In this document: piece by piece, positions 1-64,000 of the stretch
How the letters are laid out: the number at the start of each line of letters is the position of its first letter
How positions within the stretch are numbered: the stretch's first letter is position 1
Origin: Obrimoposthia wandeli
Taxonomy: Eukaryota
DNA length: 64,000 nt
Reading direction: 5' to 3'
Assembly (NCBI GenBank): GCA_977020255.1
Contig: CDROCS010000295.1
Span: forward strand, 62,001 to 126,000
Program-made: the position numbers and the translations under genes
The notes under the pieces: model-generated
What the model was told of the DNA's origin: nothing
Database searches by the model: none
Seen by the model: only the letters and a program-made list of their open reading frames with translations

Positions 1-939
1 TTTCTGAAAATTAACATAGATGCATATGCACATATATTCATTCAATTATTTTCGACAAAATCATTCATTGTAGTTTGTCTCATGTTTTTTATACGAAATT
101 TTTCATTATTTTCTTTCATTTCGGTCAAATGGTTTCTTAGATCTGAATGAAATTTTTTTTATTTAAATAATCTACAATTTTGATTGTATCTGGTTTTATT
201 CTTCTCCAAAAAAGGTCAATCAAGAAAATTGTATTTACATCCACAGGAAACTCTTCATCTCTGTCCAAATGAGGCATACATACTTGAACTAATAGCTTAC
301 GATAAAATAAAATAAATATATTATCCCAGCGTCCATCAATTGTAAATTAGTATTTTTAGCCGCATGATGTCATATGTTGAGAATTAAACAAAAAGGTTAA
401 ACTTGTCACACATCACTGATGTCAACCATGCTTTGCTATTAGAATAAGTATCAATATTTTTTAAACACCTTGTCTTCTTTGAGTGGCCTATAATAAAGGG
501 TTTGATCTTAATCATTCCACTTGTATTTGTTTCAGAATTCTTTAGAATGTCCGATATTGTAGAAATACCCAATTTGATTCCATCTTTTCTTAAAATTAAT
601 GATTTTATTTTATGTTTTACATTTGAGTTTACATATTTTTGACTTGATTGGCACTTCTGTTCTTTTTCAGGTCATTTTCTTTACTGGTTCTTCAAATTAA
701 TGATTAAATTTATCATCCAAAATTCAAAATTTTTAAACCAAAATTATTTATTCATTTTATAATCCTAAATTTTCATTTTTACAAAGCGAAAAAAAACATT
801 TTTTCTCTCTTGTTAAATTTATAATCCTTAATCTTTATTTTTACAAGGTAAATAAATCAATTTTTTTTCGGATTACGGATTACTGGGTTCGGATTCATGA
901 AACAGATTTGCATTAATTCGTAACAAAATATTCATTACT

Positions 940-1006
940 GTCTATTTTTTCCGGAATATCGGGGTTTCTGGATTATCGGGGTTCGGATAATCGAGGGTTG
1001 ACCGTA
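940..1006. mobile_element. Single pogo/Tigger-type DNA transposon terminus (remnant)
   Basis: Reverse complement reads TA-CGGTCAACCCTCGATTATCCGAACCCCGATAATCC, which resembles Tigger/pogo TIRs next to a TA; no partner end found. Confidence 0.4.
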
Positions 1007-1559
1007 TTGGTCAATATCAAAGTTGATTTTAAATAATATTTCTTGCAAGCATTTTTGATTATTAAAATCGAAATAAAATTACATATCTGTTTAATAATTA
1101 TATAGATTTTTTTATACGATATTTTTAAAACATAAACTTTAAATATTATAAAATTTTGCATTTAAGATTTATTTTAAAATTGAGTGTTTGTTCATTTAAT
1201 AATTTAATGCAAAACTAATATTGCATTTTTAAAAAATAAAATTAGCATATATCACATAGTTTGTTGGAAATATAAAACTGCTATAAATAAAAAAATTTAA
1301 ATGATTAATTTAGTGCTCATCTAAATTTTTTCAATCAAATTTATTAACAAATTTCAATTTAATTCCTAGTTAAAAAATTTGGAATGTTTTTAAAATAAAA
1401 CTCATTTTTTAAACTTGGTTTTCTCATAATTATTAAAAAATTCTATATTAAGATCAATACAAAAATCTGATAAAATATGTTATATATAAAAATATATAAT
1501 GTTCTACTACTTTAAATTGAAGGTAAAACTACATATATATCAAAAGTATAAAACTGAAA

Positions 1560-2420
1560 TTGAAGCTAATCCAGTATAATCAGGTTATAAGTCAGCTGGT
1601 TAGCTCGACTTTCTCACACATAACGATTGCTTCATCAGTTGTCGATGTAACAATATCTTGTTCAAATGTAATTCCAAATTCTTTTAAATGTTGTTGGACT
1701 ATTATCTGTGAGTAGGTGGATGTGTCCGGTCTAATCCACACCCCCTTGTCCTTTAAAACCGTGCATGTGTGTGGAGTGAAATTTCACTCCACACACCTAC
1801 ACGAAATTTCACTCCACACACATGCACGGTTTTAAAGGACAAGGGGGGGAGGGGGTGTGGATTAGACCGGACACATCCACCTACTTCTGTGTATTAATGG
1901 CATTACAACTGCCAAGTATTCGCAAAGTCCCAGGTTAAAAAATACTGATTAATTGCAATAACGCTTGTTTGCCATACTTGTCCACTCGTCTAAAGTTAGC
2001 AAAATCTTTCACCACTTTCCACTTGTTTCTTCTTTCCGTTCCTTAACATAATAAATTACTAATTCCATTATTCTAATCGTTCTTTTGTGGTAAATTAAAT
2101 CCTTTATTAGCAATAGATTCTCTTATGAAAGAGATTTTAGTTATTCAATTTACCGTGAAGCCATCTTCGAATATTAATCTTGCAATAATTTCATTGAGAT
2201 GTGTTTTTTAAACAAAATTTAGAATATTGGTGCTAGTAGTACACAGTTTTTGGTAAAATTGGCTATTTGGTTGGCATATTCATCATTCGAGCGCTTTTCA
2301 TGAAGAGTCAATGGTTCAACATGAGTGTCGTGGTGGATCCCTTGCACGACATCCTATGTGGTCACTTTTTGCAGACGACTTCATTTCTATTTCAAACTTC
2401 GGCAGTCTTTCGATTAAACA
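1560..2420 (-). pseudogene. hAT transposase remnant, interrupted by the mini-Polinton at 1711-1885
   Basis: Minus-strand fragments: BED-finger-like VVCKK*PHRMSCKGSTTTLMLNH, catalytic LTLDEWTSMANKRY, then LGSCNAINTQ|IIVQQHLKEFGITFEQDIVTSTTDEAIVM continuing across the insertion; contains stops and frameshifts. Confidence 0.75.
1711..1885. mobile_element. 175-bp non-autonomous Polinton-derived element made only of TIRs (MITE-like)
   Basis: Starts AGTAGGTGGATGTGTCCGGTCTAATCCACACCCCC and ends GGGGGTGTGGATTAGACCGGACACATCCACCTACT, essentially the same termini as the Polinton at 29216-38347. Perfect 6-bp TSD tctgtg at 1705-1710 and 1886-1891. Confidence 0.9.
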
Positions 2421-3779
2421 TTATTAATCAGGGATAAAAAAATATTCAAATGTTGAGAGTTTTTTTTTATAAATGTGTAACATCTACCAGCTTCTATGGA
2501 AAATATCTAATTAACTTCTCATACACACTTTAAAACATATAATTATAATCAACTTATCTTTTCACTCTTATTTAATTGTGCATATTCAGAATTTTTTCCA
2601 CTTTGAAGAAAACTATCCATTACCTACTTTGTTTAAAATAATAAAGGAAGCCCTAAAGAAAGAAAATCTAAATTCCACATATTGAAAACAGTGAATACTC
2701 ATTTGTTTTCTTGAATGAAATTTTAAAAGGGGAAAGAATTTTTCAGTATTTTTTGTGGACGCCTTAGGTTGTAAAGTTTATTCATTTTATTCAAATAATG
2801 AGCAAAAATATTCGAATAACGAATAGCAAATTTTAATCAAAGTAGACGAATGGTAGTGTTAAATATATTCTAGTGTTAAACACAAGCTAAAACAAGCCAA
2901 AACAAGATGGAAGATAAGTGCTTGTTAAAACTGATGCTTGTTATATCTGAAGTATTTATGTAATTTTAATGTACAATGTACAACAATAAAAAATTACCAG
3001 TGTGTTATTATATATTGTGGTTTATTACATATTTTATTCATAAAAAATAATGATTTTTAAAATGTATTACTTATAAGCAATCGTAGGCCCATTTTTACTG
3101 TAGTTAGGAGTACGCAAAAAACAACAAAAGTTATTTAACTATAATATTTCTTTCTTGAATTGAGCAAGAATCCCACTTTCAAGAACTATTTATTCCCGAG
3201 AAAACTATTTGGCTTTAGCAGTACAAATCAATGGCTGATAATTCTCGATTTCTGGCTTTGTTGCTACAATCACATTAAGATAAAAATAGCTTTGAGATTA
3301 ATCAGGTAAACTACTGCGGATATTGCGACTTTGACTGCAAACACGGTGTGTATCACAACAATTAAAATATTTGACAACTGGCGGTAAGAGTCTGTAAACT
3401 CATTTTTGTTAATGATAAATTAAAATAAACTTATGTCAATACACAGCGTGTAAATGAAGTCAGTGTAGATTTTCTTTTTAAGATGCGCCGAAATTGTACA
3501 AAAATAACAGCAACATAATTCAATATAAAAATAATATTAAAATATTTTAATGACATTATTGGTTATGCACGGGTTTCAAATGAACAGAAGTCAGTGTAAA
3601 TATCGTGTTAGTTATGGCTAAATTATAGTTATTCACCTTAAGGCGACGCAGTTGCAAAGAAGACATTGGAAAGTATATTTATAAATCTATTGAGGGAATT
3701 TGTAAACTGAGATAACAAAATCGCCGAATAATCAAGATTTTGCTAATTAATCGTCGTCATTTATATGTCATATGTAAAA

Positions 3780-4227
3780 AAGCAAACATTGTAATGTCTT
3801 TTGCTTCGGTAAGTGAGTGTTGATTATTTTCTTTACAGTCTCAAAAAGCTGCATGTCAGTGAAACCAAGATTTTCAAAAGCGAGTAAGGCAAAATTGCAT
3901 GATCATTATCATCGTCTGAATCACTTTCTTTGCCTGCTTCCATTTCCCCTTCTCATAATCCTGAATGTCATGAATGAGCTCTTCCAGTGTAACTTCTTCC
4001 CTATTCGGAAACACAGCGACATCATCATCGACCGACAACCAGTACTCGAATATTATGAAACCGAACAAAAAGGTTGTTGTCTTTTCCTATCTAATGAAAT
4101 TAACGTATTTACAAACTAATTTTATTAAGCAAGTATTTTTCAGATAAAAATTCTGTCTCAAACCAATATGGATGCATTAACCAGGTGGTTTTATTATCAG
4201 TGGTTCCATGAAGCGTGGTCCACTGTA
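3780..4227 (-). pseudogene. pogo/Tigger transposase C-terminal remnant with one terminus
   Basis: ORF 3874-4068 (YWLSVDDDVAVFPNREEVTLEELIHDIQ) and downstream PKQKTL resemble Tigger C-termini; TA-CAGTGGACCAC-type end at about 4227. Confidence 0.35.
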
Positions 4228-5331
4228 TTACCAAATTTAAACTTATTATGTTGAATTCCATTTTTTTATAGTTTTGTTGTAACATTTATTCCACTTAAAA
4301 ATGGTAAAAGAGCTAAAAAAACACATTTTCATTTGCTATTGTGCCAATTCTTTTTTGCTAACTAAAAAGATAAATTATTTGATTTAACATTAAGTTTACA
4401 ATACGCTTGATGCAAAATTGTATTCAAATTCTCATCATTTCGCAATTAATTTTTATTGTAATTTCAAAGGAAAACTTCTATCACGAATGAACAATGTATT
4501 GGGCTGAAAATTTCCATATTTGTAAAAAAATATAAACTAATATAAACTAATATATGTACATTAGTGTTTTCTATATTGGCTCATAATTTTTATCAAAAAT
4601 CGAAAAATTTGGTACTTAAATTAAATTACTATAAATATTTTATTCCTATGGCAGATGTTGATTCCAAAATAATTTGAAAATTTCTAAGTTATTTAAAGAT
4701 CAACAATATCTGAAAATTTTAAGTTTAAATCGTTTTAAAAAATTATGAAGCTTTCGGTGACTTTGCAGATGTCAAAATTTTTCAAATCAAATCAGTTTAA
4801 TGTACTGATTTTTCAAAAGATATTAAAAGTAAAACTCATTGTCAATTTTAATCCTGATATATTAGGTTTTCTAAAATATTATGTGTCGTATAATATATCC
4901 TCAAAAAGGAAAGTTAAAACACAAAACACTGTAGTCCAGATTTTGGTGATTACTCATGCTTCACTCGCTGCATGGTCTATATATATTTCCCTGACATATA
5001 CAAATACATGTATTAAAATTCATATGTATTTACCTGACATATCTCAGATTAATTTCTGTTATATTGCATGTGAATTTAGGCATATGATACAACAATGTTC
5101 AAAGTTTAGAAATATGTGAAACAATCACTGTATGTAGGCAACATATCGTACCTAGCTTACACAACTTCTCTCCCAACAGAGAAAAACACAAACATTTCAG
5201 TTGTTGCCTATTTACACCACATAAACAGCCCAGAGTTAAAATAAATCCATTAAGAAAGAGAGATCAAATGTAATACATCTTCCAGTGGGTACGCACGTAG
5301 AGTTACAAATTTAAGATCAAGTTTATAGATA

Positions 5332-6173
5332 CAATGTAACCCCGTTATAACGAAATTCGAGAGAGTCAACAATCACTTTGTTATAATGGGGTTTCCGAAA
5401 TTCGCTAAATAAACCCCACAAAATGTGAAACAATAAAAGCAATATGACAATAATGCAATATAATTTGAAATATAATTAACAACATGTAATACATATGCGA
5501 GTACAAACATATGATGAATTCTTCGATGAATTGATAATTAATTATATTTTTTCTGAAATAAATCCGGGATTGTACTTAGTTTTGTTTTCGATATTTAATC
5601 AAATCTGCCTTGTAATTAGATGAATCAATGCCGTTTTCTTCTCAAAAATTACATAAACACGCTAGAGCGTTTTCGATCGCTTCTTTAGGGCATTTTCGTA
5701 TCCTTTTTTGGTTGACAGTACTCCTGGTCGTGTCTTTTTAATATTGTTAATAACTGTTAACGAGGAAGCCGACATATCATATCGCGCAGCGTTTGCTACT
5801 TTCTTTTCTCCTTTTCCATCTGATGAAATAATATCTATTTTGGTTTTTAGATCAAGTGTCTTTCGTTTAGTACTCACAACTACGTATAGAAGATAAACTG
5901 CATAAAAATGAACAATTAGATAAGAATAAAATTTATCTGTTTAGGATAGACAATAGATACACTGATAGGGCAAAGAAAATGCCGGTTAATTGCTGGAATT
6001 AACAACGGGATATTCCAAAATAGAATCTTAGAAATTTAAACATAATGATTCTTTTGATTCCAGAGACAACAAAAAATAAGTTTAAATTAAATAAAATATA
6101 TAAATTTCTACATACAGAGGTGATAAGTCAATTTTAGTCATCAACATCGTTTCGTTACAGCGGAGTTGAACTG
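5332..6173 (-). mobile_element. Internally deleted pogo/Tigger element with CENP-B/psq-type HTH fragment
   Basis: ORF 5662-5877 MSTKRKTLDLKTKIDII...ARYDMSASSLTVI matches the Tigger N-terminal HTH pattern; degenerate TIRs caatgtaaccccgttataacgaa and ttcgttacagcggagttgaactg. Confidence 0.65.
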
Positions 6174-7989
6174 CATATGTTTTCAATTATTTAATCTGTA
6201 TCCAGATATCTTAAAAATCACCAAAAAATATTATGCTGTCGCTTGTAACAAGATAAAAATGAAACTTTTGGTTTGATGCAACTGACATTTCTAACCACGG
6301 AAATATTGAATTTATATTTTAAAATAACAGTAAAGTGGAACTGATATATTGTAAAATGTTCGCCGTATTTGCAGAGAAAATTTAATTTCTCAAACGAATA
6401 AGAATTGATGTTTAACTAGTTTAGTCGAAAATGATAGATCTAACTAACAGGGAACTAAGAACTACGATAGATCAGGAACAGAAACTCTACATTCACCAAT
6501 TGGAAACTTCGATTTTAGTATACAGATTTACATGGAATCTTCGTACTTTATTTCTAGACATATTCATATGTAAAAATTTTACCCCTTCATTTCACTGAAA
6601 TATCTAATTGCTAATTGTATATGAATATATTTTAAATTCCTTTGTTTTTGGGTTGGTACAACTTTTATTACTTCATATTTTTGTATGACAAATGGAGATA
6701 AATTTTAGTAAAAACATTATCAAGAACATATTATGTCATTTTCCCATTTCGTTGGTTTTCAACAAACTTCACACTGACCATTAATAAAATTATCAAATAA
6801 ACAAATCGTTATTTGACGCTAACGGAAAAATTCACAATACAAATTTGAAAGCAATTTTTGTGAAAAATAAAAAATGACTATGGTAAATGAACTTGTTCGT
6901 AGTAATTATGAGCAGGCGAAGAAAACCCTACTAACATTTAGGACCGATTATCTTCACCCAATCAATAAGGACTGCACAAAACTGTAAGTTTTATAATTTT
7001 TATTCATTTCTTCAATTATAGACATTTCATCAAATTTCCTCTCCTGCACTATACTGATTTGTCTTTTCTGTTTTTCTCTAGTCATTTTTGAAACAAAAAT
7101 GTTTTCTAATATAACTAAATTTCCTCGCCGCCAAATAACCAAAATTGTGATAATTACTGTTCCTCTAATAGCCAAGAATTCATACAATCAATATTTTAGT
7201 CACTTTAAAAAAAGGCGACCGTCTCTGATATTAACCTGCGTTTACTTTTATGATTGAGACTCTACATATCTGCGATTCTGCAAATGAAAAAACAACACAA
7301 ACCTGCATAGTTTCATAACAGAAGCCCCTATTTTCATACATTAGTGCGATGTTGAGATCTGAATTGCAAAAAAACAAATAAAATATCCAGTAGACAAATA
7401 ATATCAAATCGATAAATAATCAAAAATTATATTACATAAACCAAAATAACAATTAAATGAAATTGTCTAATTAAACGTAAAATATTCATAAAATACGAAA
7501 AATTTAAATGTTAGGTTAAAAATTCAATTTGTTTTTACTAAGAATCAAAATTTCTATTCAGTAAATCTATTTTTAGTGATAAACATAAAAAATCCTAGAT
7601 TTAAAAACAATGATCTGGAACATGATTATGAGGTCTGGTAGTTCAGATGTAATGCTAGAAGACGTATCTTCGAGGCAAAATTTGGCCAAGAATTTACTAC
7701 TTAGTTCTACTGATAACTGTGTTCAACATCCTCATGTTCAATAGAAGTAAATTAGAATTACAGAATTGGTAAAAGTAAAATAAACAATCTTGTAATCGCA
7801 AATATTGCATTTAATTCAAGGCCCACTTGAAATTGAATTTTTTTGTTCTTAAGAAAAAGGACACTTGATAAATATATATTTACGTTAAATTACAAGATTT
7901 TTTTTCTTAATATTTTGCGTTCCCTTTTGCTGCTTACTTTTTACAGGACGTTGATTTGAAAGGTTTGATAAGAGTTAACTGGAAACCAT

Positions 7990-9368
7990 GTCACAATTCA
8001 AAAATAAAATAGCTGGCAACGACTGCGATTCTTTCTTTTCCATCTCCAATTGTCCTTGTAGTGTCGGCCGACTTTCCCGCTCATCATCACCATCATCAAC
8101 TGATTCATCTGATTCATCTGAATTTCAATAGCTGTTTTATGATGAGATTCAGGTCGCAGAACTGGTGGACATGTTGTTTTTTACTGTCTAATAGCAGATC
8201 ATGCCTAACTTCTTCAATTACCTACTTCAGCAATGTATCGTATTATTTTGTTAGCAAACGCCGAAATAGTTTTTGAATTTTCGGATCTTCTGGATCAGTT
8301 GTTGGAAGCTCTCAGATAGCTCTGCAATAATGTTTGTATTGTCAACACTTATCTCAAGGCTTCGTGGTATTCATTATCCTGTCCCTAATCATCAGTGTCA
8401 TGACTGTTATCTTCCTCAGCTGCAGCAACAATCTGCTTGTCTATATAAAACTTATGTCACAACCAGTTGGATTCCATGTGCAAAACACAGCTGTTGCTCT
8501 ACATCAATAACTTGACCCACCTTTGTTATCACGCTTGCGTCGACTGTACTTATGGAGACGATGTTATTGTTTTACGACAATGCAAATGTCGTTAATTTTA
8601 CTTGCACAAGGTCAACACACTTTGTAACTGAAGGGAACCATTTCTACATTCCAGAACTTTGTTTCTCGGTCATGGACATTCCCGTTCATGTAACGCTGAT
8701 TTTTCACCGACGTCCATTCATCAAATATAGATTAAATGTATGACATTCTTTCTTAGGTTCTGTATATTCTCCTGTAATCAACGAACGAACTCGACTATCT
8801 TGAGGTTCTAGGCTTTTTCGAATATCGGATGACGTCACATACACTCTATGTGGTAATCCATCACAGGCCTTCATTCATGAAATAGCAGCTTGCAGACTTC
8901 TTAAAAGGTGATGGACTGGCAGACGTTCCATCTGACCGTTTTAAGACATCTATGTTAGACTTCGTTTTCAGATGGATGTGTAATCTTTTAGAAGAACATA
9001 CGAAACATTTTAAAACATTGTTGCATTGCTTACATTTTGCAAACTGTTCGTTTTTCTCTCAAGAAATATCCCCAAACACTATCAGTCTCTAAAGAAATAT
9101 AACCCAGTTTTCCAAATGTAGCCATTAAGGATTGAAAATAGTATCTTATATAAAATATCAATACTATAAGTGACGTTTTACTGAACATGAAGCCAGTTAG
9201 CCATTCATTTATCTCATCTGTTTATGATGAGTTTATTAAAAATATTATTCGTCTTTTATCTCAAAAATACGGTGGAATTTGGGAATTCAATACTGGGATT
9301 TCATTGCAGGATTGACATAGCGGGATTACACGATCTCAGAAGATTGAGATTTTAAGATTGGTCACTGC
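7990..9368 (-). pseudogene. hAT transposase remnant (BED finger plus catalytic core) with a CAGTG terminus
   Basis: Minus-strand fragments DSVWGYFL...AKCKQCNNVLKC...LHIHLKTK (BED finger), IFDEWTSVKNQRYMN, QLCFAHGIQLVV and LIQKIRKF; end ggtcactg at about 9368. Confidence 0.8.
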
Positions 9369-9779
9369 GTTAAACGATGACTAAATCAAAGCACACACAA
9401 AAAAATACATCATGAAAATTCATATACAGAAAAAACCCACTGTCATAAATTCTCACATGAAAAATGCTAACACAGAAAAATGCTGACAAAAAAACTAACA
9501 AAGAAAGAAGTACATTTCCGCAACAAAAAAACTGAATATGTACACACATTATATACACCTTAAAGTTTTGAAATAAAGAATATTATACAATCTCGATAAT
9601 TTTCATAGAGGTCATTTTTTAAATTCAAAATAATGTAATCATTTTTTTTGTCTAAAGGCGTTTAAAATTTATTTTGTTTCATTCATGATTTTTCAGGTAA
9701 TAAAAAACAATAGTTACTGGTTCAAGAAAAAATCCGATTGACAAATAGATGTTAATATAAATCTCAAGTTGAATTCCCT

Positions 9780-10080
9780 TGCAGTATTAACCTTTGTTCC
9801 AATTCATGCTGTAAGAAATGTCTTTAGTTGAGCTTGTCACAGACTTCCAAATTTGAAAATATGAGGTGCTTACTAACTTATTTTCTACATGTATTGAGGT
9901 AGCAACATGTAGAGATTCCGAGTTTCCTATAAAAATATGGAATCGTCATGACGCTGCTCTAGAACGATCGCCTAAAACTGCAAACCAATTCCACTGCAGT
10001 CATCCAAGCGTGTGGTTTCTGTTTGATGGACTGCATAGGGATCTGGATTGTCATAACTTGACCCTGGTTAATGCACAGAT
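9780..10080 (+). pseudogene. Mutator (MULE) transposase C-terminal remnant
   Basis: AVLTFVPIHAV and EFPIKIWNRHD...HPSVWFLFDGLHRD parallel ALAFTP and MWNVRDRV...HPSIWHFLDVLQRE in the MULE at 57.9-59.3 kb. Confidence 0.65.
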
Positions 10081-11648
10081 AGGTCATCCAGAAGTGAAAA
10101 AGAAACATTATTTTCCAATTCTAGTCAGAAATTTACGCAATGTGTCAATGTGAAAGACAAACTAAACTATACGGAGATTGGCTAACTTACTATGACAAAA
10201 TTTTAATATAATTTTGTTTGTTGAATTATTTTGATCGGTATATAACTTAACTTGATTGTTTTGTCTTTTTGATACAACATTTTATTAGGAAAGATATATT
10301 TTAATTAATTTTGCAAATTTTTATTTATATCATTTTGCTGATAAAAAGTTTAAAAAATAACAGGTAAAAAGAATTAAACACGTTTTTGCAAACGATACTC
10401 TTTACTTTATAACTTTAGGGTTGATCTAATGCTTGTACATACTCAGCTATTTATTACAGAAATGTACTTCTTTCCTTGTCAGCATTTTTTATTTGACCAT
10501 TTATGATAGTTGCTTTTTTTAGCCAGATTTTCATGCGGGCTTTTATCGTGTGCGCTTTTGCCATATAATAATGTTAAATAGTATGTGTAGTTTGTTTTTG
10601 GAAACATCACAATAGGAATAACATGAAAATGTTTAATTTATTTCTCCGAAATTCAGAAAACAGCAGTGACATCTAATGATTTCAGGACTCTGAATTATTT
10701 GCTGTTTTTCAATATACAGTAAAATCTCTTTCTTTCTCTATCACACTGCATCACCAGCTATTCTCGAATCATTGACGTTTAGATAGTCATCTTCACAACC
10801 CCTTTGTCAACAACCAACCCCAACGAAAGTAAACAAATGTGTTATCTCAGATTTTCTTGTAAAGCCGCTTCAAAAAGTGAAAAAATCTCAAACTCCCCAA
10901 CGATACATGGTTTGATAAATGTTTATAATTCGTGTAGCTACGAGCTTTTCCAGATGTACATTCAATATATATTAATTAGTCTGTGGCTAATCATTATGTA
11001 TAGTTGATAAAATGTCATACCAGATATCATCGAATAATAGAGGTAGTTTCACGATTTCATAAATAGCACATTAGTGAAAGTTATACAGTGAGTATTTAGT
11101 CCATAAAGATTGCAGAGGCTAGTTGAGCAATTAAATTGTCAGAATTTACGGGTAACGTACTGACGAGGACATTTAAATCTTCGGTAAAAAAACTATCAGA
11201 TGTAATATACTTAAACCAGAACTTTGCACTATTAAATTGAAAACGTTAACGGTCTCAAATTAATATATTAGGATAGTTAAATGCCTAGGATATATTCACA
11301 GGGTACTCGTTAAAGTATGTTATATTTGATTAGTAGAATCTAACATGAAAAGTTTAATCCAAAAAGGTAGTGACAAATAAAATGACAGAAGGGCAATGTT
11401 TATGATGTCAAACAGATTCTGTTCAGGTTAGCTAATGCCATGTACTGATTTATATTATTATTCATTTATTTCCAAATGGGAGCGATGACACACAGAAAAG
11501 CCCTGTGGACAACAAAGTGACTAATTTCCGCAGTGTTACACAATTGCACCCTGAATCTTGTCCCCGGCAACGACCTGCAGTGTCACTGTCTATGTATCGA
11601 TAGACTAGTGTGACTCAGTGCACCAGCTGGCAGTAACCTTGCACTCAC

Positions 11649-11702
11649 TCTTGTTTGTGTCCAAAATCCAAGTCCGCAGATCCTCTACGTCCTCGGTCAC
11701 AT
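11649..11702 (-). CDS. Candidate small internal exon of a host gene (DVTEDVEDLRTWILDTNK)
   Basis: cctgcag acceptor and gtgagt donor; phase compatible with the candidate exon at 16085-16253; weakly spectrin-repeat-like. Confidence 0.25.
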
Positions 11703-12308
11703 CTGCAGGCGTACAAATATTCATTTGATGAGGTAAAACATCAACCGACAAATACAAGATTCAGATGCAGATGCAACTACAGTCAACTTTACACTCCTGC
11801 TTATATAAGCTCTCAGTTTTTGCAATTAAAAGTCTCCGAATGAAAAAATACATTTATATATGTTAAAAATATATAAAATTCTAAAAAAGTAGTATATGAC
11901 TTATTTAAATCTAATAAATGTTTTTATCATATTAAATCAATTGTTCTAGTTGTTAGTTTCGTTTAGTGTCAATACATACATATTACCACTTTATATTCAA
12001 ACAAGAATGTTGCTTTCTTTCGTCCTTGACCTTCGACTGATGATATCATGTGTTAATTCTGATATTGAGCATATCATGCATTTATTCAATCACTCTTGCA
12101 AACATACTAGAATAATATAAATAAATATAATAATTTAATATAGCATTTAAATATAATTGTATTTTATTTTAGCCATCTCACACTAGTGTTAATATTTTTA
12201 TCAGTTTTTAATACTTTTAACCGATGTGGAATTGATATTTATCCCACATTAATTTTGTCATTAATTTCTTTTAATAATAAAAAATAATGACTGGCCACTG
12301 AGTCAAGT

Positions 12309-12507
12309 GAGTGAATGTATATGCAGCCGCAATGTGTATGAAATGCCAATTTGGGATTCGGAGCTTTTTCGCATTCCAACCTATTCCGTGTTAAAGAGAG
12401 CGGTGAGCATGCCGCACTTTCACTACTATAGAATGGTGCCGGAACACAAAAAGCTACGAATCCCAAACTACCATTTAATACACATTGCAGCTGAATAACA
12501 TTCAGTC
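12309..12507. repeat. Imperfect inverted repeat (~70-bp arms), MITE-like hairpin
   Basis: tgaatgtatatgcagccgcaatgtgtat...ttgggattcggagcttttt pairs with aaaaagctacgaatcccaa...atacacattgcagctgaataacattca. Confidence 0.75.
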
Positions 12508-15500
12508 GCTAGACCACGCGGCCCAGATGGAGAAATGAAGCTAGCCACCTGACCAGCTCGCTCCCACCTTCCTACAGTCCCAGTCTCTAATCCTCTCAAC
12601 GCTCATCTTCCTTGGTAAAGCAGCAGGCCCAACTTGTCCAACTTTCAATATACTATAGGTCAAATTATGTTTATGCCGGGTTTGGAAATGAATATCTCCT
12701 TATGTTTTCGGTTTAATAGAGTTCAAGCAATTTTATTAGAATCATATATTCTGGCGATAAATGTTTTTGATCATTTTATATTTTATAAATGCTTATATGT
12801 TTTTAATGTCTAAATTGTGTATTTAACCATGTGATTTTAATTTAACTTCACATTTGGACACTGAAAACTCGAATTTCCAACTGATTTATAAGTAATTTTA
12901 TGCTAACGCTGCAATTCAATTGTTGAAAATAGCAGAATAACGATAATCTTACCGTTTATGATACTCAATAAATGTTTACTGTTATATTTAAAATCTACTA
13001 ACATTTTATTAAACATAAATTAGTTTCTCTACTTTTAAAACTAATACATCTTACTGATGAATTGCAAATTACATATTACTTTTTTAATTTTTTCATGACA
13101 GAAAATAATTATCGAAATATCATTAAAAAATCGATACTATTTAAGATTTATTACTAAATGGTTCTTTAGAATAATAAAGTTATTTATCCATGACAGTTAT
13201 ACAAGCATCATTGATACCTTAACTGTAAAATCATCATAAAATATGACCTAGTCAGATGTAGGAAACTGCAACTTAATTGCTGTACATTACACTTATCCGA
13301 ATAACGACAAAAGTTAATAGTTCACAACTCTGCCATCATCTCGATTCCACGCTGGCAGTTCTAATTTGGTAAACTTGCCCCACTCCACACTTAGTCTGTT
13401 TCCACATAGTTCAGCAATTGAATTCACAGCTGAATCCACTGAACGAGTGATGCTAGAAGAGATAGAAAAAGGCAGAGAAATCCAATTCAGAGTCGACCAA
13501 ATGCAACAGCCAATCATCTTGGACCTGATGTCAACTGAGGATAACTGCAGATCACACAACACCAGTACAGCGCTGACTCATCGATGGATAAAAATAAACG
13601 AGACGTTTGTACTTTATCTACAACACCAGAATTCCAGGCCATTGTCTAACGTCGACTCCAAACCGAGGCATATCAATAGACATCATGAAAGACAGTCCAA
13701 TTGTTTATTTATTAGCCGGTGCTTTTTAAGTTGAATCATAAATTGTTTCAACTACGTTTTATTCACGAAATTTGATTTCAATGTAGTCACTCCAAACGTC
13801 GTACGCCAAATATCAGATTACAATGAATGGCTAGCGTATTCTCTGATAGTAATAAATACCATCAAATTGAAAGTGTGTCATAGACAAAAAATAAAATACT
13901 TTAAAAATAATTGGTGTTTTAGGTACTAAAACAAATTGAAAAGGATTGTTCATTTGTAACAGTTAGCATAATTTGTCAACATTTAAGCAATGTTGAGATA
14001 AAATTAACTGAGTGAAGGTTATGCAAGGTCCAGGCAAGGCTTAAAGGGCAACCAATTTGGTAATATCAACATTTAGACCACGTTTTAGCTTGTTTCGAGT
14101 TGAAGTAACATTCAAATTATTTGTTTGAATCGTCTTGCGCTTGGCACACATGTTTGCATAAATCATTTGATAACAAATTTTACATTAATTCAGAAAGTGT
14201 GAAACAGTCATTTATCTTATGCAACATCAGAGAATTATCAAAACTATAATGAAATTGTTAAACAAAAATTTTGAATTTTTAAAATTAAATCAAAAGATCT
14301 TTAGCGACAAAAGTAAGCAGACTGTTCTGAGCTAAAAGGTCTAATACTTGACGTGCTGAAAAAGCATCTCATTAATGGAAACCTCAAGTATTCATGCCAA
14401 TGTTTGACAAAATTATGAAGAGCGTATTTTAATTGTAGTAAGAACTGCAAACTTCAGCTGTTTGTACTTATTTTAATATTTAATGGACGGTCTAAAAATA
14501 TTGATAAAAAATATTTTATTTGAAAAAAACAATTAAATATATAATAAAAATAAATGTGACAAAGAACTTTTTTCTGCAAATTTCCTTGCACCGCTACTTT
14601 TGCAATACATTCTTAATAGATCTGAAAGATGAGTGTGTAGTAATCTTGTTCGCTTTTCATATTTTACATTTTCCAAAAAAGAAATTAACTGTTCACATCT
14701 GCAGGTACTTCAAAACATATATACAATTTTTATTGTATTCTTATAAAGATCTACGACTCCTTTTATAATAAATATTTATGGAAAACCTCTTAACCTCAAT
14801 AAAACTCAATTAGAAAAAACTCAAAAGTAAGTCTGCTGGTATTTAATAAGATGCATTTAAATGTTATATACTTCAAAAATTCCAGTATACTTACTTCATG
14901 GTTTTTAATGAGTTTTTAAAGACTACGGTGTTTTAGACTTAATTCTGGTGTCGTGGAACTGGGAATGACATCACAGAGTTAGATAAAACAGTCGTGGCAC
15001 AAAGTTTGGAATAATTTTCAAAAATGCAAGTACTTAAAGAACCAAATTACACGGTGCAAGATGAAAAAAGATTTTTAGGGATAGTTTTACATCAATATGA
15101 CAACAAAAAATTAATACAACCTCACGTTCAAAATAATTCAAAATTATGTTTCTTTGCTTTACAAAGACATTTTTAATATTTTTATCGTATTTAATTAAAT
15201 TATCACCGTAATTAGTAAAATTTCTATATCAGAGGTTGATACTGAAGAGGCTATTCGGGTAAATGATATTACGGATACAGATTATGAAATGCCGATATCT
15301 AAAGAACATTTACTTATAAGCGAGTGTTAGTTAAAGACTTAGTAAGATATGTGGATTTTTAAAACGGGAAGCTCACGTTTGAAACAATAGAAAATATTAA
15401 AAATCAATACAAACATTTCATGTTTTTGTAACATTTCGTATCCGATAATTAATTGTTATAGCTTCTTTATGTTTATCAAATCGTTATTTTGTGTATAAAA

Positions 15501-16084
15501 TGTGTTTTCTGACCATGTCCATATTAGCTTAGGTCTGCCAGGTCAAATTTTAAGATTATCAATCCTTTGTAAATTTTAAACAATACAGTTTTGGTTAACA
15601 TTTGAACAGTCTGTAATAACATTCCCCAGTCCTTGTTGCTTTAAAATGACAATTCGTGCCCTTTTTATATGGATATTTTCCACAATTGGAAAGTTGCACG
15701 ACAATTCAGAATGTTAAATCAATTTGAATAAAATGCACAAAATTATTGTAAAAAGAGTATTATAATAATGATATAATAAAAAAAGTATTATACTGAAAAA
15801 TATTTTAAGTTTAAAAAAATGTTTTTTTTCTTTCTGAAATTATTCCAGACTTTTGGCATCAACTGTAAATTGCAATATTAAATCATCATCTACCAATTTG
15901 AAACAATAACTACAATAATAATAGAACGTCGAAAGGGATTTAAAATAACGTTTCTATTCAAAGAGCCCAATGAAGTAAAAATAAGTTAATCGCATTTAAA
16001 TAGCTGTTTCAGCCATATTCTAGTGCTATATTGATTATTGTACGTTATGGTTTATTAAATTATTCTCTATGACAAGCATCTCAC

Positions 16085-16253
16085 CCGACAGTATTTTGAC
16101 TAAATCCAGACTCTGAAATCGGCGGTTTATCTTGGCTCTGAGATCCTCAACCTTCAGCAAAACTTGATGCTTCAGGTGAGGAAAGTGGATGACGATATCA
16201 TTGGTCAAATTCTGAAGATTATCCAATCGTGATTTGTACGCACTTTGGTCGAT
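16085..16253 (-). CDS. Candidate internal exon of a host gene (helical protein, function unknown)
   Basis: ttttctgcag acceptor, open frame IDQSAYKSRLDNLQNLTNDIVIHFPHLKHQVLLKVEDLRAKINRRFQSLDLVKILS, gtgaga donor; higher GC than the flanks. Confidence 0.45.
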
Positions 16254-17589
16254 CTGCAGAAAATAAATAATGTAACTACTGATAGAAAGAGAAACCAGAA
16301 AAATAAAGTGATTTAAAATCTAGCTTCCTATAGCTGTGCTTTAGTAACTCTGGTCAACTGAATAAATAACAGAATGAAACACAATCCCCAAATATTACAG
16401 AAAACATCGATCTAAACGAAGTCAATGGCAACTGGAAAGAAGGACATGTATCCTGAACCAAGACAATTCATTGAAGGTGATAAAACCGATGCTCTAACTG
16501 CTTAAATTTTATTACCAAAATTACTATTGTTAATATTCGTAAGTCGATATTTTGTGTGCGAATGTTTTGTGATGAGAATATGGACAACTTTGGTTTAGAT
16601 TAGGGTTTCCAACACCAAGGAGTTTAATTAAAATGTATGAGGAAAATGTTATTATTGAAAATCCCAGGGTACCACATTCACAATCATTAGTACTTTTTCT
16701 TAAAAAGGTCATATTATTCAGGCCTTTACTTATGGAATTTTCCATTCTTAAATAAATGACACATTATGCTACCATTTCATCTAGATCACAGATTTACTCT
16801 CGAAATTTACATTGATAAAATATACCTTTTCGTAAACTAAAAAATGTCAAAACTTTTTTATTATACATACAATTTTAATAAAATAAAGAGTTTTCTTTCG
16901 AAAGTTTTATTCTGCATCTGTCTAATGATTGATGGAATCAATTATTGGATAAACGATGGCGACAATGACGTTACGTAAAAAATTATTCAAAAAAATTAAA
17001 CGTTAAAATATTTTGCCATAATTTTACAGCAGAATTTATGCTAACATTGGCCTAAATACATAAACGTGCTTATACAATTTAAATAAATATGAAAACACAA
17101 GATAATAAACAGAAAAACAAAAAAGGTATTGACAAAATGTCAGTGCAAAGCAACCCCACGGATAATACCGTGCGTTTTCATTCAGAAGGATATGTTATGC
17201 TCATTGTGTAATTGACAATTCATCACACAAGAAGATATACTTGCAAAAAGAACAAACATCTAAAAAAGAGCCAGAAATTGGACAAAAGTGTTCATGATTC
17301 ACCTGCTTAGTTTTATCCAATAGCTGTAAAACCTCATAAGAATTAAGTTGTTAAGAAATATTTTTGCAGTTATCGCAAATACTAGACGCCTAGTTTGGTA
17401 CCACAGAACTTCAATGTTAACCCTAAGCGTAAGTGATACATTTTCTGATATTCTAAAGTTTAGTAATAAATCACCTGGAGAATTATTTGTATCCTAATTC
17501 AGTAATTGACGTGGTCAAAAGTACAAAGATGATCAATTGGGTTTGTTAAAGAAAATTCTCCCCATTTGTATAAGATCGCTTTTTAGAAA

Positions 17590-17680
17590 TCTTGGTATTC
17601 ATAATAATAATGCTGATGCAGAACAGTCATTTTCAATATATGATTTAATCCAGGAACAATCTTAAAGATGAGAATACATC
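17590..17680 (+). pseudogene. Possible hAT dimerisation-domain remnant
   Basis: NNADAEQSFSIYDLI resembles the hAT C-terminal S/N-A-x-x-E-R-x-F-S motif; very short. Confidence 0.3.
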
Positions 17681-18936
17681 CGGTTAACAAAAGCAATTTT
17701 ATTCCAGAATTTTATCGAGATCTATCTGAATTGTCTTGTAAATATAATAAAAATATGTTCCTTTTCTATGTTTCTTTCACTAAATTAGTTTTTATATTAC
17801 ATAGCTTAAAATCTCACGACCGCGAAAAACACAACAAATATTCCGCGATTTTTTGGGTCTCTGATTATAAGAATTAAAAATAGAATCTTGAGCAGTAATT
17901 TGCATACATCCAAAATAATTGAATTCCACTTAACGGCAATTTTTTATAATATACATATTTCCAATTATTATTTACAAATCATTGTTCAGGATTATCTTTA
18001 TAATTCATTTTATCCACTACTTATAAAATGTAAGCGTAGTTTATAAACTTATATTTGAGCCGAGTCAATTGAAATGAAAATTATGGCAAGTAGACATAGT
18101 TATTTGTCTACTGAATCAAAATTGGCCATTGTCGAGTTATATGGGAATAGAAATTAAAAAACTTAGTAAAATTGATTGGGATGCGTTGAATTTAAATTTA
18201 CAGACAAAAATTGTACGATGGAAGTGCTTCTTTTTGAAAAATTCACCAAGCTTTTTTCACAATTAAATACCAGACTTGATGAAACAATATAAGCTATTTC
18301 AGCGTACTCCGAATATTTGTAATTTTTCATGTAAATGTATTGATTTTGAGAGTATCGATAATCATGTTTATTTTGTATCTAGATAAACGTTCAATAAATA
18401 ACTGTATTAAGTTTGAGTTATATATATAAAATGTTCAAAATCAAGGATACAAAAATCCGCGGGAAGATTTCTCACCTTGTATAGTTTTTTTCCCATTTAA
18501 AAAAACTATTTAGGAGGTCATTACTTGTCTTATTCAGTGGGCTTCTATGTCATTTTAAGGCGTGTCTAACTTTAACTAATATTTTAAAATATTGCAAATT
18601 TAGTTTGCCGAGAAGTCTTTGAACATTGTTGTCGAAGATAATTTATTTTACAGTTCCTTATTTTCTCAGGTAAAACGTTTAATATTTGGATGAAATCAAA
18701 CATACATTACTAAGTTTAACAAAAGATGCATTCATAGAAAATAATATTCAATATAATTCATACCCTATATACATGTGCATACTTTAAAGTGTTAAATAAA
18801 AGTAATAAATAAGACTTGCTTAGTAATTTCTGTTTTTATTTATGATAATATTGTTAAATATAAAGATTTCCTAATTTTTAAATGAATCTAAGATAACCAA
18901 TCTAAATGACGATAAAATTTATTTCAATGTACTTAC

Positions 18937-19272
18937 TTGATCAATGTGAGAATCACTTCGACAGAGAAACACCGTGGTTTCAGATTGACGCTTTACCAGT
19001 GACATGTTCAAAGATTCGTTTAATTTTTCTCCAATAGTCAATAATTCATTGAACACCGATTCTTCATTATTTATAGCAATGTCTCGACAGATTTCAGCAA
19101 ATTCTTCCCTCATCATTTCCTCATAATCTTTACCGAAATCATTTGACAGTCTTAATTCTTCATTATCCGGATGGTCTGAGTCGTAGTCATTGTTCATACT
19201 ATTTATGTTTTCGATTTCAAAAGTTACTTTCTGTTTTTTGTTTGGTATTGGACAATCTTCTACTTCGTACAT
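18937..19272 (-). CDS. Candidate first coding exon of a host gene (acidic N-terminus, unknown product)
   Basis: ATG-initiated 112-codon frame (MYEVEDCPIPNKKQKVTFEIEN...) ending at a canonical GTAAGT donor in phase 0. Confidence 0.5.
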
Positions 19273-20589
19273 GGTGAAAAATAAATGTTTGGAAATATGT
19301 TTTGAAAATATAATATTAGATAATATAGAGCTAAGTCACAAGTAGTAGTCAATCATCAGTTGACTTTAAACTTTCTAATACATGAGAATTTCAAAAAGTG
19401 AAAATTTTATTTTCTAATAATAATTTAATAAAACAATCTCTATTTTTTAAAAATAAATTAATATATTTGACTGTTGTATAAATATATTTCGCTAATATGT
19501 GTTTGAATCTGTAAAAATATATAAATCATTTTAACATAAAGATAAATGTCCAATAAATAAATGTGCTATATTTAGCATTCATTCTAATATAGAAATGTAA
19601 TTGTTAGAGGAGTGCAAAAAATTTAATATAGCAAGCATATTTGTTAGACATTATACCTAAATTTATAAAAAAAAAGATTAGAGATTATATAAATATTTGA
19701 TTATATAAATATTTGATTTAAAAGATATTATAAAAAACATTAAAATGTCATTAATCTTTTACTTATGAATTCAATACAGACAAGGTAAGAGTATAGATAT
19801 AATGGGCGTACTAAACCATAAAACCATTCGCTTACACTCGTGCAAAAAGCAGTTTTAAAGATTCATCGCATTACATTATATCTTTATTTACTCAAGAACG
19901 TAAATCCATCAAGAATGTTTATATTTAACATATGTCATTAGCATATCAAATCCTGAGAAATCAGTATACTCTAAGATCTAAACATACAGTAATCATAAAA
20001 TCCCTTGTAAAAAATGACGAAATAATCTGAGGAGATACAGGTTAATAAGACTATGAAACCCAAACCTAATCACATATGAACTGATTACATTAATCCCAGC
20101 AAGTCCTCTGAGCTCCATTGTGATGTAAGGGATCATTAATTTCAAACTAAACAAAGATTTATCTCTCGCAACAAATCTAAATCATATATTTATGCATTAA
20201 ACCCTCCAAACATAAGATCTAGAATAAATAAAATTAAAGGAAGCAATCATCCAAGAGTAGCAATTAAGTAAAATCAATAGTTTCTCAACTAGTAATATCC
20301 CAATAAAATACGAGACTGAGAGAATACATGTGTGTTTTAGTGAAATATTAGATGCTTTCTAAAAAAAGTATAAACTAGTCATTAATTTAAATTCAAACAA
20401 AAAATAACTGATGTTCATACCTAGGAAAACGAAGAAACTACTGTAAAAATCTTTTAAACTCTTCAATTGATCTATAAAAATAAACTTTTTTGATGAAGTA
20501 ATGAGTTACAGAAAGAATAGAATGTAATAAGTGAAATTATCTAGATCAGGATATAATCTCGTATGGATCATAAACACAAGATATACATA

Positions 20590-21331
20590 TGTTGGGGTTT
20601 CTATATGAAACTGTTTTTCTAATATAGAACCTCTGAATGGAGGGCCCCAACGTGAGTTCTATAGACGCAGGACTTGTAGATGTTTGTGGCCTACTTAATG
20701 TTATGCTTGCCTTTCTCAATTCTTATCTGAAGGTTTGTTATTTCTAAATTTGAAGGGTCTATAACAACGCTGTCTAGTTGTAGGAAATCGTTTATTACTA
20801 AGCACACTAAATTAACACGTCTAATTACGTTCTAAAATTACAATACAATTCCTAAGACTTTCGCAAAGTCTCTACACAAGTGGGGATGATCCACGTATCA
20901 ATTTTATTTTAGGGTTGGTTGGTTACTAGAGTCTTTACTCTAAAATGTGACAAGGTTAAAATGGTGGGTTTTTGGAGAGCTGGTTGCTCTAAAATAGGGA
21001 ATGAGTTTAGAGAGCTGGTTGCTAAATATATGTGCTGATTTTAACCTTAACTTCGATTTTTATGTTCACTTTAATTTAGATGCACTTCCCAAACAATATG
21101 GTTACTTATTAAAATTCACGTTTAACTTTTAGATTCACTTACAAAAACAATCGGTTTACTTTATCAAAATTCACGGTTAACTTAAATTCGCTTTCAAAAA
21201 CAATCAGTTTACTTTATCAAAATTCACGTTTAACCCAAATTCGCTTTCAAAAAACAATCGGTTTACTCTATCAAAACTCACTTTCAACTCAAATTTGCCC
21301 CTCAACTCAATGTCACGAATGTTATTTAACA
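20590..21331 (-). mobile_element. LTR (probable 3' LTR) related to the LTR at 47214-49243
   Basis: The reverse complement of 20590-21000 aligns by eye at high identity to about 48790-49243, and both end AAACCCCAACA. The distal boundary (TGTT at 21331) is uncertain and no clear PPT was seen. Confidence 0.8.
21100..21290. repeat. Three to four degenerate ~55-bp tandem repeats within the LTR
   Basis: Unit aaaaacaatcggtttactttatcaaaattcacg(g/t)ttaac...aaattcgctttc. Confidence 0.8.
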
Positions 21332-21336
21332 TGTAT

Positions 21337-21762
21337 TTATACAAAATTGTAAAGATGCGAAGGATTAGGAAAGGAAAGGAGAGGAAAAGGAATTGTGTCA
21401 CTGTTTAATTGTCGATTGTGAGGTCGATGGTGGTAACTGGTCGGTTCTGCTCCTCCAGAAATAACAAAACCCGCTCCAAGGGTAATGCTGAAAATGTTGG
21501 AGTTACTCCGAAGTACAGCTCCAGTTGTTGAAAATGTTGAGGTTGGGACTTTGGCGGAATTGAGGGGCGCCGGGACTGTATCTCTTGTGGGTGTTGAGCC
21601 ACACCTTTCGAGCATACTGCCACGAGTGGCGGTCACGGCTAGATCGCCACACTTCTCGTACGTTGCGCTGCGCGTCGCGACGGCACATAGTGTAGATGGG
21701 GCATTGGCAGTGCTCGCCACCAATACAGCTGGTGGGTGAGCGGGTGCCCTTTGGACGTCCAC
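21337..21762 (-). CDS. Hypothetical Ala/Thr/Pro-rich protein in a GC-rich island of the cassette
   Basis: 141-aa ORF on the same strand as the RING genes; overlapping ORFs in other frames make the frame ambiguous. Confidence 0.3.
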   Translation of the reverse strand: MDVQRAPAHPPAVLVASTANAPSTLCAVATRSATYEKCGDLAVTATRGSMLERCGSTPTRDTVPAPLNSAKVPTSTFSTTGAVLRSNSNIFSITLGAGFVISGGAEPTSYHHRPHNRQLNSDTIPFPLLSFPNPSHLYNFV

Positions 21763-21775
21763 GGCAGTGAACCGT

Positions 21776-21961
21776 TCAATCGGCGAAGGGTGCTCGGCAC
21801 ATTGGGCATGTGATGTTGCCGGCGGGCCGAGCTTTGGCCCACATATAGAGGCACGCCTTGTGGAACCGGTGACGGCATCCGGCAGGGATTGCCGAGGAGT
21901 CCCGAACTCTGTCGAGGCACACCGAGCATATCATCAGCACAATGGTGTGTCGGTTAATCAC
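21776..21961 (-). CDS. Minimal RING-H2 (C3H2C3) protein
   Basis: CSVC-x12-CRHRFHKAC-x14-CPMCR; likely start at the internal ATG (MICSVC). Confidence 0.85.
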   Translation of the reverse strand: MINRHTIVLMICSVCLDRVRDSSAIPAGCRHRFHKACLYMWAKARPAGNITCPMCRAPFAD

Positions 21962-22253
21962 TTTTTTATTTGAAGTTTATATGATTTTTACCTTAATATT
22001 TTAACCTACCGAATTTTGTCTTTTCTTTGGGTATGTTTTTCGCATTTAAAGTATAAAAATTGTCTTTTGGGATTTCAGTATAATAATTACAATTTCAAAT
22101 AAACATCTTACATAAAAATGGTAAAGGTCTTTTTACAGTTTTATACAATTATGATTACAATTATGATTACAATTATGGTAGCTATTTTACCGCGGTATGC
22201 GATACACAGAGTTAGTTCATGATGTCACGTTTATGTCAAAAAGTTACCTTTGA

Positions 22254-22559
22254 TTATTGTTGGCTGTCGGGCTGGCCTGTGCGTCGCTCCTCCACGCAGA
22301 ACATGCACCAGCAGTCGCAGATGTCCTTCCAGCAGTGTACGATGGGTACCACTGCTTGAAAACTGTCTCGGTCGTATACGAAGTGTACCGAGAAGGATGC
22401 CCTGCACATCGGGCAGGTTGGGTAGTCGAGGGGTTTGTTGCTGTTGACAACTGGGATCCATGTCTCGAGGCATTGGACATGAAATTTGTGTTCACAGTTG
22501 TTTGGTTTGGTGTAGAGGTCCACGATGTTCTCGTAGCAGATGGAACATTCTCCAGACAT
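22254..22559 (-). CDS. RING-H2 protein with C-terminal CWK-x4-CWC-x-FC motif
   Basis: CSICYE...CEHKFHVQCL...CPMCR plus HCWKDICDCWCMFC. Confidence 0.9.
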   Translation of the reverse strand: MSGECSICYENIVDLYTKPNNCEHKFHVQCLETWIPVVNSNKPLDYPTCPMCRASFSVHFVYDRDSFQAVVPIVHCWKDICDCWCMFCVEERRTGQPDSQQ

Positions 22560-22619
22560 TGCTGTGAGAGGGGTGATGTTGAATTTGGGCTCAATTGAGG
22601 GCTGGTGGTTGTGTGATGT

Positions 22620-22919
22620 TTACACAAAAGTGGTCGAATCTTGTCGTTCTGCTGTACAGAAGAAACACCAACACTCTCTCAAATTCTTCCAACATAATAC
22701 CACCTGTACATCTACATCCTCTTGGTTGGGTTCTATTATGATGAACTTTGTGAATTGTCTTCTGCATACAGGGCAACGAGGGTATGTTGGATGTAGGAAC
22801 TCTCCATAAGTTCTGATCCATTTTGATAAACATTCCTCGTGGTGTAAGTGGTTGCAGGTATTGGGTCTTGTTCTTCGTTCAGTTATATCTTCCAAACATA
22901 TTGGGCATTCCTCTGACAT
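22620..22919 (-). CDS. RING-H2 protein with C-terminal CWK-x4-CWC-x-FC motif (paralog of 22254-22559)
   Basis: CPICLE...CNHLHHEECL...CPVCR plus LCWKNLRECWCFFC. Confidence 0.9.
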   Translation of the reverse strand: MSEECPICLEDITERRTRPNTCNHLHHEECLSKWIRTYGEFLHPTYPRCPVCRRQFTKFIIIEPNQEDVDVQVVLCWKNLRECWCFFCTAERQDSTTFV

Positions 22920-23046
22920 TCTAAATACGTGATGACAATTAATTTCTACATGAATTTTATATAATGCTACACTTGTTTATACAATCGCTTCTACATATTT
23001 CTACATATTTTTACACTCTTATTTATCTACAACCTCCTCTGACTTG

Positions 23047-23601
23047 TCATGTTTTGATGGGAGGCGGAGGTAAGGGTCGCAATTCCACTTCCTCTATCGT
23101 GGGTTCAGTACAGCATCGCAGTTCTTTGCATTTCCGTCGTATTCTTCGGCATATCTGACTGCCTTTCACGCACACGACTGTCAATAGAACTACTGCAGTT
23201 GACACTACGGCCATTACAATTAAAGCATTGACTGCAGTTATCCCGCTGTCTGAGGATTGGTAATCGTACTTTATTTTGTTGTTTGTCGGTTTGAGTGACG
23301 TCTCAATTGGTGCTTTTCGGTTTCCGTGTATTATGTCCGATTTTCTAATAAATCGTGGATTCGGATATTTTGTTTTTTGTCTAACGGGTATTATTATTCG
23401 AGATTTGAGATCCAGTGGAATCGTTCCCTTCACTCTTGTCCTCTCGATAATTGTGCTTTGGTTTCTGGAATCGAGCTCTTTTCCTTTCACTTCTGCCTTT
23501 TTTATGACTGCTTTTGACTTCTCGGAATGGCGTTTACTTCCTTTCACTTTTGCCTTCTTTATGACTGTGTTTGGTTTCCCGGAATTGAATTTGATGCTCA
23601 T
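23047..23601 (-). CDS. Membrane protein fragment (basic region, TM helix, Cys/Pro-rich tail)
   Basis: Hydrophobic ALIVMAVVSTAVVLLTVVCV followed by CRRIRRKCKELRCC...RPLPPPP; the frame continues upstream to a stop near 23700. Confidence 0.6.
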   Translation of the reverse strand: MSIKFNSGKPNTVIKKAKVKGSKRHSEKSKAVIKKAEVKGKELDSRNQSTIIERTRVKGTIPLDLKSRIIIPVRQKTKYPNPRFIRKSDIIHGNRKAPIETSLKPTNNKIKYDYQSSDSGITAVNALIVMAVVSTAVVLLTVVCVKGSQICRRIRRKCKELRCCTEPTIEEVELRPLPPPPIKT

Positions 23602-23945
23602 ACCTAGTCTACGAAATCGACGTGTCTGGTATCTTAGAGTTATATAGAATATTTCACCCGTTATTACTATGATTACGGTAGAGGTCTCTTTAGCATAACT
23701 GGAAATTCAGTTACATAGACATTCAGCATCATAATGTAGTACTAACATTTGGGTGGTATTGCGAAGTTGATTCCGTCATCTGGATTGGGACACGCCACTG
23801 TTACCTGGTCAGTTTCTAACAATCTGAAGAATAAATTAACAGAATTCCATACAGCTTTACGTCGTTTACCTGTGACCATAATCCTGTCAATAACTTTCCA
23901 GATGCGCTCGTCGTTAGGCAATATTACTGACTTTGTTCGGATAAT

Positions 23946-24242
23946 TTAAATAATCCGTTTCTTTTTTGATATTTTTATTCGTAGGTATAATACCTTTTCA
24001 TAATAGAATAGTATCAGTCGGTAGTAAAGTGTATGTTTGTCAATCTTTATTTCAATCTGGCGGATGACATACAATTTCTGATCGACATTTTCGGTTGCAG
24101 ATGTTTGTAGTTGAATGTCTACTATGTGATTCGTTTTTAGTAGAGGTATTTCTATGTATAACGCACGTATCGTATCTTGTCTCCATTTACTGATCATAAT
24201 ATCGTAACCAGCCTCAGTCGTGGTGATTTGTATGATCAGCAT
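23946..24242 (-). CDS. Hypothetical protein of the accessory cassette
   Basis: 98-aa ORF packed head-to-tail with its neighbours on the same strand; no recognised motif. Confidence 0.4.
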   Translation of the reverse strand: MLIIQITTTEAGYDIMISKWRQDTIRALYIEIPLLKTNHIVDIQLQTSATENVDQKLYVIRQIEIKIDKHTLYYRLILFYYEKVLYLRIKISKKKRII

Positions 24243-24250
24243 GATTCCTA

Positions 24251-25114
24251 TTATCGTTCGGTTCTGAATCTCAGGAACTTCTCAGGGATAACTAAAGTTA
24301 CTATATGTTCATATATCGTTGGCTGATACTCCGGTGCTGGTTCATTTATGAATGCTGGTCTTGGTATATTTGTGTCGAATTTTTGTAAATTCATTTGACC
24401 TGTTCGTCTTGTGAGATCGTGACGTGTTTTTTTTGATTTCAACTCGATCTTTGTACAACAAAACAAGATGAGCAATATTAATATTATGATTCCGATAATC
24501 AATGCCAGTATTGGATTAACCAATTCTAGAATACCATAACGTATTGTTTGTATCTCTTTACTTTTGATGGTTAATATTTTAAATTTATGTGTACTTTGGT
24601 TGGACATGTCACTGAGAAGTACTATTTTAGTTTGTCCAAATGTGTATCCTTCACATGTGACAACACTAACTCCATAATATCCATTTAGTGTTTTCATTTC
24701 TGTCGCGGGTATTATACATACTCGTTCTGGACACCCTTTCACACACATGATCATCACGGCTTTACTGTGAGACGTCTTGATTATTTCTTGGGTGTTGTCT
24801 AGATTTCTCAAATGTAGATTATATTCAGCTAGCGTCATCAATTCAGCTTTACCGATTGGAATGGCTTGTAGTACCAATCCAATTACTACTCCGTAGATCA
24901 ATCCTTGTGCAACAGTGCACAGGCCCTTGATTGTTCTTTTGCAAACAGTTTTGATTATTATTCGTTTGAGATAAATCTGTTTCTGGTTATGTCGTTTTGT
25001 CTTGGTTGTCTGTCGTTGCTTTGACATTTCTTCGATTCCGGTTTTCCGATAATCAACTGTACCGGTTTGCCTTGTATCACCAGCTTTCCGAATCCATTTT
25101 TGGCGGACAGGCAT
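24251..25114 (-). CDS. Type I membrane protein-like ORF
   Basis: Signal-like GLIYGVVIGLVLQAIPIGKA, ~100-aa Cys-containing ectodomain, TM ILALIIGIIILILLILFCC, and a tail with PAPEY and IYEHI. Confidence 0.65.
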   Translation of the reverse strand: MPVRQKWIRKAGDTRQTGTVDYRKTGIEEMSKQRQTTKTKRHNQKQIYLKRIIIKTVCKRTIKGLCTVAQGLIYGVVIGLVLQAIPIGKAELMTLAEYNLHLRNLDNTQEIIKTSHSKAVMIMCVKGCPERVCIIPATEMKTLNGYYGVSVVTCEGYTFGQTKIVLLSDMSNQSTHKFKILTIKSKEIQTIRYGILELVNPILALIIGIIILILLILFCCTKIELKSKKTRHDLTRRTGQMNLQKFDTNIPRPAFINEPAPEYQPTIYEHIVTLVIPEKFLRFRTER

Positions 25115-25320
25115 GTTTTATGTCCTTCCATCGTTTCGATTATCACTCTCTTACTTCCATACTCACGTGTTTTGATGACATCGCTGCCGAATACATACGT
25201 CGTACCTTTTGTATCCGCATCTTTTTGTATTTCCTTTACAATTCGTTTTCTTCGTCTGCATCCGGCGAACGTTGCTGATATTCTATCAAGTGTGCACTGT
25301 CGGTCAACTTCGTAGTCCAT
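24958..25320 (-). CDS. Hypothetical protein, probably a frameshifted upstream part of the cassette polyprotein
   Basis: 120-aa ORF overlapping 24251-25114 in another frame. Confidence 0.35.
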   Translation of the reverse strand: MDYEVDRQCTLDRISATFAGCRRRKRIVKEIQKDADTKGTTYVFGSDVIKTREYGSKRVIIETMEGHKTCLSAKNGFGKLVIQGKPVQLIIGKPESKKCQSNDRQPRQNDITRNRFISNE

Positions 25321-25699
25321 TTCGGAATTGATTCAGTAGTCTGTTTTGTGAATAATAGATCGCTTCATTCACTATGTTCTCCTCGATCCTTTCGTCTAGA
25401 TAAACAAGTACCTGGTTTGTTGGTCCGTTTGGTTTCTTCATTTTTACAAACTGGAATCTTTCTCTGTCGGTTCTTATGGATCAGAAACATTTTCTGATTA
25501 GCCAAACATCGATCAGTCCTATCAACACTAATAGCATCATCAGTGTCGGTGTATTGTACTGCATGATGTAGTTGTGGATTTATTTAAACCAGGAACTATT
25601 TCCATGGTTGGAGCCTATCTCTTGTGCTCCCGTTGTTGGCATTAGACAACTTAACAAGCCTAGTGCTAGCAATCTTCGTTACTGATAGCTGGGCACTGT

Positions 25700-27390
25700 T
25701 GTTGTAACCTCATTCATTTCTCGTTGTTGTTTCCGCCTTTCGGAGTATTTCTCTATTTCTCGAACGAGTAACGGTTTGAATTCCGTATCTGATCTATTCT
25801 GTTTGATGTAGATCATCGCTTCCTCCGGTGTATGACCATGGTACACCTATGGTAGGTGCTAACATTGTACTTTTTTCTGATATATCAGAACGCCATTTCC
25901 TTCTGTGACTTCGGCTTGGATTGTTTGAGTCAACTTCCTCAGGTATTGTTGTGCGTCGTTTACCTCCCGATTTGAAGCATGTATATAACGTGTAGTGTCA
26001 TCTTCAGTATTTTGACATATACTGATTATCTCGTTTTCGACTTCAACAATGTTAATCACTCGGTTGATACTGTGGAACTTTAATCCAGCTGTATCTATAT
26101 CTCCTGGGTGACATAGAAATACTTTCGGCATTATCTGGGTGATTTTGTCGACTCCTGCTAAGAATAATCCGGTCAACGATAGTGATTGGAGGAAATTATT
26201 TTCCTTTGGATCCTCGGGGATGTCATCCATCCGTATCTGTTCTTGCAACAGGAGTTGATAATTTGACAATTGTACCAAAAAATTAAGGTTTGGATTCACG
26301 ATACTTCGTCTTTCTTGTAGATATTTCAGCGCTTCTAGTACCTGCATTCGTCTACTCTTTATTAGATATGCTAATACCAAGGTTGCTGATCTAGAGATTC
26401 CTTTCTGACAATGTACCAACACTTTTCCTTGGTTTTGGAGTTCTTTGTAAATTATCTCGTTTGTTTCTCCGAACCATTCGAGAAGATTAGCCTCCATTGA
26501 GTCTTTCACTCTTAATGTCATAGCTCTGATTGTCTCATTGTAACATTGATCACATATGTTATCCCTTTTTCCAACAGTTTCTTTTTGTCTATTGTGTCTT
26601 CCACATTTCCGAGGTATAACATATCTTGAATTATCTCACTCATTGGTGGCATCAATTCTGACTCCTCAAGTTTTAGTCTTTCTAATCGCTTCTCTATTTG
26701 TTCATCTATGATGAATAATTTCGCCAGTTTCTTTCTTCTCAGCATTCGTATCGCTGGAGAGATATTCATCTTTGTCTCTGATGTCTGTTCCTTTGGTAGT
26801 TCCTCTTCCGACTCGGTCTCTTCTGCAGATTTAATTCGCCTTTCTTGTATATTCTGTTTCATGAAGTCTATGTTTCGTCTTTTTCTGCTTTCTTTAGCGA
26901 ATTCAACCTCCACGGTTCTTCCGAATCGCTCTATTATGTTATCTTCGGATTCTGTTGACTCTGGATTGCTGCTTTCAGGTTCACTGTCTTGACTAGACTC
27001 GCTCGAAGGGTGTTCTGGTATGTCTGTTTGAACTAAAATTAATGAAGGGGTTAGAATAATTGGATTGACTGGTCCTGAGTCTCTGTGAATCGGATACAGT
27101 ATTACACAATCCTTAAGTATCTCAACTTGGAACTGTGCTCCATAGCACATGACGATTGTTTCCAATTTACCCATGATGGACAATCAATCGAAATAGGTGA
27201 CATTCAGCTTAGATATCGGTGTGTTCGCATAATTCACTAAATTGAATCGTATCTCGGTCGATAATGGCCATCGATATTTTAGTAAAATTATAATTTCGTC
27301 GTTTATCGATGTAATCACACTTGGCGCGGATGATACTATTTCAGCATGATATTTTGGCTGGAATGAGTTTGTCATTTGTTCTCTGATCAT
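25700..27390 (-). pseudogene. Tandem dual-specificity phosphatase (catalytic DUSP plus degenerate second DUSP domain), disrupted
   Basis: PMSEIIQDMLYLGNVED...GITYVINVT (ORF 26518-27183) frameshifts into VLVHCQKGISRSATLVLAYLI...RSIVNPNLNFLVQL (ORF 25859-26521). Second domain: ITQIMPKVFL...INRVINIV...GVLIYQK...HTPEEAMIYIKQNRS, lacking the HCxxGxxR motif. ORF 27184-27390 is in frame upstream through a single TGA. Confidence 0.9.
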
Positions 27391-27433
27391 ATTGATTCTT
27401 TGTGGTTTATTTTTTTTATTCTTTGTGGTTTAT

Positions 27434-28165
27434 TCTGGACTTTGAGTGAAGCCAATATGTTGTTTTATGTTTAATAAATATTTTGAAAAATAATTTTGTC
27501 TCGTATTTTGTTTTTTTTTCCTCTAAATTATATATTGATCTGACCGATTTTTCTCCTCTAAATTCTAAAACTGACATAGATATTTATCATGTAGTAATTT
27601 ATTAATCTAAAATCTTTCTTAAAAATAGTAGTAATATTTGAAATCTCGTCTGCGAAAAGCCGCCGGGGTCAATATGGATTCTCGTGGTCTTCTCTAACCA
27701 CTTTTGAGATTAGTGGGAAAATTTTTAAAAAATATGGTGGGGGGGGGAGTACCCCTCTTTCTTCCCCCTTTGAGTGGGATGAAGACACACATACACGAAA
27801 TTTCACTCCACACACATGCACGAATTTTCACTCCACACACATGCACGAATTTTCACTCCACACACATGCACGAATTTTTACTCCACACACATGCTCGGTT
27901 TTAAAGGACAGTAGGGGGGTACCCCCCTTCCTTCCCCCTTTGGGTGGGATGAAGACACACATACACGAAATTTCACTCCACACACATGCACGAATTTTCA
28001 CTCCACACACATGCACGAATTTTTACTCCACACACATGCTCGGTTTTAAAGGACAGTAGGGGGGGGTAGAAAATCTTTCTATACACCAGCACGAAATTTC
28101 ACTCCACACACATGCACGGTTTTAAAGGACAGTAGGGGGGAGAGGGTGTGTTGATTACACCTACT
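27434..28165 (+). mobile_element. Orphan Polinton right end (direct-orientation copy of 37800-38347)
   Basis: Near-identical to 37800-38347 from gagtgaagccaatatg through the 25-bp cacgaaatttcactccacacacatg repeats, ending ACACCTACT; no matching left end or TSD found upstream. Confidence 0.9.
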
Positions 28166-29433
28166 CATACATGCTAGGCTGCATCAATTATGGATACAAC
28201 CCTATTGTAAGAATCCTCTGTCTTTCTTAACGACGGTTTAATCAAATATATCGCCATTTGTATTCTCGATTTTTAAACGCGCAAAAAATCGTCCCTCAAC
28301 GACGATTCGAGAAATTTCTTTCTCATTGTGCCCAGCTTTTATCGACTGTTTTTTTACAGTTTTGATCATGAATACGGCAATTAATTAGTTAGAATGGTAA
28401 ATATTACTTCTAAAGACGCCATTTAGGTATTCAGCTGCCTATTTAACATCGCTTTATCACGCACTTTACTACCGAATTATATATTTATTTCAATCCAGCA
28501 ATTAAAGGGGCATAATGAAAACATGGACAGAAATTAATATGTTGAGAGCTTTTGTTGCAGTCTATACCTTTGTCTTTCAGATACACTTTCTATTTTTAGA
28601 GTTAATTAAACGACATATAATTTTTCTTCAGCCTTATTAAAAAATAAAGAATTTAATTTTAGATTTGAAATATTTAGTGACATCATTTTTCTCAACTCTA
28701 TTTGCAGATCCAGTTTTCTCAACAGGCCCATATTCACAAAGTGCAGTAAAACTGGTCAGCAAAAATATCATAATGCACTAAAGATATGAAGAAATATTGC
28801 ACCGGAAAACAAAATTATGGAATCACTAGTTTGTCTCAGAACTTTTCATTAAAACATAAAATTGTTAAAATTAGATAGATCGTTAATTTCAAAATAGTAT
28901 ATATTAAAAGCACTTTATACAAGGTGTATCGAAATACAAATCATTAAAGAAAATGCTACATAACATATATTTCTTTTATACATTCTTCTCAATTTCATTT
29001 AGATATCTCTTTTCCTGATTATTCCATAAATTTTATCATGTGGCGGGGCGTTATCTTGTTGAAATTTAGGCCATAGTGCACTTCTAAAATATGCACAATG
29101 GAGTATTTTGTAATTCTTCTTCAATTTTGGCTCTTCGGGAAAATATGGTCATTCGCATGTAATCGTATTTTCAGTTGATTGTCCTCTAAAGATAACTTAA
29201 AAATTATTAGATAAGAGTAGGTGGATGTGTCCGGTCTAATCCATACCCCCTCCCCCCTACTGTCCCTTAAAACCGTGCATGTGTGTGGAGTGAAATTCCG
29301 TGCAGGTGTGTAGAAAAAATTTCTACCCCCACCCTCCCAAACACTCAAAAAAATAATTAACTCCATATAACACCCTCCATATAACACCCTGACATTATGT
29401 TCACTGAATCCTGATGACAATACGCTATATAGC

Positions 29434-31612
29434 ATGCCTAAGGATAAGGATTTAAAATTCAGGGATTGGGCAAAATGCATACCCGTGGAATTCAGGGTGT
29501 ATGCAGATTTTGAGTCAATTTTAGCATTGCTCGACCAGTATGAGAGTATTCACCTACCGGCTTCGGCAGGACTACTATTCTTAGGCCCCAATATTACCCA
29601 GTATCATAAATTTTCCGGTCCAAATTGTATTTTAGATTTTATGTTAAAATTAGAGGAATTAGGAACAACAATTGTCAAACCGTGGTATGATCTCAATGCT
29701 CATCAAGCAATGATCATGACAGGCATAGACTGGGTTAATTTTAATTCTTGTAGATTATGTTATTTGTGTGGAACCCAGTCTAAGTTAGTCAGAGATAACG
29801 ATCATGTTACGGGGCGATACTTGGGAGCGGCGTGCAACCTTTGTAACCTTGGCCGTCGTCTCCCTAAAAAACCACGCATTCCCATCGTGTTTCATAACCT
29901 CAAAGGATATGATTTGCATCATATACTTAAATATGCGTTGGGTACATTAAGCTCTTGGGAAATTTCATGTATACCTCAAACTTCAGAGAAATATTTATCT
30001 TTAACTGCATATACTGAATTCTGCAGTTTAAGATTCATAGATTCTCTGCAGTTTTTGAGTGGTTCTTTAAAAAATCTAACGGCATCTTTAAATGCATGGC
30101 CAATTACACAGTCAGTGTTTCCAGCTTCGGTTAACGATAAGGGGATTTTTCCGTAAAAATTTGCGAAACCTTTTGCAGATTTAGAAAATACAACTGAAAT
30201 CCCACCCATAACTGAATTTGAGGGTGTAAGTCTTCAAGACTATAATGAGGCCCGTACATTTTGGGCGAATAATTGTCGAAATCTTTTAGAATATATGCTT
30301 TATTATATGAAGTTAGACATTTATCTTTTAGCTGATGTTTTTGAGTCCTTTCGTGTAAAATCTTTAGCAGAAGATGGGCTAGATCTCATGCATTTCTTTA
30401 GTTTACCTGGTCTTTCATGGGCAACAGCAATAAAAACTCTTAAAATTAATATCGAGTTACTGCAAGATCCCGCGATGTATCAAATGTATGATTATGGTAT
30501 ACGCGGTGGAATGACTTTGTCAACAAACATCATGTTGTCAAAAATCAATCCATGGAGATTCTGTACATCGATATTAATAATTTGTATGGGTGGGCGCTTA
30601 CTCAACCTCTACCTCATGCCAACTGTAAGTGGGTTTATGATGAGGAAGAGTTGAATAATTTGATGACAGATTTGGCTACTGTTGATACAGTTTCATCCGA
30701 CGTCGGCTATTTGGTTGAGGTTAAAAATCCCTCCCAATGTGCATGATAAATTAGATGATTTTCCAGTAGCGCCTGTTCATCAATGCCCACCTAATTCAAA
30801 GGTTAAGAAATTATTGTTAACCCATGAAGACAAGTTGAATTATGTTGTGCATTGGCAGCTTCTTCAATTCTACTTAAAGTTGGGAGCGAAAGTTACTCGA
30901 ATTCATCGTGCTATAAGCTTCAGTCAAAACTTTGTGTTTAAAGACTATATTGAGAAGAATTCAAGAAAACGTAATTTGGCCACTAGCAAATTCAATCGAG
31001 ATTTTTACAAGTTAAAAAGTAATAGTCTCTTTGGAAAAACTGTAGAGGACTTGCGGAAACGTATTTGTCTACCGTTTACCAAGTTATATAGGTCAGACGG
31101 TTTTATACATTTCTAAACTCAGAATGTACGAGCTTCAATACCTAGAATTAGAGAAATATCGACAAGAATTCAATTGTGAGATCAAAATCGCAGCTGGGGA
31201 CACTGACTCTTTCTTTTTAGAATGTAAAAATGTTAGTTTAGATAATCATTTATTACTGGCAATGTTTAGGGACAACTTACTAGATACCCATAAATATTCC
31301 GCTAACCATCCTCTACACTCTATGAGTTTAAAGGACATTATCGGGAAATTTAAGGATGAAAGCGAGGGACAGGTTTCGTATGATGATTGTATTTTCCTAC
31401 GCCCTAAATGCTACAGTTTACATGCATCTAATAATACATGTTCAATGAGAGTAAAGGGTGTGGGAAGAAACAATCTTACACATGAGGCCTACCGGAAAGT
31501 TTATGATACTGGGTGTATTGAAAGCGTTGAGCAAACTAGATTTATTTCAAGAGCCCATCAACTGTATTTCCATAAATCAACCAAAATCGCTTTGAGTAGT
31601 AATGATGACTAG
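29434..31612 (+). pseudogene. polB: Protein-primed family B DNA polymerase (frameshifted, N-terminally truncated)
   Basis: VYADFES (ExoI), CYLCG...RDNDHVTGRYLGAACNLCN (Zn/EndoVII-like insert), FHNLKGYD (ExoII), YMKLDIYLLADVFESFR (ExoIII), YIDINNLYGWA (A), KLKSNSLFGK (B), GDTDS (C), spread over ORFs 29434, 30295, 30552, 30682 and 31124. Confidence 0.95.
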
Positions 31613-31929
31613 CGCTTTTGGGTAGAAAAGAATGCTAGCCTGGCTTATGGACACTTCCGAATTTAAACGGTTTTCATTTTATTTTATTTTTTTTAGTTTT
31701 GTTTTTTTTAATTTTAGATCCCTATGGCACCTTGACTCTAACTTTTTGTTATTTCAATACTTTTTTAGGTTGGACCTTATCTTTGCTGACATATCTCATT
31801 GTGATGTTGTGATTAATAAATGTATTCAAAAAATTTGTCTTATGTCTTTTATTATTTTACCCTTATATTTTTAGAGATTTAAAAAATAATTAAAAATAAA
31901 ACATTAAAAATATTTATTTTTATAACACA

Positions 31930-32193
31930 CTAATCGTTTTGCAACGATAACCATAAAATACATAAATGTCCACAGTTTCTCGTCGCAGGATCCTGATATT
32001 GTATCTTGTTGTAAAATACTCTTATTCGTCCTTTTTGAATAGTCGAAACAAGTTTGTGTGGATAATACATTGCAAGTGGATCAAATACATGTATTGTCCA
32101 CTCTCTAACATAAATAGCCATCCAATGTTCTCCTGGTAAATTCGAAGTATGAGTATTGATAATGTAACCTCCAGATTGAAAAAATGGAATCAT
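31930..32193 (-). CDS. Polinton adenain-like cysteine (maturation) protease
   Basis: NTHTSNLPGEHWMAIY...FDPL...YQDPATRNCGHLC (His/Asp/Gln/Cys catalytic set). Confidence 0.9.
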   Translation of the reverse strand: MIPFFQSGGYIINTHTSNLPGEHWMAIYVREWTIHVFDPLAMYYPHKLVSTIQKGRIRVFYNKIQYQDPATRNCGHLCILWLSLQND

Positions 32194-32311
32194 ATCAATA
32201 GGATAAACTCCATTGAATTTATCACCCAGGACCTTCTCTGCTGATTCTTGTACTTGTTTTGAACTAAATAAAAATTAATAAATATAAATTTAAAATATGT
32301 CTTACTCCATT

Positions 32312-33500
32312 CTATAATATGACAGTTCTGTTTTTATTGATTTGTATTTCCGAATCAAATACTCCGTAAATAAGCACCGTAGTAGGATGTGTTAAAGCTG
32401 CATTGAACTTAATTTCTAGTCGTAAATTTCCATCCTTTGGTAGTTGACATTGGTTTATATCAAAGTCTGGTGCCAAAACAAATGTGAAGAACGGGCAGCT
32501 GCTTTTAAAGTCAGTGAAAGAAATACCATTGTTTATATTTTTATCTAGTTGACCCACATTCCGAATAATAGATTGGGTATAAGCCAAAGCATAAGCGTCA
32601 CCTTCGAAATCTGTTTTATATGTTTCGCGATAATCAGTATTTCTTGAAAGTGTCACTGAACCAACATTAAGATTGTCAAATTGAGTTGCATCTGTCGTAT
32701 AATTTCCTAGAAACTTTGCAGTTTTTTGAAAAGAAATTAAAATGAATTTCGGTAATCTTACATCACCAAAAATTTGATCCTTATTAAAAGCTTGTGTACC
32801 CGTACCTAAAGAATAAGATATAAGTTTAGTTTCTCTAATAGGATAACAAGCATTGTTTTTTTCCATTCCTATATTATGTGCCATTAAAACTGATTGCTCG
32901 GTTTTAACTCTTCGAACATACAATTTTGCATCCAAAATATCAAGTCTAGGTTTTAGAACGTCAAAGAAAAATTCCATTTATTACGTTTCAAACGAAGATG
33001 TACATTAACACCAAGAATTAAATATTGCGGTTGTTCAAAGAAATTCAATCTCAAAGACCCACACATTTCGTAAGCTTTAGAACCTGCAATCCATTCTTTG
33101 CGAGTTGCAACAGTTTTATCATAACCAATGGTTGCCAAATTAGTATTTTGAGTATCAGTACTATAATTCAAAAGACTTTCAATCAAAGCTTTATGAGCAT
33201 AGGAAGAATTTCCACCTTCAATTTTGACATTATTAAGAGTAACAATGGCATCATTAAATAAAGAATTAAAGGGATAATTTACAGGTGTTACATCGGCATT
33301 TTCATCTAAATTAGTACCATCCCGATTTAATACTTTTATTTGAACATAAAGCAAAGTATCATTCAAATCTAAATACTCGCTATTGGAACCATTAATATTA
33401 AATTCTAAATCGGTTAAAGTGGTTCCTGAAACTGAGTTAACTAGGAATATTTCTTCAAAGGAAGCATTATCTACAACAGTGGAAGTGGTTTATCAAAAAT
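32312..33500 (-). pseudogene. Polinton major capsid protein (double jelly-roll), frameshifted
   Basis: LEFNINGSNSEYLDLNDTLLYVQIKV, NYPFNSLFNDAIVTLNN, LDAKLYVRRVK, RLPKFILISF, GNLRLEIKFNAALTHPTTVLIYGVFDSEIQI. Confidence 0.9.
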
Positions 33501-33529
33501 ACACAATTCAGTTTTGGCGCAACTCATTT

Positions 33530-33860
33530 TGCAAATATTGTTCCTTCAACATTCTTACGTTTGTTTATATTGATTTTTTGCTTCTTTTTACTTTTAAATC
33601 CACTACCTCCTTGGCTTTTATTTGATTTACGTTTTCTAATCAAATTAGCAACTTCAGGTAAAACATTATCAAGTTCATCAAGCGCATGCTTCTTAAAAGT
33701 TGGTATTAGTTTATTGTCTTTAGATGAAAGGTAATCCTTTCATAATTTTGATATAAATCGCCTGAGTCTCTTTAAAAGACGAAAGGCAAATCTACCTTAT
33801 GTTCTAAGCCAGCCAGATCCATATTGTTTACCAACAAAATATGGTAATTCTCCACCTTGT
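33530..33860 (-). pseudogene. Polinton small basic QxGxG protein (PZ-like putative core/membrane-active protein), disrupted
   Basis: Minus-strand GKQYGSGWLRT*GRFAFRLLKRL...KSQGGSGFKSKKK located between mCP and MCP. Confidence 0.55.
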
Positions 33861-33879
33861 TGGCTTTGTCTATAAGCTT

Positions 33880-34915
33880 CAATTATTGCTGGATTCGCCA
33901 TTTTGTTTTCTTAAATGTATTGTTAAACTTGTCTTGGCCTCGTGCGTGAAATCTATTAGTTGTCCGGAATCATCTCTAATATTTACTTCAATATTGTTTA
34001 TAGAAAAAAGAGAAACTGGAAGATACATTGGCTGATCTATACACATACCAACAGCGTCCCCATCTCTAGTTTCATTTTTAGATATCTATATTGTTCTCAA
34101 AAGTGGAACTCGCTGTCCTCCTACAAGCGTTGGTTCTATTAAATTAGTATAAATATATAAATGATTAACAGCATTTAAAAGTTTTGCCTTATTTTTAGCT
34201 TTTATGGTTTTTATTGTATGGGTTTCAAAGGTATTTCTGTTTAAACCAAGGTTTTTAGCGAGTTTATCATCAAATGAAACTCGTTTTATATTGCTCTTTA
34301 CTGTAAACGTTATTTTACCATTTTTTAATGTTTCACATTTATCCAAATATTCATTACATTCCTTCTGTATTAATTTACAGAAATTCACTTCACTGTCTAT
34401 TTTATAATCTTTTGAAAACATTTTCAGTTCCACTACAGTCTTTGGTCTCGTTTCAACTAACAACACTCTTACTACTCTACTAGGAACATTTTAAAACATT
34501 TTAGATGAGACAATATTAGATCTCTTCATACCTACTACATGTCCACTATCAAAACCGAATTGAAGAGCTTCTCTTCCAGATTCGAATATAATTTGAATAG
34601 GTTGAAAATGTTTTGATCGATTTTTAAATCTGACTTTGTTTTTTTTCATATATTACTTTCACTTCTTTATCTATACAATTGTAAATCAAACCCGATCACA
34701 ACTTTAGTTGTTTTTTCATGATCAACTTCTTTTGTAAACGAAATACGTGAGTTTTTTCTGATAGTAATTGGAGAATAATAAAAAGAAAATTCGGTTAAAG
34801 CCGCTTCCCATTCTCCTTGGAGATTTATAGGATTTCCCAATCGATAATAAAGCTACTAGCGTAATTATCTGGTTGAGTCTTCGGACATCCGTTACTAGGT
34901 AAAACCATATACATA
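33880..34915 (-). pseudogene. Polinton minor capsid (penton) protein, frameshifted
   Basis: N-terminal MVLPSNGCPKTQPDNYASSFIIDWENPINLQGEWEAALTEFS, central LYIYTNLIEPTLVGGQRVPLLRTI, C-terminal NNIEVNIRDDSGQLIDF. Confidence 0.85.
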
Positions 34916-34919
34916 GACT

Positions 34920-35830
34920 TCATATTATATTAGATGCTGATATCCAAGTTGGGTCTGAATAACCATGCCATTTAACAAAGTATTGTTTATGTTTACGGGC
35001 ACCCTTAGATTTTAATATTTTTTGAATACGGAAAACGCTAGGTTTATTTGATATTACTTGTAGTTCTTGCTCGTAAAATTTACCGTGAACGATATTATTG
35101 TCAGCATCTTTAATAGTATACATTATTGGATTACTCTTTTAATCAATTTTACTTATACAAAATATTTCATCGCTCCAATTCTGATTAAAGTTTTTAATAA
35201 ATGGAGTAGAGCTAATTTTCGAAATTCGAACATATTCGTTTTTCTTATATTTAGCTTTTTTAATTTTTACTTTTTTATTCCTGTTCATCCAAATGTCCAT
35301 AGAGTTTTTATTAGTAACATCAACAGGTCTCATTCCCTTGAGACCTCTATGTTCAGAGTGATTATATGCATGTATTATTTTAGGTAAAACTTGGATCCAT
35401 TTTTTATTTCCTTCTTTTGTGAAATACTTTTTATCAAATACCTAAATCAGTTTGCACATTTTGTGGAATGTCCAATTTTAATATTTCTTTAATGGCTTCA
35501 AGCATAGCTAATGAAGACTTTGCTTTAACTGGAATTGCACGAGCAAACCTGCTAAATACATCAATACATGTTAAAATATATCGATATCCCTTATTAATGG
35601 AAGAATATGGGATCATCTCCATCAAATCCATTTGCCATAAATTATTAGGACTGCTGGTTTTGTAAGCTCTAGTTGGAAACCTTCTTCTCATCGGCTTGTT
35701 CAGACTGTAGGCTAACTGGTCGCTCAGCCATTTCTGCGTTTTCTTGTAATTCTGTTTTTGTTCTTTTTGCTAATTTTGAAACTCCTGTATAGCCAATTGG
35801 ATCTTTTGGATTGAACCATATCTTCTCCAT
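34920..35830 (-). pseudogene. int: Polinton retroviral-like integrase with C-terminal chromodomain, frameshifted
   Basis: WFNPKDPIGYTGV, LWQMDLMEM...YRYILTCIDVFSRFA, VQTDLG, VRISK...NWSDEIF, VHGKFYEQELQ, QYFVKWHGYS. Confidence 0.92.
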
Positions 35831-35916
35831 TACAACAATTTGAATAGAAAGAAAATTTAGGTTTAGGTAAAGAAGGGCTAGCACCCATATCTTTAGCTGA
35901 TTTTAGAAATAATTGT

Positions 35917-36246
35917 TTATGAACGTGTCGCAGCTATAATACTACTGATAATTGAAGCAACAACTGGAATAACAGCCCCTATGAAACCACCATTCTGTTT
36001 AAGAGTAATATTTCGTTTTCTTTTTTTACTTTTTACATTAGCAATATCTAGAAGAGTTTTTCTATATTTCTTTAATATATTTTTCCGATTTCCAACTTTT
36101 ACTCGACCCAAAACTATATTATATAAAACTTCCAATAAATCATCTACAACAAAGGATGGAAATGCTTTAAGAATAATCATTCTCTTATTAGAAGAGGCTT
36201 TGACTAAAGCTTTAAAATAGGGTATGCTTCTTTGTATTTTCTTCAT
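35917..36246 (-). CDS. Conserved Polinton small protein with QNGG-F motif and amphipathic C-terminal helix
   Basis: Basic N-terminus, LEVLYNIVLG, then LKQNGGFIGAVIPVVASIISSII; resembles an adenain cleavage site followed by a hydrophobic peptide. Confidence 0.7.
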   Translation of the reverse strand: MKKIQRSIPYFKALVKASSNKRMIILKAFPSFVVDDLLEVLYNIVLGRVKVGNRKNILKKYRKTLLDIANVKSKKRKRNITLKQNGGFIGAVIPVVASIISSIIAATRS

Positions 36247-36261
36247 TTTAATAAAAAAGGT

Positions 36262-36417
36262 TCAATTTAAATATTGTTTATATTCGAAGCCATTTAAGTT
36301 TTTTTTATTTTTAACTACAGATTTGATTAATTTTTTCACTTCTTTTTTCTTAATGATTCTTTTTTTTGATTTCTTAGATTTTACTTTACGTTTTACTATC
36401 AACTTAGTAAAAGGCAT
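36262..36417 (-). CDS. 51-aa lysine-rich protein (not in the ORF track)
   Basis: MPFTKLIVKRKVKSKKSKKRIIKKKEVKKLIKSVVKNKKNLNGFEYKQYLN, sitting between the ATPase and the QNGG protein. Confidence 0.45.
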   Translation of the reverse strand: MPFTKLIVKRKVKSKKSKKRIIKKKEVKKLIKSVVKNKKNLNGFEYKQYLN

Positions 36418-36424
36418 TGCGAAT

Positions 36425-37077
36425 TTATTTTTTATAATTGTTCTCTATTTGTTTATAAACAGTTACTCCCTTAGAATTAAATATGTCTGTTAAAACACGT
36501 AAATCATCTGGGCAAGCTTGTGTAAAGTCAATAAATATATACCCATGTGCTTGTTTAGCAGCATCGTGGAATGAATCAACTAGAAAGTTCTTATTTTGAG
36601 GAAATGCCTGTCTGGCCACAAAATCAACAACTGTTTGATCTCTAGGATTATTAAATAAAACTAAGTAATGTACATTAAGATTTCTTGTTCTATGGTGACC
36701 TCCTTGGTGAAACAGATTTTGAGTGATAAATATAACTGTTACTTCACGATGTCTTGCAATCTTTGTAAATAAATTATTAAATTCCGATTCCTTGTTAGCC
36801 TCCTCATACAAATCATCAATTATTACTACATCTTCTTTTTTCAATCTTTCACACAAATTTGCATCAAATCCTTCAATAAATTTTATACCCTTCAACTTGC
36901 AAACTTCATTTTTGTTAACCCGCTTTCCCCTCCTCCACCATGATGCCAATAAATATTTTTGAAACTAGATTTGAAAAGAGATTCATTTTGCAATAATTTA
37001 CAGACGAAATGTGTCTTTCCACTTCCACTAGGGCCAACTATTTGAAATACAGCATTATTATTTAGTTCCATTGCATA
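36425..37077 (-). pseudogene. A32/FtsK-like packaging ATPase, frameshifted near the N-terminus
   Basis: MELNNNAVFQIVGPSGSGKTHFV (Walker A, upstream frame), VVIIDDL (Walker B), ITQNLF...RTRNLNVHYLVLFNNPRD. Confidence 0.92.
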
Positions 37078-37108
37078 TACTCTTTCATTTTTAATATTGT
37101 TTATGTTA

Positions 37109-37381
37109 TCATAGAAGTTTCCTTATTGAAATGTACAATGTTAGAGCTATTGTAGATGAAATACAAAAATTAATTAATGAATATTTGGCTATAATTTTAT
37201 TTATTTGTGTACGATTTCTAAATTCTCGAATAACGTGTGATCTAATCAATATTTCAATGTTATCTCTTGTTATATCATTATTTTTTAATTCTGATAAAAT
37301 TTCTTTACCCCTAATTTTTCCAGAAAATATTTCGTCGGCAAGCCGATCCACTTCATTGTCTCTATTTATAGTATTATTCAT
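37109..37381 (-). CDS. Polinton hypothetical protein with C-terminal hydrophobic segment
   Basis: ATG-initiated 90-aa ORF co-oriented with the ATPase; tail YSLINFCISSTIALTLYI. Confidence 0.4.
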   Translation of the reverse strand: MNNTINRDNEVDRLADEIFSGKIRGKEILSELKNNDITRDNIEILIRSHVIREFRNRTQINKIIAKYSLINFCISSTIALTLYISIRKLL

Positions 37382-37530
37382 TCAAAACAATAAGTTTAAA
37401 CGGGTTTGTTTATAGAAAAGATAACAAGATGTAATAAGATATATTTTCTAAAATCAAATCAACAATGTTTGGATAATCAAAATATTTCAATCCCAATATC
37501 ATATTAAAGAGGCATCAAATTATACTAGTT

Positions 37531-37743
37531 ATGAATCCTGTGAAAATATCAAAAGTGCAGAATAAATATCTCATCGAAATTTTAACAACAACTGATATTG
37601 ATCAATTGAAAAATATTTTGGGATTTTACATTCCTGATTATGTATATGAAAGAAATTGTTTCCAGCTTGAAACTGATCCCGGTGTGGATTTTAAAGATGA
37701 TCAAGGATATTTGATTGCTCCAATTCTAGATGAAGAACTATAG
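37531..37743 (+). CDS. Polinton hypothetical protein
   Basis: ATG-initiated 70-aa ORF inside the element near its right end. Confidence 0.35.
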   Translation: MNPVKISKVQNKYLIEILTTTDIDQLKNILGFYIPDYVYERNCFQLETDPGVDFKDDQGYLIAPILDEEL

Positions 37744-38439
37744 AATATCTCAATACGTCTCAATGGATATTTTGCTGATGACGGGAAAATGCAGGCTTCT
37801 CTGGAGTTTGAGTGAAGCCAATATGTTGTTTTATGTTTAATAAATATTTTGAAAAATAATTTTGTCTCGTATTTTGTTTTTTTCTCCTCTAAATTCTAAA
37901 ACTGACATAGATATTTAACATGTAGTAATTTATTAATCTAAAATCTTTCTTAAAAATAGTAGTAATATTTGAAATCTCGTCTGCGAAAAGCCGCCGGGGT
38001 CAATATGGATTCTCGTGGTCTTCTCTAACCACTTTTGAGATTCGTGGTAAAATTTTTAAAAAATGTGGTGCTGGGGGTACCCCCCTTCCTTCCCCCTTTG
38101 GGTGGGATGAAGACACACATACACGAAATTTCACTCCACACACATGCACGAATTTTCACTCCACACACATGCTCGGTTTTAAAGGACAGTAAGGGGGACC
38201 CCCTTCTTTCCCCTTTGGGTGGAATGGAGACACACATACACGAAATTTCACTCTACACACCTGCACGAAATTTCACTCCACACACATGCACGGTTTTAAA
38301 GGACAGTAGGGGGAGGGTGTGGATTAGACCGGACACATCCACCTACTGATAAGATTTAAAAGTACGTGGTACGTTCAAATGTCCCGGGCCTAACAGAGAA
38401 ATAAGAATGTAAACAAATATATTTTTATTTAATGACAAC

Positions 38440-38900
38440 ATGTATTTAGTGTTTCTTTTTCTACATATGACCCATTTTGTTCCACATATTTTCTTCTGGA
38501 AGGCCTCTTCAAATAAATCAGGCTCACATTTATTAAAACGAATTGCGAACGCTGCTGATCAAGTCATTTCTGGTGTTGAACCTTATACCTCTCAACTGTC
38601 TCTTCATATGCCGGAACATGTCGTAGTCACTAGGTGCAAGGTCTGGGCTGTAAGGGAGATGATTCAGTAGAGTAAAGCCCATATCCGAAATTGTCTGTCC
38701 TGTGAGGTTTGCAGTGTGAACTGGCGCATTATTCTGCAATAGCCACAATGGAGTGTTTCTGGGTTTGCGTTTGTTCGGTCGGGTGATCGCCACAAGTTTA
38801 CTGTAGTATGCTGCGTTGGTGGTGATGTCCTATAACACCATTTGTATCCCAAAACACTGATATCATGGTTTCTTTTCGATGATTGTCCCCAATCTCATTT
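38440..38900 (-). pseudogene. mariner transposase remnant
   Basis: LLQNNAPVHTA...HLPYSPDLAPSDYDMFRHMK (mariner YSPDLAPSD motif). Confidence 0.9.
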
Positions 38901-39189
38901 TATAGGGTTGCTCATTGGGAAATATTTTCATGAGAATTCACGACGAGATTCTTGTAAACACATACACAGAGTCGTTCCTTAAGTTGTTACAATGTAACTT
39001 AGGAAACGGTCACCCACTGTTCATAAAGTTGCTAGTTTTCAAGACTGCAGTCCAATCGATGATTCATCCTTTCCTCAGTCAAAAACCTGGGCACAAGTCA
39101 GAAACATAGCTTTCGAACACCCATATCCTAATATCAATGATGTATTTGCATTCTATTTCAAATGTCGAATTGTGAGCCAACAAAATAAC

Positions 39190-40043
39190 ATTGGCGGGAA
39201 GTTCTATTTAATATTTTATTTTGAAGAAAACTGCTGCTGAAAGTCATCGTTTAGTTGTGGGCGTTTATGGTGACAATGTTTCATTCGAAAGAAGTTGTAG
39301 AGATGTATTGCAACGACTTAGAAATGAGGATTTTGATGTGAAAGACAAAGCATAAAAAATAGAAGACGAGAAAATATCAAGTCAAACACTGAAAGAGCTC
39401 TAAGCTTCATTAATTGTTGATGAAGTGATTCAAAGATAGGGAAATATGCTACCACAAAATTTGAATAAAGATAAATTGGAATGTGTTTATGTAAGTGTGA
39501 AATTTGGCTTTAAAAGCAGAAACAGAAGACATGTTTGCCCTGAATTGCAAAGGCAAGAAAAACAGATTTATTACGATAATCCAAGGAAAGGAGAGTCATG
39601 GATGGAACCAGGTCAGCTATCAACATCAATGCTAAATACTCATACAATTAAGTTTATGCTGTGTATTTGGTGGGATCTTAAAAAAGGATCTTTGTATTAT
39701 GAGCTGCCGGAACCGTCTGCAACTATCAGTGGTGATCACTACAAAGAATAATTAGACAATTTGAGTCAAGAACGTGACAATGGTAGGACTGCTTTGATGG
39801 GTCGAGCTGCGTCACCCACCGAATTCGCCAGACATTGCTCCATCAGATTTTCATACATTTTGGATGATGTACTCCAGATACCAAAATTTGTCTTGGTGAC
39901 TGAATAAATGTTAGAAATAATATTTATTTTTTCGTGGAATTTATTTAATACCGAAAAAGTGATTGTTAGCGAGGAAAACTATTTTGAAAAAAATATTGTT
40001 ATTTTATTTTGAAAACTGCGGTAACTTATTCAAGTACCCAATA
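39190..40043 (+). pseudogene. Mos1-like mariner remnant with right TIR
   Basis: KKTAAESHRL (HTH), IYYDNPR...SWMEPGQ...MLCIWWD...YYEL, HPPNSPDIAPSDFH; end aacttattcaagtacccaa-TA. Confidence 0.85.
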
Positions 40044-40619
40044 CTTCGTTTCTTCAGATACACATTTATGGTTTAGTTGTTAGAGTAGTATTGAAGTTTT
40101 AATATAGACTTTGAGTAACCTTGTATATTAATTTTGTTACATTGTATTTTTAGAGTAGAACAATACGTTTTTAAAATAAAGTTGAGCAGAAAAAGAACAA
40201 AAGAATACGAGATTTTCTAAACCGAGGCGGTCAAAAATTATGACACATATGTTGGGAATTAAAATATTACAATTTAAATTTAAATCAATTTATCGAAGTG
40301 CCCACAGTCGAACAGCAATTTTTGTCAGTGATGTTCAGGTTTTATCTTGTGCTTCGCGGTAGGAAAATTGCCCGCAAAGTAGGAGATAACACAAAAGAAA
40401 TGACTGCATCCTCTATCGATTTTTCTGCCTATCCAATTTTAAGTGCACTACATACACACACATGTTATTTTACTGCTTCTATCTGTGTAGTGGTGCCGAT
40501 TTATGTGTGTGTCTACAAATTTATGTAATGTCACTTATGATAGAAAAATTAATTTAAAATTGTTTGTCATATAAAAATTTGATATAATTTCTAAAACTAC
40601 TTTTTTAAATTGCTACAGA

Positions 40620-40930
40620 AAAGAAGAATTATTGCTGATCATATTTATTACAGTTATTACAAAAAACAGAGAATATTACTGACAATATTTATTATTGTTA
40701 TTACAGAATACAGAAATTATTGCTGACCATAATTATTACAGAATACAGAAATTATTGCTGACCATAATTATTACGGTTATTACAGAAAATCAAAATTATT
40801 GCTGACCATTGTTATTGCATTTACTGATTAAAACAGAATTTTAACTGATCATTATTTTATTGTTATTGCTGAAAATATAATTTTTCTGATCATTATTTGT
40901 TGCTGTTATTACTGAAAACATAAATTATTG
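40620..40930. repeat. Degenerate AT-rich tandem repeat (~36-45 bp)
   Basis: Recurring acagaaattattgctgaccataattattac-type units. Confidence 0.7.
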
Positions 40931-40979
40931 CTAATGAATTAGTTGGAAATAATAATCAAATATAACACATACACTATAT

Positions 40980-41285
40980 CAGGGGTTCCGAAAGAGGGTT
41001 TCATAGACAAAGTTGGGGGGTCTGCGAGGTGAAATTTGATAAAAAAGAAATTTACAAAGTTGGCATTAACGTTACTCGCCACTACCTCTCAGGACATAGG
41101 CTCACTATAACTACTTAATAAATACTTCATAAATTTAACTTTTTTTTTTTTTTTTTTTCAATATAAATAAGTTTTATTTTTATTCTTCACTTTATGGTTT
41201 TAAGTATTTTTAAATATGTAGGGGTTCCAATATTTTTTAAATAATACTAAAGGGTTCTGCGGCCACAAAAGTTCGGGAACCACTG
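40980..41285. mobile_element. hAT-type MITE (306 bp)
   Basis: TIRs CAGGGGTTCCGAA and GTTCGGGAACCACTG; perfect 8-bp TSD cactatat at 40972-40979 and 41286-41293. Confidence 0.9.
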
Positions 41286-43829
41286 CACTATATCAAGATA
41301 CTCCGCATAATCATATCTAGCACACCTTAGTGCATTTCCCACTTCTTTTCTGATATTGATTCTAAATGTTTGGTTTGTTTAACACCCAAAAATAATGATT
41401 AGTTTATCTTTCATTTGCATCAAAATCGAATAAACGCATGGAAAATACACAAACTACAGGGAGATTGGCAATTTTACTAAAAAATTAAAAATACGACTGA
41501 TTAAATCAAATTTTTGAAATAAATTACGTTTGCATTAATAGTTTATATAAAACTATTTTTAATCATTTCTCAAATTTTAACTAAATTTTGTGAATAGAAA
41601 TTCGTGCATAAAAAGAATTGCCCAAAATCCCATTGAAAACACGCACCCGTTGAAAAATCAATTAATTCACAATGGAAATCCATTACGACGTTGATGTGGT
41701 TTTCGTATCAACTTATAATTATATTAAAAAGTACATGATTATTAAATTTATCAATACTTCATAAATTAAAAGAAAGTGATTTTTAATTTTATTCACTTTC
41801 TTTATCTGATTGGTAAAGTTTTTCTAACTTGATTGTTAATTTTATTGTTATGTTACACTCGTTGTACTTTGATTAGTTAAATAGAGAGAAATAATAAGTG
41901 AGTATCTTATTATGTGTGTGTGTGCAAACACACAGATAGCTGTAGATAGTTGTATTAATATTTTTAGAGGATATTCATTTCAAATTTACGACATCCAGTT
42001 TTTATTTTAAATAATTGATGAGAAATGTTTTATTTCTCTACATTAAATTGTGCACAGTTCCCGTGTTGGCGTATCCCATAATTTAGGCACTTCCAACATA
42101 ATCTGGACCATTTTCATATGGCTTTTGTTCTCTAAACGTTTTCTTGGAAAAACTATAATTGATCATTTAAGAATCAAACATGGCTACTGTTTTATTGGAT
42201 TCTCCCGACGAAACATCGTCGAAAATAAAGTTATATTTTTGGTTACCAATTCGAAGTGAGAATTTTGAGTTAAATTTTAAATAAAATAATAATAAATTTT
42301 TAATTGAACAAACAAAATAAAAATATAAACTTCATATAAACAAAACGGTAAATTTAATACACTGAGAAACAATATTTATCGAACTGCAGAAAATAGGAAA
42401 GCACAACAGCGAAATTCTGTGGGTCCTAGTTAGTCAAAGCTGGTCTAAATAATGGACCAATAAATAACACAGCTGGACGGTCGTGTGTTTTGTGAAGATG
42501 ATGCACCTACTAAAGGGTTTCTGACATTGATCCAACTGTTTCTGCTGACGAATATATCCACTTTGAAAATGCTGTTAGTGACAATGACAACAAAACAGAT
42601 GACAGTATAGAAATAATGAAGAAAGTGATTTGAACAGATTGTTTGGTTCAACTTTAGATCAATAGAAATGTACGCAAGTAAAAACTGTAAGTAAATTTAT
42701 TAAAAAAACTTTATATTCCATAACAATCAGGTGTGGATAAACGCTGAGCTGATTTGACATTCCTTTCATTAGCTAAATTAGCAAGTTCATCAATATTTCG
42801 ATGAAAGTTTAACTGTTGTGTCAGAGAGAAAACGTCATAAAGAGGTTCTAAACGTCTACAATAACCGCTCATATTTCTAGTTTTAGTCGCTCGCTTCTGG
42901 TGTTGAAGTTGTCGAAATAAATGCATCACAGAGGAAATTTATATCATCTTAGAGGCCGCTATTTGATATAAATAGTCCCTAAAAATTATGGCAAGTTCCG
43001 GTTTAGCAATATTTCACTAAGTTTTCGTAATTTACATTGGTGCATGATTGATCCTACTTTCTGATCTGTTTTTTTCTGACAGATGGGCTAGCCAGAATTC
43101 TATGATCTTGAGTTAAAATGTTGCGTCGTCACTCGTTCAGTATGTATATTTGTGTTTATGTATATTTAGACAACTACAAAAATATTTTGTCAGCATTGAT
43201 TTGTTTTCCACAATGGGAACGTTAGGGAATATCATTTTTCTCACTTTTATTTTGCTTGTTTTGCTGAAAATAATAAAATACTGAAATAATATATAATTAC
43301 AAATGAAATGTTTAAATTTCCACCTTAAATCTATATTCGATTATCAAAAGTTTATAACAATTAAATTATAAAATGAAATAGAAACATAAGTTATACCATT
43401 TTTGTATATAAATAAAACTAAAAAAGCTTTATTAATGCTTTTCAATTAATTTGAAGTTTAAATTATTTTTTGTAACATTTATTTATTTAACTTATATTAT
43501 AACTTTCAAAATATTCACTCTTTTATAGATGTATTTAGGAAATTTTAAGGATGAACAACGTCGTTATTTTAATATTATTAACCTATAATAAGATTGAAGA
43601 ATCCACAAAATATTTTTTATCAAATATTGTTCTATAATAAATAATTTTTCTATAAATTCCATCATTAAAAAAAGTTCTCTACACATCGGCATTTCATAAT
43701 CCGCATCCGTGGTGCTTTAATTAAATAAAGATAAAATCAGTATAGACATTTTTCATGATACACTTCAGTGACTGTGAGATATATTTTGATTCTTCTTGCA
43801 ATAACCTCCCTAACTTCATTTCAAATTTA

Positions 43830-43990
43830 TGATTGAAATAATTTTAATTTAGGTGAATTAGGTTAAATGATTTGGTAAGAGATTTGAATCTTTCTAAACG
43901 GCAGGCTGAAATACTTGGCTCACTTTTGCAACAAGGGAATCGATTAGAAACCAATAAAATAATTTCATGTTTTCCCAACAGATCGTACCT
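43830..43990 (+). pseudogene. DNA transposase remnant, possibly CMC/Chapaev-like
   Basis: LNDLVRDLNLSKRQAEILGSLLQQGNRL resembles the recurrent LVRDLxLSKxxAELLGSRL transposase motif; the superfamily assignment is from memory. Confidence 0.4.
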
Positions 43991-46279
43991 GATAATTAGT
44001 GTTATAACTCAATATACCGTTTTATATGTATATATGTCACATCGTTATTCTGTGTATAAAATGTTTTCTGAACATGCCAATATCACAAAATTCCAAAGAG
44101 ATGAGTTTTTTAAAAATAACAATAAAATAAAAAAATTATCCGGAAATGAAAATTTACCGATGATTGGAAAATCATGACAGTGTAATTATTTTTAATAAGC
44201 TACGCTTGACCATGTATGAGCCCTATCATCTTACTAATGAAAATTTAGATTTTCACGATAAATATTATATATTGTAGTTTTAATCTTTATACAATATAAG
44301 CAATGTAAAGTGCGTCAAAAACTTTATAAATATTAATAAAACTAATTTTTTATTGAGATAAACCTATAATAAACCTACCGATCTTTTTGAAAAATTCGAT
44401 TTTAAATGTTCCTTCGGTTTTTGTGGGAAACTTTACATGAAATTTAAATATGTTAAAGATAACAGAAATGCTAATGTTTTATGAAAGAAATATTTCATTG
44501 TAGTTTTGTTTAACCATAGTAATAAAAAAGAAATATAAAATTTCAAAAATTAAATAGTCTTAAAAATATATTTCAACGACATAAACTGAAACAACGGCCA
44601 AAAATATTATAATTAATATTTATTCTATCAACAACTTTCCATACTTTTCAACAACTTTTATATCATTTATCCCATTTTTTAATAATTCCCTTTTGAGACT
44701 GTCATCGAATTTATAATTTGAATTATCCGTGTAAATTATTTTTGAAAATATTTTCTAATGCCTTATAAATATAATCTAGAGTATATTTAACAACGTGTGG
44801 TCTTGCATTATGTTTCTGAAAGCTAGACTTCTGAGGCATGCCTTAATTTATAAGATGCTCCGTTAATAAATATCCATGTATCCAGAATTTTGTATCATAC
44901 CCGATTTTTTAACCTTTCGCAAACCTTTTAAAATTATATTACCTATTATAATATAATCAATATCACTAGAAAGAAATGTACAAATAATTTTACTAGGGAC
45001 AAATTAAACTTAATTAAATTATTAATAGACTTAAAGAAAACCTCAACGAAATAATTTTATTAAGTATCGTAAAAGTTTTTTCAATTCATATTTCAAGTTA
45101 TTAAAGAATAATTTTGACGTTAGTGTAAAATGCTGATTGGGAGTTCTTTGAGCGGCGATCATTTACATGTTTTCCTGTTTTATCTAAATTTAAATATAAA
45201 ATTAGTAACAAATTAACAACATCAATTAAAAGAAAAAATATTTGTTAAACTGATTCTTATTTCAGCAAAAAAACTCAAGTTCGGGAAAAGATTTCCCAAT
45301 GTTCATTTTGATGCATCTGGATCTTTTTGGGTTAATTTTTCTTTCCAAATTAACAAATTTCTTTGCTAAATAATTAATTCGTTCTTCCGAAATTTGTTTT
45401 GATGGTAAAAATAATTAATTTCATTAATTTTGCTCGAAATTATTGAGGCTACAAATTAATTTGGTGCAGTGCGGTTTATAAGAGAATTTATCATACTAAA
45501 CTATAACACATTATCTTAACCCGATTTTTGCTTACATTTCTCGAATACTTCGAATAATGAATCAAAACCTTTCTAAATTACAGCACAACTTATATAGGTA
45601 TCTGATATTTTGTCTAGAAATTCCGTTTAATTATTTTATTACTTTAAAATTACAAATTATTTACAAGAATTAATTCACAATTCACAATATACATAATCTA
45701 AATAAAGAACTTAAGTTGAATTTCGGTTTTTCACTTTTTCTATAATCTTATTAAAACCTTGAGTGATGGAATATGTGAATTTTATGATCCGAATCTTTAC
45801 AGAAATTTACTGATGGGTATGAGAAACTGTGGCAATGTTGAGCCTGGTGCAGTGAGCATGTATATGCATTTTAGGAGTAACAAAATAATAATGAAAAAAA
45901 AGGAATCGATATGAATTCATAAATTATTTAGTACTGTATTAAATATATTATTGTTATTTGTTGTTTTTGTTAAATTGCTGAAAAATACCCAGTTTTATAT
46001 GAAAAACATAAAATGTAAACTTTCCCTTGGAATGAAGGGTATGTTGTAGTTACTTTGTAGATATTTTCAATACCCTGTTTTTGTGTTACTAAATATGGCT
46101 CGCTAAAGTAAAAATAACAGATTTTTAAAGGGTTAGAGATTCATTTTCTTGCATTTCACTACAGGACATTAAGAATTGTTTTTAGTTACTACTTATTTCA
46201 GAAAAATATCCCTTTCAATAAATGCTATTTGCGGGCTTTAAATCGTTGCACTGGTGCTAGTAGTGTGTAAAATATGATC

Positions 46280-46440
46280 TTAATTTTGTCTCCAACGTCT
46301 TACAGTAGGTATTTGTAGCACACCTATCTTTTTCTTACCATGGATTTGCCAAGATCAAAGTGTTTAGCAGCTGCTATGTTTGAAGAATTGTCACGAATTC
46401 TATGGCTGCTATTTTATGATAAAAGAAATATGTTTTCGCG
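46280..46440 (-). pseudogene. pogo-like HTH remnant
   Basis: Fragments KIAAIEF and SSNIAAAKHFDLGKSMVRK resemble Brinker/pogo DNA-binding HTH domains. Confidence 0.4.
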
Positions 46441-47213
46441 ACTTTCGATTTTTCATTTAAGCAATAGACAGGTTTTCTAACTTTGAATTTAAGCAAATGA
46501 GATTCTCTAATAAGCCGCGGCACTTAACATTGAATTAAAACGTGTTGATAATGAAAAGACTCTAATTATCTGTGGCTTTTTAATGTGGTGCAGCTAGTAG
46601 TGCAAAACCAGGGTAACCATTCTTAGTTTGAAATAAAATATAAAACCTTCATATATTAATGACCACAGGCGATCATCATAATTTATGAGTTCTAACACTC
46701 TTTCCCATAAGCCTTTAGCGTTGTGCGTCATTGATTCCTTTGATACATAAAATCGGCTCTTAGACTTGTTGAAGACGAAATAATGAATACACACCAGTCT
46801 TTCTGATTGTTTTCAACTTTTAGTGCAACCATGCCCTTCATTATATCATTGCTGAATCAAATTGTATCTTTAATTGTACAACAAGTCTATAAAAGCAGAG
46901 TTACGGTATTGAATCGATCTAGCATACACATTTTTGGATATTGTTTTTACTTCATCATCGCAGTGTATCAAAGTTCGGCATTTGAGACCATATAACAACG
47001 TAAAGCTAAATCCTCATGTTTATTCGATCTAGAAACTCGATTACTTTTGAGAAAGTTTGTGCAAATATATCAATTACCTTTCATATGAGTTGGACATTCC
47101 GTTCAAATCGCAGGTCTACTAAATGAGATTTCATTTGAATTGTCATTTGGATATTTTGTCAATTAGCTTTGACAGTTTGAACATATGAAATTGGGTGTGG
47201 AATCTTTTACAAA

Positions 47214-49243
47214 TGTTAAGATTAGGTTTTAAATAATATTAAAATAATTAATCTATTTATATTAAAATAAAAATCCTTGAAAGCAAGGTTATAATTAAAA
47301 ATAAAATTAAATTATAAAAGTAAATTCTTAAGAATAAAATTAGCGGGAAAATATTAGGACCACGAAGGTCATGTGTAAGCATGTGAGGTATATAAAGAAG
47401 TTAAAGTTAACCAAAAGGGCCCCCGAAAACGTTATAGAAGGTTAATTAAGAAACAGAGAAACGGAATTAAGAATAAGAAGAATTTGATTAAGAAGAAACA
47501 GAAGCAGGAAGAAAGGAAATCAATTAGCCAGAAATCAAATTGTCCATTAAGTCTAGACGGATTATAACGGCAGGCCTCAATCCCACGAGTCCATTAGCAG
47601 ACAGAGACAGTCGAATCGGATCGCAACAGGGCCACGATTCGTATAAAAAAGGAATTGGCTACAATTCATTGCACAACAAAAAAGAAACCAAAAAATATAA
47701 ATCAGAATTGTCAGTTAGATCGAAATTGATAACTTGATTTTCAGAAAAAGTATCAAAGAAGTAACGTGATCTCAGAAGTTCAGACAGACAGAATAAATCG
47801 AAATTGATAAAGAACTGTAGAAGACAAGCCGTGGAAAGGTTATAATTTATATAAAATTGAAACTGAAAAGAGTTTTAGAAACAGGAAGCAGCTAAGCTAT
47901 ATTGCTCAGAATCGACAAGTGGCACCGGAAGGAAAACAGCTATTCCAAAGGAAAGGCCAAATCAACGAACTAACAGAGATCGGAAGCACCTCAACCATCA
48001 GAACAATCAGGCAAGGATCTTTTGCCAGCAACTGACTTCGCGGATCAACACCAGTACTCAAATAAAGGTATAAAAAGACTAAGGAAGTAAAGTATCATTG
48101 TTAATTTGAAATTTTGGGAATATTTGATAAAAACTAAAGAAGTAAAATATCATTCTTAAATTGAGATTTTGTAAAGGGTTTTGATAAAAACTAAAGAAGT
48201 AAAATATCATTCTTAATTTGAGATTTTGTGAAGATTTTGATAAAAACTAAAGAAGTAAAATATCATTCTTAAATTGAGATTTTGTAAAGGGTTTTGATAA
48301 AAACTAAAGAAGTAAAATATCATTCTTAATTTGAGATTTTGTGAAGATTTTGATAAAAACTAAAGAAGTAAAATATCATTCTTAAATTGAGATTTTGTAA
48401 AGGGTTTTGATAAAAACTAAAGAAGTAAAATATCATTCATAAATTGAGATTTTGTAAAGGTTTCGATAAAAACTAAAGAAGTAAAATATCATTCATAAAT
48501 TGAGATTTTGTAAAGGTTTCGATAAAAACTAAAGAAGTAAAATATCATTGTTAAATTGAAATTTTGGAAATATTTTGATAAAAAACTAAAGAAGTAAAAT
48601 ATCATTGTTAAATTGAAATTTTGGGAAATTTTGATAAGAACTAAAGAAGTAAAATATCATTCGTAAATTGAAATTTTGTGAAGATTTGATAAAAACTAAA
48701 GAAGTAAAATATCATTGTTAAATTGAAATTTTGTGAATATTTTGATAAGAAGTAAAGAGAACGAAAACCGAAATTTACACCGTGAATAAACTAATTCCCT
48801 ATTTTAGAGCAACCTGCTCTCAAAAATTAATTCATATTTTCGAGCCAACAGCACTTCCAAAAGATCTACTACCTAAACCTTGTCGCATTTTAGAGTAAAG
48901 ACTCTCATAAAATAAATCACCCTAAAGTAAAATCGATACGTGGTTCATCCCCACTTGTGTAGAGACTTACAGAAGTCTTAGGAATTGTATTGTAATTTTT
49001 AGAACGTACTTAGACGTGTTAATTTAGTGTGCTTAGTAATAAACGATTTCCTACAACCAGAAAGCGTTTTTTAGACCCTTCAGAGTAAGAAACAACAAAC
49101 CTTCAGATAAGAATTGAGACAGGCAAGCATAACATTAAGTAGGCCACAAACATCTACAAGTCCTGCTTCTATAGAACTCACGTTGGGGCCCTCCACTAAA
49201 GAGGATCTATTTTAGAACACAGTTTCATATATAAACCCCAACA
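47214..49243 (+). mobile_element. 5' LTR (~2 kb)
   Basis: TGTT...AACA ends (left boundary inferred), TATATAAA near 47389, several AATAAA; the 3' part is homologous to 20590-21000 and is followed by the PBS. Confidence 0.7.
48071..48755. repeat. ~58-60 bp tandem array (about 11 copies) inside the LTR
   Basis: Unit aaaactaaagaagtaaaatatcattcttaaattgagattttgtaaagggttttgata with variants. Confidence 0.95.
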
Positions 49244-49251
49244 TATTAAAT

Positions 49252-49269
49252 TGGTGCCCCGAGTGAGGA
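49252..49269 (+). promoter_or_regulatory. Primer-binding site, elongator tRNA-Met-like
   Basis: TGGTGCCCCGAGTGAGGA is complementary to a tRNA 3' end ...UCCUCACUCGGGGCACCA, as recalled for metazoan elongator tRNA-Met; it lies 8 nt after the inferred LTR end. Confidence 0.75.
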
Positions 49270-49361
49270 TAGCTCGTCGGACACAGCGACTTCACGTAGA
49301 ATAAGAAAGCAAATTGAGAATAAGTTACAGAAGAGGAAGATATCAGCAAATTGAGATAAGA

Positions 49362-50177
49362 GAATTGATAAAGTTTGAGAATCGAGTAGATTTGTTCCTC
49401 GAATTAAGTAATTTGATAAAGTTTGAGAATCGAGTAGATTTGTTCCTCGAATTAAGTAATTTGGATAAATTTGTGAATCGAGTAGATTTGTTCCTCGAAT
49501 TAAGTAATTTGGATAAATTTGTGAATCGAGTAGATTTGTTCCTCGAATTAAGTAATTTGGATAGATTTGTGAATCGAGTAGATTTGTTCCTCGAATTAAG
49601 TAATTTGATAAAGTTTGAGAATCGAGTAGATTTGTTCCTCGAATTAAGTAATTTGGATAAATTTGTGAATCGAGTAGATTTGTTCCTCGAATTAAGTAAT
49701 TTGATAAAGTTTGAGAATCGAGTAGATTTGTTCCTCGAATTAAGTAATTTGATAAAGTTTGAGAATCGAGTAGATTTGTTCCTCGAATTAAGTAATTTGA
49801 TAAATTTGTGAATCGAGTAGATTTGTTCCTCGAATTAAGTAATTTGATAAAGTTTGAGAATCGAGTAGATTTGTTCCTCGAATTAAGTAATTTGATAAAG
49901 TTTGAGAATCGAGTAGATTTGTTCCTCGAATTAAGTAATTTGATAAAGTTTGAGAATCGAGTAGATTTGTTCCTCGAATTAAGTAATTTGGATAAATTTG
50001 TGAATCGAGTAGATTTGTTCCTCGAATTAAGTAATTTGATAAAGTTTGAGAATCGAGTAGATTTGTTCCTCGAATTAAGTAATTTGGATAAATTTGTGAA
50101 TCGAGTAGATTTGTTCCTCGAATTAAGTAATTTGGATAAATTTGTGAATCGAGTAGATTTGTTACTCGAAGTAATTA
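49362..50177. repeat. 48-bp tandem array (about 17 copies, two variants) in the 5' leader
   Basis: Variant A ttgataaagtttgagaatcgagtagatttgttcctcgaattaagtaat and variant B ttggataaatttgtgaatcgagtagatttgttcctcgaattaagtaat. Confidence 0.97.
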
Positions 50178-50717
50178 ATTGAATAGGTTAAGTCGAGTGA
50201 CGAGTCCTCGAATTAAATAAATTGATATAAGAAATCTTAAAATAAGAATTGTGAAATAAGATAAAAGTAATAAGTAAATTGATATCGTAAACGAATACAT
50301 AATTGATAAAACAACGAATAATAAAAAGGGACCAGCGTTTAATACTAGAAGACAAAGTCAGTTTCCACAGGAAGAGATAAAAAATAATAATTTAAGCCGA
50401 ATTGAACAGGTTCCTCAAAAAGATAAAAAAGTAATAGAAGAAGCTAGAATCGAAGAAAACGTATCAGAAAGAGACGTAAATCAATCAGCAGTTTCAACCG
50501 ACAGTTTTGATCTGACTGAATTGTTTGGTGAAATAAACCAAGAAGAAATTGAAATTATTGAAGTTCAAAACCCAGAAGAAATTGAAATTGCCAATCCAGC
50601 AGCGGTTGAGGAAGTTCAATTGAATAATATTGAAGAAATAGTTGAGGAGGACATAGCTGAAAATATGGCTCACGCAGGAGCTCAAGCAGGTAATAACCCA
50701 GGAATAATGTAGGAGGA

Positions 50718-53700
50718 ATGAATGCAGAACAGTTGGCACAAGCCTTGAATGCGACGTTGAGACCCAACATTTCGGGATCATTGCAGATTACAAAGTTTAA
50801 AGGAGATGAGGAAAGTATTTGTGACTTCCTCGCAGAATATTCGAGTTGCGCAGATGTTCAAGGATGGAACGATAGAGAAAAAGGTGTCCGTGTACAGGCT
50901 CATTTGACCGGATTAGCACTTGAAGTGTATAAACATTTGACAGAAGCAGAACGTTTAAATTGGGAAACGTTGGAAAGTGCTTTTATTGGAAAATTGGTAT
51001 TGGGAGACTTAGCAAAAGTAAATAAGCGAATCATGAGAGAACGAAAACAGAAACATGACGAAAGCGTGAATGAATACGCGTATGTTTTGAGAACCTTGGC
51101 CGCACGAGCGCACCCAAGAAGAATAGTGAGAAATCAGTTAGCTCAACCTGTAGCTCAAGAAGTACAAGCAGCGGAAAAGATCCGGAACCAAAATGAAATG
51201 GCAGAAGTTTTGTTAGATATATTTAGAGGAGGACTGAAAAAAGACATTAAAGTGTTATTGGCAGTATCGGATACAAATGATTTTGATATCGCCGTACGAA
51301 AGGCGAGAGAAATTGAGGAAAATATAAAAAATAACGCAGCATTGGCAATTTACACAATGACCACAGGTGATGACGATAAGACAAAGGTATTTGTGAAAAA
51401 GACAGAACCGAGTAATTTTCAGAATCGAAATTATGGACAAAATAAGTTCGAAAAAGGATATGAATCCAGTAACGGAAATAGAGATAATTTCCGAAGTAGA
51501 AATAGAGATGATTCAACAGGTAGAAATAATAGCGAGCCTTGGAACAGGAATCGAGACGATTCAAGAGGTAGAAGTAGTAATGATTCGTGGAACCGAAATA
51601 GAGATGATTCCAGAAATAGATTTAGTAGAGATAATTCAGGAAATTGCCTACCGTGGAGAGGAGACGATAGGAATTATAACGCAAACAGAGGATAGCGAAA
51701 TGACTCTCGATTTGGAAATAATGCAGGAAGTAGTGACGGAAGATTCAATAATCGAGGAAGCGGTTTTGAATCGAGTTTCCGAAGAAATGATTTTAGAGGA
51801 CGCTATGACAATAGACAGAATAGTCGTCGAATACAGTTCGAAAATGAACAAAATAAGATAGATATTCGAGGGAGAATAATGTATTATACGTGTAAACAAA
51901 TGGGTCACTACTCGAGAGATTGTACGAGAAGTAAAGAATTCGGAACTAACAGATTTGGAAATAATAATTTTGGAAATAATTATAGAGGATATAATTCACC
52001 CCTGCCATGGAATAGAGGTGGTGGGTATACTCTGCTGCAATGGAGACAGAATAATCAGTATACGGATAGACAACAGTCACCAGTCAGATACAATAATTAT
52101 GCAGACAGACAGCAAGGAGCTGAAAGATACAATAATTACGTAGGACAGCAAGGAGCTGAGCAATATAATAATTCCGGAAGATAAAATAATAATAATGTTG
52201 ACAAGACAAATAGTCGTGAGAGTTCGCCGAAACCGAAAGGAAATTTTAGTTACGTAAACGATGACAGCGATAGAAATCGCGAGATCGAACTTCGACGCGA
52301 AATAGATTTTGAAGATAGCGATAGTAAATTTGAACGAATGTTGGGAATAATTAAAGATTCACCGCATACAAAGATGGCGAATTTATCTACGTTGTCGAAA
52401 CAAGGAAAAAATCTGCACTCGAGAGAAGAGATGAATGATTTAATGAACCGAATACTAGAAGCGCATGAAAAACCAATAGAGAAAACGTGTAACGCACAAC
52501 CTATGACTGATCACATAGAAGCAGTAAGAAATGCTAAGAGTATGGAAAATGTGAAAAAGATAATTAGTGAAGCTAAAGAGACGTTGAATCAACCGTTAGA
52601 CGAAGCGAGTGAAACTCCAGAAGTTTTGGCAAAACTACAAACAATTAAAGTGCACAGATTGGAAGAAGTGCGAGCAGAATTGGTTAAACATAGTCATGAT
52701 AACTTGATTTACAAAGATGTATCACGAGGATTATTGAAAGGATATGGTCGTTACGTACAGAGATCAAATCAAAAAGGAACGATGAAAATTTCACTTCGAT
52801 TAATTTCCGGACAGAATATGCATGAAAAACGTAACGTATACCAAACAATGAAAACTATTCGAAAAAGGTTGGCCGAGAAACTCGAAATAGATGGAATGAA
52901 TATGTTGTTCCATTATAAAGGAAGATCACTAGATGATGAAGACATACCAGTCGAGTGCGGATATCCGATAGGAAACGAATTAGAGGAAAAAATTGATGTC
53001 ATCACTGTAGGACGTCAGGAGTTAGTAGATAATGAAGGATTGGCTGAGATATTAAATTCTACGTTAGATATGATAACAACACCTATAGAAATTCTAGACA
53101 GTTCAAGCGAAAGCGGAAATAATGATGTAGCTGAAGCTTGAAACAAGACGTCCACACCTGAACCAAACGTAGCTGAACCACAGGACGTGGAACCAAAAAA
53201 TGAGTTGACGAATCTGGTAGTTGAAGTACCACCTGAGCAAGAGATAATTCAAACCGGACAAGATGAAGTCACGGATGTAGCTAACCAAGTGAGAAACCGC
53301 GAAAAGCGTAACCGAACTAGTTAGAGAAGACGAAATCTCCGAGATTGTAGATTTAGATTCACCAATTTGGCATGCCGCATACAGAGATAGACAGGCAGAG
53401 CAGACGATGCGACAAAAATGAGGAGATTGGTCATGTAGCAGGACCAATTCAAGAGGTACAGTATAATGATGAACCGTATGATCCAGGTGAGAATCAAACT
53501 GAGTATCAGTATTTTCGAAGAGGGCCTGGAAAACCTAGAAAATATGGAAGTATATTACGAAATGTTCTAACTGCACCTCAAACTGATGAGGAGATACATC
53601 TAAGCATTGGACAGTTAGCAGCGTCATTAGAGCAGTATAGTGCAGAGCGAAATGAAGATATCAGGGGTGATATGAATTCGGAAGCTCCAAGTAGTAAAGA

Positions 53701-54055
53701 TATACTTACGGGAATTATCAGGCAAGTAAAGCCGAAGTTGTTCAAAATGTACAAAGATGAAACAACCGATATAACAGACAATTTGACTAGAGCAGTTAGA
53801 TCACAAATGTCTGCAGTGAAGAAAATGACTGCTAATCAAGAATACCATGCATCAATAGACAGATTCTATGATGGCGAAGTTTTAGCGAGATTATGTGGAA
53901 ACCAGACTACAAATAAGAAGCTAGTCACAGCGATTACATATATATGTTTCCAATTGACGGAAAGAACGAGCCAACCTCACGAAGTCAAACAAGGAATAAA
54001 TGAAGCGATATATCTGATCGAGAACGTATTGCAGCGACGAATTGACGAAAATTGA
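50718..54055 (+). pseudogene. gag: Extended Gag polyprotein (capsid, R/G/N-rich linker, Zn knuckle, ubiquitin-like domain, unknown domains)
   Basis: ITKFKGDEES..DFL...GWND, RKQKHDESVNEY, FRGGL (capsid); YYTCKQMGHYSRDC (CCHC with first C changed to Y). ORFs 50718, 51879 and 52338 share one frame separated by single stops; 53372 follows after a frameshift. Confidence 0.85.
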
Positions 54056-54181
54056 GGTTGGGCAAAATTAAGCGACTACGCTAAAACCATTGTGGAAATG
54101 AATGAAGACGATGAGGAACAATGCCATGAGAATCGTCAAAGAGAAAATAAAAAAACCGTCCGAAAGAAAGAAACAATCAAC

Positions 54182-54640
54182 NNNNNNNNNNNNNNNNNNN
54201 NNNNNNNNNNNNNNNNNNNNNNNNNNNNNNNNNNNNNNNNNNNNNNNNNNNNNNNNNNNNNNNNNNNNNNNNNNNNNNNNNNNNNNNNNNNNNNNNNNNN
54301 NNNNNNNNNNNNNNNNNNNNNNNNNNNNNNNNNNNNNNNNNNNNNNNNNNNNNNNNNNNNNNNNNNNNNNNNNNNNNNNNNNNNNNNNNNNNNNNNNNNN
54401 NNNNNNNNNNNNNNNNNNNNNNNNNNNNNNNNNNNNNNNNNNNNNNNNNNNNNNNNNNNNNNNNNNNNNNNNNNNNNNNNNNNNNNNNNNNNNNNNNNNN
54501 NNNNNNNNNNNNNNNNNNNNNNNNNNNNNNNNNNNNNNNNNNNNNNNNNNNNNNNNNNNNNNNNNNNNNNNNNNNNNNNNNNNNNNNNNNNNNNNNNNNN
54601 NNNNNNNNNNNNNNNNNNNNNNNNNNNNNNNNNNNNNNNN
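54182..54640. other. Assembly gap (459 N)
   Basis: Run of N bases. Confidence 1.
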
Positions 54641-54642
54641 AA

Positions 54643-55410
54643 CAGGCATCAGCGTTAGTAGCATACGACTGTAGCGTACCACAGATGGGACAAAAGTATT
54701 CACTGCTTGACAGCGAGGACTGTCCAGAATCACAACCCTCAAAATTAGAAATTAAAGGTGTTGAAAACTATTTCGTGTATCAGGATGTTGATAAAATACA
54801 GGTACAAGTGAAGGAATGCTCAGTTCATTCAAGTTATCACGAATTTTACTGTGGTCATAGAGGTTTTATGTCGGAAATCACACCTACCACACTGTACAAA
54901 CCACACAAGGTCTTTCCTGGAGATTGCGAAGGCGCATTTCGAACAGGAAAAATAGAAATAGATAAGAATTACAAACCTGATGTGAAAATTGGGGTGAGAC
55001 GATACGAAACAGTCACGAGAGTAGGATGACGATGGGCTGATGGATCTTGTGACGGAGGAACAAAAAACGTGCGTGGTACCGAAGTAACAGAGTTAGTAAT
55101 GGACGTAACTTACCAGATCGAATTAAAAACATGGACCGCCAATTTTGATAAAAATACAAAACGAATGATGAAGTATCCGGAATATAGATTGACAGATACA
55201 TCTTGTCATACAGGTGAATCCACCATTGTGTATCACGTGGATCCAAAACAATGCTCTTTAGTATTTTTGAAAGAGATTAGATTTAATAAAATAAAAGGGT
55301 TCCTGTATAATAAAGGTGGAGAAGGATTTCATAACATAACAGGACCAATTCCTACGACGCCGACACCTACACTGTTAATGGCAAAGAAAACAAAGAAAAA
55401 AAAAACCTAA
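54643..55410 (+). pseudogene. env: Chuvirus-like (class III fusion) glycoprotein, N-terminal ectodomain fragment
   Basis: QASALVAYDCSVPQMGQKYSLLDSEDC...VQVKECSVHSSYHEFYCG...DCEGAFRTGKI...VG*RWADGSCDGG matches the recalled YDC...SLLD.x.C...C...YCG...G..DG.C.G cysteine pattern of chuvirus-type glycoproteins; one in-frame TGA; no TM reached. Confidence 0.75.
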
Positions 55411-55522
55411 GAAAACTTTACATCATGAATTTTGCGAGTTTTGTATTGTTAAAAAAAAAATAAAGCAAAAAGAACAGAAAACTGAATGTATAGTCGAATA
55501 CCAAATCACACGTAAAGAGATT

Positions 55523-55882
55523 TTGGCTCAACAAGACACACCGGTAGTGTCATTCGTTAGAAGACTATATCCAAAAAAAGCAGAAAGAATCAGAGATTTG
55601 GTAGAAAATAAAATAAAAACTACGCGAAACGGATACGGATCAATTTTTGAATTACTGCGAGATAAAGATGACAGTACAATTGAAACAAAAGAAAAAGAGT
55701 ACATAAATGAACTAGAATACGTACTAGAAGATCCGGAATGCGCAGTTTGTATGGTCAACAAAATAGAAGTTGCCTTTTTACCATGCAGACATGTGAGAAC
55801 ATGTCGGAGATGTGCGAAGGAAATGGTATCATGCCCGATTTATGCCCAGAAAGATAATAGATCGACAAGTGAGAAATATTAG
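55523..55882 (+). pseudogene. IAP/MGRN-type RING-HC domain directly upstream of the protease
   Basis: ECAVCMVNKIEVAFLPCRHVRTCRRCAKEMVSCPI; a frameshift switches to RKIIDRQVR in the protease frame. Confidence 0.85.
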
Positions 55883-57241
55883 ATTTCACTATCCAAACAA
55901 AGGAAGTGGACCGACAAAATTTAATAATTCGATAAATACAATACACCATATGGGAAATATAAATGGAGCACAGCGACCAGCAGCTATCATTAGAGTGAAT
56001 AATTTAAAAGTAAAAGCCTTAATTGATACAGGTGCTGTAGCTTCGATAGTAAGTGAAGATTGTTTGACAGAGGAACAGAAACAAACAATGGCAGAACCAG
56101 ATGAATTCTTGGTATCGGTCAATGGAGACCCTGTAAAAGTGACGGGATAATTACCATGTACATTTATAATTGGACGTAATACGATCACTATACCAGTTAG
56201 AATCATGAAAGAATGTCTTGAACCTACAATTTTAGGAATGGATGTACTATCACAACTCAAAGGGATAAGTATTGATTTACAAGATCCAATATTGAAAGAT
56301 AGTAAGTCAAACAGACAAATAAATCAAATCAATGTAATTATAGAAAATCCTATAAAAATCTGTAAAAGATCGCAATTTCTTATTCAAGGTTACACATTAT
56401 AAGAAGATAAAGGACCAGTTGTGTTCGAACCATCACGGGATTTCATAGAGAAATACGAATTACCGATTGTGAGTACAGTATGTCTGATTGAAAACCACAA
56501 AATACCAGTTAGACTGATGAATACAACCAACAATGACATCCTATTATACAGAGGAATGAGGTTGGGAAAAATAGCACAGATGGAGAATTCCACTGTATGT
56601 GCTATGAAACTCGATAAAGATAGGAATGATTACGAAAAATAGTAATCCAAACAGAAAGACTGACAACCAGAGAAAAGAAACAATTACTCGATCTAATACA
56701 TAAATTTCCAAAAGTAATTGCAAAAAATCCGTATGACATAGGAGAAACACCTGTCATAAAACACACAATACCGCTGACAGAAGACAAAGTAGTCAGAAAA
56801 AGACCATATCGAGTACCATTACAGTTACAAGATGAAGTCAAAAGTCAGATTGAAGATATGTCTAGAACAGGAGTAATTAGACCGAGTTTTTCACCATTTT
56901 TAGCACCTGTGGTGTTAGTAAAAAAGAAGGATGGAAAAATGAGATTATGTATAGATTTCAGAGAACTGAACAAGATCACAAGAAAAGATGTGTATCCATT
57001 ACCTAGAATTGAAGAGATGCTTGATAAATTAGGTAATTCAGATTATTTTACGACATTGGATTTGCAGAGTGGATACTGGCAAATCGAGATAGAGGAAGAG
57101 GATAAACACAAAACAGCCTTTTCCTGCGGAGATGGACTATACGAATGCGAAAAAGGCCATTCGGACTGACAGGAGTGCCAGCAACATTTCAGCGTTGCAT
57201 GAATTTTGTACTCGCATCATGTGCAAACACGATGGTTTAAT
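55812..57241 (+). pseudogene. pol: pol, 5' part: aspartic protease, spacer and RT N-terminal half
   Basis: ALIDTGA and ILGMD (protease); RPYRVP, SPFLAPVVLVKKKDGKMRLCIDFRELN, YPLPRI, TLDLQSGYWQI, KTAF, PATFQR (RT); stops and frameshifts. Confidence 0.95.
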
Positions 57242-60200
57242 GGTTCTAGGACAATTACCCGCCGGACAATTACCCCCCGGACATTTACCCGCCGGACAAC
57301 TACCCGCCGGACAATTACCCGACTAGAACAATTACCCGCCGGACAAATACCCCCCGGACAATTACCCGACTAGGACAATTACCCGCCGGACAATTACCCC
57401 CCAAAAAATACAGGGCGAGTTGATGCACTTTTAATATAAACAATAAATTAAAATTTTTTACGAAGAGGGGTAATTTAATTATATTTATTTATTTAGATTA
57501 ATTAAATTAGTAAAAAGTTATTAATAAGGGGGTAATCAAAAAAGTGAAATATTAAAAAAGTAAAAAAGTTAAATAAGGATAAACTATAAAGGGAGGTATT
57601 AAAATGGTAAAAACTTTAAAGTGTTACTTAATTAAATGACAGATACTAACATATGATAATGGAATTGGTCTAGTATGACTCATGTATATTTAGACGCCAG
57701 TAATACAACTTAACGCTAAGAGAGTTTGTATAAAACTAATAAAACTATTTAGGTCAAAATTGATAAGTATATGTTCACAATGTTGGGGCAGACTTAATGA
57801 ATTAGGAGTTGGTGCGTGTTGAGGCGTAGCCAGTAGTTACAATTAAATCGAAGTTAGTTAGATTTATAAGTTAGTAAGATTCACAAGATAAACAATCATT
57901 GTATATTTTACCCATGGAATTTATTAACTCTAACCGGGGAAAAATAAAGGTACTATACAAGGGCTTTGTATATGTTAAGTCCAAAACGTTGTCATCTGGT
58001 GCTGTTTCTTACGAGTGTGAGCTCCGACGAAACAGCAAGCAATGCAAAGCTAGGATTATAGTAAGTGGCGATATGATTGTTAAACAGTTCAACGACCATA
58101 CTCATGCTGCTGATATTGGTCGACCAGAGGCACTGAAGATTCGTCAGTCGATAAAGAGTCGTGCTGTAAATAACGAGGAAACCCCTCAGCAAGTTATCAC
58201 CCAAGAGCTTCAAGTTATTTCCGACTCTGCTGCTGTGAAACTTCCAGCCATACGCAACATCCGACGTTGTATTCGTCGACATCGTCAAGTTGCCGGAAAT
58301 CCTCCCGCAATCCCGCAGACTCGTGCCGAAATTATACTACCTGAAAAGTACAAACGTACACTGGCAGATCAGCCTTTCCTATTATTTGACAGTGGTTCAG
58401 TTGATGATAGGATCCTTATGTTCTCTACAGAGCGTAATCTGCACATCCTCGACACATCCGTAGACTGGTTTTGTGATGGAACGTTTAAGGTTGTACCTGG
58501 TGTATTTTACCAATTATTTACAATTCACGGTCTTACCAACAACCACATGGTTCCCTGTGTCTATGCACTTTTGCCAAATAAGCAGGAAGTGACGTACGTG
58601 ACCTTTCTACGTGAACTTTATAGACTTAATCCGGAGCTAAAACCACGATCTATCATGATTGACTTTGAGTCGGCTTCCAGGAATGCACTGGCCGAGGTTT
58701 TTCCTGCCGCAACCATACAAGGATGCTTTTATCATTTGTCACAAGCCGTCTACCGCAAAGTCCAAAGTGTTGGACTTCAAGAGCAATATCAAAACAACGC
58801 CGATTTTAGCTTAAAGATTTGCATGATGACTGCTCTTGCTTTCACTCCACTGAACGATGTGGTAAACTCATTTGAACATCTGGCTGATTCTATGCCTGAG
58901 AAAGCACAACCCATTATAGACTATATTGAGGACACCTATATTGGTCGACACCAACGCTCTTCGCTCATGCCATGTGGAACGTCCGAGACAGAGTAGAGGA
59001 AGGACTTCCACGTACCAACAACCATGTGGAAGGTTGGCATCGACGTATGCAGTCTAATGTGGGAGCCTATCATCCTAGTATCTGGCATTTCCTGGATGTA
59101 TTGCAACGCGAGCAATCACTCAACGAAGTCATCATGACACAGATTCTAGCCGGACAAGCAGCCCCACCCCAACGTGGCAAATACAAGGCCATCACCGAGC
59201 GCCTAGTTACTGTTGTGGCTGACTATGACAACCGTGCTATCCTGGACTTTCTTTGTGGTATTGCACACAACCTACAGATGTAGATTCTGTGATGATCAAT
59301 GTGACTGTTATAGAATTGTTCTTATTCAAGAATAACTATACAAATAAATAAACACATGTCAATTGTTTTTTTCTTACCTTCCAGTATTCTTAACAATATC
59401 TATTCAATAACCTATTTAGCACTTTACTTTCTTCTTTTTCTTGTTGTAAGTCCTCTACTTCAAGTTTTTTCCTTTCTCTTACTTCTTCATCGTGTCTAAT
59501 GGCTACGCCTCAACTTGTCCAGCCCGAAACGGTTTCTAATTGAGTAAGTCTGCATCAACTCTCTCCAGGGCGAGTTGAGGCTCTTTTAAAGGGGTAATTT
59601 TGAGTAATTTTTTTTTGTAATGGAGAAACAAAAGCTAAAATAAAAAGGTCTAAATTGTAATTTAATTTCCATAAATCTGAAAGGGATGGGTATTAAAAAT
59701 TTTATGGGGTAACAAAATTTAGTAAGAGGTATAATAATTAATAAGATCAAAATATTAAAAAATGAAATAGTAAAATTTTAATAGGTGTAATTAAAAAAAA
59801 GTAAATAATAATAAGGGGTGTTAAAAAAGGGAAACATTAAAATATTAATAACAGATGATATAAAAAGGAAAAAAATGAAATGAAGATAAAAAAAGGAAAC
59901 AGTCAAACTTTAAAGGTAAAAAAGTAGAAAAGGTAAATATTAACAAATGAGACATTGTGAACATATACTTATCAATTTTGACCTAAATAGTTTTATTAGT
60001 TTTATACAAACTCTCTTAGCGTTAAGTTGTATTACTGGCGTCTAAATATACATGAGTCATACTAGACCAATTCCATTATCATATGTTAGTATCTGTCATT
60101 TAATTTTGTAACACTTTAAAGTTTTTACCATGTTAATACCTCCCTTTTTAGTTTATCCTTATTTAACTTTTTTCCTTTTTTAATTTTTAGGTTTTTATAC

Positions 60201-60460
60201 CCCCTTATTAATAACTTTTTACTAATTTAATTAATCTAAATAAATAAATACAATTAAATTAACCCTCTTCGTAAAAAATTTTAATTTATTGTTTATATTA
60301 AAAGTGCATCAACTCGCCCTGTATTTTTTGGGGGGTAATTGTCCGGTGGGTAATTGGCCTAGTCGGGTAATTGTCCGGGGGGTATTTGTAAGGCGGGTAT
60401 TTGTCCTAGTCGGGTAATTGTCCGGCGGGTAAATGTCCGGCGGGTAATTGTCCTGTTACC
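57242..60460 (+). mobile_element. Mutator (MULE) DNA transposon inserted in RT
   Basis: ~540-bp TIRs (57242-57783 and 59952-60460) with terminal ggacaattacccgcc subrepeats; 8-bp TSD ggtttaat at 57234-57241 and 60461-60468. Confidence 0.95.
57899..59283 (+). pseudogene. FLYWCH-MULE transposase with one frameshift near 58960
   Basis: YKGFVYVK...YEC...CKARI (FLYWCH), WFCDGTF...YQLFTIH, PCVYALLPNK, IMIDFE, GCFYHLSQA, RTNNHVEGWH, HPSIWHFL. Confidence 0.92.
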
Positions 60461-60468
60461 GGTTTAAT

Positions 60469-61547
60469 TCGATGACATAATAATATTTTCTAAAACGTTC
60501 GAAGAACATCTAAAAAATCTTGAAGTTGTATTTAAAAGACTGGAAAACACTAAATTAAAAGTTAAACCTACAAAATGCGAATGGGCTAAAGAGCGAGTAA
60601 CATTTTTAGGACATATAGTATCGAAAGAAGGCATCCGACCTGATCCAGCAAAGATCGAGAAAGTAAAAGCGCATGTAGTGCCAAAGACTGTTAATGAAAT
60701 ACAGAGTTTTTAGGTCTTGCGAACTATTATAGACGATTTGTTGAACATTTTTCAGATATAGCAACACCATTGAGAAAGTTGACGAGGAAAGATGAGAAGT
60801 TCATATGGGGAAAAGAAGCACAACAAGCGTTCGAGCATTTAAAGGAAAGACTGATAAAAGCACAAATATTAGCGTTTCCAGATATAAACCGATAATTCAT
60901 ATTAATGACGGATGCAAGTAACTATGCTGTAGGAGCAGCATTGGGAGAAGAGGATGACGAGGGAAGAGAACACGTCATCGCGTATGCGAGTAGAGGGTTA
61001 AACAGAGCTGAACTCTGTTATTGAAAAGGAATATCTAGCCATAGTATATTCATGTAGACAGTACAGACACTACTTGCCAGGAGAAAATGTATTCCTGTAT
61101 ACAGATCACAAACCACTACAGTTCTTGTATAAACATAGAGACGAGATGAGTAGATTAAACAGATGGTTTCTGAAATTGGCCGAATTTGATCTAGAAATCC
61201 GTTATAGAACCGGAAAGTCAAATGGAAATGCAGATTGTTTGTCGAGATTGATAAATGTAGACGAGAAAGGAAATATAATTCCAGAAGAAGGTCAAGATGA
61301 AGTCAACGACCAAAAAGGAGAAACAAATCTACTAACGATTTTGCTGAATAAGGGTAAAATAGACAAAGAGATCATCAAGGAACATAAAGAAGATGAAGAA
61401 CTGAGTCTAATCAAAGAACTGTTAGTGAAAGGAGATCTAAACGATGAAATGACGAAAACATACTCGATAAAAGAAGGAATCTTGTATATTGTCAACAATG
61501 TCGGAAACATAGTAGTAGTAATTCCGAAATCATTGAAAACAGTTTAG
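60469..61547 (+). pseudogene. pol: pol, 3' part: RT C-terminal half and RNase H, truncated before integrase
   Basis: FDDIIIFSKTFEEHL, KPTKC, FLGHIVS, GLANYYRRFV, TDASNYAVGA, IAYASR, YTDHKPL, RLNRWFLKL, NGNADCLSR. Confidence 0.95.
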
Positions 61548-61732
61548 AAAGAGATAATCTTGAGCTGTGGTTTGTAAATATCAACAAGATTAAGATTCCA
61601 ATCAGAGCCGAATATTATAAGAATGTTTAAAATTCAAATTGCGATTGGTCCTAAGCATAATAAACTTCGCTGTCAATTACGATTTGTCTGGAGCACTGCT
61701 GACTGTATCTTATTATTTCAGGCGCAGCCGCC

Positions 61733-61922
61733 CGGACCGGAGGGTCGAGTCGCTGTCTGTGAAATTTGCGAGGATGAACCAATAAGGATGGCCCTGGTTC
61801 CATGTGGCTATACGATGTGTATGCAGTGCTCCTTGTCGATACAAGACTGTCCATTCTGTAGAGAAATTGTTAACAAACGGCAGAAATTAACTTTGGAGAA
61901 GAAGATGCAGATCCAGAAATAA
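61733..61922 (+). CDS. RING-HC-like domain (IAP type; His replaced by Tyr)
   Basis: CEICEDEPIRMALVPCGYTMCMQCSLSIQDCPFCREIV; preceded by a ttattatttcag acceptor-like site. Confidence 0.75.
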
Positions 61923-62392
61923 AACTTGAGCTTTAAATGTTTTCTATGTATGTTGAAATGTCATTGACACTCAATATAAATGTAGGAGTAACGGCAGTCA
62001 TTTAAAATAAGAGCAATCAAATAACCTGGGATCAGTTTCAAGCTGGAAAGAATTTCCTTCGTATATTTAATCAGGTGAGTAACAATTTAAATAATTTTTA
62101 TAGCTGCGATAATTTGTAGTCTTCATTTGATGATTATTTACCCTAAAAAAACTTCGAATCCGATTTAAAATTTTAAAAAAATTATTTTGTTAACGATCAT
62201 TTTAATATTTATTCTATTCACAGTAATATTAAAAAAGAACTACGAGTCTAATTTATAGTTTTGATAAATTTCATCATTTGTCATATTCATTTTATTTACA
62301 TTTAAAGCATTTGTGAATTTGTGAATTTGATTTGTAGTTTTAACTACCAACTTCTATAAGCTACTTCAATAAATAACTTTGAATTACATAAC

Positions 62393-62550
62393 AGTAGGTG
62401 GATGTGTCCGGTTAATAAACCCCCAGGTGTGTTACCACTGTCCTTTAAAAACGTGCATGCGTGTGGAGTGAAATATCGTGTATGTGTGTGGAGTGAAATT
62501 TTCTACCCCCCCTAACACTCAAAAAACTAATTAACCCCATATATCACCCT
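62393..62550 (+). mobile_element. Left end of another Polinton of the same family
   Basis: AGTAGGTGGATGTGTCCGG, gtgtggagtgaaat repeats and acactcaaaaaa.taattaac.ccatata, as at 29216-29390; no right end in the window. Confidence 0.8.
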
Positions 62551-62838
62551 TTAAAATTGAAAATCTCATAGTGCTCCCTCAGAGTGTAGGTTACATCAGA
62601 AGGGAGCGGATGTCAATGCCAAAGATTATGTTTGGTTTTATATAAATTTATGTTATAACTATCTGTAGGTTAGATCATAAGGTTAAAAAACATCAGTGTA
62701 TTAAGATGTTCTTTTATTAATTTTAAAATATGTATTTTTAGAAAGTTATAAATTATTATAGTTTATAAATGAGAAAACAAATTAGAAAATAAACATTTAT
62801 TTACTAATTCCATCAAGTATTTTCCAAATAGGAGTCAC

Positions 62839-63186
62839 CTATCCACTAGGTCCGATCTTGTAACCTTGTATCTTCATATTGATATTCCATTGTAATCCAG
62901 TTTGGCATTCAATTAATATTGATCCATCTATATTTCTGAAAATGGCTTCATCTTCTTTGATAATGAATTTGGGTTCTTGTAGACAATACTCACAATTAAT
63001 TTTTGTAAGTATTTTATTTATTCTTTCAACATCAGCTTTAATAATATTGGAAATTAGGTAGTTGAATTTCTGTTTTTCCACCGATACTGGATATATGAAA
63101 TTATAATGGATGGGGTTCTTGAGAAAATGCATCTCGTAACCATGAAAAGTATGAACACGTTGATACAAATCGGTTATGGCTTGCAT
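62839..63186 (-). CDS. Hypothetical protein just inside the Polinton left end
   Basis: ATG-initiated 115-aa ORF with a CEYC motif; no recognised family. Confidence 0.4.
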   Translation of the reverse strand: MQAITDLYQRVHTFHGYEMHFLKNPIHYNFIYPVSVEKQKFNYLISNIIKADVERINKILTKINCEYCLQEPKFIIKEDEAIFRNIDGSILIECQTGLQWNINMKIQGYKIGPSG

Positions 63187-63388
63187 TTTTATGAAAATTT
63201 ATGAAATTTCTCATCGTTTATATATAAAATCGATGTAGATATTAACCAATGAGAGTTAAATGGTGTGTTTATAGAACATTATTAATTATTCAAAACAAAT
63301 TATCTATAGAATATTCTAGTTAAATAATTATATTAAATTAGTTTTAACGCATCAATGAATTAATTATCGAAAAAAAGTGTTTGTTTAA

Positions 63389-63616
63389 TTGATTTTATCA
63401 GTAAATAATAAATTCAAATTTAATATGGAAGAAGAAACAATTCAAAGGAACCGCAACAGAATTCTGGATCTCGAAGACTTATCCTTTGAAGAGAAGGTCC
63501 AGAAGCTTCAACCGTTTATGGTCAGAGAAGCTCTGGAGGTAGAGGACATACCTGGGTTTGTGAGATTTAACCCAGGACATGTCCCTACATTTAATCTTGC
63601 TCCTCAGTGGACTTGA
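63389..63616 (+). CDS. Hypothetical protein, divergent from 62839-63186
   Basis: MEEETIQRNRNRILDLEDLSFEEKVQKLQPFMV...; higher GC than the flanks. Confidence 0.35.
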   Translation: MILSVNNKFKFNMEEETIQRNRNRILDLEDLSFEEKVQKLQPFMVREALEVEDIPGFVRFNPGHVPTFNLAPQWT

Positions 63617-64000
63617 TTGGTTACATCGTGACTTTTGAGAATGAACAACCGGCCCTCTTCAGGGCCTATAAACTTTGATTGTGTCTTGTTTATTTTTATT
63701 GCCTACGTTTCTTTTTAAAATACTTAACATTTGTAGGTATAAAGTCTAAAGTAAACATAAAGTCTATTCATTTTATAAATATTTAGTTTTAATTTAACCT
63801 ATTTTACTTAATATTTATCATAATAATGAAGATCTAAACTATATAAGTTTTAATTAATAGTCTAAAAAAAATGAAGACATTTTTAGCACATATTTTGCAA
63901 ATAGTTGTAAAAAGTTTAAATATATTTTTTCAAATTATAAGCTGTTTATAAATATTTTTAAATGTTTCTGCATAATATCAAATTGGTTAACATGATTTAA

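Follow-up and report, generated by a model that had tools for sequence, protein, structure and literature searches.

When nothing but the two ends of a Polinton is found at a locus, have those ends moved as a unit of their own, or did a long copy insert there and subsequently lose its interior? This question is raised by a 175-bp element near the beginning of the window, by which we mean the whole 64,000-nt stretch of Obrimoposthia wandeli DNA analysed here, in whose coordinates all positions are given. To our knowledge, there is little direct evidence on how Polintons excise, replicate and integrate. According to the available part of PMC5499653, the Polinton life cycle still awaits experimental characterization. 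An earlier note, made from the letters alone, had read the element as a minimal unit inserted by the Polinton integrase.

An ends-only derivative of a resident Polinton family

The element, its target site duplication (TSD) and the parts of its two arms, each derived from a terminal inverted repeat (TIR), are as follows:

1705-1710, plus strand: left TSD, TCTGTG
1711-1885, no strand assigned: TIR-only Polinton derivative of 175 nt, delimited by its match to the TIRs of the 9.1-kb element and by its fold
1711-1785, plus strand: short arm, consisting of the TIR tip, a C-run 8 nt shorter than that of the long arm and one 25-nt unit ending in the octamer
1778-1785, no strand assigned: junction, the palindromic octamer GAAATTTC, common to both arms
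1778-1885, minus strand: long arm, a complete 108-nt TIR with two 25-nt units, from alignment
1786-1802, plus strand: 17-nt loop, the body of the long arm's second 25-nt unit
1886-1891, plus strand: right TSD, TCTGTG

The element opens with AGTAGG and closes with CCTACT, and all of its 175 nt match the TIRs of a 9.1-kb Polinton copy located at 29216-38347, which bears out the Polinton-derived, TIR-only nature previously claimed for it. The long arm agrees with the right end of that copy in 101 of 106 columns, while the short arm corresponds to a TIR truncated past its first 25-nt unit. The perfect 6-bp TSD was likewise confirmed, with a chance probability of about 1.6e-4 for the TCTGTG repeat, which does not extend to 7 nt. 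Folded as DNA, the element forms a 75-bp stem with 0 mismatches and one 8-nt bulge (1842-1849), closed by the 17-nt loop, at -93 kcal/mol (z -20.75), and none of 200 shuffles was equally stable. Between the arms there are 0 substitutions in 75 bp, whereas the two ends of the 9.1-kb copy differ by 5 in 105 (Fisher p 0.076).

Logan contigs from two runs (X1 and X2) of one sample were aligned on 1,050 nt, yielding 31,429 contigs in X1 and 25,497 in X2. Both junctions between element and flank were present in contigs of the two runs with 0 differences (X1 records 2 and 8). The interior rests on the assembly, as the 16 contig pieces listed (of 57,228) leave it unspanned as a whole. Together with a 459-N gap in the window (54182-54640), from which the assembly is seen to be scaffolded, this would agree with an assembly error by which a long element lost its interior through the merging of its two TIRs over an 8-nt overlap. 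However, an 8-nt indel distinguishes the two arms, and independently built contigs contain further short fusions. Moreover, an overlap of 8 nt is far below usual assembly word sizes, and we consider such an error very improbable. As a Polinton derivative made up of ends only, the 175-bp element is genuine and cleanly delimited.

A Pfam scan covered 60 ORFs of the window. The further family members, together with the gene remnants of the 9.1-kb copy, are:

27434-28165, plus strand: orphan right end of the Polinton family, with a variant tip ending at 28165
29210-29215 and 38348-38353: GATAAG, the TSD of the 9.1-kb copy
29216-38347, no strand assigned: decayed 9.1-kb Polinton with the same termini as the 175-bp element
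29371-31113, plus strand: remnants of a protein-primed PolB (DNA_pol_B_2; ORFs 29371-30153, E 2e-6, and 30667-31113, E 4.6e-9)
32315-32977, minus strand: probable major capsid remnant (from an Atlas score of 0.98 only)
35437-35769, minus strand: rve integrase remnant (E 9.5e-9)
36428-36964, minus strand: putative A32-type ATPase remnant (Pox_A32, E 0.0023, below the Pfam cut-off)
62393-62550, plus strand: orphan left end of the Polinton family

With a 6-bp TSD, TIRs with AG...CT ends, a protein-primed PolB and a retroviral-type integrase, the latter two surviving as broken remnants, the sequence at 29216-38347 is a decayed Polinton. Its two ends, with tips AGTAGG and CCTACT, are identical in 100 of 105 columns. 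In the Atlas clusters to which the probable capsid ORF is matched, DJR or NCLDV capsid families occur in 10-16% of the members, and a PDB search with this ORF returned no match. The ORF at 31933-32274, a candidate for an adenovirus-type protease, had neither a Pfam nor a PDB match. A chromo-domain match (34923-35030, minus strand, E 2e-4, under the cut-off) follows the integrase remnant on its downstream side.

The family TIR measures about 108 nt and is built from a tip, a C-run and two 25-nt units, each ending in the octamer. Five tips in the window agree in all of their first 20 nt, namely the two of the 175-bp element and those at 29216, 38347 and 62393. The other three family members in the window all reach beyond the TIR, and a TSD search for partners of the orphan ends at 28165 and 62393 found none in the window. 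Duplicated subterminal blocks of 25-nt units were observed at the right ends (38081-38314, with a 117-bp period, and 27744-28064); the two left ends are without such blocks, and the family ends are therefore asymmetric outside the 108-nt TIR. At 62028-62075, 320 bp upstream of the orphan left end, lies a 48-bp piece that corresponds, in inverted orientation, to 37633-37680 of the 9.1-kb copy. Searched with the 20-nt tip, viral contigs and metagenome contigs yielded 0 matches each. A 17-nt tip had 17 matches among prokaryote genomes; these were set aside, being fewer than the roughly 70 estimated by chance in 596 Gb.

The 9.1-kb copy carries CTACTGTCC and departs from the 175-bp element immediately past the C-run. 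That the CCTTGTCC variant might be private to the 175-bp element was rejected, given that contigs with the window's letters at 1842-1844 outweigh the alternatives, a weight that clipping may inflate. Because the CCTTGTCC variant is not private and the 9.1-kb copy has CTACTGTCC, this copy is, judging from the letters, a relative of the 175-bp element and probably not its direct parent.

Non-autonomous Polintons, reportedly described by Kapitonov and Jurka in 2006, are usually kilobases long, whereas the 175-bp element is without an interior. Like them and like Tlr1, the element has its parent's ends and no core genes. It shares its termini and the 6-bp length of its TSD with a Polinton of the same genome, encodes neither the PolB nor the integrase of an autonomous Polinton, all 175 nt being TIR, and is by structure a non-autonomous Polinton derivative. 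Tlr1 itself is "sometimes" viewed as a non-autonomous Polinton (available part of PMC5499653). The core Polinton features are given as a 6-bp TSD, a TIR, PolB and integrase (in the available parts of PMC6431247 and PMC8097293), and the element has the 6-bp TSD and the AG...CT ends in common with autonomous Polintons/Mavericks. The family TIR of about 108 nt falls in the range of 46-1,447 bp stated for vertebrate Polintons, and the AGTAGG tip of the 175-bp element and the 9.1-kb copy is one letter off the Polinton (AGT)2 motif (both from the available part of PMC8097293). Unlike autonomous Polintons, which measure 12.7-24.6 kb, the element is gene-less and only 175 bp long.

Short, non-coding and bounded by TIRs and a TSD, the element is also MITE-like in structure, MITEs being a class for which lengths of about 100 bp to more than 1 kb are stated in the available part of PMC8576890. 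It resembles cut-and-paste MITEs in its two TIRs, its little or no interior, its capacity to form a hairpin and its use of the parent superfamily's TSD; it differs from them in that its parent is a self-synthesizing element. As to many size-homogeneous copies at independent sites with TSDs of their own, the contigs give hints in both directions for the 175-bp form. Our literature search, with Repbase, supplements and most subscription papers outside its reach, found no MITE-sized Polinton derivative. The available text of a study on insect polintons reports long ones without polB and a piggyBac MITE and no MITE-sized Polinton (10.1101/2025.02.07.637071), and that of a Hessian fly study reports fragmented Mavericks of 600-4,500 bp (PMC8504770).

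The interrupted hAT transposase relic

On both sides, the element is flanked by parts of a hAT transposase:

1613-1710, minus strand: downstream part of the hAT transposase relic, in register with the part to the right of the element
1886-2421, minus strand: upstream part of the hAT (ZBED1-like) transposase relic, with stops and frameshifts

A Pfam scan of four hAT flank translations gave 0 matches, and a word-based search with one of them found no match. A HMMER search with a stop-free 38-residue piece identified one relative, P0001 (71% identity, E 2.2e-5), which led to P0002, a protein of 633 aa with PF27039 and PF05699 (a ZBED1-like and a hAT dimerisation domain). The alignment of P0002 takes in the flanks left and right of the 175-bp element, over 2421-1613 of the minus strand (tblastn E 5e-23 and 1e-13). 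With protein homologues standing in for the empty site, the reading register was compared across the element. Against P0001, the right piece corresponds to residues 28-39 (4 of 12 identical, weak alone) and the left piece to residues 41-70 (22 of 30), and the spacing between them in P0001 is exactly the two codons expected if only the element and one TSD (181 nt) had been added. The exact spacing corroborates the earlier view that an older hAT gene was split and that its frame resumes across the element.

Owing to its stops, its frameshifts and its low contig depth, the interrupted hAT is regarded as a relic. In the one sample, no empty allele was seen, the flank contigs running unbroken through both TSDs, and a joint skipping just the 175-bp element was absent among the 15 joints shown of 41.

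A second, more diverged hAT transposase relic is located at 8431-8722 on the minus strand (E 1.9e-7), and a mariner-type transposase fragment at 39440-39748 (Transposase_1, E 4e-11). LTR-retrotransposon-like remnants extend over 50697-61919 (gag, zinc knuckle, protease, RT and RNase H, interspersed with two RING-finger ORFs). A FLYWCH/MULE element with inverted ends of about 500 bp (95% identical) lies at 57246-60453, between the RT and RNase H remnants of a retroelement. On the minus strand, the stretch 22257-26635 holds RING-finger and dual-specificity phosphatase ORFs. The window further contains an inverted match of 440 bp (88%) between 20587-21023 and 48808-49246, 28 kb apart, and tandem arrays at 48074-48758 (56-bp unit, 12 copies) and 49365-50180 (48-bp unit, 17 copies).

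The junction octamer and two possible routes to the element

Inside the element, a piece of the left TIR is joined to the full right TIR at GAAATTTC, which occupies the centre of a perfect 30-nt palindrome (1767-1796). Since GAAATTTC is its own reverse complement, it constitutes an 8-nt direct repeat between two inverted TIRs, and it is the longest microhomology between left and right in a model of the family ends (8 nt; the runner-up has 7 nt). A join of unit 1 to unit 2 from the ends of the 9.1-kb copy predicts 179 nt with the same architecture as that observed.

Homologous recombination between inverted repeats inverts the interior, and deletion of the interior, as opposed to its inversion, needs palindromic microhomology. 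The collapse by recombination between TIRs, which the earlier note had named as the alternative to its own reading, would have to proceed through palindromic microhomology and not through homologous recombination. Judged by the letters they would leave, two routes are equivalent: a deletion between the TIRs of a long copy, or a free end snapping back on itself, for which the terminal 33 nt are predicted to form a 9-bp stem (-3.5 kcal/mol) of the required geometry. The snap-back route would require a fresh integration of the short unit, while the deletion route can occur in place. Because the junction is a direct repeat between inverted TIRs, an in-place deletion yields the identical sequence and keeps the TSD; the TSD is therefore not proof that the 175-bp unit jumped. 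What survives of the claimed integrase-mediated insertion of a minimal unit is that something with these ends integrated, and the TSD does not extend that evidence to the 175-bp unit itself.

On balance, we favour a collapse of a long Polinton in place, a reading to which we assign about even probability. A longer family member, autonomous or not, would have been integrated into the dead hAT by the family's retroviral-type integrase, giving the 6-bp TSD. Slippage or an aborted gap repair would then have deleted its interior at the locus itself, joining two copies of GAAATTTC, one closing the first 25-nt unit of one TIR and one closing the second unit of the opposite TIR; the remnant would retain the TSD and the tips at both ends. 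That the integrase made the TSD we infer from the shared ends and the TSD length; it is the best ascription under both main readings, and the deletion would postdate the insertion. Deletion between short palindromes inside inverted ends is known from the nearly precise excision of Tn10 and from the formation of Ds from Ac by gap repair. As in the proposed collapse, both tips and the TSD stay in these cases; hosts and elements are different, and the likeness would be mechanistic only.

The collapse in place is favoured because many differing single-copy junctions exist, long substrates are abundant and the best available microhomology was used. On the other hand, the identical arms (0 differences in 75 bp versus 5 in 105) leave little time for two events, and no long element at the hAT site was seen in individuals or relatives, one sample being covered. 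The identity of the arms would agree better with a mobile mini-Polinton, in which the 175-bp unit formed elsewhere and was then integrated as such, in a MITE-like manner, by Polinton proteins putatively supplied in trans; this we regard as plausible, if not quite at even probability. The unit could be the product of such a deletion elsewhere in the genome, or of snap-back, where the terminal octamer would pair with the octamer of the previous unit and prime copy-back, and the 9-bp stem of the 33-nt end fold is suited to the latter.

Short fusions and the abundance of family ends

Forward joints from left arm to right arm account for 10 of the 15 joints shown (41 in all), a count that leaves out the joints 1311 to 1707 and 1702 to 2257, which lie outside the element, and three opposite-strand or backward joints. 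Seven of the ten occur at single-copy depth (50-72, against a flank depth of 47-58 in X1), two at 2-3 x and one at about 50-fold. Four have 8-22 known letters between the arms, and the other six are marked "between: not known". If their arms are otherwise as in the 175-bp element, the joints with 8-22 letters imply units of about 80-125 bp. The earlier proposal that the element defines the cis-minimal substrate was not upheld, as such arm fusions would imply shorter units and a natural element gives an upper bound only; on protein-primed replication, which the earlier note had also brought up, these observations have no bearing. The recurrence of short derivatives with differing junctions suggests repeated, independent repair events.

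The fusion of 1785 to 1866 reached a depth of 2604 in X1 and 243 in X2, that is, 43-56 x single copy. Together with the two joints at 2-3 x, it argues against a mere collapse in place, in that short forms can multiply once formed. Its overlap of 2 letters suggests a direct join, the same column being 0 in two rows where the reference alone gives 2 and 5, and the roughly 50-fold depth in both runs together with this overlap would speak for a mobile mini-Polinton. Against this, the joint hints at copies that share a flank, carried inside another repeat, rather than at independent sites; it is marked "between: not known", and its shorter side has 21 letters, only 20 of them inside the element. 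This junction form is absent from the window.

A possible second copy of the 175-bp architecture, which would likewise count for the mobile unit and against the collapse, is provided by X2 record 11. This contig aligns without a gap across 1762-1845 and differs at 7 of 84 positions, compared with 18 or more for any ordinary end in the window; it may represent a diverged second copy or a separate collapse involving the same octamer. However, it extends only 16 nt beyond the octamer on the short side, under the 31-letter bridging bar, and is 8% diverged. A second, near-identical copy of the junction was not seen among the contig pieces listed; its contig would measure about 52 nt, shorter than all 16 of them.

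The number of family ends bears on the same question. Summed contig depth at the tips amounted to 62,000-102,000 x that of the flanks, which is not a copy number and may be inflated up to 31-fold by overlapping short contigs; depth thereby sets a floor of about 2,000-3,300 family ends. Flank contigs break after 7 and 6 flank letters shared with another end, and a likelihood calculated from these breaks gave about 15,000 ends (range 2,400-53,000), on the assumption that insertion has no target preference and that no branches arose from errors. Loose ends are numerous behind the right tip (133 contigs in one and 99 in the other of the two X1 rows given) and show poor agreement (0.40-0.41), as expected for unrelated flanks. 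In the available parts of the respective sources, Polinton counts average 22 in vertebrates with 287 as the highest named (PMC8097293), reach 1,724 in corals (PMC11131425), and stay below 10 in Anolis, with no non-autonomous copies there (PMC3014272). Estimated at thousands of ends, the family is unusually abundant compared with these published animal counts, and an end count so far above them would favour the mobile unit, but summed contig depth does not give a number of copies. Separately, a contig joint from 1886 to 1710 (depth 92) leads from a right tip through 27 letters to a left tip and is formed by two family members inserted almost tail to head at another site.

A very high number of ends is also typical of MITEs of cut-and-paste families, and Polinton-derived ends could in principle have been moved by an unrelated cut-and-paste transposase. 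We regard this as highly unlikely, as the same tips and a 6-bp TSD bound an element with PolB, rve and putative ATPase remnants, and the nearest relatives by integrase, the Ginger elements, are bounded by TGT ends and TSDs of 4 bp (according to the available part of PMC2836005).

A broader and more tentative proposal, to which we assign rather less than even probability, is that the family ends number thousands to tens of thousands of copies and belong in part to MITE-sized, gene-less units of about 80-200 bp, the 175-bp element among them. These units would have formed at the palindromic octamer by deletion or snap-back and would have been re-integrated by the Polinton integrase with 6-bp TSDs. 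If so, Polintons would spawn true MITEs. Should such units move, integration would dispense with genes in cis and take no more than about 100 bp from each end; among the AG...CT MITEs with 6-bp TSDs that are as yet unclassified, some could then be assigned to Polintons. Should they be immobile, palindromic microhomology inside the TIRs would provide a precise route from 10-kb virus-like insertions to scars that mimic MITEs, and such scars would be a warning for annotation.

Follow-up and report, generated by a model that had tools for sequence, protein, structure and literature searches.

The window analysed here, 64,000 nt of Obrimoposthia wandeli contig CDROCS010000295.1, contains two segments that are the broken halves of one Ty3/gypsy LTR family of 21-22.5 kb. 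The closely related LTR 3' end that the preliminary description saw in both was recovered (20587-21023 on the minus strand versus 49246-48808, 87.6% over 442 nt), but rather than forming one element, the pieces come from two distinct insertions that point away from each other and whose U3 parts differ. On the plus strand, a 5' LTR of 2,030 bp with TG...CA ends (47214-49243) and its own 56-bp tandem array (48074-48758) is followed by a PBS of 19 nt complementary to the 3' end of host tRNA-Met(CAT) (49252-49270) and a leader array of 17 units of 48 bp (49365-50180), a pair of which folds into one long stem (z -2.5). Gag comes first among the coding modules, as a capsid-like domain with a single CCHC knuckle, in pieces in this copy (50697-52181), and is followed by a weakly supported ubiquitin-like domain (Ubl, 52782-53010), a Bcl-2-fold domain directly 5' of Env (53693-54090), and the 5' part of a class III (gB/Monjiviricetes-type) Env (54641-55384). 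A deletion of ~2.5 kb at 55384/55405 has removed the rest of Env, a second protease, and a BIR, all kept in other copies. Beyond it lie a C3HC4 RING (55730-55850), preceded by the BIR in undeleted copies as an IAP-like pair, and an aspartyl protease, a dUTPase-like stretch, and the first part of RT (55950-57240). The remaining RT and RNase H (60461-61542) are set apart by a secondary insertion, a MULE DNA transposon (57241-60460) with FLYWCH and MULE transposase domains, ~500-bp TIRs, and an 8-bp GGTTTAAT duplication. The copy stops after RNase H at 61542, without integrase and all downstream cargo. Pfam searches of the plus-strand frames in the window returned Gag (PF03732, E 0.0012, under the cut-off), zf-CCHC, the fusion glycoprotein PF24664 (2e-12), C3HC4 RING (6e-10), aspartyl protease, RVT_1, and RT_RNaseH. 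The class III env and RING-PR-RT-RH read earlier on this strand were borne out, the Ubl less firmly, and the second RING proved to belong to a different repeat family, a piece of which lies outside the element at 61545-62000 (+). That RING (61578-61919) had no match in the element loci examined and is part of its own repeat, with 40 scored genomic hits; neither of the two loci inspected carried an element module. The element therefore has four RINGs, not the five that had been suggested as a maximum.

The minus-strand copy opens, in its own orientation, with the third beta-sandwich repeat and an acidic linker (26640-27414), found 3' of integrase in other copies. These are followed by DUSP1, with an intact HCQKGISR P-loop (26250-26640), DUSP2, whose P-loop has no Cys or Arg (25750-26170), and a membrane-protein region with several hydrophobic segments (23050-25700). 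Three RING-H2 genes come next: a (22620-22919; ATG 1 nt past a TAG acceptor-like site), b (22254-22559; ATG 2 nt past a CAG acceptor-like site), and c (21410-21934), which is frameshifted in the window and the most divergent gene among copies. The segment ends in a 3' LTR remnant (20590-21300) made up of the R/U5 end (...AACA) and a partial U3 with a 53-bp array, without the LTR head. Pfam recognized DSPc in two stretches (3e-32) and two RING-H2 domains (3e-8 and 5e-10), in agreement with the tandem DUSP, membrane proteins, and three RING-H2 genes first proposed, the third being the frameshifted one. At 27434, the copy is cut by a Polinton-like remnant (27434-38363; pPolB, integrase, A32 ATPase, C5 protease) that lies outside the element and is a later interruption of it; Polintons interrupt two other copies as well, with breakpoints that vary from copy to copy.

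It is clear from other genomic copies that gag, env, pol, the DUSP cassette, and the RING-H2 genes are enclosed by one LTR pair, as anticipated for an element of >20 kb. A 4-bp TSD flanks two of the four two-LTR copies, the other two being without a clean TSD, and LTR-LTR mismatch is 1.4-2.5% in three and 18% in the fourth. In two-LTR or PBS-anchored copies, total length is 21.1-22.5 kb and the internal region 18.9 kb, and gag, pol, DUSP, the membrane region, and RING-H2a and b are present in all six PBS-anchored copies. The family has hundreds of copies in the O. wandeli genome (the PBS junction, as an exact 27-mer, occurs at least 616 times), and all examined copies are broken. TG...CA LTR ends, a tRNA PBS, and a short TSD were all found, as in Ty3/gypsy LTR retroelements (Metaviridae); Pfam on natural frames gave the order PR-RT-RH-IN with a gypsy-type RT, for which Ty3 is the best solved-structure relative (E 8e-69), and the RT motif YIDD was seen in 12 copies. 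The A-richness of the sense strand noted earlier was confirmed in two copies (39.7-39.8% A versus 22.7-22.9% T). No relative was found in the viral contigs searched, and an Rfam scan of the window gave no match. Against long proteins, the post-integrase region had no homolog, which is weak evidence, and RT had 920 matches, with no DSPc or PF24664 among the 120 listed, mostly concatenated gene models.

No stop is shared among copies from Gag through the last membrane domain, which leads us to infer a single polyprotein of ~5,300 aa in the order Gag-CCHC-Ubl-Bcl2 fold-class III Env-protease2-BIR-RING-PR-RT-RH-IN-three beta repeats-DUSP-pseudoDUSP-membrane proteins. The three RING-H2 genes follow it, each behind a splice-acceptor-like site. 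Because the complete frame is absent from every examined copy, the predicted length derives from the positions of ATG and stop (~5,300 codons). All 52 anchor intervals are open in at least three copies, IN and DSPc share a single natural frame of 1,014 aa, and of 150 natural frames spanning the beta repeats, 23 are longer than 2,000 aa and the longest reaches 3,293 aa. The two aspartyl proteases of the element would release the modules; I-x-M-[LI]-R occurs at five cargo borders, as a motif defined post hoc that in its narrow form lacks significance, being reached by 64 of 1,000 shuffles. This single-polyprotein layout was missing from the preliminary module list, as were the Bcl-2 fold, BIR, second protease, integrase, and beta repeats.

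For the front half, the Ubl rests on weak matches to Pfam (E 0.0085-0.02) and to a ubiquitin variant in PDB (E 0.008), with a shared-variant N/S of 0.14. In structure comparison (VIA), the Bcl-2 fold reached Z 13.4 (rmsd 2.9, 133 aligned), with all of the top 29 rows in the Bcl-2 family and KSHV vBcl-2 as the best match, in a tie with animal Bcl-2s, which score within 1 Z of it. Env covers PF24664 profile positions 4-632 in pieces (E down to 2e-68) and ends in a C-terminal TM, and the BIR is recognized by Pfam at 3e-13. The stretch of ~90 codons between PR and RT, which may resemble dUTPase, is constrained (N/S 0.09) and has no Pfam or PDB match. The predicted Bcl-2 fold and the BIR-RING would block host cell death.

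Downstream of integrase, the CX5R of DUSP1 is intact in 10 of 12 copies, within an HCX5R(S/T) P-loop as in active dual-specificity phosphatases, and the HCX5R P-loop of DUSP2 is absent in all 11 copies read, making DUSP2 a likely pseudophosphatase. DUSP1 would remove phosphate from MAP kinases or comparable targets, and DUSP2 would serve as a catalytically dead binding partner. Large DNA viruses carry accessory vBcl-2, IAPs, VH1/PTP phosphatases, and RING ligases, and the same functional kit is found here inside a retroelement polyprotein. No link to such viruses and no viral donor emerged; the closest relative of DUSP1 among solved structures is cellular DUSP10/MKP5 (E 1e-23). For the beta repeats, which may have an IPT/TIG (DBB-like) sandwich fold, a structure model (pLDDT 61) gave weak matches, with BCAP DBB as the best Foldseek hit (E 0.044) and, by VIA, a best Z of 6.3 overall and Z 4.7 for DBB; there was no sequence match and none in the ESM Atlas. 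When beta repeats and DUSP1 were searched together against representative proteins, the 150 listed best stretches all fell in DUSP or linker and none in the repeats, and the 10 matches checked proved to be ordinary DUSP proteins or proteins with several DUSPs. The membrane region likely consists of signal-peptide/type I membrane units closing the polyprotein; in the ESM Atlas, it gave only sub-0.9 viral glycoprotein leads, a level that shuffles reach one time in three. The complete set of RING-H2 ligands is present in 9 of 16 RING-H2c stretches. An acceptor-like AG lies 0-2 nt 5' of the ATG of the three RING-H2 genes in 11/11, 11/11, and 12/13 copies versus 28/128 background ATGs, and the acceptor-site analysis of element copies identified no splice donor. 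The RING-H2 genes would be expressed from spliced RNAs, cis- or leader-trans-spliced, and their products would ubiquitinate host proteins.

The window cassette adjoins a Polinton remnant, and Polintons recur in two other copies, as might be expected if it were a host locus or Polinton cargo merely near an LTR. For the sampled copies, this reading is refuted, and we give it virtually no credence: IN (19) or RT (1) directly adjoins DUSP upstream in all 20 DUSP-anchored copies, IN and DSPc lie in one frame, the cassette sits inside TSD-flanked LTR pairs, and the Polinton breakpoints are unlike between copies. Cargo belonging to the element might still be passive host DNA, recently transduced and functionless, and the broken state of every examined copy and the weak constraint on RING-H2a (N/S 0.76, p 0.33, no significant purifying signal) and the BIR region (0.61, relaxed) would fit this. 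However, shared-variant N/S is 0.06-0.46 in 18 of 20 modules, compared with 0.62-4.2 for shifted-frame and 0.66-2.2 for non-coding controls. DUSP1 (0.25, p 1.5e-5), DUSP2 (0.08-0.09), the beta repeats (0.22), membrane region A (0.22), Bcl-2 (0.15), and RING-H2b (0.25) contrast with controls near or above 1. The cargo has no introns, and identity to the closest DUSP relatives, of the 150 listed, is just 27-46%. Passive carriage is thus improbable, and this pattern of variants shows a cargo that is, RING-H2a excepted, mostly under purifying selection.

An unexpected feature is the LTR middle (~1.1 kb), which cannot be aligned between most copies, the 39 LTRs from one genome falling into at least 35 types, although pol differs by ~6% at silent sites. 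Assembly error was rejected as the source, since within a single copy the middle of the 5' LTR matches that of the 3' LTR. Very fast in-place mutation with tandem-repeat turnover could account for the tandem unit of 26-82 bp that nearly every U3 has as its own and for the partial similarity kept in 8 of 78 U3 pairs. We regard this as possible but doubtful, because RING-H2c, the last gene 5' of the 3' LTR, is deeply split as well (fourfold p 0.40 versus 0.05-0.16 elsewhere), and unrelated U3s occur on copies 96% alike in RING-H2c. Both observations are predicted by recombination, and the unrelated middles likely derive from promoter cassettes of an old pool, joined to a young coding core by recombination in the course of reverse transcription. 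A hypervariable U3 on a conserved coding core is also described for the Tnt1/Retrolyc1/Retrosol copia elements of Solanaceae, with two to three U3 groups per genus (PMC1838419) in contrast to the diversity within one genome here. At the 3' LTR junctions inspected, no purine-rich PPT was found 5' of the LTR; a conserved 24-mer just 5' of it, with 1,490 exact copies, is not purine-rich. The coding core itself resembles Burro/GYPSM1 (Grohme 2018, Jurka 2007, as described in PMC6431247), giant high-copy gypsy-like planarian elements with a polyprotein of ~4,900-5,100 aa, Env in frame between Gag and Pol, and the order Gag-CCHC, Ubi/SUMO-like, BCL2-like, mononegavirus-like Env, BIR, PR-RT-RH-IN. 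By comparison with that description alone, the Ubl (weak here)-BCL2-Env-BIR-PR order, the single polyprotein of ~5,000 aa, the high copy number, and a likely flatworm host are all shared, a closeness of the Gag-to-PR half that the earlier mention of Burro as a precedent had understated. The possibility that the element is a Burro member with lineage-specific cargo, and not a separate kind, is a serious one that we hold at somewhat below even chances; an Env cysteine pattern matching by eye that of Smed_errantivirus_1 (eight cysteines; PMC13524379) also speaks for it. However, Burro is described as larger (>30 kb in total, with an internal region of up to 25 kb, versus 21-22.5 and 18.9 kb) and as having MATH, ankyrin, and AIR1/Smc motifs and two or three CCHC knuckles (PMC6431247), whereas natural frames from all parts of the element gave one CCHC and no MATH or ankyrin by Pfam. 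Burro is also described with a dUTPase-like domain between PR and RT, where the element has its constrained ~90-codon stretch. None of the sequence searches returned a Burro sequence. The second protease, the RING after BIR, and the post-integrase beta repeats, DUSP and pseudo-DUSP, membrane proteins, and three RING-H2 genes are absent from that description. GAG-ENV-POL errantiviruses of flatworms, nematodes, and bryozoans likewise have an HSV gB-type class III Env between gag and pol, and the main text of PMC13524379 describes no accessory cargo and mentions no Burro, phosphatase, RING, or BIR. A 1,582-aa protein from an ENA assembly (P0278) has a Bcl-2-like region, Env (46% identity, with 80% of the Env query covered), and then aspartyl-protease-like domains, but with three such units after Env and no BIR by Pfam. 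No DUSP- or RING-H2-bearing LTR element was described in the literature searched (subscription journals, Repbase, and Dfam excluded). The front half follows Burro's order, and the post-integrase cargo was not seen in this literature.

Taken together, we consider it probable that this is a high-copy Ty3/gypsy element with Env between Gag and Pol and with signalling domains inside its LTR pair. These domains are likely released from the single polyprotein of ~5,300 aa that is predicted, and would blunt apoptosis and the signalling of stress kinases in the host; as the element multiplies, the cargo likely damps the stress and death signals of its host cell. More speculatively, it may represent an enveloped, recently active lineage of invertebrate retroviruses with a counter-defence kit of poxvirus scale (Bcl-2, IAP, a MAPK-type phosphatase plus decoy, TIG-like adaptors, surface proteins, and three operon-like spliced E3 ligases) and a recombining library of at least 100 unrelated promoters with which to escape silencing or change tissue. 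The regulatory genes that LTR retroelements of invertebrates can carry, and keep under selection, resemble the load of large DNA viruses and go beyond Burro's; a phosphatase fused to the rear of integrase is among them. Little is known about antiviral defence in this animal; the cargo points to host pathways that likely restrict retroelements there, namely apoptosis, stress kinases, and ubiquitination, and its domains can be assayed one by one. With its U3 library, the family also lends itself to a natural test of whether transposons stay ahead of piRNA silencing by swapping promoters.

The two pieces in the window, which comes from a 1.35-Gb genome assembly, share an LTR end, inverted to each other and 87.6% identical over 442 nt. 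The plus-strand piece opens with a 2,030-bp 5' LTR (47214-49243, plus strand, TG...CA), followed by a PBS, gag, part of env, a RING, PR, RT, and RNase H; ~2.5 kb within it is deleted, a MULE has inserted, and integrase is missing. The minus-strand piece begins at a Polinton break (27434); two DUSP domains, a membrane region, and three RING-H2 genes come next, and an LTR remnant closes it. Pfam confirmed the domain calls of the preliminary description within the window; the last RING, which it had assigned to the element, belongs to a separate RING-bearing repeat family (61545-62000), often found several times per contig. Polinton-like elements cut into three examined copies at differing positions (window 27434-38363 and loci L015 and L016), and a family of 25-bp CACACACATGCACG arrays, often in inverted pairs, occurs at Polinton-like ends and elsewhere (window 1700-1900, 27744-28161, 29203-29376, 38072-38363, and 62382-62550).

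It had also been proposed that DUSP/RING-H2 and pol/env lie between one LTR pair in an element of >20 kb, and other genomic copies bear this out, with corrections. One contig was matched by both halves as queries, 3 kb apart on the same strand. In five of six pol-anchored regions, pol was followed by the DUSP region; the remaining one had the RING-H2 end. Gag, pol, DUSP, the membrane region, and RING-H2a/b were all present in 6/6 PBS-anchored regions, a set biased toward whole copies because its members were picked by motif pairs (five by PBS and pre-LTR motif, one by PBS and pol). A fairer test, reading 5.5 kb upstream in 20 of the 40 best DUSP matches, placed integrase directly before the cassette in 19 and RT in one. 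The four copies with both LTR ends measured 18.3 (deleted), 21.1, 22.0, and 22.5 kb, and in two of them perfect 4-bp target site duplications flank the LTR pair enclosing the cassette and pol/env. LTR mismatch was 1.4, 1.5, and 2.5% in three; the fourth, at 18%, is likely a recombinant. The full-size copy on contig G000:C2364 (L001-L003) has unrelated U3 middles in its two LTRs and no target site duplication, and probably arose by ectopic recombination between two insertions. At G000:C208:295001-303000 (L060), a single LTR, preceded by the pre-LTR motif and followed by a PBS, represents a tandem or recombined element pair.

Exact pattern counts gave 616 PBS junctions and 1,490 pre-3'-LTR junctions genome-wide, and none for reversed controls. 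The PBS is complementary over 19 nt to the end of a host tRNA-Met(CAT); genes for this primer tRNA lie in a tandem array, one every ~284 bp, at G000:C2252:485-11858 (L068). The 24 nt before the 3' LTR comprise a T-run, GGAA, a C-run, and GAGATA in 11/11 copies read, partly echoing the PBS, and a purine-rich PPT at this position was absent from all 11.

Natural frames from several copies give the domain order Gag, one CCHC, Ubl (weak), Env (PF24664), a second aspartyl protease, BIR (E 3e-13), C3HC4 RING, PR, RT, RH, IN, and DSPc, the last sharing one 1,014-aa natural frame with IN. All examined copies are broken, each at private sites; in one (L007-L008), the signal-peptide region of Env contains a (GAT)n expansion of ~950 bp at the position where the window reads N. 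Between gag and the last membrane domain, each of the 52 consecutive anchor intervals is open in three or more copies (15 stretches; weakest, 3/10), and of 150 post-integrase regions scored, 23 lie in natural frames of >2,000 aa (longest, 3,293 aa); from this we infer a single polyprotein of ~5,300 aa, pieced together from copies of which none is whole. Three separate RING-H2 ORFs follow, with AG 0-2 nt before each ATG in 11/11, 11/11, and 12/13 copies, compared with 28/128 internal ATGs.

Selection was measured as N/S of variants common to at least two copies; such variants have probably come down through active lineages. Values were 0.11 for RT-RH, 0.06 for IN, and 0.27 for Env, and across the cargo 0.14 for Ubl, 0.15 for the Bcl-2 fold, 0.21 for the post-integrase repeats, 0.25 for DUSP1, 0.08 for DUSP2, 0.21-0.46 for the membrane parts, 0.25 for RING-H2b, and 0.41 for RING-H2c, with the BIR region (0.61) and RING-H2a (0.76) highest. 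Shifted frames gave 1.06-4.2, except for RING-H2a (0.62), and non-coding controls gave 0.66-2.2; p-values are indicative only, as the copies are related. Single-copy variants, among which the stops fall, were nearer 1, in keeping with the decay expected after insertion.

The ~130 aa before Env best matched KSHV vBcl-2 in sequence (E 0.04). Their model (pLDDT 70; the only one of five above 55) matched Bcl-2 proteins at VIA Z 13.4, the top 29 rows all being of that family and unrelated folds reaching at most 5. Three ~100-aa repeats after integrase model as a beta-sandwich (pLDDT 61) for which Foldseek ranked the BCAP DBB domain first, at only E 0.044; VIA did not single that domain out. DUSP1, whose nearest solved structure is DUSP10/MKP5, keeps HCQKGISR in 10/12 copies; DUSP2 is without the catalytic Cys and Arg. 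The last ~900 aa of the polyprotein contain four strong hydrophobic segments and gave no family match.

The LTRs vary far more than the core. In 13 copies with verified internal regions, the median pol fourfold-site difference was 5.9% and LTR heads and tails were 83 and 93% alike, whereas the ~1.1-kb U3 middles scored at shuffle level (median 32 versus 27; 8/78 pairs >100). Within single copies, 5' and 3' middles matched in three of four. Adding 24 LTRs, each read on its own, gave 39 middles (window 47454-48793 and L073-L109 among others) that formed 35 clusters at 50% mutual coverage, with 697/741 pairs <10% alignable and most middles having a tandem unit of 26-82 bp peculiar to them. Of the 40 PBS-anchored stretches, 16 had been dropped for having no LTR head or tail within 2.4 kb. 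The final gene, RING-H2c, is much more deeply divided among copies than the others (fourfold p 0.40 versus 0.05-0.16 elsewhere), and copies that are 96% alike in it can nonetheless carry unrelated U3s. On these sequence comparisons, the best fit is that old 3' cassettes were recombined onto a young core; the rival explanation is fast turnover of U3 in place. U3 variation has a precedent in Tnt1, for which two to three groups are described (PMC1838419).

Burro elements exceed 30 kb, with an ORF of 4,873-5,140 aa encoding Gag, CCHCs, MATH, Ubi/SUMO-like, BCL2, Env, BIR, PR, dUTPase-like, RT, RH, IN, and ankyrin domains (PMC6431247), and are under PIWI control (PMC8532177). Compared with that description, the O. 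wandeli family shares the Ubl-BCL2-Env-BIR-PR run but is smaller, and MATH, ankyrin, and multi-knuckle features were not found; because of these differences, and with features rather than an RT tree as the basis, we file it as Burro-like, not Burro. P0278, a 1,582-aa protein from another sample, has the same Bcl2-Env-protease layout. GAG-ENV-POL elements with gB-type Env are reported from flatworms, such cargo being unnamed in the parts of that report covered (PMC13524379), and among the matches listed from the open literature, as distinct from Repbase, Dfam, and subscription journals, none described a DUSP- or RING-H2-bearing LTR element. At conserved columns of multi-copy COX1 on large contigs (L063, L065, L066; L064), AAA is read as Asn, AGR as Ser, and ATA as Ile. 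This is the pattern of flatworms and echinoderms, here in a sequence that looks flatworm-like, and it suggests a flatworm host at phylum level only; many COX1 contigs of bacterial type, and one further COX1 of animal type, are also present in the assembly.

Replication is of the Ty3/gypsy type, parts of which are seen here in sequence. The polyprotein would be cut by the element's own proteases; I-x-M-[LI]-R, a pattern defined post hoc, is found at five sites, all of them cargo borders and conserved from copy to copy, with its four-letter form reached by 64/1,000 shuffles and a looser form by 1/1,000. Env and the C-terminal units are predicted to enter the ER through internal signal peptides. 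The predicted Bcl-2 fold and BIR-RING may block apoptosis, DUSP1 may inactivate stress kinases, DUSP2 being a putative dead partner, and the RING-H2 proteins, presumably made from spliced RNAs, would ubiquitinate host factors.

Follow-up and report, generated by a model that had tools for sequence, protein, structure and literature searches.

What are the three small RING-H2 frames that follow one another on the minus strand at 21776-22919 of a 64,000-nucleotide stretch of the Obrimoposthia wandeli genome (contig CDROCS010000295.1; the whole stretch is called the window below)? The preliminary description took them for stand-alone mini-genes. Our analysis shows that RING-A, RING-B and RING-C (A, B and C) are instead cargo of a Burro-like Ty3/gypsy LTR element of ~22 kb, in which they are the final three genes ahead of the 3' LTR.

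In the window, A (22620-22919, 99 aa) and its paralog B (22254-22559, 101 aa, in the same frame as A) are intact. The third frame (21776-21934, 52 aa), described earlier as an equally complete mini-gene, is what has been left open of a truncated longer gene, C: the remnant of C occupies 21405-21934, with a premature stop at codon 53 (21776-21778) and a change of frame further downstream. In other copies C encodes 165-180 aa, and it is full-length in 65 of the 96 copies with a recognizable start. Uninterrupted frames are thus found for A and B and not for C. Complete C3H2C3 sets, on the other hand, were described correctly, with eight ligands in each of the three and Pfam zf-RING_2 scores of 34.7-40.7 bits (cut-off 27.3).

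Five copies of the element, each read over 50 kb, measure ~22 kb from LTR to LTR, and the LTR pairs of three of them are 94-99% alike. A Pfam scan, which covered seven ORF pieces of one copy, identified Gag, CCHC, the fusion glycoprotein PF24664, BIR and RING-HC on the gag side, followed on the pol side by protease, RNase H, integrase and then ORF2 with two DSPc stretches. A, B and C lie downstream of ORF2, in the same sense and directly before the 3' LTR. The start 23-mer of A has 4,425 exact matches in the genome (reversed control, 0), the C motif pattern has 3,270, and A finds at least 150 matches at 87-100% identity in its own genome (1.35 Gb); the exact and close matches of A identify the trio as genes of a high-copy mobile element.

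The copy in the window is dead, since its ORF2 (23050-27230, minus strand; 1,426 aa with two DSPc phosphatase stretches in one natural copy) is broken into four frame segments with 15 stops in the aligned pieces, the stretch from C to the start of the 3' LTR has been lost, and the element is interrupted by Polinton pieces. The last ~435 bp of the 3' LTR remain (20591-21019, minus strand). The neighboring gene is therefore disrupted, as had been noticed, but two intact genes of 100 codons beside it are unremarkable: at the lesion rate of ORF2 we would expect ~2.5 lesions in A and B, and the probability of none is estimated at ~0.08 or higher.

In the window, the 5' half (47213-61542, plus strand) and the 3' half (20591-27414, minus strand) of the trio-bearing family are oppositely oriented, and each of them ends at Polinton pieces. 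As their LTRs are only 88% alike and the flanks lack a target duplication, the halves are probably two copies joined by rearrangement. Inverted repeats at 20638-20915 and 48919-49195, considered as termini of a DNA element, were rejected as such, being LTR ends of these oppositely oriented parts. Other features are a decayed Polinton/Maverick (27434-38350) with frames like those for PolB, protease, capsid, integrase and ATPase, one of whose ends is present in an additional copy (27434-28150); a MULE-like DNA transposon (57240-60460) that is inserted in the RT region of the 5' half and has inverted ends of 500 bp; and a further IAP-type RING-HC frame (61578-61922, plus strand) that adjoins a Polinton piece (61543-62500).

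A and B are diverged paralogs, as proposed, with 40% identity over 93 aa, and both carry CWK-x4-CWC-x2-C. The extra motif, however, is not limited to these two genes. In A it forms a Cys4 module, C76-x6-C83-x-C85-x2-C88 (22656-22694, minus strand), in B it lies at 22296-22334 (minus strand), and intact copies of C have a matching C-x5-C-x-C-x2-C, as far from the RING as the motif in A and B; in the window the C module (21692-21727, minus strand) is decayed and downstream of the stop. A, B and C are one paralogous family with a common plan, a RING-H2 domain, a predicted beta-hairpin and then C-x5/6-C-x-C-x2-C, and their origin by tandem duplication is supported. The eight RING ligands, W34, R53, F56, C76, C83, C85, C88 and R92 are invariant in an alignment of 14 rows. 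Among full-length copies (81 of 96 for A, 69 of 108 for B, where the 108 include some A starts picked up by the B pattern, and 65 of 96 for C) none of the 24 RING ligand positions and none of the 12 Cys4 positions is replaced in at least three copies, compared with 143 of 326 other positions (Fisher P=0.0016 for Cys4; this value is a guide, as the copies are related and the sets mix ranked and position-ordered samples).

The regions of A, B and C that follow the RING, which are short pieces, had no Pfam match at E 0.05. An HMMER profile scan yielded 5,634 RING matches, and the Cys4 module was found at the right distance in none of the top 150. Close homologs outside this genome were absent among one candidate near A in length, 13 candidates for C and 3,247 longer proteins examined with the profile. 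In the ESM Atlas, A matched generic RING clusters, including Nucleocytoviricota clusters, and the post-RING part of C had no match at 0.9. Sequence and fold searches of the PDB matched the RING only (structural matches cover model residues 1-67); being filled by the RING, the fold searches do not bear on the newness of the module fold. AlphaFold2 models of both A (mean pLDDT 77) and C (mean 62) contain the RING, the beta-hairpin and a helix, with block pLDDT over the Cys4 region of 57-64 in A and ~48 in C. These results support the Cys4 module as a conserved module of no recognized family, in line with the first impression, and its spacing would fit a zinc site. A lipidation role is disfavored by the rigid spacing and the lack of a hydrophobic or terminal context. 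The motif did not turn out to belong to a host RING family, to reflect simple retrocopies or to vary among copies, any of which would have spoken against the initial interpretation.

We calculated dN/dS between the window's own subfamily and a younger one (at least 150 matches at 97-100%). B and C each have a ratio of 0.39 (bootstrap 0.25-0.86 and 0.29-0.54, respectively) and A has one of 0.96 (0.48-2.11), compared with 0.10-0.22 for pol and 0.10-0.73 for ORF2 windows. Shared variants have a lower dN/dS than private ones in five of six gene/subfamily sets; since similarity to A or C determined the ranking of the sets, the within-set dN of these two genes is lowered. B and C are under purifying selection, and all three genes were functional while the element replicated; the ratio of A does not demonstrate constraint outside its ligands. 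The dS climbs from 0.11 in A through 0.29 in B to 0.95 in C, against 0.15-0.21 in pol, so that the 3' end is mosaic or older, and no part of the element's 3' 10 kb varies more than C. Tandem origin and a virus-like setting, both suggested earlier, agree with paralogs in a virus-like LTR element, but the accompanying idea of diversification under host conflict is not supported by these ratios: dN/dS between subfamilies gives no support for positive selection on any of the three genes. A and C may have been in an arms race.

The same data largely refute passive carriage of a captured host or viral sequence that is unexpressed and retained beside 3' cis signals. Base composition could be read in this way, since over 21405-22919 the GC content of B and C (53-58%; C-ending codons make up 53-57% in B) is far above that of A (40-42%) and the background of the window (~30%). 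Nevertheless, a dN/dS of 0.39 at a dS of up to 0.95, together with cysteines and a GCAG|ATG junction fixed over diverged lineages, makes such carriage very improbable.

In an LTR transcript, each downstream cistron has to be made accessible to ribosomes separately. A YAG stands just before each of the three start codons: 1 nt before the ATG of A (22921-22925; 95 of 95 copies), 2 nt before that of B (22562-22566; 94 of 99 copies) and directly before that of C (21935-21938; 92 of 96 copies, lost in the window), all on the minus strand. This suggests that the sites are 3' splice acceptors and that the proteins are made from spliced messages. Across 17 upstream haplotypes of C (compared from the ATG, with no gaps), nothing is fixed apart from GCAG and one T. 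Position -3 of C is a C, which is a poor start context under the Kozak rule. For A and B the whole upstream region is conserved (4 and 7 haplotypes, respectively), so the AG of these two genes carries less weight than the one before C, and start context may account for part of its conservation. In flatworms, according to the available part of PMC12582326, operons occur and the same acceptors are used by cis-splicing and spliced-leader trans-splicing; both routes are therefore open here. The three sites depart from the full UUNYAG acceptor that the same text reports for parasitic flatworms. No joint at the three AG sites is among the joints listed for four sequencing runs (kind unknown, one sample). 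By pattern, no spliced retrocopies of A or C were found, and four B matches are variants or deletions. One copy (L113, positions 1-1814), in which the polyprotein with BIR, RING-HC and protease is joined in frame to RING-B, was rejected as a spliced copy, as it arose by a microhomology deletion.

The arrangement of A and B could also be explained if they formed one read-through protein, or if their constraint came from an overlapping frame. They are in frame with each other, the spacer is 63 nt including the stop in all 40 copies with both genes intact, and its 20 codons are open in 39 of these 40; yet all three spacer differences between the subfamilies change the in-frame residue. Starting with an ATG at codon 4-5 of A, the -1 frame (22231-22908, minus strand) extends for ~225 codons through A, spacer and B; it is open in the majority of copies in each subfamily and broken at 22591-22593 in the window. 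Synonymous shuffles gave P 0.004-0.02 for its openness over A and 0.06-0.21 over B, with control genes near expectation. On the other side, shared variants are not enriched for -1-silent changes, three of them stop the -1 frame, no selection was found on it at the amino acid level, and it has no Pfam family above the cut-off; moreover, it is one of many frames examined. We regard both versions together as very unlikely.

A, B and C are likely to be small ubiquitin ligases. E2-binding RINGs are characterized by a hydrophobic residue between the first two cysteines and an Arg after the last one (bioRxiv 10.64898/2026.03.11.710994, partial text). On sequence both features are present in all three: I7 in A, I7 in B and V5 in C at the E2-contact position, and R53, R53 and R47, respectively, at the linchpin position. 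E3 activity would be the natural reading of these residues. Dominant-negative or adaptor RINGs, which would bind E2s of the host or other RINGs as partners (among them the BIR-RING protein that the element itself encodes) and ubiquitinate no substrate, could look similar, as A and B consist of almost nothing but RING and Cys4, with no long substrate arm, and A is relaxed outside its ligands. However, non-equivalent replacements in at least three copies are absent at the linchpin Arg, the helix Trp and the first-loop hydrophobic position of all three genes, and we consider this alternative unlikely.

The end of C points to a possible partner. A SIM-b-like core, T-I-D-L-T, is encoded at 21417-21431 (minus strand; untranslated in the window copy), and T[IV]D[LI]T ends C in 16 of 22 lineages (93% clusters, identity down to 56%). 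Column conservation is 0.94-1.0 in this core and 0.38 at the two residues before it. Both sides of the midpoint-rooted C tree include the tail, which one large clade and one further lineage lack; the most abundant C lineage is without the core. By copies, it is present in 20 of 65 full-length C genes (absent in 45) and in 5 of 16 in a position-ordered sample (absent in 11). The pattern, which was widened after the motif had been noticed, has an estimated chance of 0.0005-0.011, and in its widened form is absent from the last 30 residues of 150 other RING proteins. The tail is a single motif with T as its first residue, and it resembles the VIDLT/VDLT SIM-b cores given for PIAS and RNF4 in the available part of PMC3901395. 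Binding of SUMO by the C tail is thus a prediction.

The trio could alternatively act on the element's own products, in turnover or trafficking of Gag, Env, ORF2 or a ubiquitin-like segment. Burro polyproteins are described with a Ubi2/SUMO-like motif and ubiquitination-linked domains (PMC6431247, available part), and mainly purifying selection would suit a stable partner. The variability of C (dS several times that of pol) and the gain and loss of its tail speak for a changing partner instead. A sister Burro-like family of the same genome (at least 150 matches at 95-100%) also counts against it: it has another 3' cassette, with an exonuclease-like ORF (by eye) and no RING, and the RING pattern was absent downstream of integrase in all eight copies read. 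The only RING match in the 12 sister-family stretches is a decayed insertion of the trio-bearing family. As the sister family spreads without the trio, the trio is not essential for Burro-like elements, a point that also weighs against the explanation favored below. A role confined to own products seems distinctly unlikely. A non-autonomous subfamily consists of deletion derivatives that lack ~8.9 kb, i.e., pol and most of ORF2, and keep gag-env and the RING trio, with one common junction in three copies; retention of the trio there speaks for the favored explanation, but could be due to cis signals near the LTR.

We therefore favor, as a fairly probable explanation, that the trio comprises paralogous accessory genes, most likely small ubiquitin ligases made from spliced subgenomic messages and directed at host proteins that restrict the element. 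The genes share ancestry and stand between ORF2 and the 3' LTR in thousands of copies, and their RING ligands, E2-contact hydrophobic residue, helix Trp and linchpin Arg have been kept over lineages, which would indicate E3 activity. The Cys4 module might hold a third zinc and, with the hairpin and the following helix, provide a substrate or dimer surface, much as zinc fingers flank some host RINGs. Splicing to the YAG in front of each ATG, either in cis from the leader of the 5' LTR or in trans with a spliced leader, would give access to each cistron, and the ligases would then remove or modify restricting host proteins. More tentatively, ancestral C may have recruited SUMOylated silencing proteins via its SIM-like tail, which some lineages later dropped.

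A bolder version, which we think doubtful, holds that the RING-Cys4 family is expressed like retroviral accessory genes and that one of its members is a SUMO-targeted ligase that undoes SUMO-dependent chromatin silencing in the manner of ICP0, gained and lost among competing subfamilies. Dedicated anti-silencing proteins are, to our knowledge, sparsely documented for animal transposons. In flies, piRNA-guided silencing reportedly depends on SUMO (10.1101/533091). If true, this would be an ICP0-like counter-defense inside a transposon; if the proteins are ordinary E3s for the element's own products, they are a modest addition to Burro anatomy. Being short, the three proteins lend themselves to expression and assay, and ready-made variants, among them lineages that have the SIM-like tail and lineages that lack it, are supplied by the thousands of natural copies.

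Among known systems, the RING clusters of Nucleocytoviricota and baculovirus IE2, PE38 and CG30 are likewise short RING-only accessory proteins, often in several paralogs; unlike them, the trio is carried by a retroelement, and the Cys4 module was in none of the top 150 profile matches. RNF125 (C2HC), TRAF6 and LNX1 also have a small zinc-type module directly after the RING, but the C2HC and TRAF fingers differ from the C-x5/6-C-x-C-x2-C spacing of the trio. A further comparison is with the SUMO-targeted ligases ICP0 and VZV ORF61 of alphaherpesviruses (PMC3174244). ICP0 orthologues are among the best viral fold matches of the A model, over the RING and the following strands. The RING of ICP0 and ORF61 is of the C3HC4 type, and these proteins are much longer and have several SIMs; the SIM-like tail of C, for which SUMO binding is a prediction, is lost in major lineages. 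VZV ORF61 combines an N-terminal RING with a C-terminal SIM, as does long-form C with its SIM-like tail (bioRxiv 10.64898/2026.03.11.710994, available part). With an identity of 16-29%, the likeness is one of analogy, not homology.

The closest system is planarian Burro/GYPSM1. Its LTRs, Gag with CCHC, env between gag and pol, BIR and RING-HC before protease, pol and thousands of copies, as given in the available part of PMC6431247, are shared by the element described here, which also has the gag-env-BIR-RING-PR-RT-RH-IN order. At ~22 kb it is smaller than Burro/GYPSM1 (>30 kb), and we have filed it as Burro-like and not as one of Burro1-4 for this reason. Burro/GYPSM1 elements are further characterized by MATH, BCL2-like and ankyrin motifs, and the type of element would suggest a planarian host. 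3' RING-H2 genes and phosphatases are not among the features listed for Burro/GYPSM1 in that part of PMC6431247. B-IAP of Burro1, which is reported to protect planarian stem cells (as cited in the available part of PMC13465017), has a RING-HC unrelated in type to the RING-H2 trio. In the available parts of the literature on Burro, planarians and gypsy accessory genes (including PMC6431247, PMC13465017 and PMC8532177) we found no 3' RING-H2 cassette; an earlier description is possible. Burro-type elements are already known for apoptosis and ubiquitination domains, to which a 3' cassette of small putative ligases with an unrecognized zinc-type module adds a further layer. The present analysis contributes the shared Cys4 module, the probable splice acceptors and the lineage-variable SIM-like tail.

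Follow-up and report, generated by a model that had tools for sequence, protein, structure and literature searches.

The minus strand of a contig from Obrimoposthia wandeli (GenBank assembly GCA_977020255.1, contig CDROCS010000295.1) encodes two DUSP folds in a single gene, close to the end of an LTR on one side and to a Polinton on the other. The locus raises the question to which of these the gene belongs, and what a phosphatase would do there. We analysed a stretch of 64,000 nucleotides (positions 62,001 to 126,000 of the contig, forward strand; hereafter the window, numbered from its first letter), the main features of which are collected in Table 1.

Table 1. Position of the DUSP gene, its neighbours and the sister element within the window
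Feature	Position	Strand	Basis or content
3' end of LTR (437 bp)	20587..21023	-	87.6% over 442 columns to 48808-49246
Minority-sequence stretch	21029..22000	-	third RING-H2 ORF 21976-21779, 53-bp tandem array 21129-21288
Two tandem RING-H2 ORFs	22257..22976	-	Pfam zf-RING_2 E 4.5e-10, 3.3e-8
Broken ORFs, two or three membrane proteins	23050..25678	-	hydrophobic segments 25552-25496, 24511-24455, 23223-23167
Broken tandem-DUSP gene, first ATG to final stop	25679..27390	-	ORFs, profile search
DUSP-fold domain 2	25710..26146	-	profile alignment; loop short, two stops
DUSP domain 1	26234..26679	-	general-acid Asp 26503-26501, P-loop HCQKGISRS; split over two frames here
Acidic/Ser-rich stretch	26767..27024	-	20 Glu and 13 Ser in 86 residues
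N-terminal part of DUSP gene	27025..27390	-	about 120 codons, holds first stop; no family
Right-end piece of Polinton	27434..28165	.	matches 37800-38330; outside LTR cassette
Sister element	47214..61922	+	apparent 5' LTR 47214-49243, primer site 49252-49263, coding domains by Pfam

The gene starts with an ATG at 27390 and ends with a stop at 25681-25679, beyond the end given in the initial annotation. All motifs quoted there were located on its minus strand, namely HCQKGISRS at 26413-26387, ITQIMPKVFL at 26143-26114, INRVINIV at 26068-26045 and EEAMIYIKQNRS at 25825-25790, and the acidic and serine-rich region indeed precedes both domains. Pfam DSPc matches 25859-26635 in two stretches (E 3.1e-32). 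When all six frames of the whole window were searched with a profile derived from 167 DSP domains (library hits), three places had an iE below 1 (9e-42, 2e-6 and 2e-4), all within the DUSP gene. The N-terminal part has no Pfam match and its best PDB match reaches only E 0.16; a likeness to deaminases was dropped at this value. A basic helix follows the acidic stretch. Residues 220-229 resemble a MAPK-docking motif by its consensus, but at a level expected by chance, being equalled in 523 of 5000 shuffles.

Judged from its residues, domain 1 would be a genuine DSP, with an HCx5R(S/T) loop and a general-acid Asp in a DSPc fold. No open frame crosses the whole domain in the window copy: the frame switches near 26540, where only 29 nt are left of a segment that spans 15-28 codons in homologues (median 17, 63 homologous domains). 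The P-loop quoted in the initial annotation is intact, but the window copy as a whole is not, as its frame is already broken before the loop. The loop of domain 2 is six codons short (20 versus 26), and two further stops (25861-25859 and 25849-25847) both fall in the would-be P-loop; the first stop of the gene lies at 27186-27184. As both breaks, the frame switch and the short loop, are shortfalls of sequence and not insertions, no intron is needed in the gene, and the proposed intronless tandem of two DUSP folds stands.

Domain 2 had been described as a DUSP scaffold that has lost its catalytic motif. The scaffold motifs are kept and the catalytic residues are absent: in the profile alignment, which covers DSP profile positions 21-104 and 125-164, Asn occupies the general-acid position, Tyr-Gln replaces His-Cys and the Pro-Asn motif is gone. 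In the window copy domain 2 is therefore a pseudophosphatase in the sense of a DSP fold without Cys-x5-Arg. On its own it scores 17.6 bits against Pfam DSPc (E 0.0035), below the cut-off of 33.5. An alignment-guided model, which is biased by the alignment, shows two alpha/beta domains with a mean pLDDT of 81.5, while folding domain 2 from its single sequence gave no confident structure (pLDDT 33.5). What the earlier description missed is that the loop itself is damaged here, so that the window copy gives no clean reading of the missing Cys. Several catalytic positions outside the damaged stretch differ as well, yet the domain is open over about 95 codons, and from these residues it appears likely that domain 2 was dead before the window copy decayed. 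A recent internal duplication of domain 1 giving domain 2 is not supported (local score 29).

To place the phosphatase we compared domain 1 with cellular and viral enzymes. Its best PDB sequence matches are DUSP10, DUSP4, STYX, DUSP2, DUSP16 and DUSP1, and MAP-kinase phosphatases (DUSP10/MKP5, DUSP4, DUSP1, DUSP16, DUSP5) head both the sequence (E 4e-18) and the fold matches, with about 40% identity and, for the predicted model, an rmsd of about 1 Å over 90 residues. The window protein differs from these enzymes by its second, dead DUSP fold, and it has no Pfam match to the rhodanese domain with kinase-interaction motif that is a trait of MAP-kinase phosphatases. In a quick tree (172 domains, 101 columns) domain 1 falls outside the well-supported clades, with 86 of 168 forks open, and it is at most 46% identical to any of the 172 domains. 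Since the tree leaves domain 1 unplaced, its kinship with the MAP-kinase phosphatases is a matter of ranked scores. The phylogenetic check against VH1 and baculovirus PTP that the initial annotation had suggested accordingly gives a divided answer: by score domain 1 is nearer to the cellular MAP-kinase phosphatases, but the tree does not place the donor. In a representative library the best relative of the DUSP has E 1.4e-30 and 39% identity, none being close.

Viral DSPs (those of giant viruses, an iridovirus, entomopoxvirus AMV078, baculovirus PTP and poxvirus VH1) share the fold and are virus-borne; they differ in that they are mostly single-domain proteins of DNA viruses. BFVD yielded 33 matches with E up to 0.001, and giant-virus DSPs match the predicted domain model about as well as human ones do (E 7e-7 versus 2e-6). 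The baculovirus enzyme (rank 39, 19% identity) and that of turkeypox (rank 45, 22%) are distant; of the 71 PDB sequence matches of domain 1, the best 60 include no viral DSP. Searches with the DUSP query found relatives among 0 of 6 candidates from viral contigs and 0 of 140 from metagenome contigs.

A Slingshot origin was suggested by Atlas matches, all below 0.9, and by motifs typical of Slingshot. It is not supported, as the PH-like and DEK_C Pfam domains found in the control P0037 are absent from the window protein. In the PH-like comparison 208 of 2000 shuffles reach the score and hhalign spans only the DSP start; Slingshot-like domains rank 8, 15 and 73 among 167 for domain 2, and 6, 21 and 27 for domain 1.

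Cellular tandem DSP proteins (P0009, P0013, P0014, P0022 and others) have the same live-then-dead order as the window gene, an order found in 10 of 43 multi-domain proteins among 150 matches. Domain 2 shows no special likeness to these proteins (local scores 33-38), and we know of no such cellular protein that is transposon-borne. The live-then-dead tandem is thus not new in itself, but its placement in an LTR element may be.

Downstream of the DUSP gene the broken ORFs for membrane proteins have no family match. Within them, a type I membrane-protein ORF (24254-25117, minus strand) has Atlas neighbours of at most 0.85 that include viral fusion-glycoprotein clusters, which is a lead only. The two tandem RING-H2 ORFs are paralogues (37 of 93 residues identical), each with a C-terminal Cys/Trp motif; a RING query gave 2 of 7 candidates, with the likeness confined to the RING core.

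Beyond these ORFs lies a stretch of minority sequence and then the LTR end. The latter has no other match in the window besides the 48808-49246 end, 28 kb away, which belongs to the element that we refer to as the sister element. Beyond the final 437 bp the two LTR regions show no significant similarity, their scores being reached by 46, 100 and 77 of 300 shuffles; a weak match, reached by 46 of 300 shuffles, sets the sister LTR start near 22010, where depth drops. The sister copy ends in CAACA at 49243, and the primer site behind it has 1 mismatch in 12 to two tRNA-Met(CAU) ends and also 1 to two 'others' (PMC13524379 supplement 1); no tRNA genes were found in the window. Because the match stops at the boundary between LTR and primer site of the sister element, the end of the cassette lies where that of a 3' LTR is expected, and the cassette terminates in an LTR end of the Burro-type family described below. 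The LTR-linked cassette of the initial annotation is borne out to the extent that same-strand intronless ORFs run into an LTR end; no contig among the four sequencing runs considered below spans both cassette and LTR. No pol adjoins the cassette in the window, which lacks the 5' half of this LTR element.

The sister element carries, in this order, gag, CCHC, a ubiquitin-like domain, an assembly gap, an env piece, RING, protease, RT, RNase H and a second RING (Gag E 0.0012; CCHC 2.8e-5; ubiquitin/SUMO-like 0.018, which is weak; RING 5.8e-10). It has neither integrase nor 3' end; the place of integrase, after RNase H, is taken by the second RING. The env piece, between gag and protease, matches Monjiviricetes_fusion at 54643-55026 (E 2.4e-12) directly after the gap (54182-54640, 459 N) and covers profile positions 19-192 of 653. 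Compared by eye with PMC13524379 supplement 2, it is like the six Schmidtea C1a rows and unlike the ten bryozoan ones; together with flanks of 27-30% GC this suggests a triclad host. A MULE transposon (57246-60453; FLYWCH and MULE domain, 505-bp inverted ends at 95%) is inserted in the RT. A 56-bp array (48068-48758) lies inside the 5' LTR, and a 48-bp array (49227-50150) in the leader after the primer site can be read as a 16-residue repeat in one frame.

According to PMC6431247, Burro combines RING, BIR, BCL2-like and ubiquitin-like domains with an env in frame between gag and protease, and PMC13524379 records that nematodes, bryozoans and flatworms have GAG-ENV-POL elements whose env is of the gB type. 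Burro/GYPSM1, giant Ty3/gypsy elements of planarians (PMC6431247), and the Schmidtea GAG-ENV-POL errantiviruses of class C1a (PMC13524379) have the plan gag-CCHC-ubiquitin-like-env-RING-PR-RT-RNase H that the sister element shares, and the window env is mononegavirus-like and placed as in those elements. The sister copy, which has deletions and the 459-N gap, gave no match to BIR, BCL2-like, MATH, ankyrin or dUTPase-like parts (PMC6431247 used HHpred). Since BIR, BCL2-like and dUTPase-like parts were not detected, we call the element Burro-type rather than a proven Burro. The two groups are also alike in very high copy and in cargo aimed at ubiquitin and death pathways, whereas the window family differs in having the DUSP, membrane ORFs and RING-H2 ORFs 3' beside the LTR.

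Two of the 33 loci found in a metagenome scan with RT (L001 and L002) are clear relatives of the sister element, with RT 59-62% and env 39-43% identical. In both, env lies inside a single-frame polyprotein and a separate DEDD exonuclease ORF stands 3' of integrase. L001 (2-12104) and L002 (97-13470) have an open GAG-ENV-POL, with frames of 3426 and 3703 codons and two or three protease-like stretches. None of the 33 loci has a DSP domain (best full-sequence E 0.07), and the env query found relatives in 0 of 1 candidate from viral contigs. Captured enzyme genes 3' of pol are also found in rotifer LTR elements (GDSL esterase, DEDDy exonuclease; PMC5408684), and the exonuclease of L001 and L002 is of this kind; the extra ORFs of rotifers act on RNA or lipid, unlike a phosphatase.

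We then characterized the abundance of the cassette in four runs from one sample, possibly the one assembled. In each run between 86,495 and 103,428 contigs, making up 1.15-1.23% of the records read, align to 20300-27560 (7.3 kb) with a spread of identities. Summed depth, which is not a copy number, is 1e5-5e5 over the DUSP bins and 0-18.5 in the flank bin. The other copies differ from the window sequence by 686 differences and 27 indels in the contig comparison, and the first stop is not common to them, as more than 99% of summed contig depth reads otherwise in 4 of 4 runs. Over the minority stretch summed depth is only 150-25,600 compared with 56,000-630,000 on either side, i.e. 10- to 1000-fold thinner, which indicates that most copies differ from the window copy there; the stretch is possibly a variant U3. 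The third RING-H2 ORF within it (region 21500-21976, minus strand) has a Cys-rich continuation after its stop. Its GC content of 59%, weak A bias and low depth make it probable that a minority lineage acquired it later, perhaps inside U3.

Base and codon use connect the cassette with the sister element. On the sense strand the DUSP gene (A.39, T.22) is made up like gag-RT (A.40, T.23), the Polinton having T.31-.32. The synonymous codons of the DUSP gene favour the LTR element over the Polinton with a log-ratio of 39.7 (bootstrap 20-59, 562 codons), and the codon use of the membrane and RING ORFs points the same way.

Upstream, the Polinton end joins the cassette 43 bp from the DUSP start, oriented as the Polinton's own minus-strand genes. 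Loose contig ends at 27434 continue, in 4 of 4 runs, with sequence like 37770-37800 of the window Polinton; because they run on as ordinary Polinton, the join at 27433/27434 is not the usual state of the Polinton. The decayed Polinton itself (29216-38347) encodes a protein-primed polB, an integrase and an A32-type ATPase, and further terminal pieces lie at 1711-1885 (a short palindromic remnant) and from about 62390. The window also contains a Mariner/DDE_3 transposase remnant (38536-38829, minus strand) and protein-like open stretches at 13321-13731 (plus) and 16038-16319 (minus) that have no Pfam match and are possible host exons.

The position of the join could suggest that the DUSP gene is cargo of the Polinton (Maverick), placed behind its right terminal repeat in the orientation of its minus-strand genes. 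Contig continuations and codon use both argue against a gene held between terminal repeats in many copies, the base composition is unlike that of the Polinton and on its other side the cassette finishes with the end of an LTR, so that this origin is very improbable. Alternatively, the DUSP may be the cargo of a satellite, a non-autonomous LTR element copied in trans whose LTR end and priming signals are all that it has in common with the sister family. Such an element would account for a common LTR of just 437 bp, for the lack of pol beside the cassette, for a cassette depth at least equal to that of the LTR end and for the lack of a DSP in L001 and L002. The missing pol is, however, explained by the Polinton join that cuts the upstream part, the DUSP gene has the codon use of the gag-pol ORFs, and L001 and L002 keep accessory ORFs 3' of integrase; we regard the satellite as unlikely.

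According to the initial annotation, the retro-captured gene would be refuted by a single-copy processed pseudogene of a host DUSP, which in this reading would lie near the LTR by chance. The gene is intronless and broken, as such a pseudogene would be, but about 1.2% of all contigs fall on the stretch at a depth four orders above the flank, and the idea is scarcely tenable unless the aligned contigs stem from a different organism in the sample. A host DUSP could also have been captured and multiplied without benefit, the residues of domain 2 being lost by decay. This would fit the four breaks in the window copy, two of which lie in the domain-2 loop, whereas domain 1 keeps all catalytic residues, domain 2 departs at catalytic positions outside the damage and the first stop is not common to other copies. 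The preservation of domain 1 residues despite its low identity to all other domains, together with the element-adapted codon use, implies long coding constraint, and passive carriage appears improbable.

Our preferred reading, which we consider probable, is that a Burro-type GAG-ENV-POL Ty3/gypsy family of high copy number carries the DUSP as an accessory gene in its 3' part, and that the window shows a decayed 3' half of one insertion with a Polinton join upstream. That the gene is cargo of this LTR family is likely; that it is selected cargo, with domain 2 dead throughout the family, is a reasonable expectation. A host DUSP mRNA would have been captured long ago during reverse transcription and then kept by selection, and whole elements would express a soluble phosphatase from their 3' region. 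MAP kinases are a tentative choice of substrate: domain 1 might strip the activation-loop phosphates from the stress MAP kinases JNK and p38. Domain 2 could serve as a non-catalytic docking or regulatory partner, a role for which Cdc14 and STYX provide functional parallels among non-catalytic DSP domains. Phosphatase and RING ligases together may blunt stress and death signalling and thereby keep element-expressing cells alive. Such a survival role is consistent with the report, as cited in PMC13465017, that the IAP region of Burro1 protects stem cells. A bolder picture, which is doubtful, is that of a giant env-bearing family with a 3' region for host control resembling that of large DNA viruses, in which a live and a dead phosphatase domain directed against stress MAP kinases, membrane proteins and RING-H2 ligases are selected in thousands of copies and form a second arm of stem-cell survival beside the Burro IAP.

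In the literature searched we found no report of phosphatase cargo in LTR elements; the two principal papers on Burro (Grohme 2018; Lee 2026) lie outside it and may already show such a gene. The word phosphatase is absent from the main texts of PMC6431247 and PMC13524379 and from PMC5408684 and PMC11410931, and it occurs once, in an unrelated context, in PMC9025612; the Burro passages of PMC13238120 and PMC8532177 add nothing on cargo. Within this literature a signalling phosphatase would, if true, be cargo of a kind not yet described for Ty3/gypsy elements. Since the family makes up about 1% of contigs in the runs, selection on both domains can be measured from natural copies. Burro-type elements are already known to interfere with ubiquitin and apoptosis, and there is a report that one of them aids planarian regeneration. 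If the present reading is true, a retrotransposon could in addition act directly on the kinase pathways of wound and stress responses.

Follow-up and report, generated by a model that had tools for sequence, protein, structure and literature searches.

The glycoprotein fragment at 54643-55410 (+) of the window, by which we mean the whole stretch of Obrimoposthia wandeli DNA analysed here (64,000 nucleotides; assembly GCA_977020255.1, contig CDROCS010000295.1, positions 62,001 to 126,000), is very probably the front half of the env of a decayed, ~22-kb, Burro-like Ty3/gypsy LTR element. The normal order of this element is gag-env-pol, and its active form likely made one membrane-threaded polyprotein building enveloped particles.

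The env fragment and the damaged copy around it

An earlier note on this DNA had pointed to a chuvirus-type class III fusion glycoprotein beside a Ty3/gypsy pol, and the frame reads as described there: ASA-LVAYDC (the signal end), SLLDSEDC, YCG and DGSCDGG are all present, and translation of 54643-55407 gives 255 residues with an X at the single in-frame stop, 55027-55029, which was seen in none of 46 gap-free sister copies. The fragment matches the Pfam family PF24664 (Monjiviricetes_fusion) over profile positions 19-192 of 653 (E 7.7e-20; 70.8 bits, above the cut-off of 27), and a whole env from a sister copy matches it over positions 4-631 (E 2.3e-95), followed by a hydrophobic anchor (residues 827-857 of P0002). 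At the profile level the class III assignment is well founded; the word chuvirus proved too narrow, PF24664 being Monjiviricetes-wide and the nearest protein found being the retroelement-like P0005 (an unrelated ENA record of 1,582 aa, 42% identical over env, in which a BCL2-like region and env are followed by three protease-like stretches). P0005 was the single match among longer proteins when protein databases were searched with env, and likewise with an alignment as query; nothing was returned at near lengths, env queries matched no PDB sequence, and the viral contigs searched gave no env relative. An AlphaFold model of env from a two-row alignment reached a pLDDT of 30, and in Atlas the sister env fell closest to clusters of PF24664 (0.96), at a recognition value that is low (1599). 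Hydropathy is modest (1.55) in the signal-like segment ahead of env.

The recognisable parts of the window copy, and one stretch belonging to another copy, are as follows.

47214-49243 (+): 5' LTR of ~2.0 kb with TGTT...AACA ends and an internal 56-57-nt tandem repeat; the ends match two-LTR sister copies with 4-bp target duplications
49252-49268 (+): primer-binding site starting with TGG; 4 of 10 sister copies carry the motif, with no more than 2 mismatches, behind their LTR
49275-50245 (+): leader 48-nt tandem repeat (repeat families D1 and D4)
50278-52184 (+): gag, interrupted by stops and a frameshift; its capsid-like domain and single CCHC zinc knuckle match Retrotrans_gag (E 0.0012, below cut-off) and zf-CCHC (E 2.8e-05)
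52770-53030 (+): ubiquitin/SUMO-like domain (weak); Pfam ubiquitin E 0.019
53618-54088 (+): BCL2-like helical domain (weak) with a BH2-like GGW motif; Pfam Bcl-2 and PDB matches
54643-55384 (+): N-terminal half of env, a class III (gB/chuvirus-like) glycoprotein, preceded by the signal-like segment; PF24664 E 7.7e-20
55385-55404 (+): A-rich deletion filler of 20 nt, marking the private loss of the env C-half, anchor, protease 1 and BIR
55405-55882 (+): linker and RING finger of an IAP-like BIR-RING module; zf-C3HC4_3 E 5.8e-10
55977-56330 (+): aspartic protease 2 with a DTG motif; RVP and gag-asp_proteas matches
56630-57241 (+): 5' part of RT, Ty3/gypsy type; RVT_1 E 9e-14
57242-60460 (+): MULE (Mutator-like) DNA transposon inside RT; MULE E 4.3e-18, FLYWCH E 5.4e-10; long inverted ends, 8-bp target duplication
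60461-61542 (+): rest of RT and RNase H; RT_RNaseH E 8.7e-16; similarity to sister copies stops at 61542
20590-27414 (-): 3' portion of a different copy of the family, including its LTR end, with phosphatase, membrane segments and small RING frames; 91-94% match to the region past integrase in sister copies; DSPc E 3.1e-32

The Pfam matches of the ubiquitin-like and BCL2-like domains fall below the curated cut-offs. In the PDB, 22 of the 24 matches to the former were ubiquitin-like (best of these E 0.04), and 57 of the 58 matches to the latter were Bcl-xL/Bcl-2 chains or fusions (best E 0.14). Pfam Bcl-2 was matched at E 0.17 in a sister copy and at E 0.0069 in the same region of P0005, and a single-sequence model of the BCL2-like domain (pLDDT 41) matched only generic helical bundles (best Z 8.1). 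The primer-binding site presumably resembles the 3' end of elongator tRNA-Met; a search with one exact pattern found no matching tRNA gene.

The stretch preceding env measures 51-57 nt with a short run of Met codons in 8 of 10 sister copies and shows large triplet expansions in the other two. At the window's own N stretch, a genome search gave a simple-repeat tract with a length that is a multiple of three; judged from this tract and from the sister copies, the N stretch preceding env is hiding no env domain. In the two expanded copies the Met-codon run of the env signal has grown to 91 (C2606, L023) and 254 (C1002, L029) triplet units, and the element seems to seed microsatellites.

The missing C-terminal half and the order env-RING-PR had both been named in the earlier note. 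The first holds for the window copy and not for the family, in which 45 of 47 near copies keep the C-half; the second is no element plan, the window having this order because a deletion of ~2.4-2.5 kb, private to its copy, removed the env C-half, anchor, protease 1 and BIR. True env sequence stops at 55384, and between the positions corresponding to 55384 and 55405 the sister copies carry 2,402-2,489 nt (nine of ten by pattern; the tenth, with 2,486, by alignment). The RING beside env in the window is the end of the BIR-RING module, the BIR of which precedes RING in sister copies and was deleted here.

Other deletion forms of the family did spread, one pol-less joint being common to 4 of 47 copies, and on that ground the half env with its env-RING-PR order could be thought a real, separately spreading variant, e.g. 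a secreted decoy env. We regard this as very improbable, given that the joint 55384/55405 occurs once in the genome by exact flanks (diverged copies would be missed), that it was found in none of the 47 near copies, many of which carry other private deletions, and that the window copy combines a private stop with a RING out of frame with env.

An even less credible reading is that a chuvirus-like glycoprotein fragment was inserted alone beside, or mis-assembled with, an ordinary gypsy pol. The truncation of env and the shifted RING frame would suit it, as would the short-read evidence at the joint, where a 79-nt contig (run X2, one sample, maybe the source sample) spans the breakpoints without a difference and reaches 29 and 30 letters past them, under a bridging rule of 31 letters. 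At most the deletion joint of the window copy may be an assembly error; linkage at the level of the family, described below, stands apart from it and speaks for the decayed gag-env-pol element. A marine metagenome run (0.10 share) gave nothing at the joint, with no bearing on habitat.

The window copy is cut off at 61542, before integrase. The MULE within its RT has inverted ends of ~500 nt at 95% identity, with FLYWCH and transposase frames broken by one frameshift. Past the cut, 61578-63198 holds another RING frame and one of 119 aa that has no match in Pfam; 62383-62550 resembles 29206-29376, and 61578-63198 may be another end of a Polinton-like element. Such a Polinton/Maverick-like element lies at 29371-36964 (type B DNA polymerase E 2e-06, Pox_A32-like ATPase E 0.0023, capsid-like frames by eye), and DNA similar to it occurs near 4 of the 10 long sister loci. 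The stretch 20590-27414 (-) was considered as an inverted 3' half of the window copy and rejected, the LTRs being 87.6% alike and the flanks forming no target duplication.

The family plan in sister copies

Exact 20-mers of env and RT occur 3,302 and 3,085 times in the genome (control words, 0), and at 38 of the first 92 env places listed, counted by eye, the RT word lies 3.9-4.6 kb downstream on the same strand. When the env fragment was searched as DNA, 40 places were scored; all but one are other copies (96-97% identity), and nearly all of the matches end near query base 742. A protein search with env scored 132 candidates, all at 89% or above. At 3,300 copies or more, the family probably accounts for tens of megabases of the genome. 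The sample used below comprises 47 near copies taken from the top of the match lists, 10 of them in 16-50 kb and 37 in 10 kb of sequence, plus three copies of an older subfamily; it is non-random, and the near copies were chosen by env similarity. The median env identity among copies is 95.9%.

In sister copies the order is gag, ubiquitin-like domain, BCL2-like domain (weak), full env with anchor, protease 1, BIR, RING, protease 2, RT, RNase H, integrase, phosphatase, pseudo-phosphatase and membrane segments. From env to integrase this order was constant among the 47 near copies, of which 45 retain the env C-half, 43 protease 1, 40 BIR, 36 RING, 34 protease 2, 28 RT and 24 integrase; the 10-kb loci in this count end 8.5 kb past env, and the retention of env is built in because the copies were picked by env similarity. 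The earlier note had correctly seen env adjoining, and 5' of, a Ty3/gypsy pol, with RING, protease and RT downstream in the window, and had allowed that other copies might show env unlinked to this RT; a same-strand RT follows env in 28 of the 47. These linkage counts and the in-frame joints described below rule out lone insertion or mis-assembly at the family level, thousands of copies having a fixed env-to-RT spacing, in-frame joints and LTRs with target duplications. The position of env 5' of pol, which had been read as a rearrangement or unusual gene order, is therefore the family's normal one, and gag-env-pol is published for flatworm elements.

Pfam matches in sister copies include BIR (E 2e-13), RING (E 1.4e-10), DSPc (E 8e-44), RT_RNaseH, Integrase_H2C2 and rve. 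Proteases 1 and 2 are 26-27% identical to each other, and the catalytic Asp is retained in 41 of 41 copies for protease 1 and in 32 of 34 for protease 2. The pol is assigned to Ty3/gypsy and not to BEL/Pao because the best PDB match of the sister RT-RNase H is Ty3 RT (E 1.9e-81; next 4e-46); no Pao-type Pfam family was matched in the window frames or the sister-copy frames.

Downstream of integrase, phosphatase 1 is closest to DUSP10/MKP5 (E 3e-24), with the catalytic Cys kept in 11 of 12 copies and the Arg in 12 of 12, and phosphatase 2 has Tyr at the place of the catalytic Cys (set by eye) in 10 of 10. Beyond the pair lie at least four strongly hydrophobic segments, which by eye make up to three signal-ectodomain-anchor units; this membrane region gave no Pfam match, and it is followed by small RING frames and the 3' LTR. 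The element measures 21.7 kb in C1245, with a 0.8-kb deletion, and ~22 kb in C2162 and C1002 when insertions are subtracted. Exact 4-bp target duplications were found in two of the four two-LTR copies checked.

The deletion joint common to 4 of 47 copies is exact, with ~12 nt of microhomology; everything from RING to most of the 3' cargo is gone, whereas gag, env, protease 1 and BIR are kept. Copies of this kind, lacking pol, must have been propagated in trans. This derivative was seen at L058-L076 and in C2606 (loci L023-L024, L064, L072, L076), two copies being 99% identical in env, and the older-subfamily copies L088 and L089 share a different RT-less pattern.

The assembly itself is a mixture, in which many COX1 genes are bacterial and one (C5352) belongs to a further invertebrate, and ~7 kb of mitochondrial DNA occurs in several near-identical, nuclear-sized contigs (L094, L096; contigs C109, C736). 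In the multi-copy mitochondrial sequence AAA aligns with Asn at 4 of 8 places and with Lys at none, and ATA aligns with Met at 1 of 11, a usage that we take to fit the echinoderm and flatworm code. Contig C109 carries this mitochondrial sequence together with three env words. The host is probably a flatworm.

Reading frame, selection and a proposed mechanism

Twenty-four joints were scored between gag and the final membrane segment. In 23 of these the modal spacing is divisible by three, and 23 are read through by one or more natural copies. The modal spacings between the first and the last anchor sum to 5,389 codons. At the joint from the env anchor to protease 1, 29 of 40 copies are in frame and 18 open; the thin joints are that from NC to the ubiquitin-like domain, which is repeat-rich (4 of 10 in frame, 1 open), and the last one (3 of 6 in frame, 0 open). 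Among the copies examined none holds an unbroken polyprotein, and from the joint counts it is very likely that sister copies encode one frame of ~5,400-5,500 codons.

Evidence of selection was sought over the 47 copies and the window, with values uncorrected for mutation spectrum. For variants common to at least three copies, dN/dS was 0.20 in env, 0.11 in the BCL2-like domain, 0.25 in protease 1, 0.19 in BIR-RING, 0.09 in RT, 0.05 in RNase H, 0.02 in integrase and 0.08 in the phosphatases, and env compared with four older-subfamily copies gave 0.24-0.25. Single-copy variants, in contrast, show dN/dS of 0.34-0.93 and many stops. The low values of shared variants and the stops among single-copy ones indicate that the modules worked in the source elements and that the copies have decayed since.

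These observations allow a mechanism to be proposed, in which particles, fusion, cleavage and anti-apoptotic action are predictions. Entry of the env ectodomain into the ER lumen would be directed by the signal-like segment ahead of it, which would also hold the Gag-ubiquitin-like-BCL2-like products at the cytosolic face of the membrane, much as a tail anchor does in BCL-2 proteins. The anchor that follows env would bring the chain back into the cytosol, and there proteases 1 and 2 would free BIR-RING, RT and integrase. Env would then fuse particles with other cells, and the BCL2-like, BIR-RING and MAP-kinase-phosphatase-like domains would damp cell death and stress signalling. A burst of insertion would have been followed by decay of the copies; in the window copy, one deletion took the env C-half, protease 1 and BIR, a MULE entered RT, and integrase was lost.

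Env might instead serve for budding into, or anchoring on, internal membranes, with the element moving within the cell only. If all three come from one polyprotein, Gag, Env and Pol are made in equal amounts (1:1:1), unlike in retroviruses, and this is in keeping with such a role. We nevertheless think it unlikely, the 14 ectodomain cysteines of env being kept in 93-100% of copies and its dN/dS of 0.20-0.25 being as in a folded and working fusion protein, measures that do not themselves indicate the site of action.

Returning to env as a fusogen of enveloped particles, we tentatively suggest a broader picture, which is quite possible. The family may represent an undescribed Burro-like lineage, possibly outside dugesiid planarians: an enveloped Ty3/gypsy retrovirus analogue carrying Gag, a class III fusogen, two proteases, Pol and a host-control kit (BCL2-like domain, IAP-like BIR-RING, an active MAP-kinase-phosphatase-like enzyme with its dead twin, and up to three signal-ectodomain-anchor cassettes) in one multi-pass polyprotein of ~5,500 residues, with pol-less, env-keeping satellites spreading in trans. 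Purifying selection on the gB-type env and on every cargo domain tested supports the hypothesis of Burro-like elements as true enveloped proviruses steering host cell death and signalling. Accessory genes of the kind found after integrase are associated with large DNA viruses, and the phosphatase pair and membrane cassettes would be large-DNA-virus-like accessory genes in a retrotransposon.

Comparison with known elements

The features that had been flagged at this locus are known, and the locus itself therefore changes little. Env before pol and gB-type env on Ty3/gypsy have both been described already; the phosphatase and predicted membrane-protein cargo may be new. Among the entries listed, literature searches gave no fitting paper on phosphatase cargo, nor on a chuvirus glycoprotein in flatworm retrotransposons, and the word phosphatase is absent from PMC6431247. 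Two proteases flanking BIR-RING, a phosphatase pair with membrane cassettes and a spreading pol-less, env-keeping derivative were not found in the sections of PMC6431247 and PMC13524379 considered here; the figures and supplements of Grohme 2018 may list such domains.

The closest counterpart in design is Burro/GYPSM1 of dugesiid planarians (Jurka 2007 and Grohme 2018, as summarised in section 7 of Arkhipova and Yushenova 2019, PMC6431247; in its available part, PMC11410931 merely names Burro). According to that section, it encodes a 4,873-aa polyprotein with ubiquitin-like, BCL2 and BIR domains, its env lies in frame between BCL2 and protease, which was called the first such case, and a dUTPase-like domain was assigned between PR and RT from HHpred; the corresponding PR-RT spacer in our family fits such a domain in size and gave no Pfam match at E 10. 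Both have a very large polyprotein (of 4,873 and 5,140 aa in Burro/GYPSM1, of ~5,400-5,500 codons by inference here), a CCHC gag, an in-frame env before protease, BIR, RING and thousands of copies, and in both env matches mononegavirus-type fusion proteins. The candidate ubiquitin/SUMO-like and BCL2-like domains of our family stand where Burro has its own, with matches below the cut-offs. As far as that section goes, Burro differs in being over 30 kb, against ~22 kb here, in having two or three knuckles where one was found here, and in carrying MATH and ankyrin domains, for neither of which Pfam gave a match at E 0.1 when 13 frames of the window and 17 natural ones of sister copies were scanned. 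Conversely, that section makes no mention of proteases on both sides of BIR-RING, nor of a phosphatase pair and membrane segments following integrase, all of which our family has. The family works like Burro; it is not filed as Burro proper because it departs from it in size, MATH and ankyrin.

The earlier note had ascribed capture of such glycoproteins to BEL/Pao elements and baculovirus F-like env to insect gypsy errantiviruses, a division overtaken by Chary and Hayashi 2026 (PMC13524379), who, in the part considered, describe gB-type env across Ty3/gypsy. Mosquito BEL/Pao elements with a chuvirus-like glycoprotein (Dezordi 2020, as cited in the same part of PMC13524379) share the broad glycoprotein class with our family, and differ in that pol here is Ty3/gypsy and env lies inside the polyprotein before pol.

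Chary and Hayashi also report GAG-ENV-POL order in nematodes, bryozoans and flatworms, including six elements in Schmidtea. These, Smed_errantivirus_1-6 (HSV/gB-type, cysteine class C1a), resemble our family in their Ty3/gypsy pol, gB-type env before pol and many copies, and, compared by eye, their domain I-II rows share with our env its eight-cysteine spacing and its CxTG and TNY motifs. The Schmidtea elements are intact, whereas all copies seen here are broken, and the considered part of PMC13524379 reports no accessory domains for gB-type errantiviruses, unlike those found here. With a Ty3/gypsy pol, a class III env that has a signal-like start and an anchor, and gag-env-pol inside LTRs with a primer-binding site, the family belongs to the gB-type GAG-ENV-POL kind.

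What the first reader, a model, noticed from the sequence alone, without database searches (positions are those of the whole stretch)
55523..56150. IAP-type RING E3 domain apparently fused to the N-terminus of the retroelement protease
The RING-HC ends CPI and, after a single frameshift, continues RKIIDRQVR..., a typical IAP-RING tail, in the same frame as ALIDTGA. The ancestral Pol therefore probably began RING-PR-RT-RH. A ligase released by the element's own protease could degrade restriction factors or modulate apoptosis.
Basis: partly seen in the sequence, partly recalled or inferred. Interest (0 to 1): 0.72.

Follow-up and report, generated by a model that had tools for sequence, protein, structure and literature searches.

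The report
Retroelement carrying an apoptosis-regulator RING domain
A large virus-like jumping gene of an animal carries, inside its protein chain just ahead of its protease, a RING domain like that of cell-death-inhibitor proteins; this echoes the planarian Burro elements and may help the element keep host cells alive.

Summary
An IAP-type RING (55730-55840; best solved matches cIAP1, XIAP, cIAP2) lies about 45 codons before a retropepsin. Contigs from two studies show that the frameshift at 55841-55848 and the nearby stops belong to this decayed copy: other copies have a complete RING and run into the protease in one frame. The interpretation needs one correction. The RING does not start a separate Pol. 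It sits in a variable slot between a class III (gB-like) env and the protease of a Burro-like Gag-Ubl-BCL2-like-Env-PR-RT polyprotein. A deletion in this copy removed most of env and whatever came next, so a BIR domain is untested. None of 207 fetched proteins and 33 loci of relatives has a RING, including 10 of 10 with env and protease in one frame, so it is a lineage-specific capture. The closest precedent is planarian Burro1, whose BIR+RING region is reported to be anti-apoptotic (seen second-hand only). Most likely the element's protease frees the RING module to act on host apoptosis or ubiquitin signalling. That step is inferred, and the tail lacks the aromatic residue at the cIAP1 Phe616 position. 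Verdict: new variant of a known kind.

The parts
48808..49246 (+). 3' part of the element's 5' LTR
   Evidence: 87.6% identical over 442 nt to an LTR on the minus strand at 20587-21023
49252..49269 (+). primer-binding site
   Evidence: TGG-starting tract just after the LTR end; match to elongator tRNA-Met is recalled, not tested
50278..52184 (+). gag with one zinc knuckle, broken by stops
   Evidence: PF03732 E 0.0012, PF00098 E 2.8e-5; aligns to L002 residues 58-420
52560..53144 (+). region holding a ubiquitin-like domain, in the gag frame
   Evidence: PF00240 E 0.093 and 0.027, weak; L002 has the same weak hit and aligns here at E 4e-5; frames
53660..54079 (+). helical domain, possibly BCL2-like
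   Evidence: low-confidence model (pLDDT 49); 10 of the top 50 rows are Bcl-2 family, Z 4.1-5.6, but not rank 1; sequence searches negative
54182..54640 (.). assembly gap
   Evidence: 459 N
54643..55330 (+). N-terminal third of a class III (gB/chuvirus-like) env
   Evidence: PF24664 E 2.4e-12; 37% identity to L001 residues 486-704
55384..55405 (+). internal deletion junction of this copy; the rest of env, its membrane anchor and unknown further sequence are missing
   Evidence: loose ends on both sides in X1 (28 contigs), X3 (27) and X5; env is about 640 aa in relatives
55406..55480 (+). degenerate zinc-binding remnant in the RING frame (second half of another RING, or end of a BIR)
   Evidence: PF00097 E 0.068; BRCA1 RING E 0.82; weak
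55535..55663 (+). faint UBA-like segment
   Evidence: aligns to the cIAP1 chain upstream of its RING, conditional E 0.0015, independent E 270; not recovered when searched without the RING; the name UBA for that part of cIAP1 is recalled
55700..55840 (+). IAP-type RING-HC with its preceding helix; 7 of 8 ligands in this copy
55841..55848 (+). copy-specific frameshift at the eighth zinc ligand
   Evidence: tables 4, 7 and 8
55848..55976 (+). IAP-like RING tail and linker, in the protease frame
   Evidence: aligns to the cIAP1 tail; linker read
55977..56290 (+). retropepsin, DTG at 56025; copy-specific stop at 56148-56150
56291..56630 (+). PR-RT spacer shared with relatives (dUTPase-like position in Burro; not confirmed here)
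   Evidence: aligns to L001, L002 and P0003; no Pfam or PDB hit
56636..57237 (+). reverse transcriptase, 5' part
   Evidence: PF00078 E 9e-14; 59-62% identity to L001 and L002
57242..60460 (+). MULE DNA transposon inserted into RT
   Evidence: PF10551 and PF04500; long inverted repeats; 8-bp duplication on both sides
60471..61487 (+). rest of RT and RNase H; no integrase follows in the window

Best explanation
The RING is a captured IAP-type module built into the single long polyprotein of a Burro-like, env-bearing Ty3/Gypsy element (Gag, Ubl, BCL2-like, Env, RING, PR, spacer, RT, RH). Shown: it is IAP-type, it is family-wide, other copies hold it in frame with the protease, and the nearest RING-less relatives have the same one-ORF layout. 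Inferred: (1) it follows the membrane anchor of Env and so faces the cytosol; (2) the element's protease, in freeing its own N-terminus, also frees the RING's C-terminal tail, which IAP RINGs use to dimerise and activate E2~Ub; (3) the released module acts on host IAP, caspase or ubiquitin signalling and keeps element-expressing cells alive, as reported for Burro1. My odds: in frame with PR in the family 0.93; part of one Gag-Env-Pol ORF 0.8; active ligase with an apoptosis-related role about 0.45.
For:: length differences from the window cluster at 55842-55848 (X1 22,972 of 37,534 depth at 55842; X3 5,084 of 6,624). Loose ends before 55854 (X3 34 contigs, agreement 0.96; X2 43 contigs, 0.95) carry a complete RING end in register with the protease frame. 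One X5 contig from another study spans 55514-56030 with a net length that brings the two frames into register. Stops at 55027-55029, 56148-56150 and 56400-56402 differ in 97% or more of X1 depth at the listed positions. All 30 bins are covered in 4 of 4 runs. IAP RINGs are the top 9 of 16 hits, and the window's own residues match cIAP1 Arg606 (linchpin) and Arg614 (roles from PMC6349121); the RT groups (94/91) with L001, L002, P0003, P0004, P0048 and P0026; 10 relatives have env and PR in one ORF with a slot of 36-738 aa between them, 7 of them with a further protease motif in it; a hydrophobic peak near the end of env in 5 of 6 relatives. Burro layout and Burro1 B-IAP.
Against: No activity, expression or cleavage was tested. 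The position of cIAP1 Phe616, which is needed for activity, is Ile here; an aromatic lies two residues further on. An aromatic-Pro site just after the tail could be the cut, but such pairs occur 0.16-0.30 times per 60 aa in relatives and are not conserved at that place. Env-to-RING continuity in this family is not seen directly, because the deletion hides it. X2 shows only 993 of 4,682 depth at the 55842 row (more at 55845 and 55848), X5 scores 0 in the listed indel rows so the places of its gaps are not shown, and 7 indel rows and 57 joints were not displayed. X1, X2 and X3 are one sample and may be the window's source. The clade's support (94/91) is just under the tool's starred threshold. 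No BIR was found.
Confidence: 0.6

Rival explanations
1. The RING stays on the cytoplasmic tail of Env after the protease is cut away, and works as a membrane-tethered ligase on surface proteins or in particle budding rather than as a soluble apoptosis regulator.
For: It lies after env in a one-ORF layout, with the membrane anchor at the end of env in relatives. No cleavage site upstream of the RING could be identified.
Against: The sequence between the anchor and the RING is deleted here, so its length and content are unknown. The faint UBA-like segment and the IAP best hits point to an IAP origin.
Confidence: 0.2
2. The RING is folded but catalytically weak. It acts as a decoy that pairs with host IAP RINGs or binds E2, or it is a passenger of a recent capture.
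For: The tail aromatic is not at the cIAP1 Phe616 position, and the tail is not at a natural C-terminus. The slot tolerates varied cargo, and 0 of 10 relatives have a RING there. A second, degenerate zinc remnant sits just upstream.
Against: Other copies keep the full ligand set; the linchpin and +9 Arg positions and the preceding helix are kept.
Confidence: 0.15
3. One reading: a separate Pol that begins RING-PR-RT-RH as the ancestral state.
For: RING and PR are in one frame in other copies.
Against: The frame stays open upstream of 55406 in the loose ends. The closest relatives have no separate Pol and no RING.
Confidence: 0.07
4. The neighbourhood is a chance product of this decayed copy (an unrelated RING fragment landing next to PR), or the shift is a programmed frameshift of the family.
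For: This copy has an internal deletion just upstream, a transposon insertion, and another unrelated RING fragment at 61578-61922.
Against: Thousands of variant contigs cover RING and PR; the listed joints that skip the RING are single contigs; the frameshift is absent from the contigs that cross it; an independent study shows the same.
Confidence: 0.03

Closest known systems
Burro1/GYPSM1 giant Ty3/Gypsy elements of planarians (PMC6431247 section 7, read; Lee et al. 2026 Dev Cell, doi 10.1016/j.devcel.2026.03.001, seen only as cited in PMC13465017)
   Same: One polyprotein with Gag and CCHC at the start, a ubiquitin-like domain, a BCL2-like domain, a mononegavirus-like env between BCL2 and PR, and an IAP-derived region (BIR+RING in Burro1, reported to protect stem cells from caspase-mediated death).
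   Different: No BIR, MATH, Smc or ankyrin domain is detected in this copy, though a gap and a deletion hide parts. Only one zinc knuckle is detected. Burro1 is reported from freshwater and land planarians, whereas this family turns up in a marine metagenome. I could not see where the RING lies in Burro1, nor place Burro in the tree.
Cellular IAP RING ligases cIAP1, cIAP2, XIAP (PDB 3t6p, 6hpr, 3eb5, 4ic2; PMC6349121 passages)
   Same: RING-HC spacing, preceding helix, linchpin Arg, tail Arg equal to cIAP1 Arg614, faint UBA-like segment upstream.
   Different: The RING is internal to a polyprotein instead of C-terminal; no aromatic at the Phe616 position; no BIR seen.
Unnamed single-ORF gag-env-pol Gypsy elements from metagenomes (L001, L002, P0002, P0003, P0011, P0048)
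   Same: Nearest by RT (56-62% identity for L001, L002, P0003, P0048) and env; same domain order.
   Different: Their env-PR slot holds extra protease copies or short linkers, never a RING or BIR.
Anakin (BEL/Pao element with a chuvirus glycoprotein; search listing and a passage of PMC12440569; its superfamily is recalled)
   Same: Same class of captured fusion protein.
   Different: Different retroelement lineage; no RING described in what I saw.

Membership tests
IAP-type RING-HC ligase | C3HC4 ligand set with IAP spacing | tested here: met
   7 of 8 ligands in this copy; complete in other copies (table 7)
IAP-type RING-HC ligase | closest solved relatives are IAP RINGs | tested here: met
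   top 9 of 16 PDB hits
IAP-type RING-HC ligase | linchpin Arg and tail Arg (cIAP1 Arg606, Arg614) | tested here: met
   alignment; roles
IAP-type RING-HC ligase | tail Phe/Tyr at the cIAP1 Phe616 position | tested here: not met
   Ile at that position by counting from the aligned Arg; Phe two residues later
IAP-type RING-HC ligase | RING at the free C-terminus | tested here: not met
   continues into the protease; could arise only by cleavage
IAP-type RING-HC ligase | dimerisation and E3 activity | not testable with these tools
   needs bench work; the single-sequence model failed (pLDDT 40)
IAP protein (BIRC family) | at least one BIR domain | tested here: inconclusive
   no BIR hit, but the upstream sequence is deleted in this copy and the remnant at 55406-55480 is ambiguous
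Burro elements | env in frame between gag and protease in one ORF | tested here: inconclusive
   order met in the window and one ORF in 10 relatives; continuity in this family is hidden by a gap and a deletion
Burro elements | ubiquitin-like and BCL2-like domains before env | tested here: inconclusive
   weak Pfam ubiquitin hits; Bcl-2 folds are 10 of 50 rows from a low-confidence model
Burro elements | dUTPase-like region between PR and RT | tested here: inconclusive
   conserved spacer present; no family hit
Burro elements | MATH, Smc, ankyrin and BIR domains of Burro1 | tested here: inconclusive
   none detected in the ORFs scanned; parts of the element are missing
Burro elements | RT falls in the Burro clade; planarian host; length over 30 kb | not testable with these tools
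   no named Burro sequence was returned, the organism is coded, no genome is held and the element is cut off near 61545
Ty3/Gypsy (Metaviridae) | LTR, primer site, order PR-RT-RH-IN | tested here: met
   LTR, PBS and PR-RT-RH in the window; integrase missing here but in that order in L001, L002, P0003 and P0048

The most novel reading that the evidence does not exclude
A marine animal's lineage of single-ORF Gag-Env-Pol elements captured an IAP RING module independently of planarian Burro1 and placed it directly before the protease, so that maturation of the element's own protease frees the RING tail and switches the ligase on. This would be convergent anti-apoptotic armament in retroelements, with a ligase gated by the protease.
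Probability: 0.25. Interest if true: 0.72.

Novelty: new variant of a known kind. Interest (0 to 1): 0.47.

Why it matters
Burro1 is the reported case of a retrotransposon whose captured IAP region benefits its host. A second, high-copy family with an IAP-type RING, next to relatives that lack it, gives a natural comparison for when and how such modules are gained. It also suggests that the env-protease slot of these one-ORF elements is a place where cargo is swapped. If cleavage gates the ligase, it would tie retroelement maturation to host cell-death control.

Tried and rejected
No genome is held for this window, so copies could not be aligned from an assembly. No RNA holder was listed. Protein searches with the RING ORF found no relative: 0 of 432 candidates among longer proteins and 0 of 39 of similar length; this is weak evidence. 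A search of that database with the read-through RING-PR protein could not be made. Viral contigs gave nothing for PR, RT, RING or env queries and genome contigs nothing for env. The single-sequence fold of 55406-55840 failed (pLDDT 40) and was not searched. The Atlas gave RING clusters at 0.89 (lead only) and nothing useful for the helical domain. Sequence searches did not confirm BCL2 or dUTPase. The narrow IAP-RING pattern missed the window's own RING, so I replaced it with a looser one that passes 3 of 3 window controls. The aromatic-Pro site after the tail is no better than background. dN/dS could not be computed, because the read tool returns no per-copy sequences. Earlier notes of this scan held nothing. 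Lee et al. 2026 and Grohme et al. 2018 are not in the library, so their figures and supplements, which probably show where the RING lies in Burro1, were not seen.

Full report
Observation. The window has a RING-HC at 55730-55840 (PF13920, E 5.8e-10) and a retropepsin with DTG at 56025 (PF00077 above its cut-off). They lie in different frames, with one shift at 55841-55848. The shift falls on the eighth zinc ligand, so this copy shows seven of eight. Read with X at the breaks, the segment's best solved relatives are cIAP1, XIAP and cIAP2 (top 9 of 16 hits, E 5e-8 to 9e-7), ahead of MIB1, BIRC7, MYLIP and CGRRF1. The alignment covers the helix before the RING and the tail after it.

Is the break specific to this copy? 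No genome is held, so I used sequencing runs. Five runs from two studies hold the stretch, and I laid 4 of the 5. X1, X2 and X3 are one sample of organism A and may be the window's source; X5 is a marine metagenome from another study. In X1, X3 and X2, 27,191, 57,477 and 60,209 contig records align, mostly at 90-99% identity, from which I infer a high-copy family. All 30 bins are covered in all four runs. Length differences from the window cluster at 55842-55848: at 55842, 22,972 of 37,534 depth in X1, 5,084 of 6,624 in X3 and 993 of 4,682 in X2, with more at 55845 and 55848. Loose ends before 55854 (34 contigs in X3, 43 in X2, agreement 0.95-0.96) carry a complete RING end in register with the protease frame. 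One X5 contig spans 55514-56030 with a net length that brings the two frames into register, though the table does not show where its gaps lie. The stops in env (55027-55029), in PR (56148-56150) and in the spacer (56400-56402) differ in 97% or more of X1 depth at the listed positions, and length differences at 56636 and 57153 are seen in three runs plus X5. The listed joints that skip the RING are single contigs; 57 joints and 7 indel rows were not shown. So the family holds RING and protease in one frame, and this copy is decayed.

What the RING is part of. Upstream lie an LTR end and primer site (49246, 49252), gag with a zinc knuckle, a weak ubiquitin-like domain, a helical domain, an assembly gap and the first third of a class III env (PF24664, E 2.4e-12). 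At 55384-55405 the contigs show loose ends on both sides: this copy has lost the rest of env, its membrane anchor and whatever followed. The loose ends before 55405 stay open in the RING frame, so the RING does not begin an ORF. Downstream come a spacer, RT (split by a MULE transposon) and RNase H; the element breaks off near 61545. A search with the protease gave 86 proteins, a metagenome scan with RT gave 33 loci, and a protein search with RT listed 120 of 336 hits. In an RT tree of 34 rows built from an unbroken piece, the window groups at 94/91 with L001, L002, P0003, P0004, P0048 and P0026; this is just under the tool's starred threshold. L001, L002, P0003 and P0048 encode env, PR, RT, RH and IN in one ORF. 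Ten relatives have env and PR in one ORF; the slot between env and the last protease is 36-738 aa long and holds another protease motif in 7 of 10. None has a RING or BIR by Pfam, and a loosened RING pattern that finds 3 of 3 window controls finds 0 of 207 proteins and 0 of 33 loci on the plus strand. Many of those records are fragments or distant, so the 10 one-ORF relatives are the informative ones. The RING is thus cargo gained by this lineage in a variable slot, not the ancestral start of a Pol.

Just upstream of the RING, in the same frame, are a faint match to the part of cIAP1 ahead of its RING (conditional E 0.0015; not recovered alone) and a degenerate zinc remnant at 55406-55480 (PF00097 E 0.068). 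The remnant could be half of another RING or the end of a BIR. The deletion prevents a decision.

How it most likely works. In 5 of 6 relatives a hydrophobic peak lies near the end of env, so what follows, RING included, should face the cytosol (inference). Retropepsins cut themselves out of their polyproteins (established knowledge). cIAP1 dimerises through the RING, the helix before it and the C-terminal tail; Arg606, Arg614 and Phe616 are needed to activate E2~Ub (PMC6349121, passages). The window keeps the two Arg positions but has Ile at the Phe616 position, with Phe two residues later. Cleavage in the linker of about 45 residues would free the tail, which makes a ligase gated by the protease plausible. 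No site could be singled out. With a possible BCL2-like domain in the same chain (10 of 50 fold rows from a poor model), an anti-apoptotic role is the best guess. An Env-tethered ligase and a decoy or passenger are the main rivals. Nothing here points to restriction factors as targets.

Comparison with what is known. PMC6431247 (section 7 read in full) describes planarian Burro elements: one ORF of about 4,900-5,100 aa with Gag, a Ubi2/SUMO-like motif, BCL2, env between BCL2 and PR, BIR, ankyrin and a dUTPase-like region. PMC13465017 (passages) reports that Burro1 has a B-IAP region of RING and BIR that protects stem cells from caspase-mediated apoptosis, citing Lee et al. 2026, and calls Burro1 planarian-specific. 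I could not read Lee et al. 2026 or Grohme et al. 2018, nor their supplements, so the place of the RING in Burro1 is unknown to me and may match this one. PMC8532177, PMC11410931 and PMC12440569 (passages) add no domain detail on this point. Searches for other RING-bearing LTR polyproteins (listings only) showed none, but the library lacks most subscription papers and repeat databases. The element works like Burro. Membership in Burro is unproven: no BIR was seen, no Burro RT was available for the tree, and the host is unknown, with a marine hint from X5.

Verdict. The architecture needs correcting, and the function is inferred. It is a new variant of a known kind, interest 0.47. The boldest open reading is an independent capture with a ligase switched on by the element's protease (probability 0.25, interest 0.72).

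Noticed in passing
window 20587-27400 (minus strand): 3' end of a related element: an LTR 87.6% like the one at 48808-49246, preceded by accessory ORFs. These include a dual-specificity phosphatase (PF00782 E 3e-32), membrane-protein-like ORFs and three related RING-H2 domains near 22976, 22619 and 21976. It suggests a large RING- and phosphatase-rich accessory region in a sister family.
   Followed up: partly
window 61578-61922 (+): A second IAP-type RING (PF13920 E 3.4e-9; BIRC7 and XIAP best) right after the point where the element breaks off. Tyr stands at the His ligand, and it is only faintly like the first RING (E 0.05-0.57). Its origin is unknown.
   Followed up: partly
window 27434-38322 and 62028-62550: Decayed Maverick/Polinton: DNA polymerase B (PF03175), A32-like ATPase (PF04665) and capsid-like ORFs, with terminal repeats that recur near 1700 and 62400.
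   Followed up: no
window 57242-60460: MULE transposon with about 500-bp inverted repeats and an 8-bp target duplication, inserted just before the catalytic motif of RT.
   Followed up: partly
window 48068-48760 and 49323-50197: 56-nt tandem array upstream of the LTR end and 48-nt tandem array in the leader; the latter is open in one frame for 168 codons.
   Followed up: no
L001 2-10282 and 10617-12107; L002 97-11208 and 12085-13473: Uninterrupted ORFs of 3426 and 3703 aa of the env-PR-RT type, with two or three protease domains, hydrophobic segments after integrase and a downstream RNase T-like exonuclease ORF. With P0002, P0003, P0011 and P0048 they show that the Burro-like layout is widespread in unnamed metagenome records.
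   Followed up: partly
P0045 and P0051: Polyproteins with a protease after integrase; P0045 also has ankyrin repeats, as Burro1 does.
   Followed up: no
P0048: An env-bearing Gypsy polyprotein deposited as a protein of a bacterial metagenome-assembled genome; probably eukaryotic contamination of that bin.
   Followed up: no
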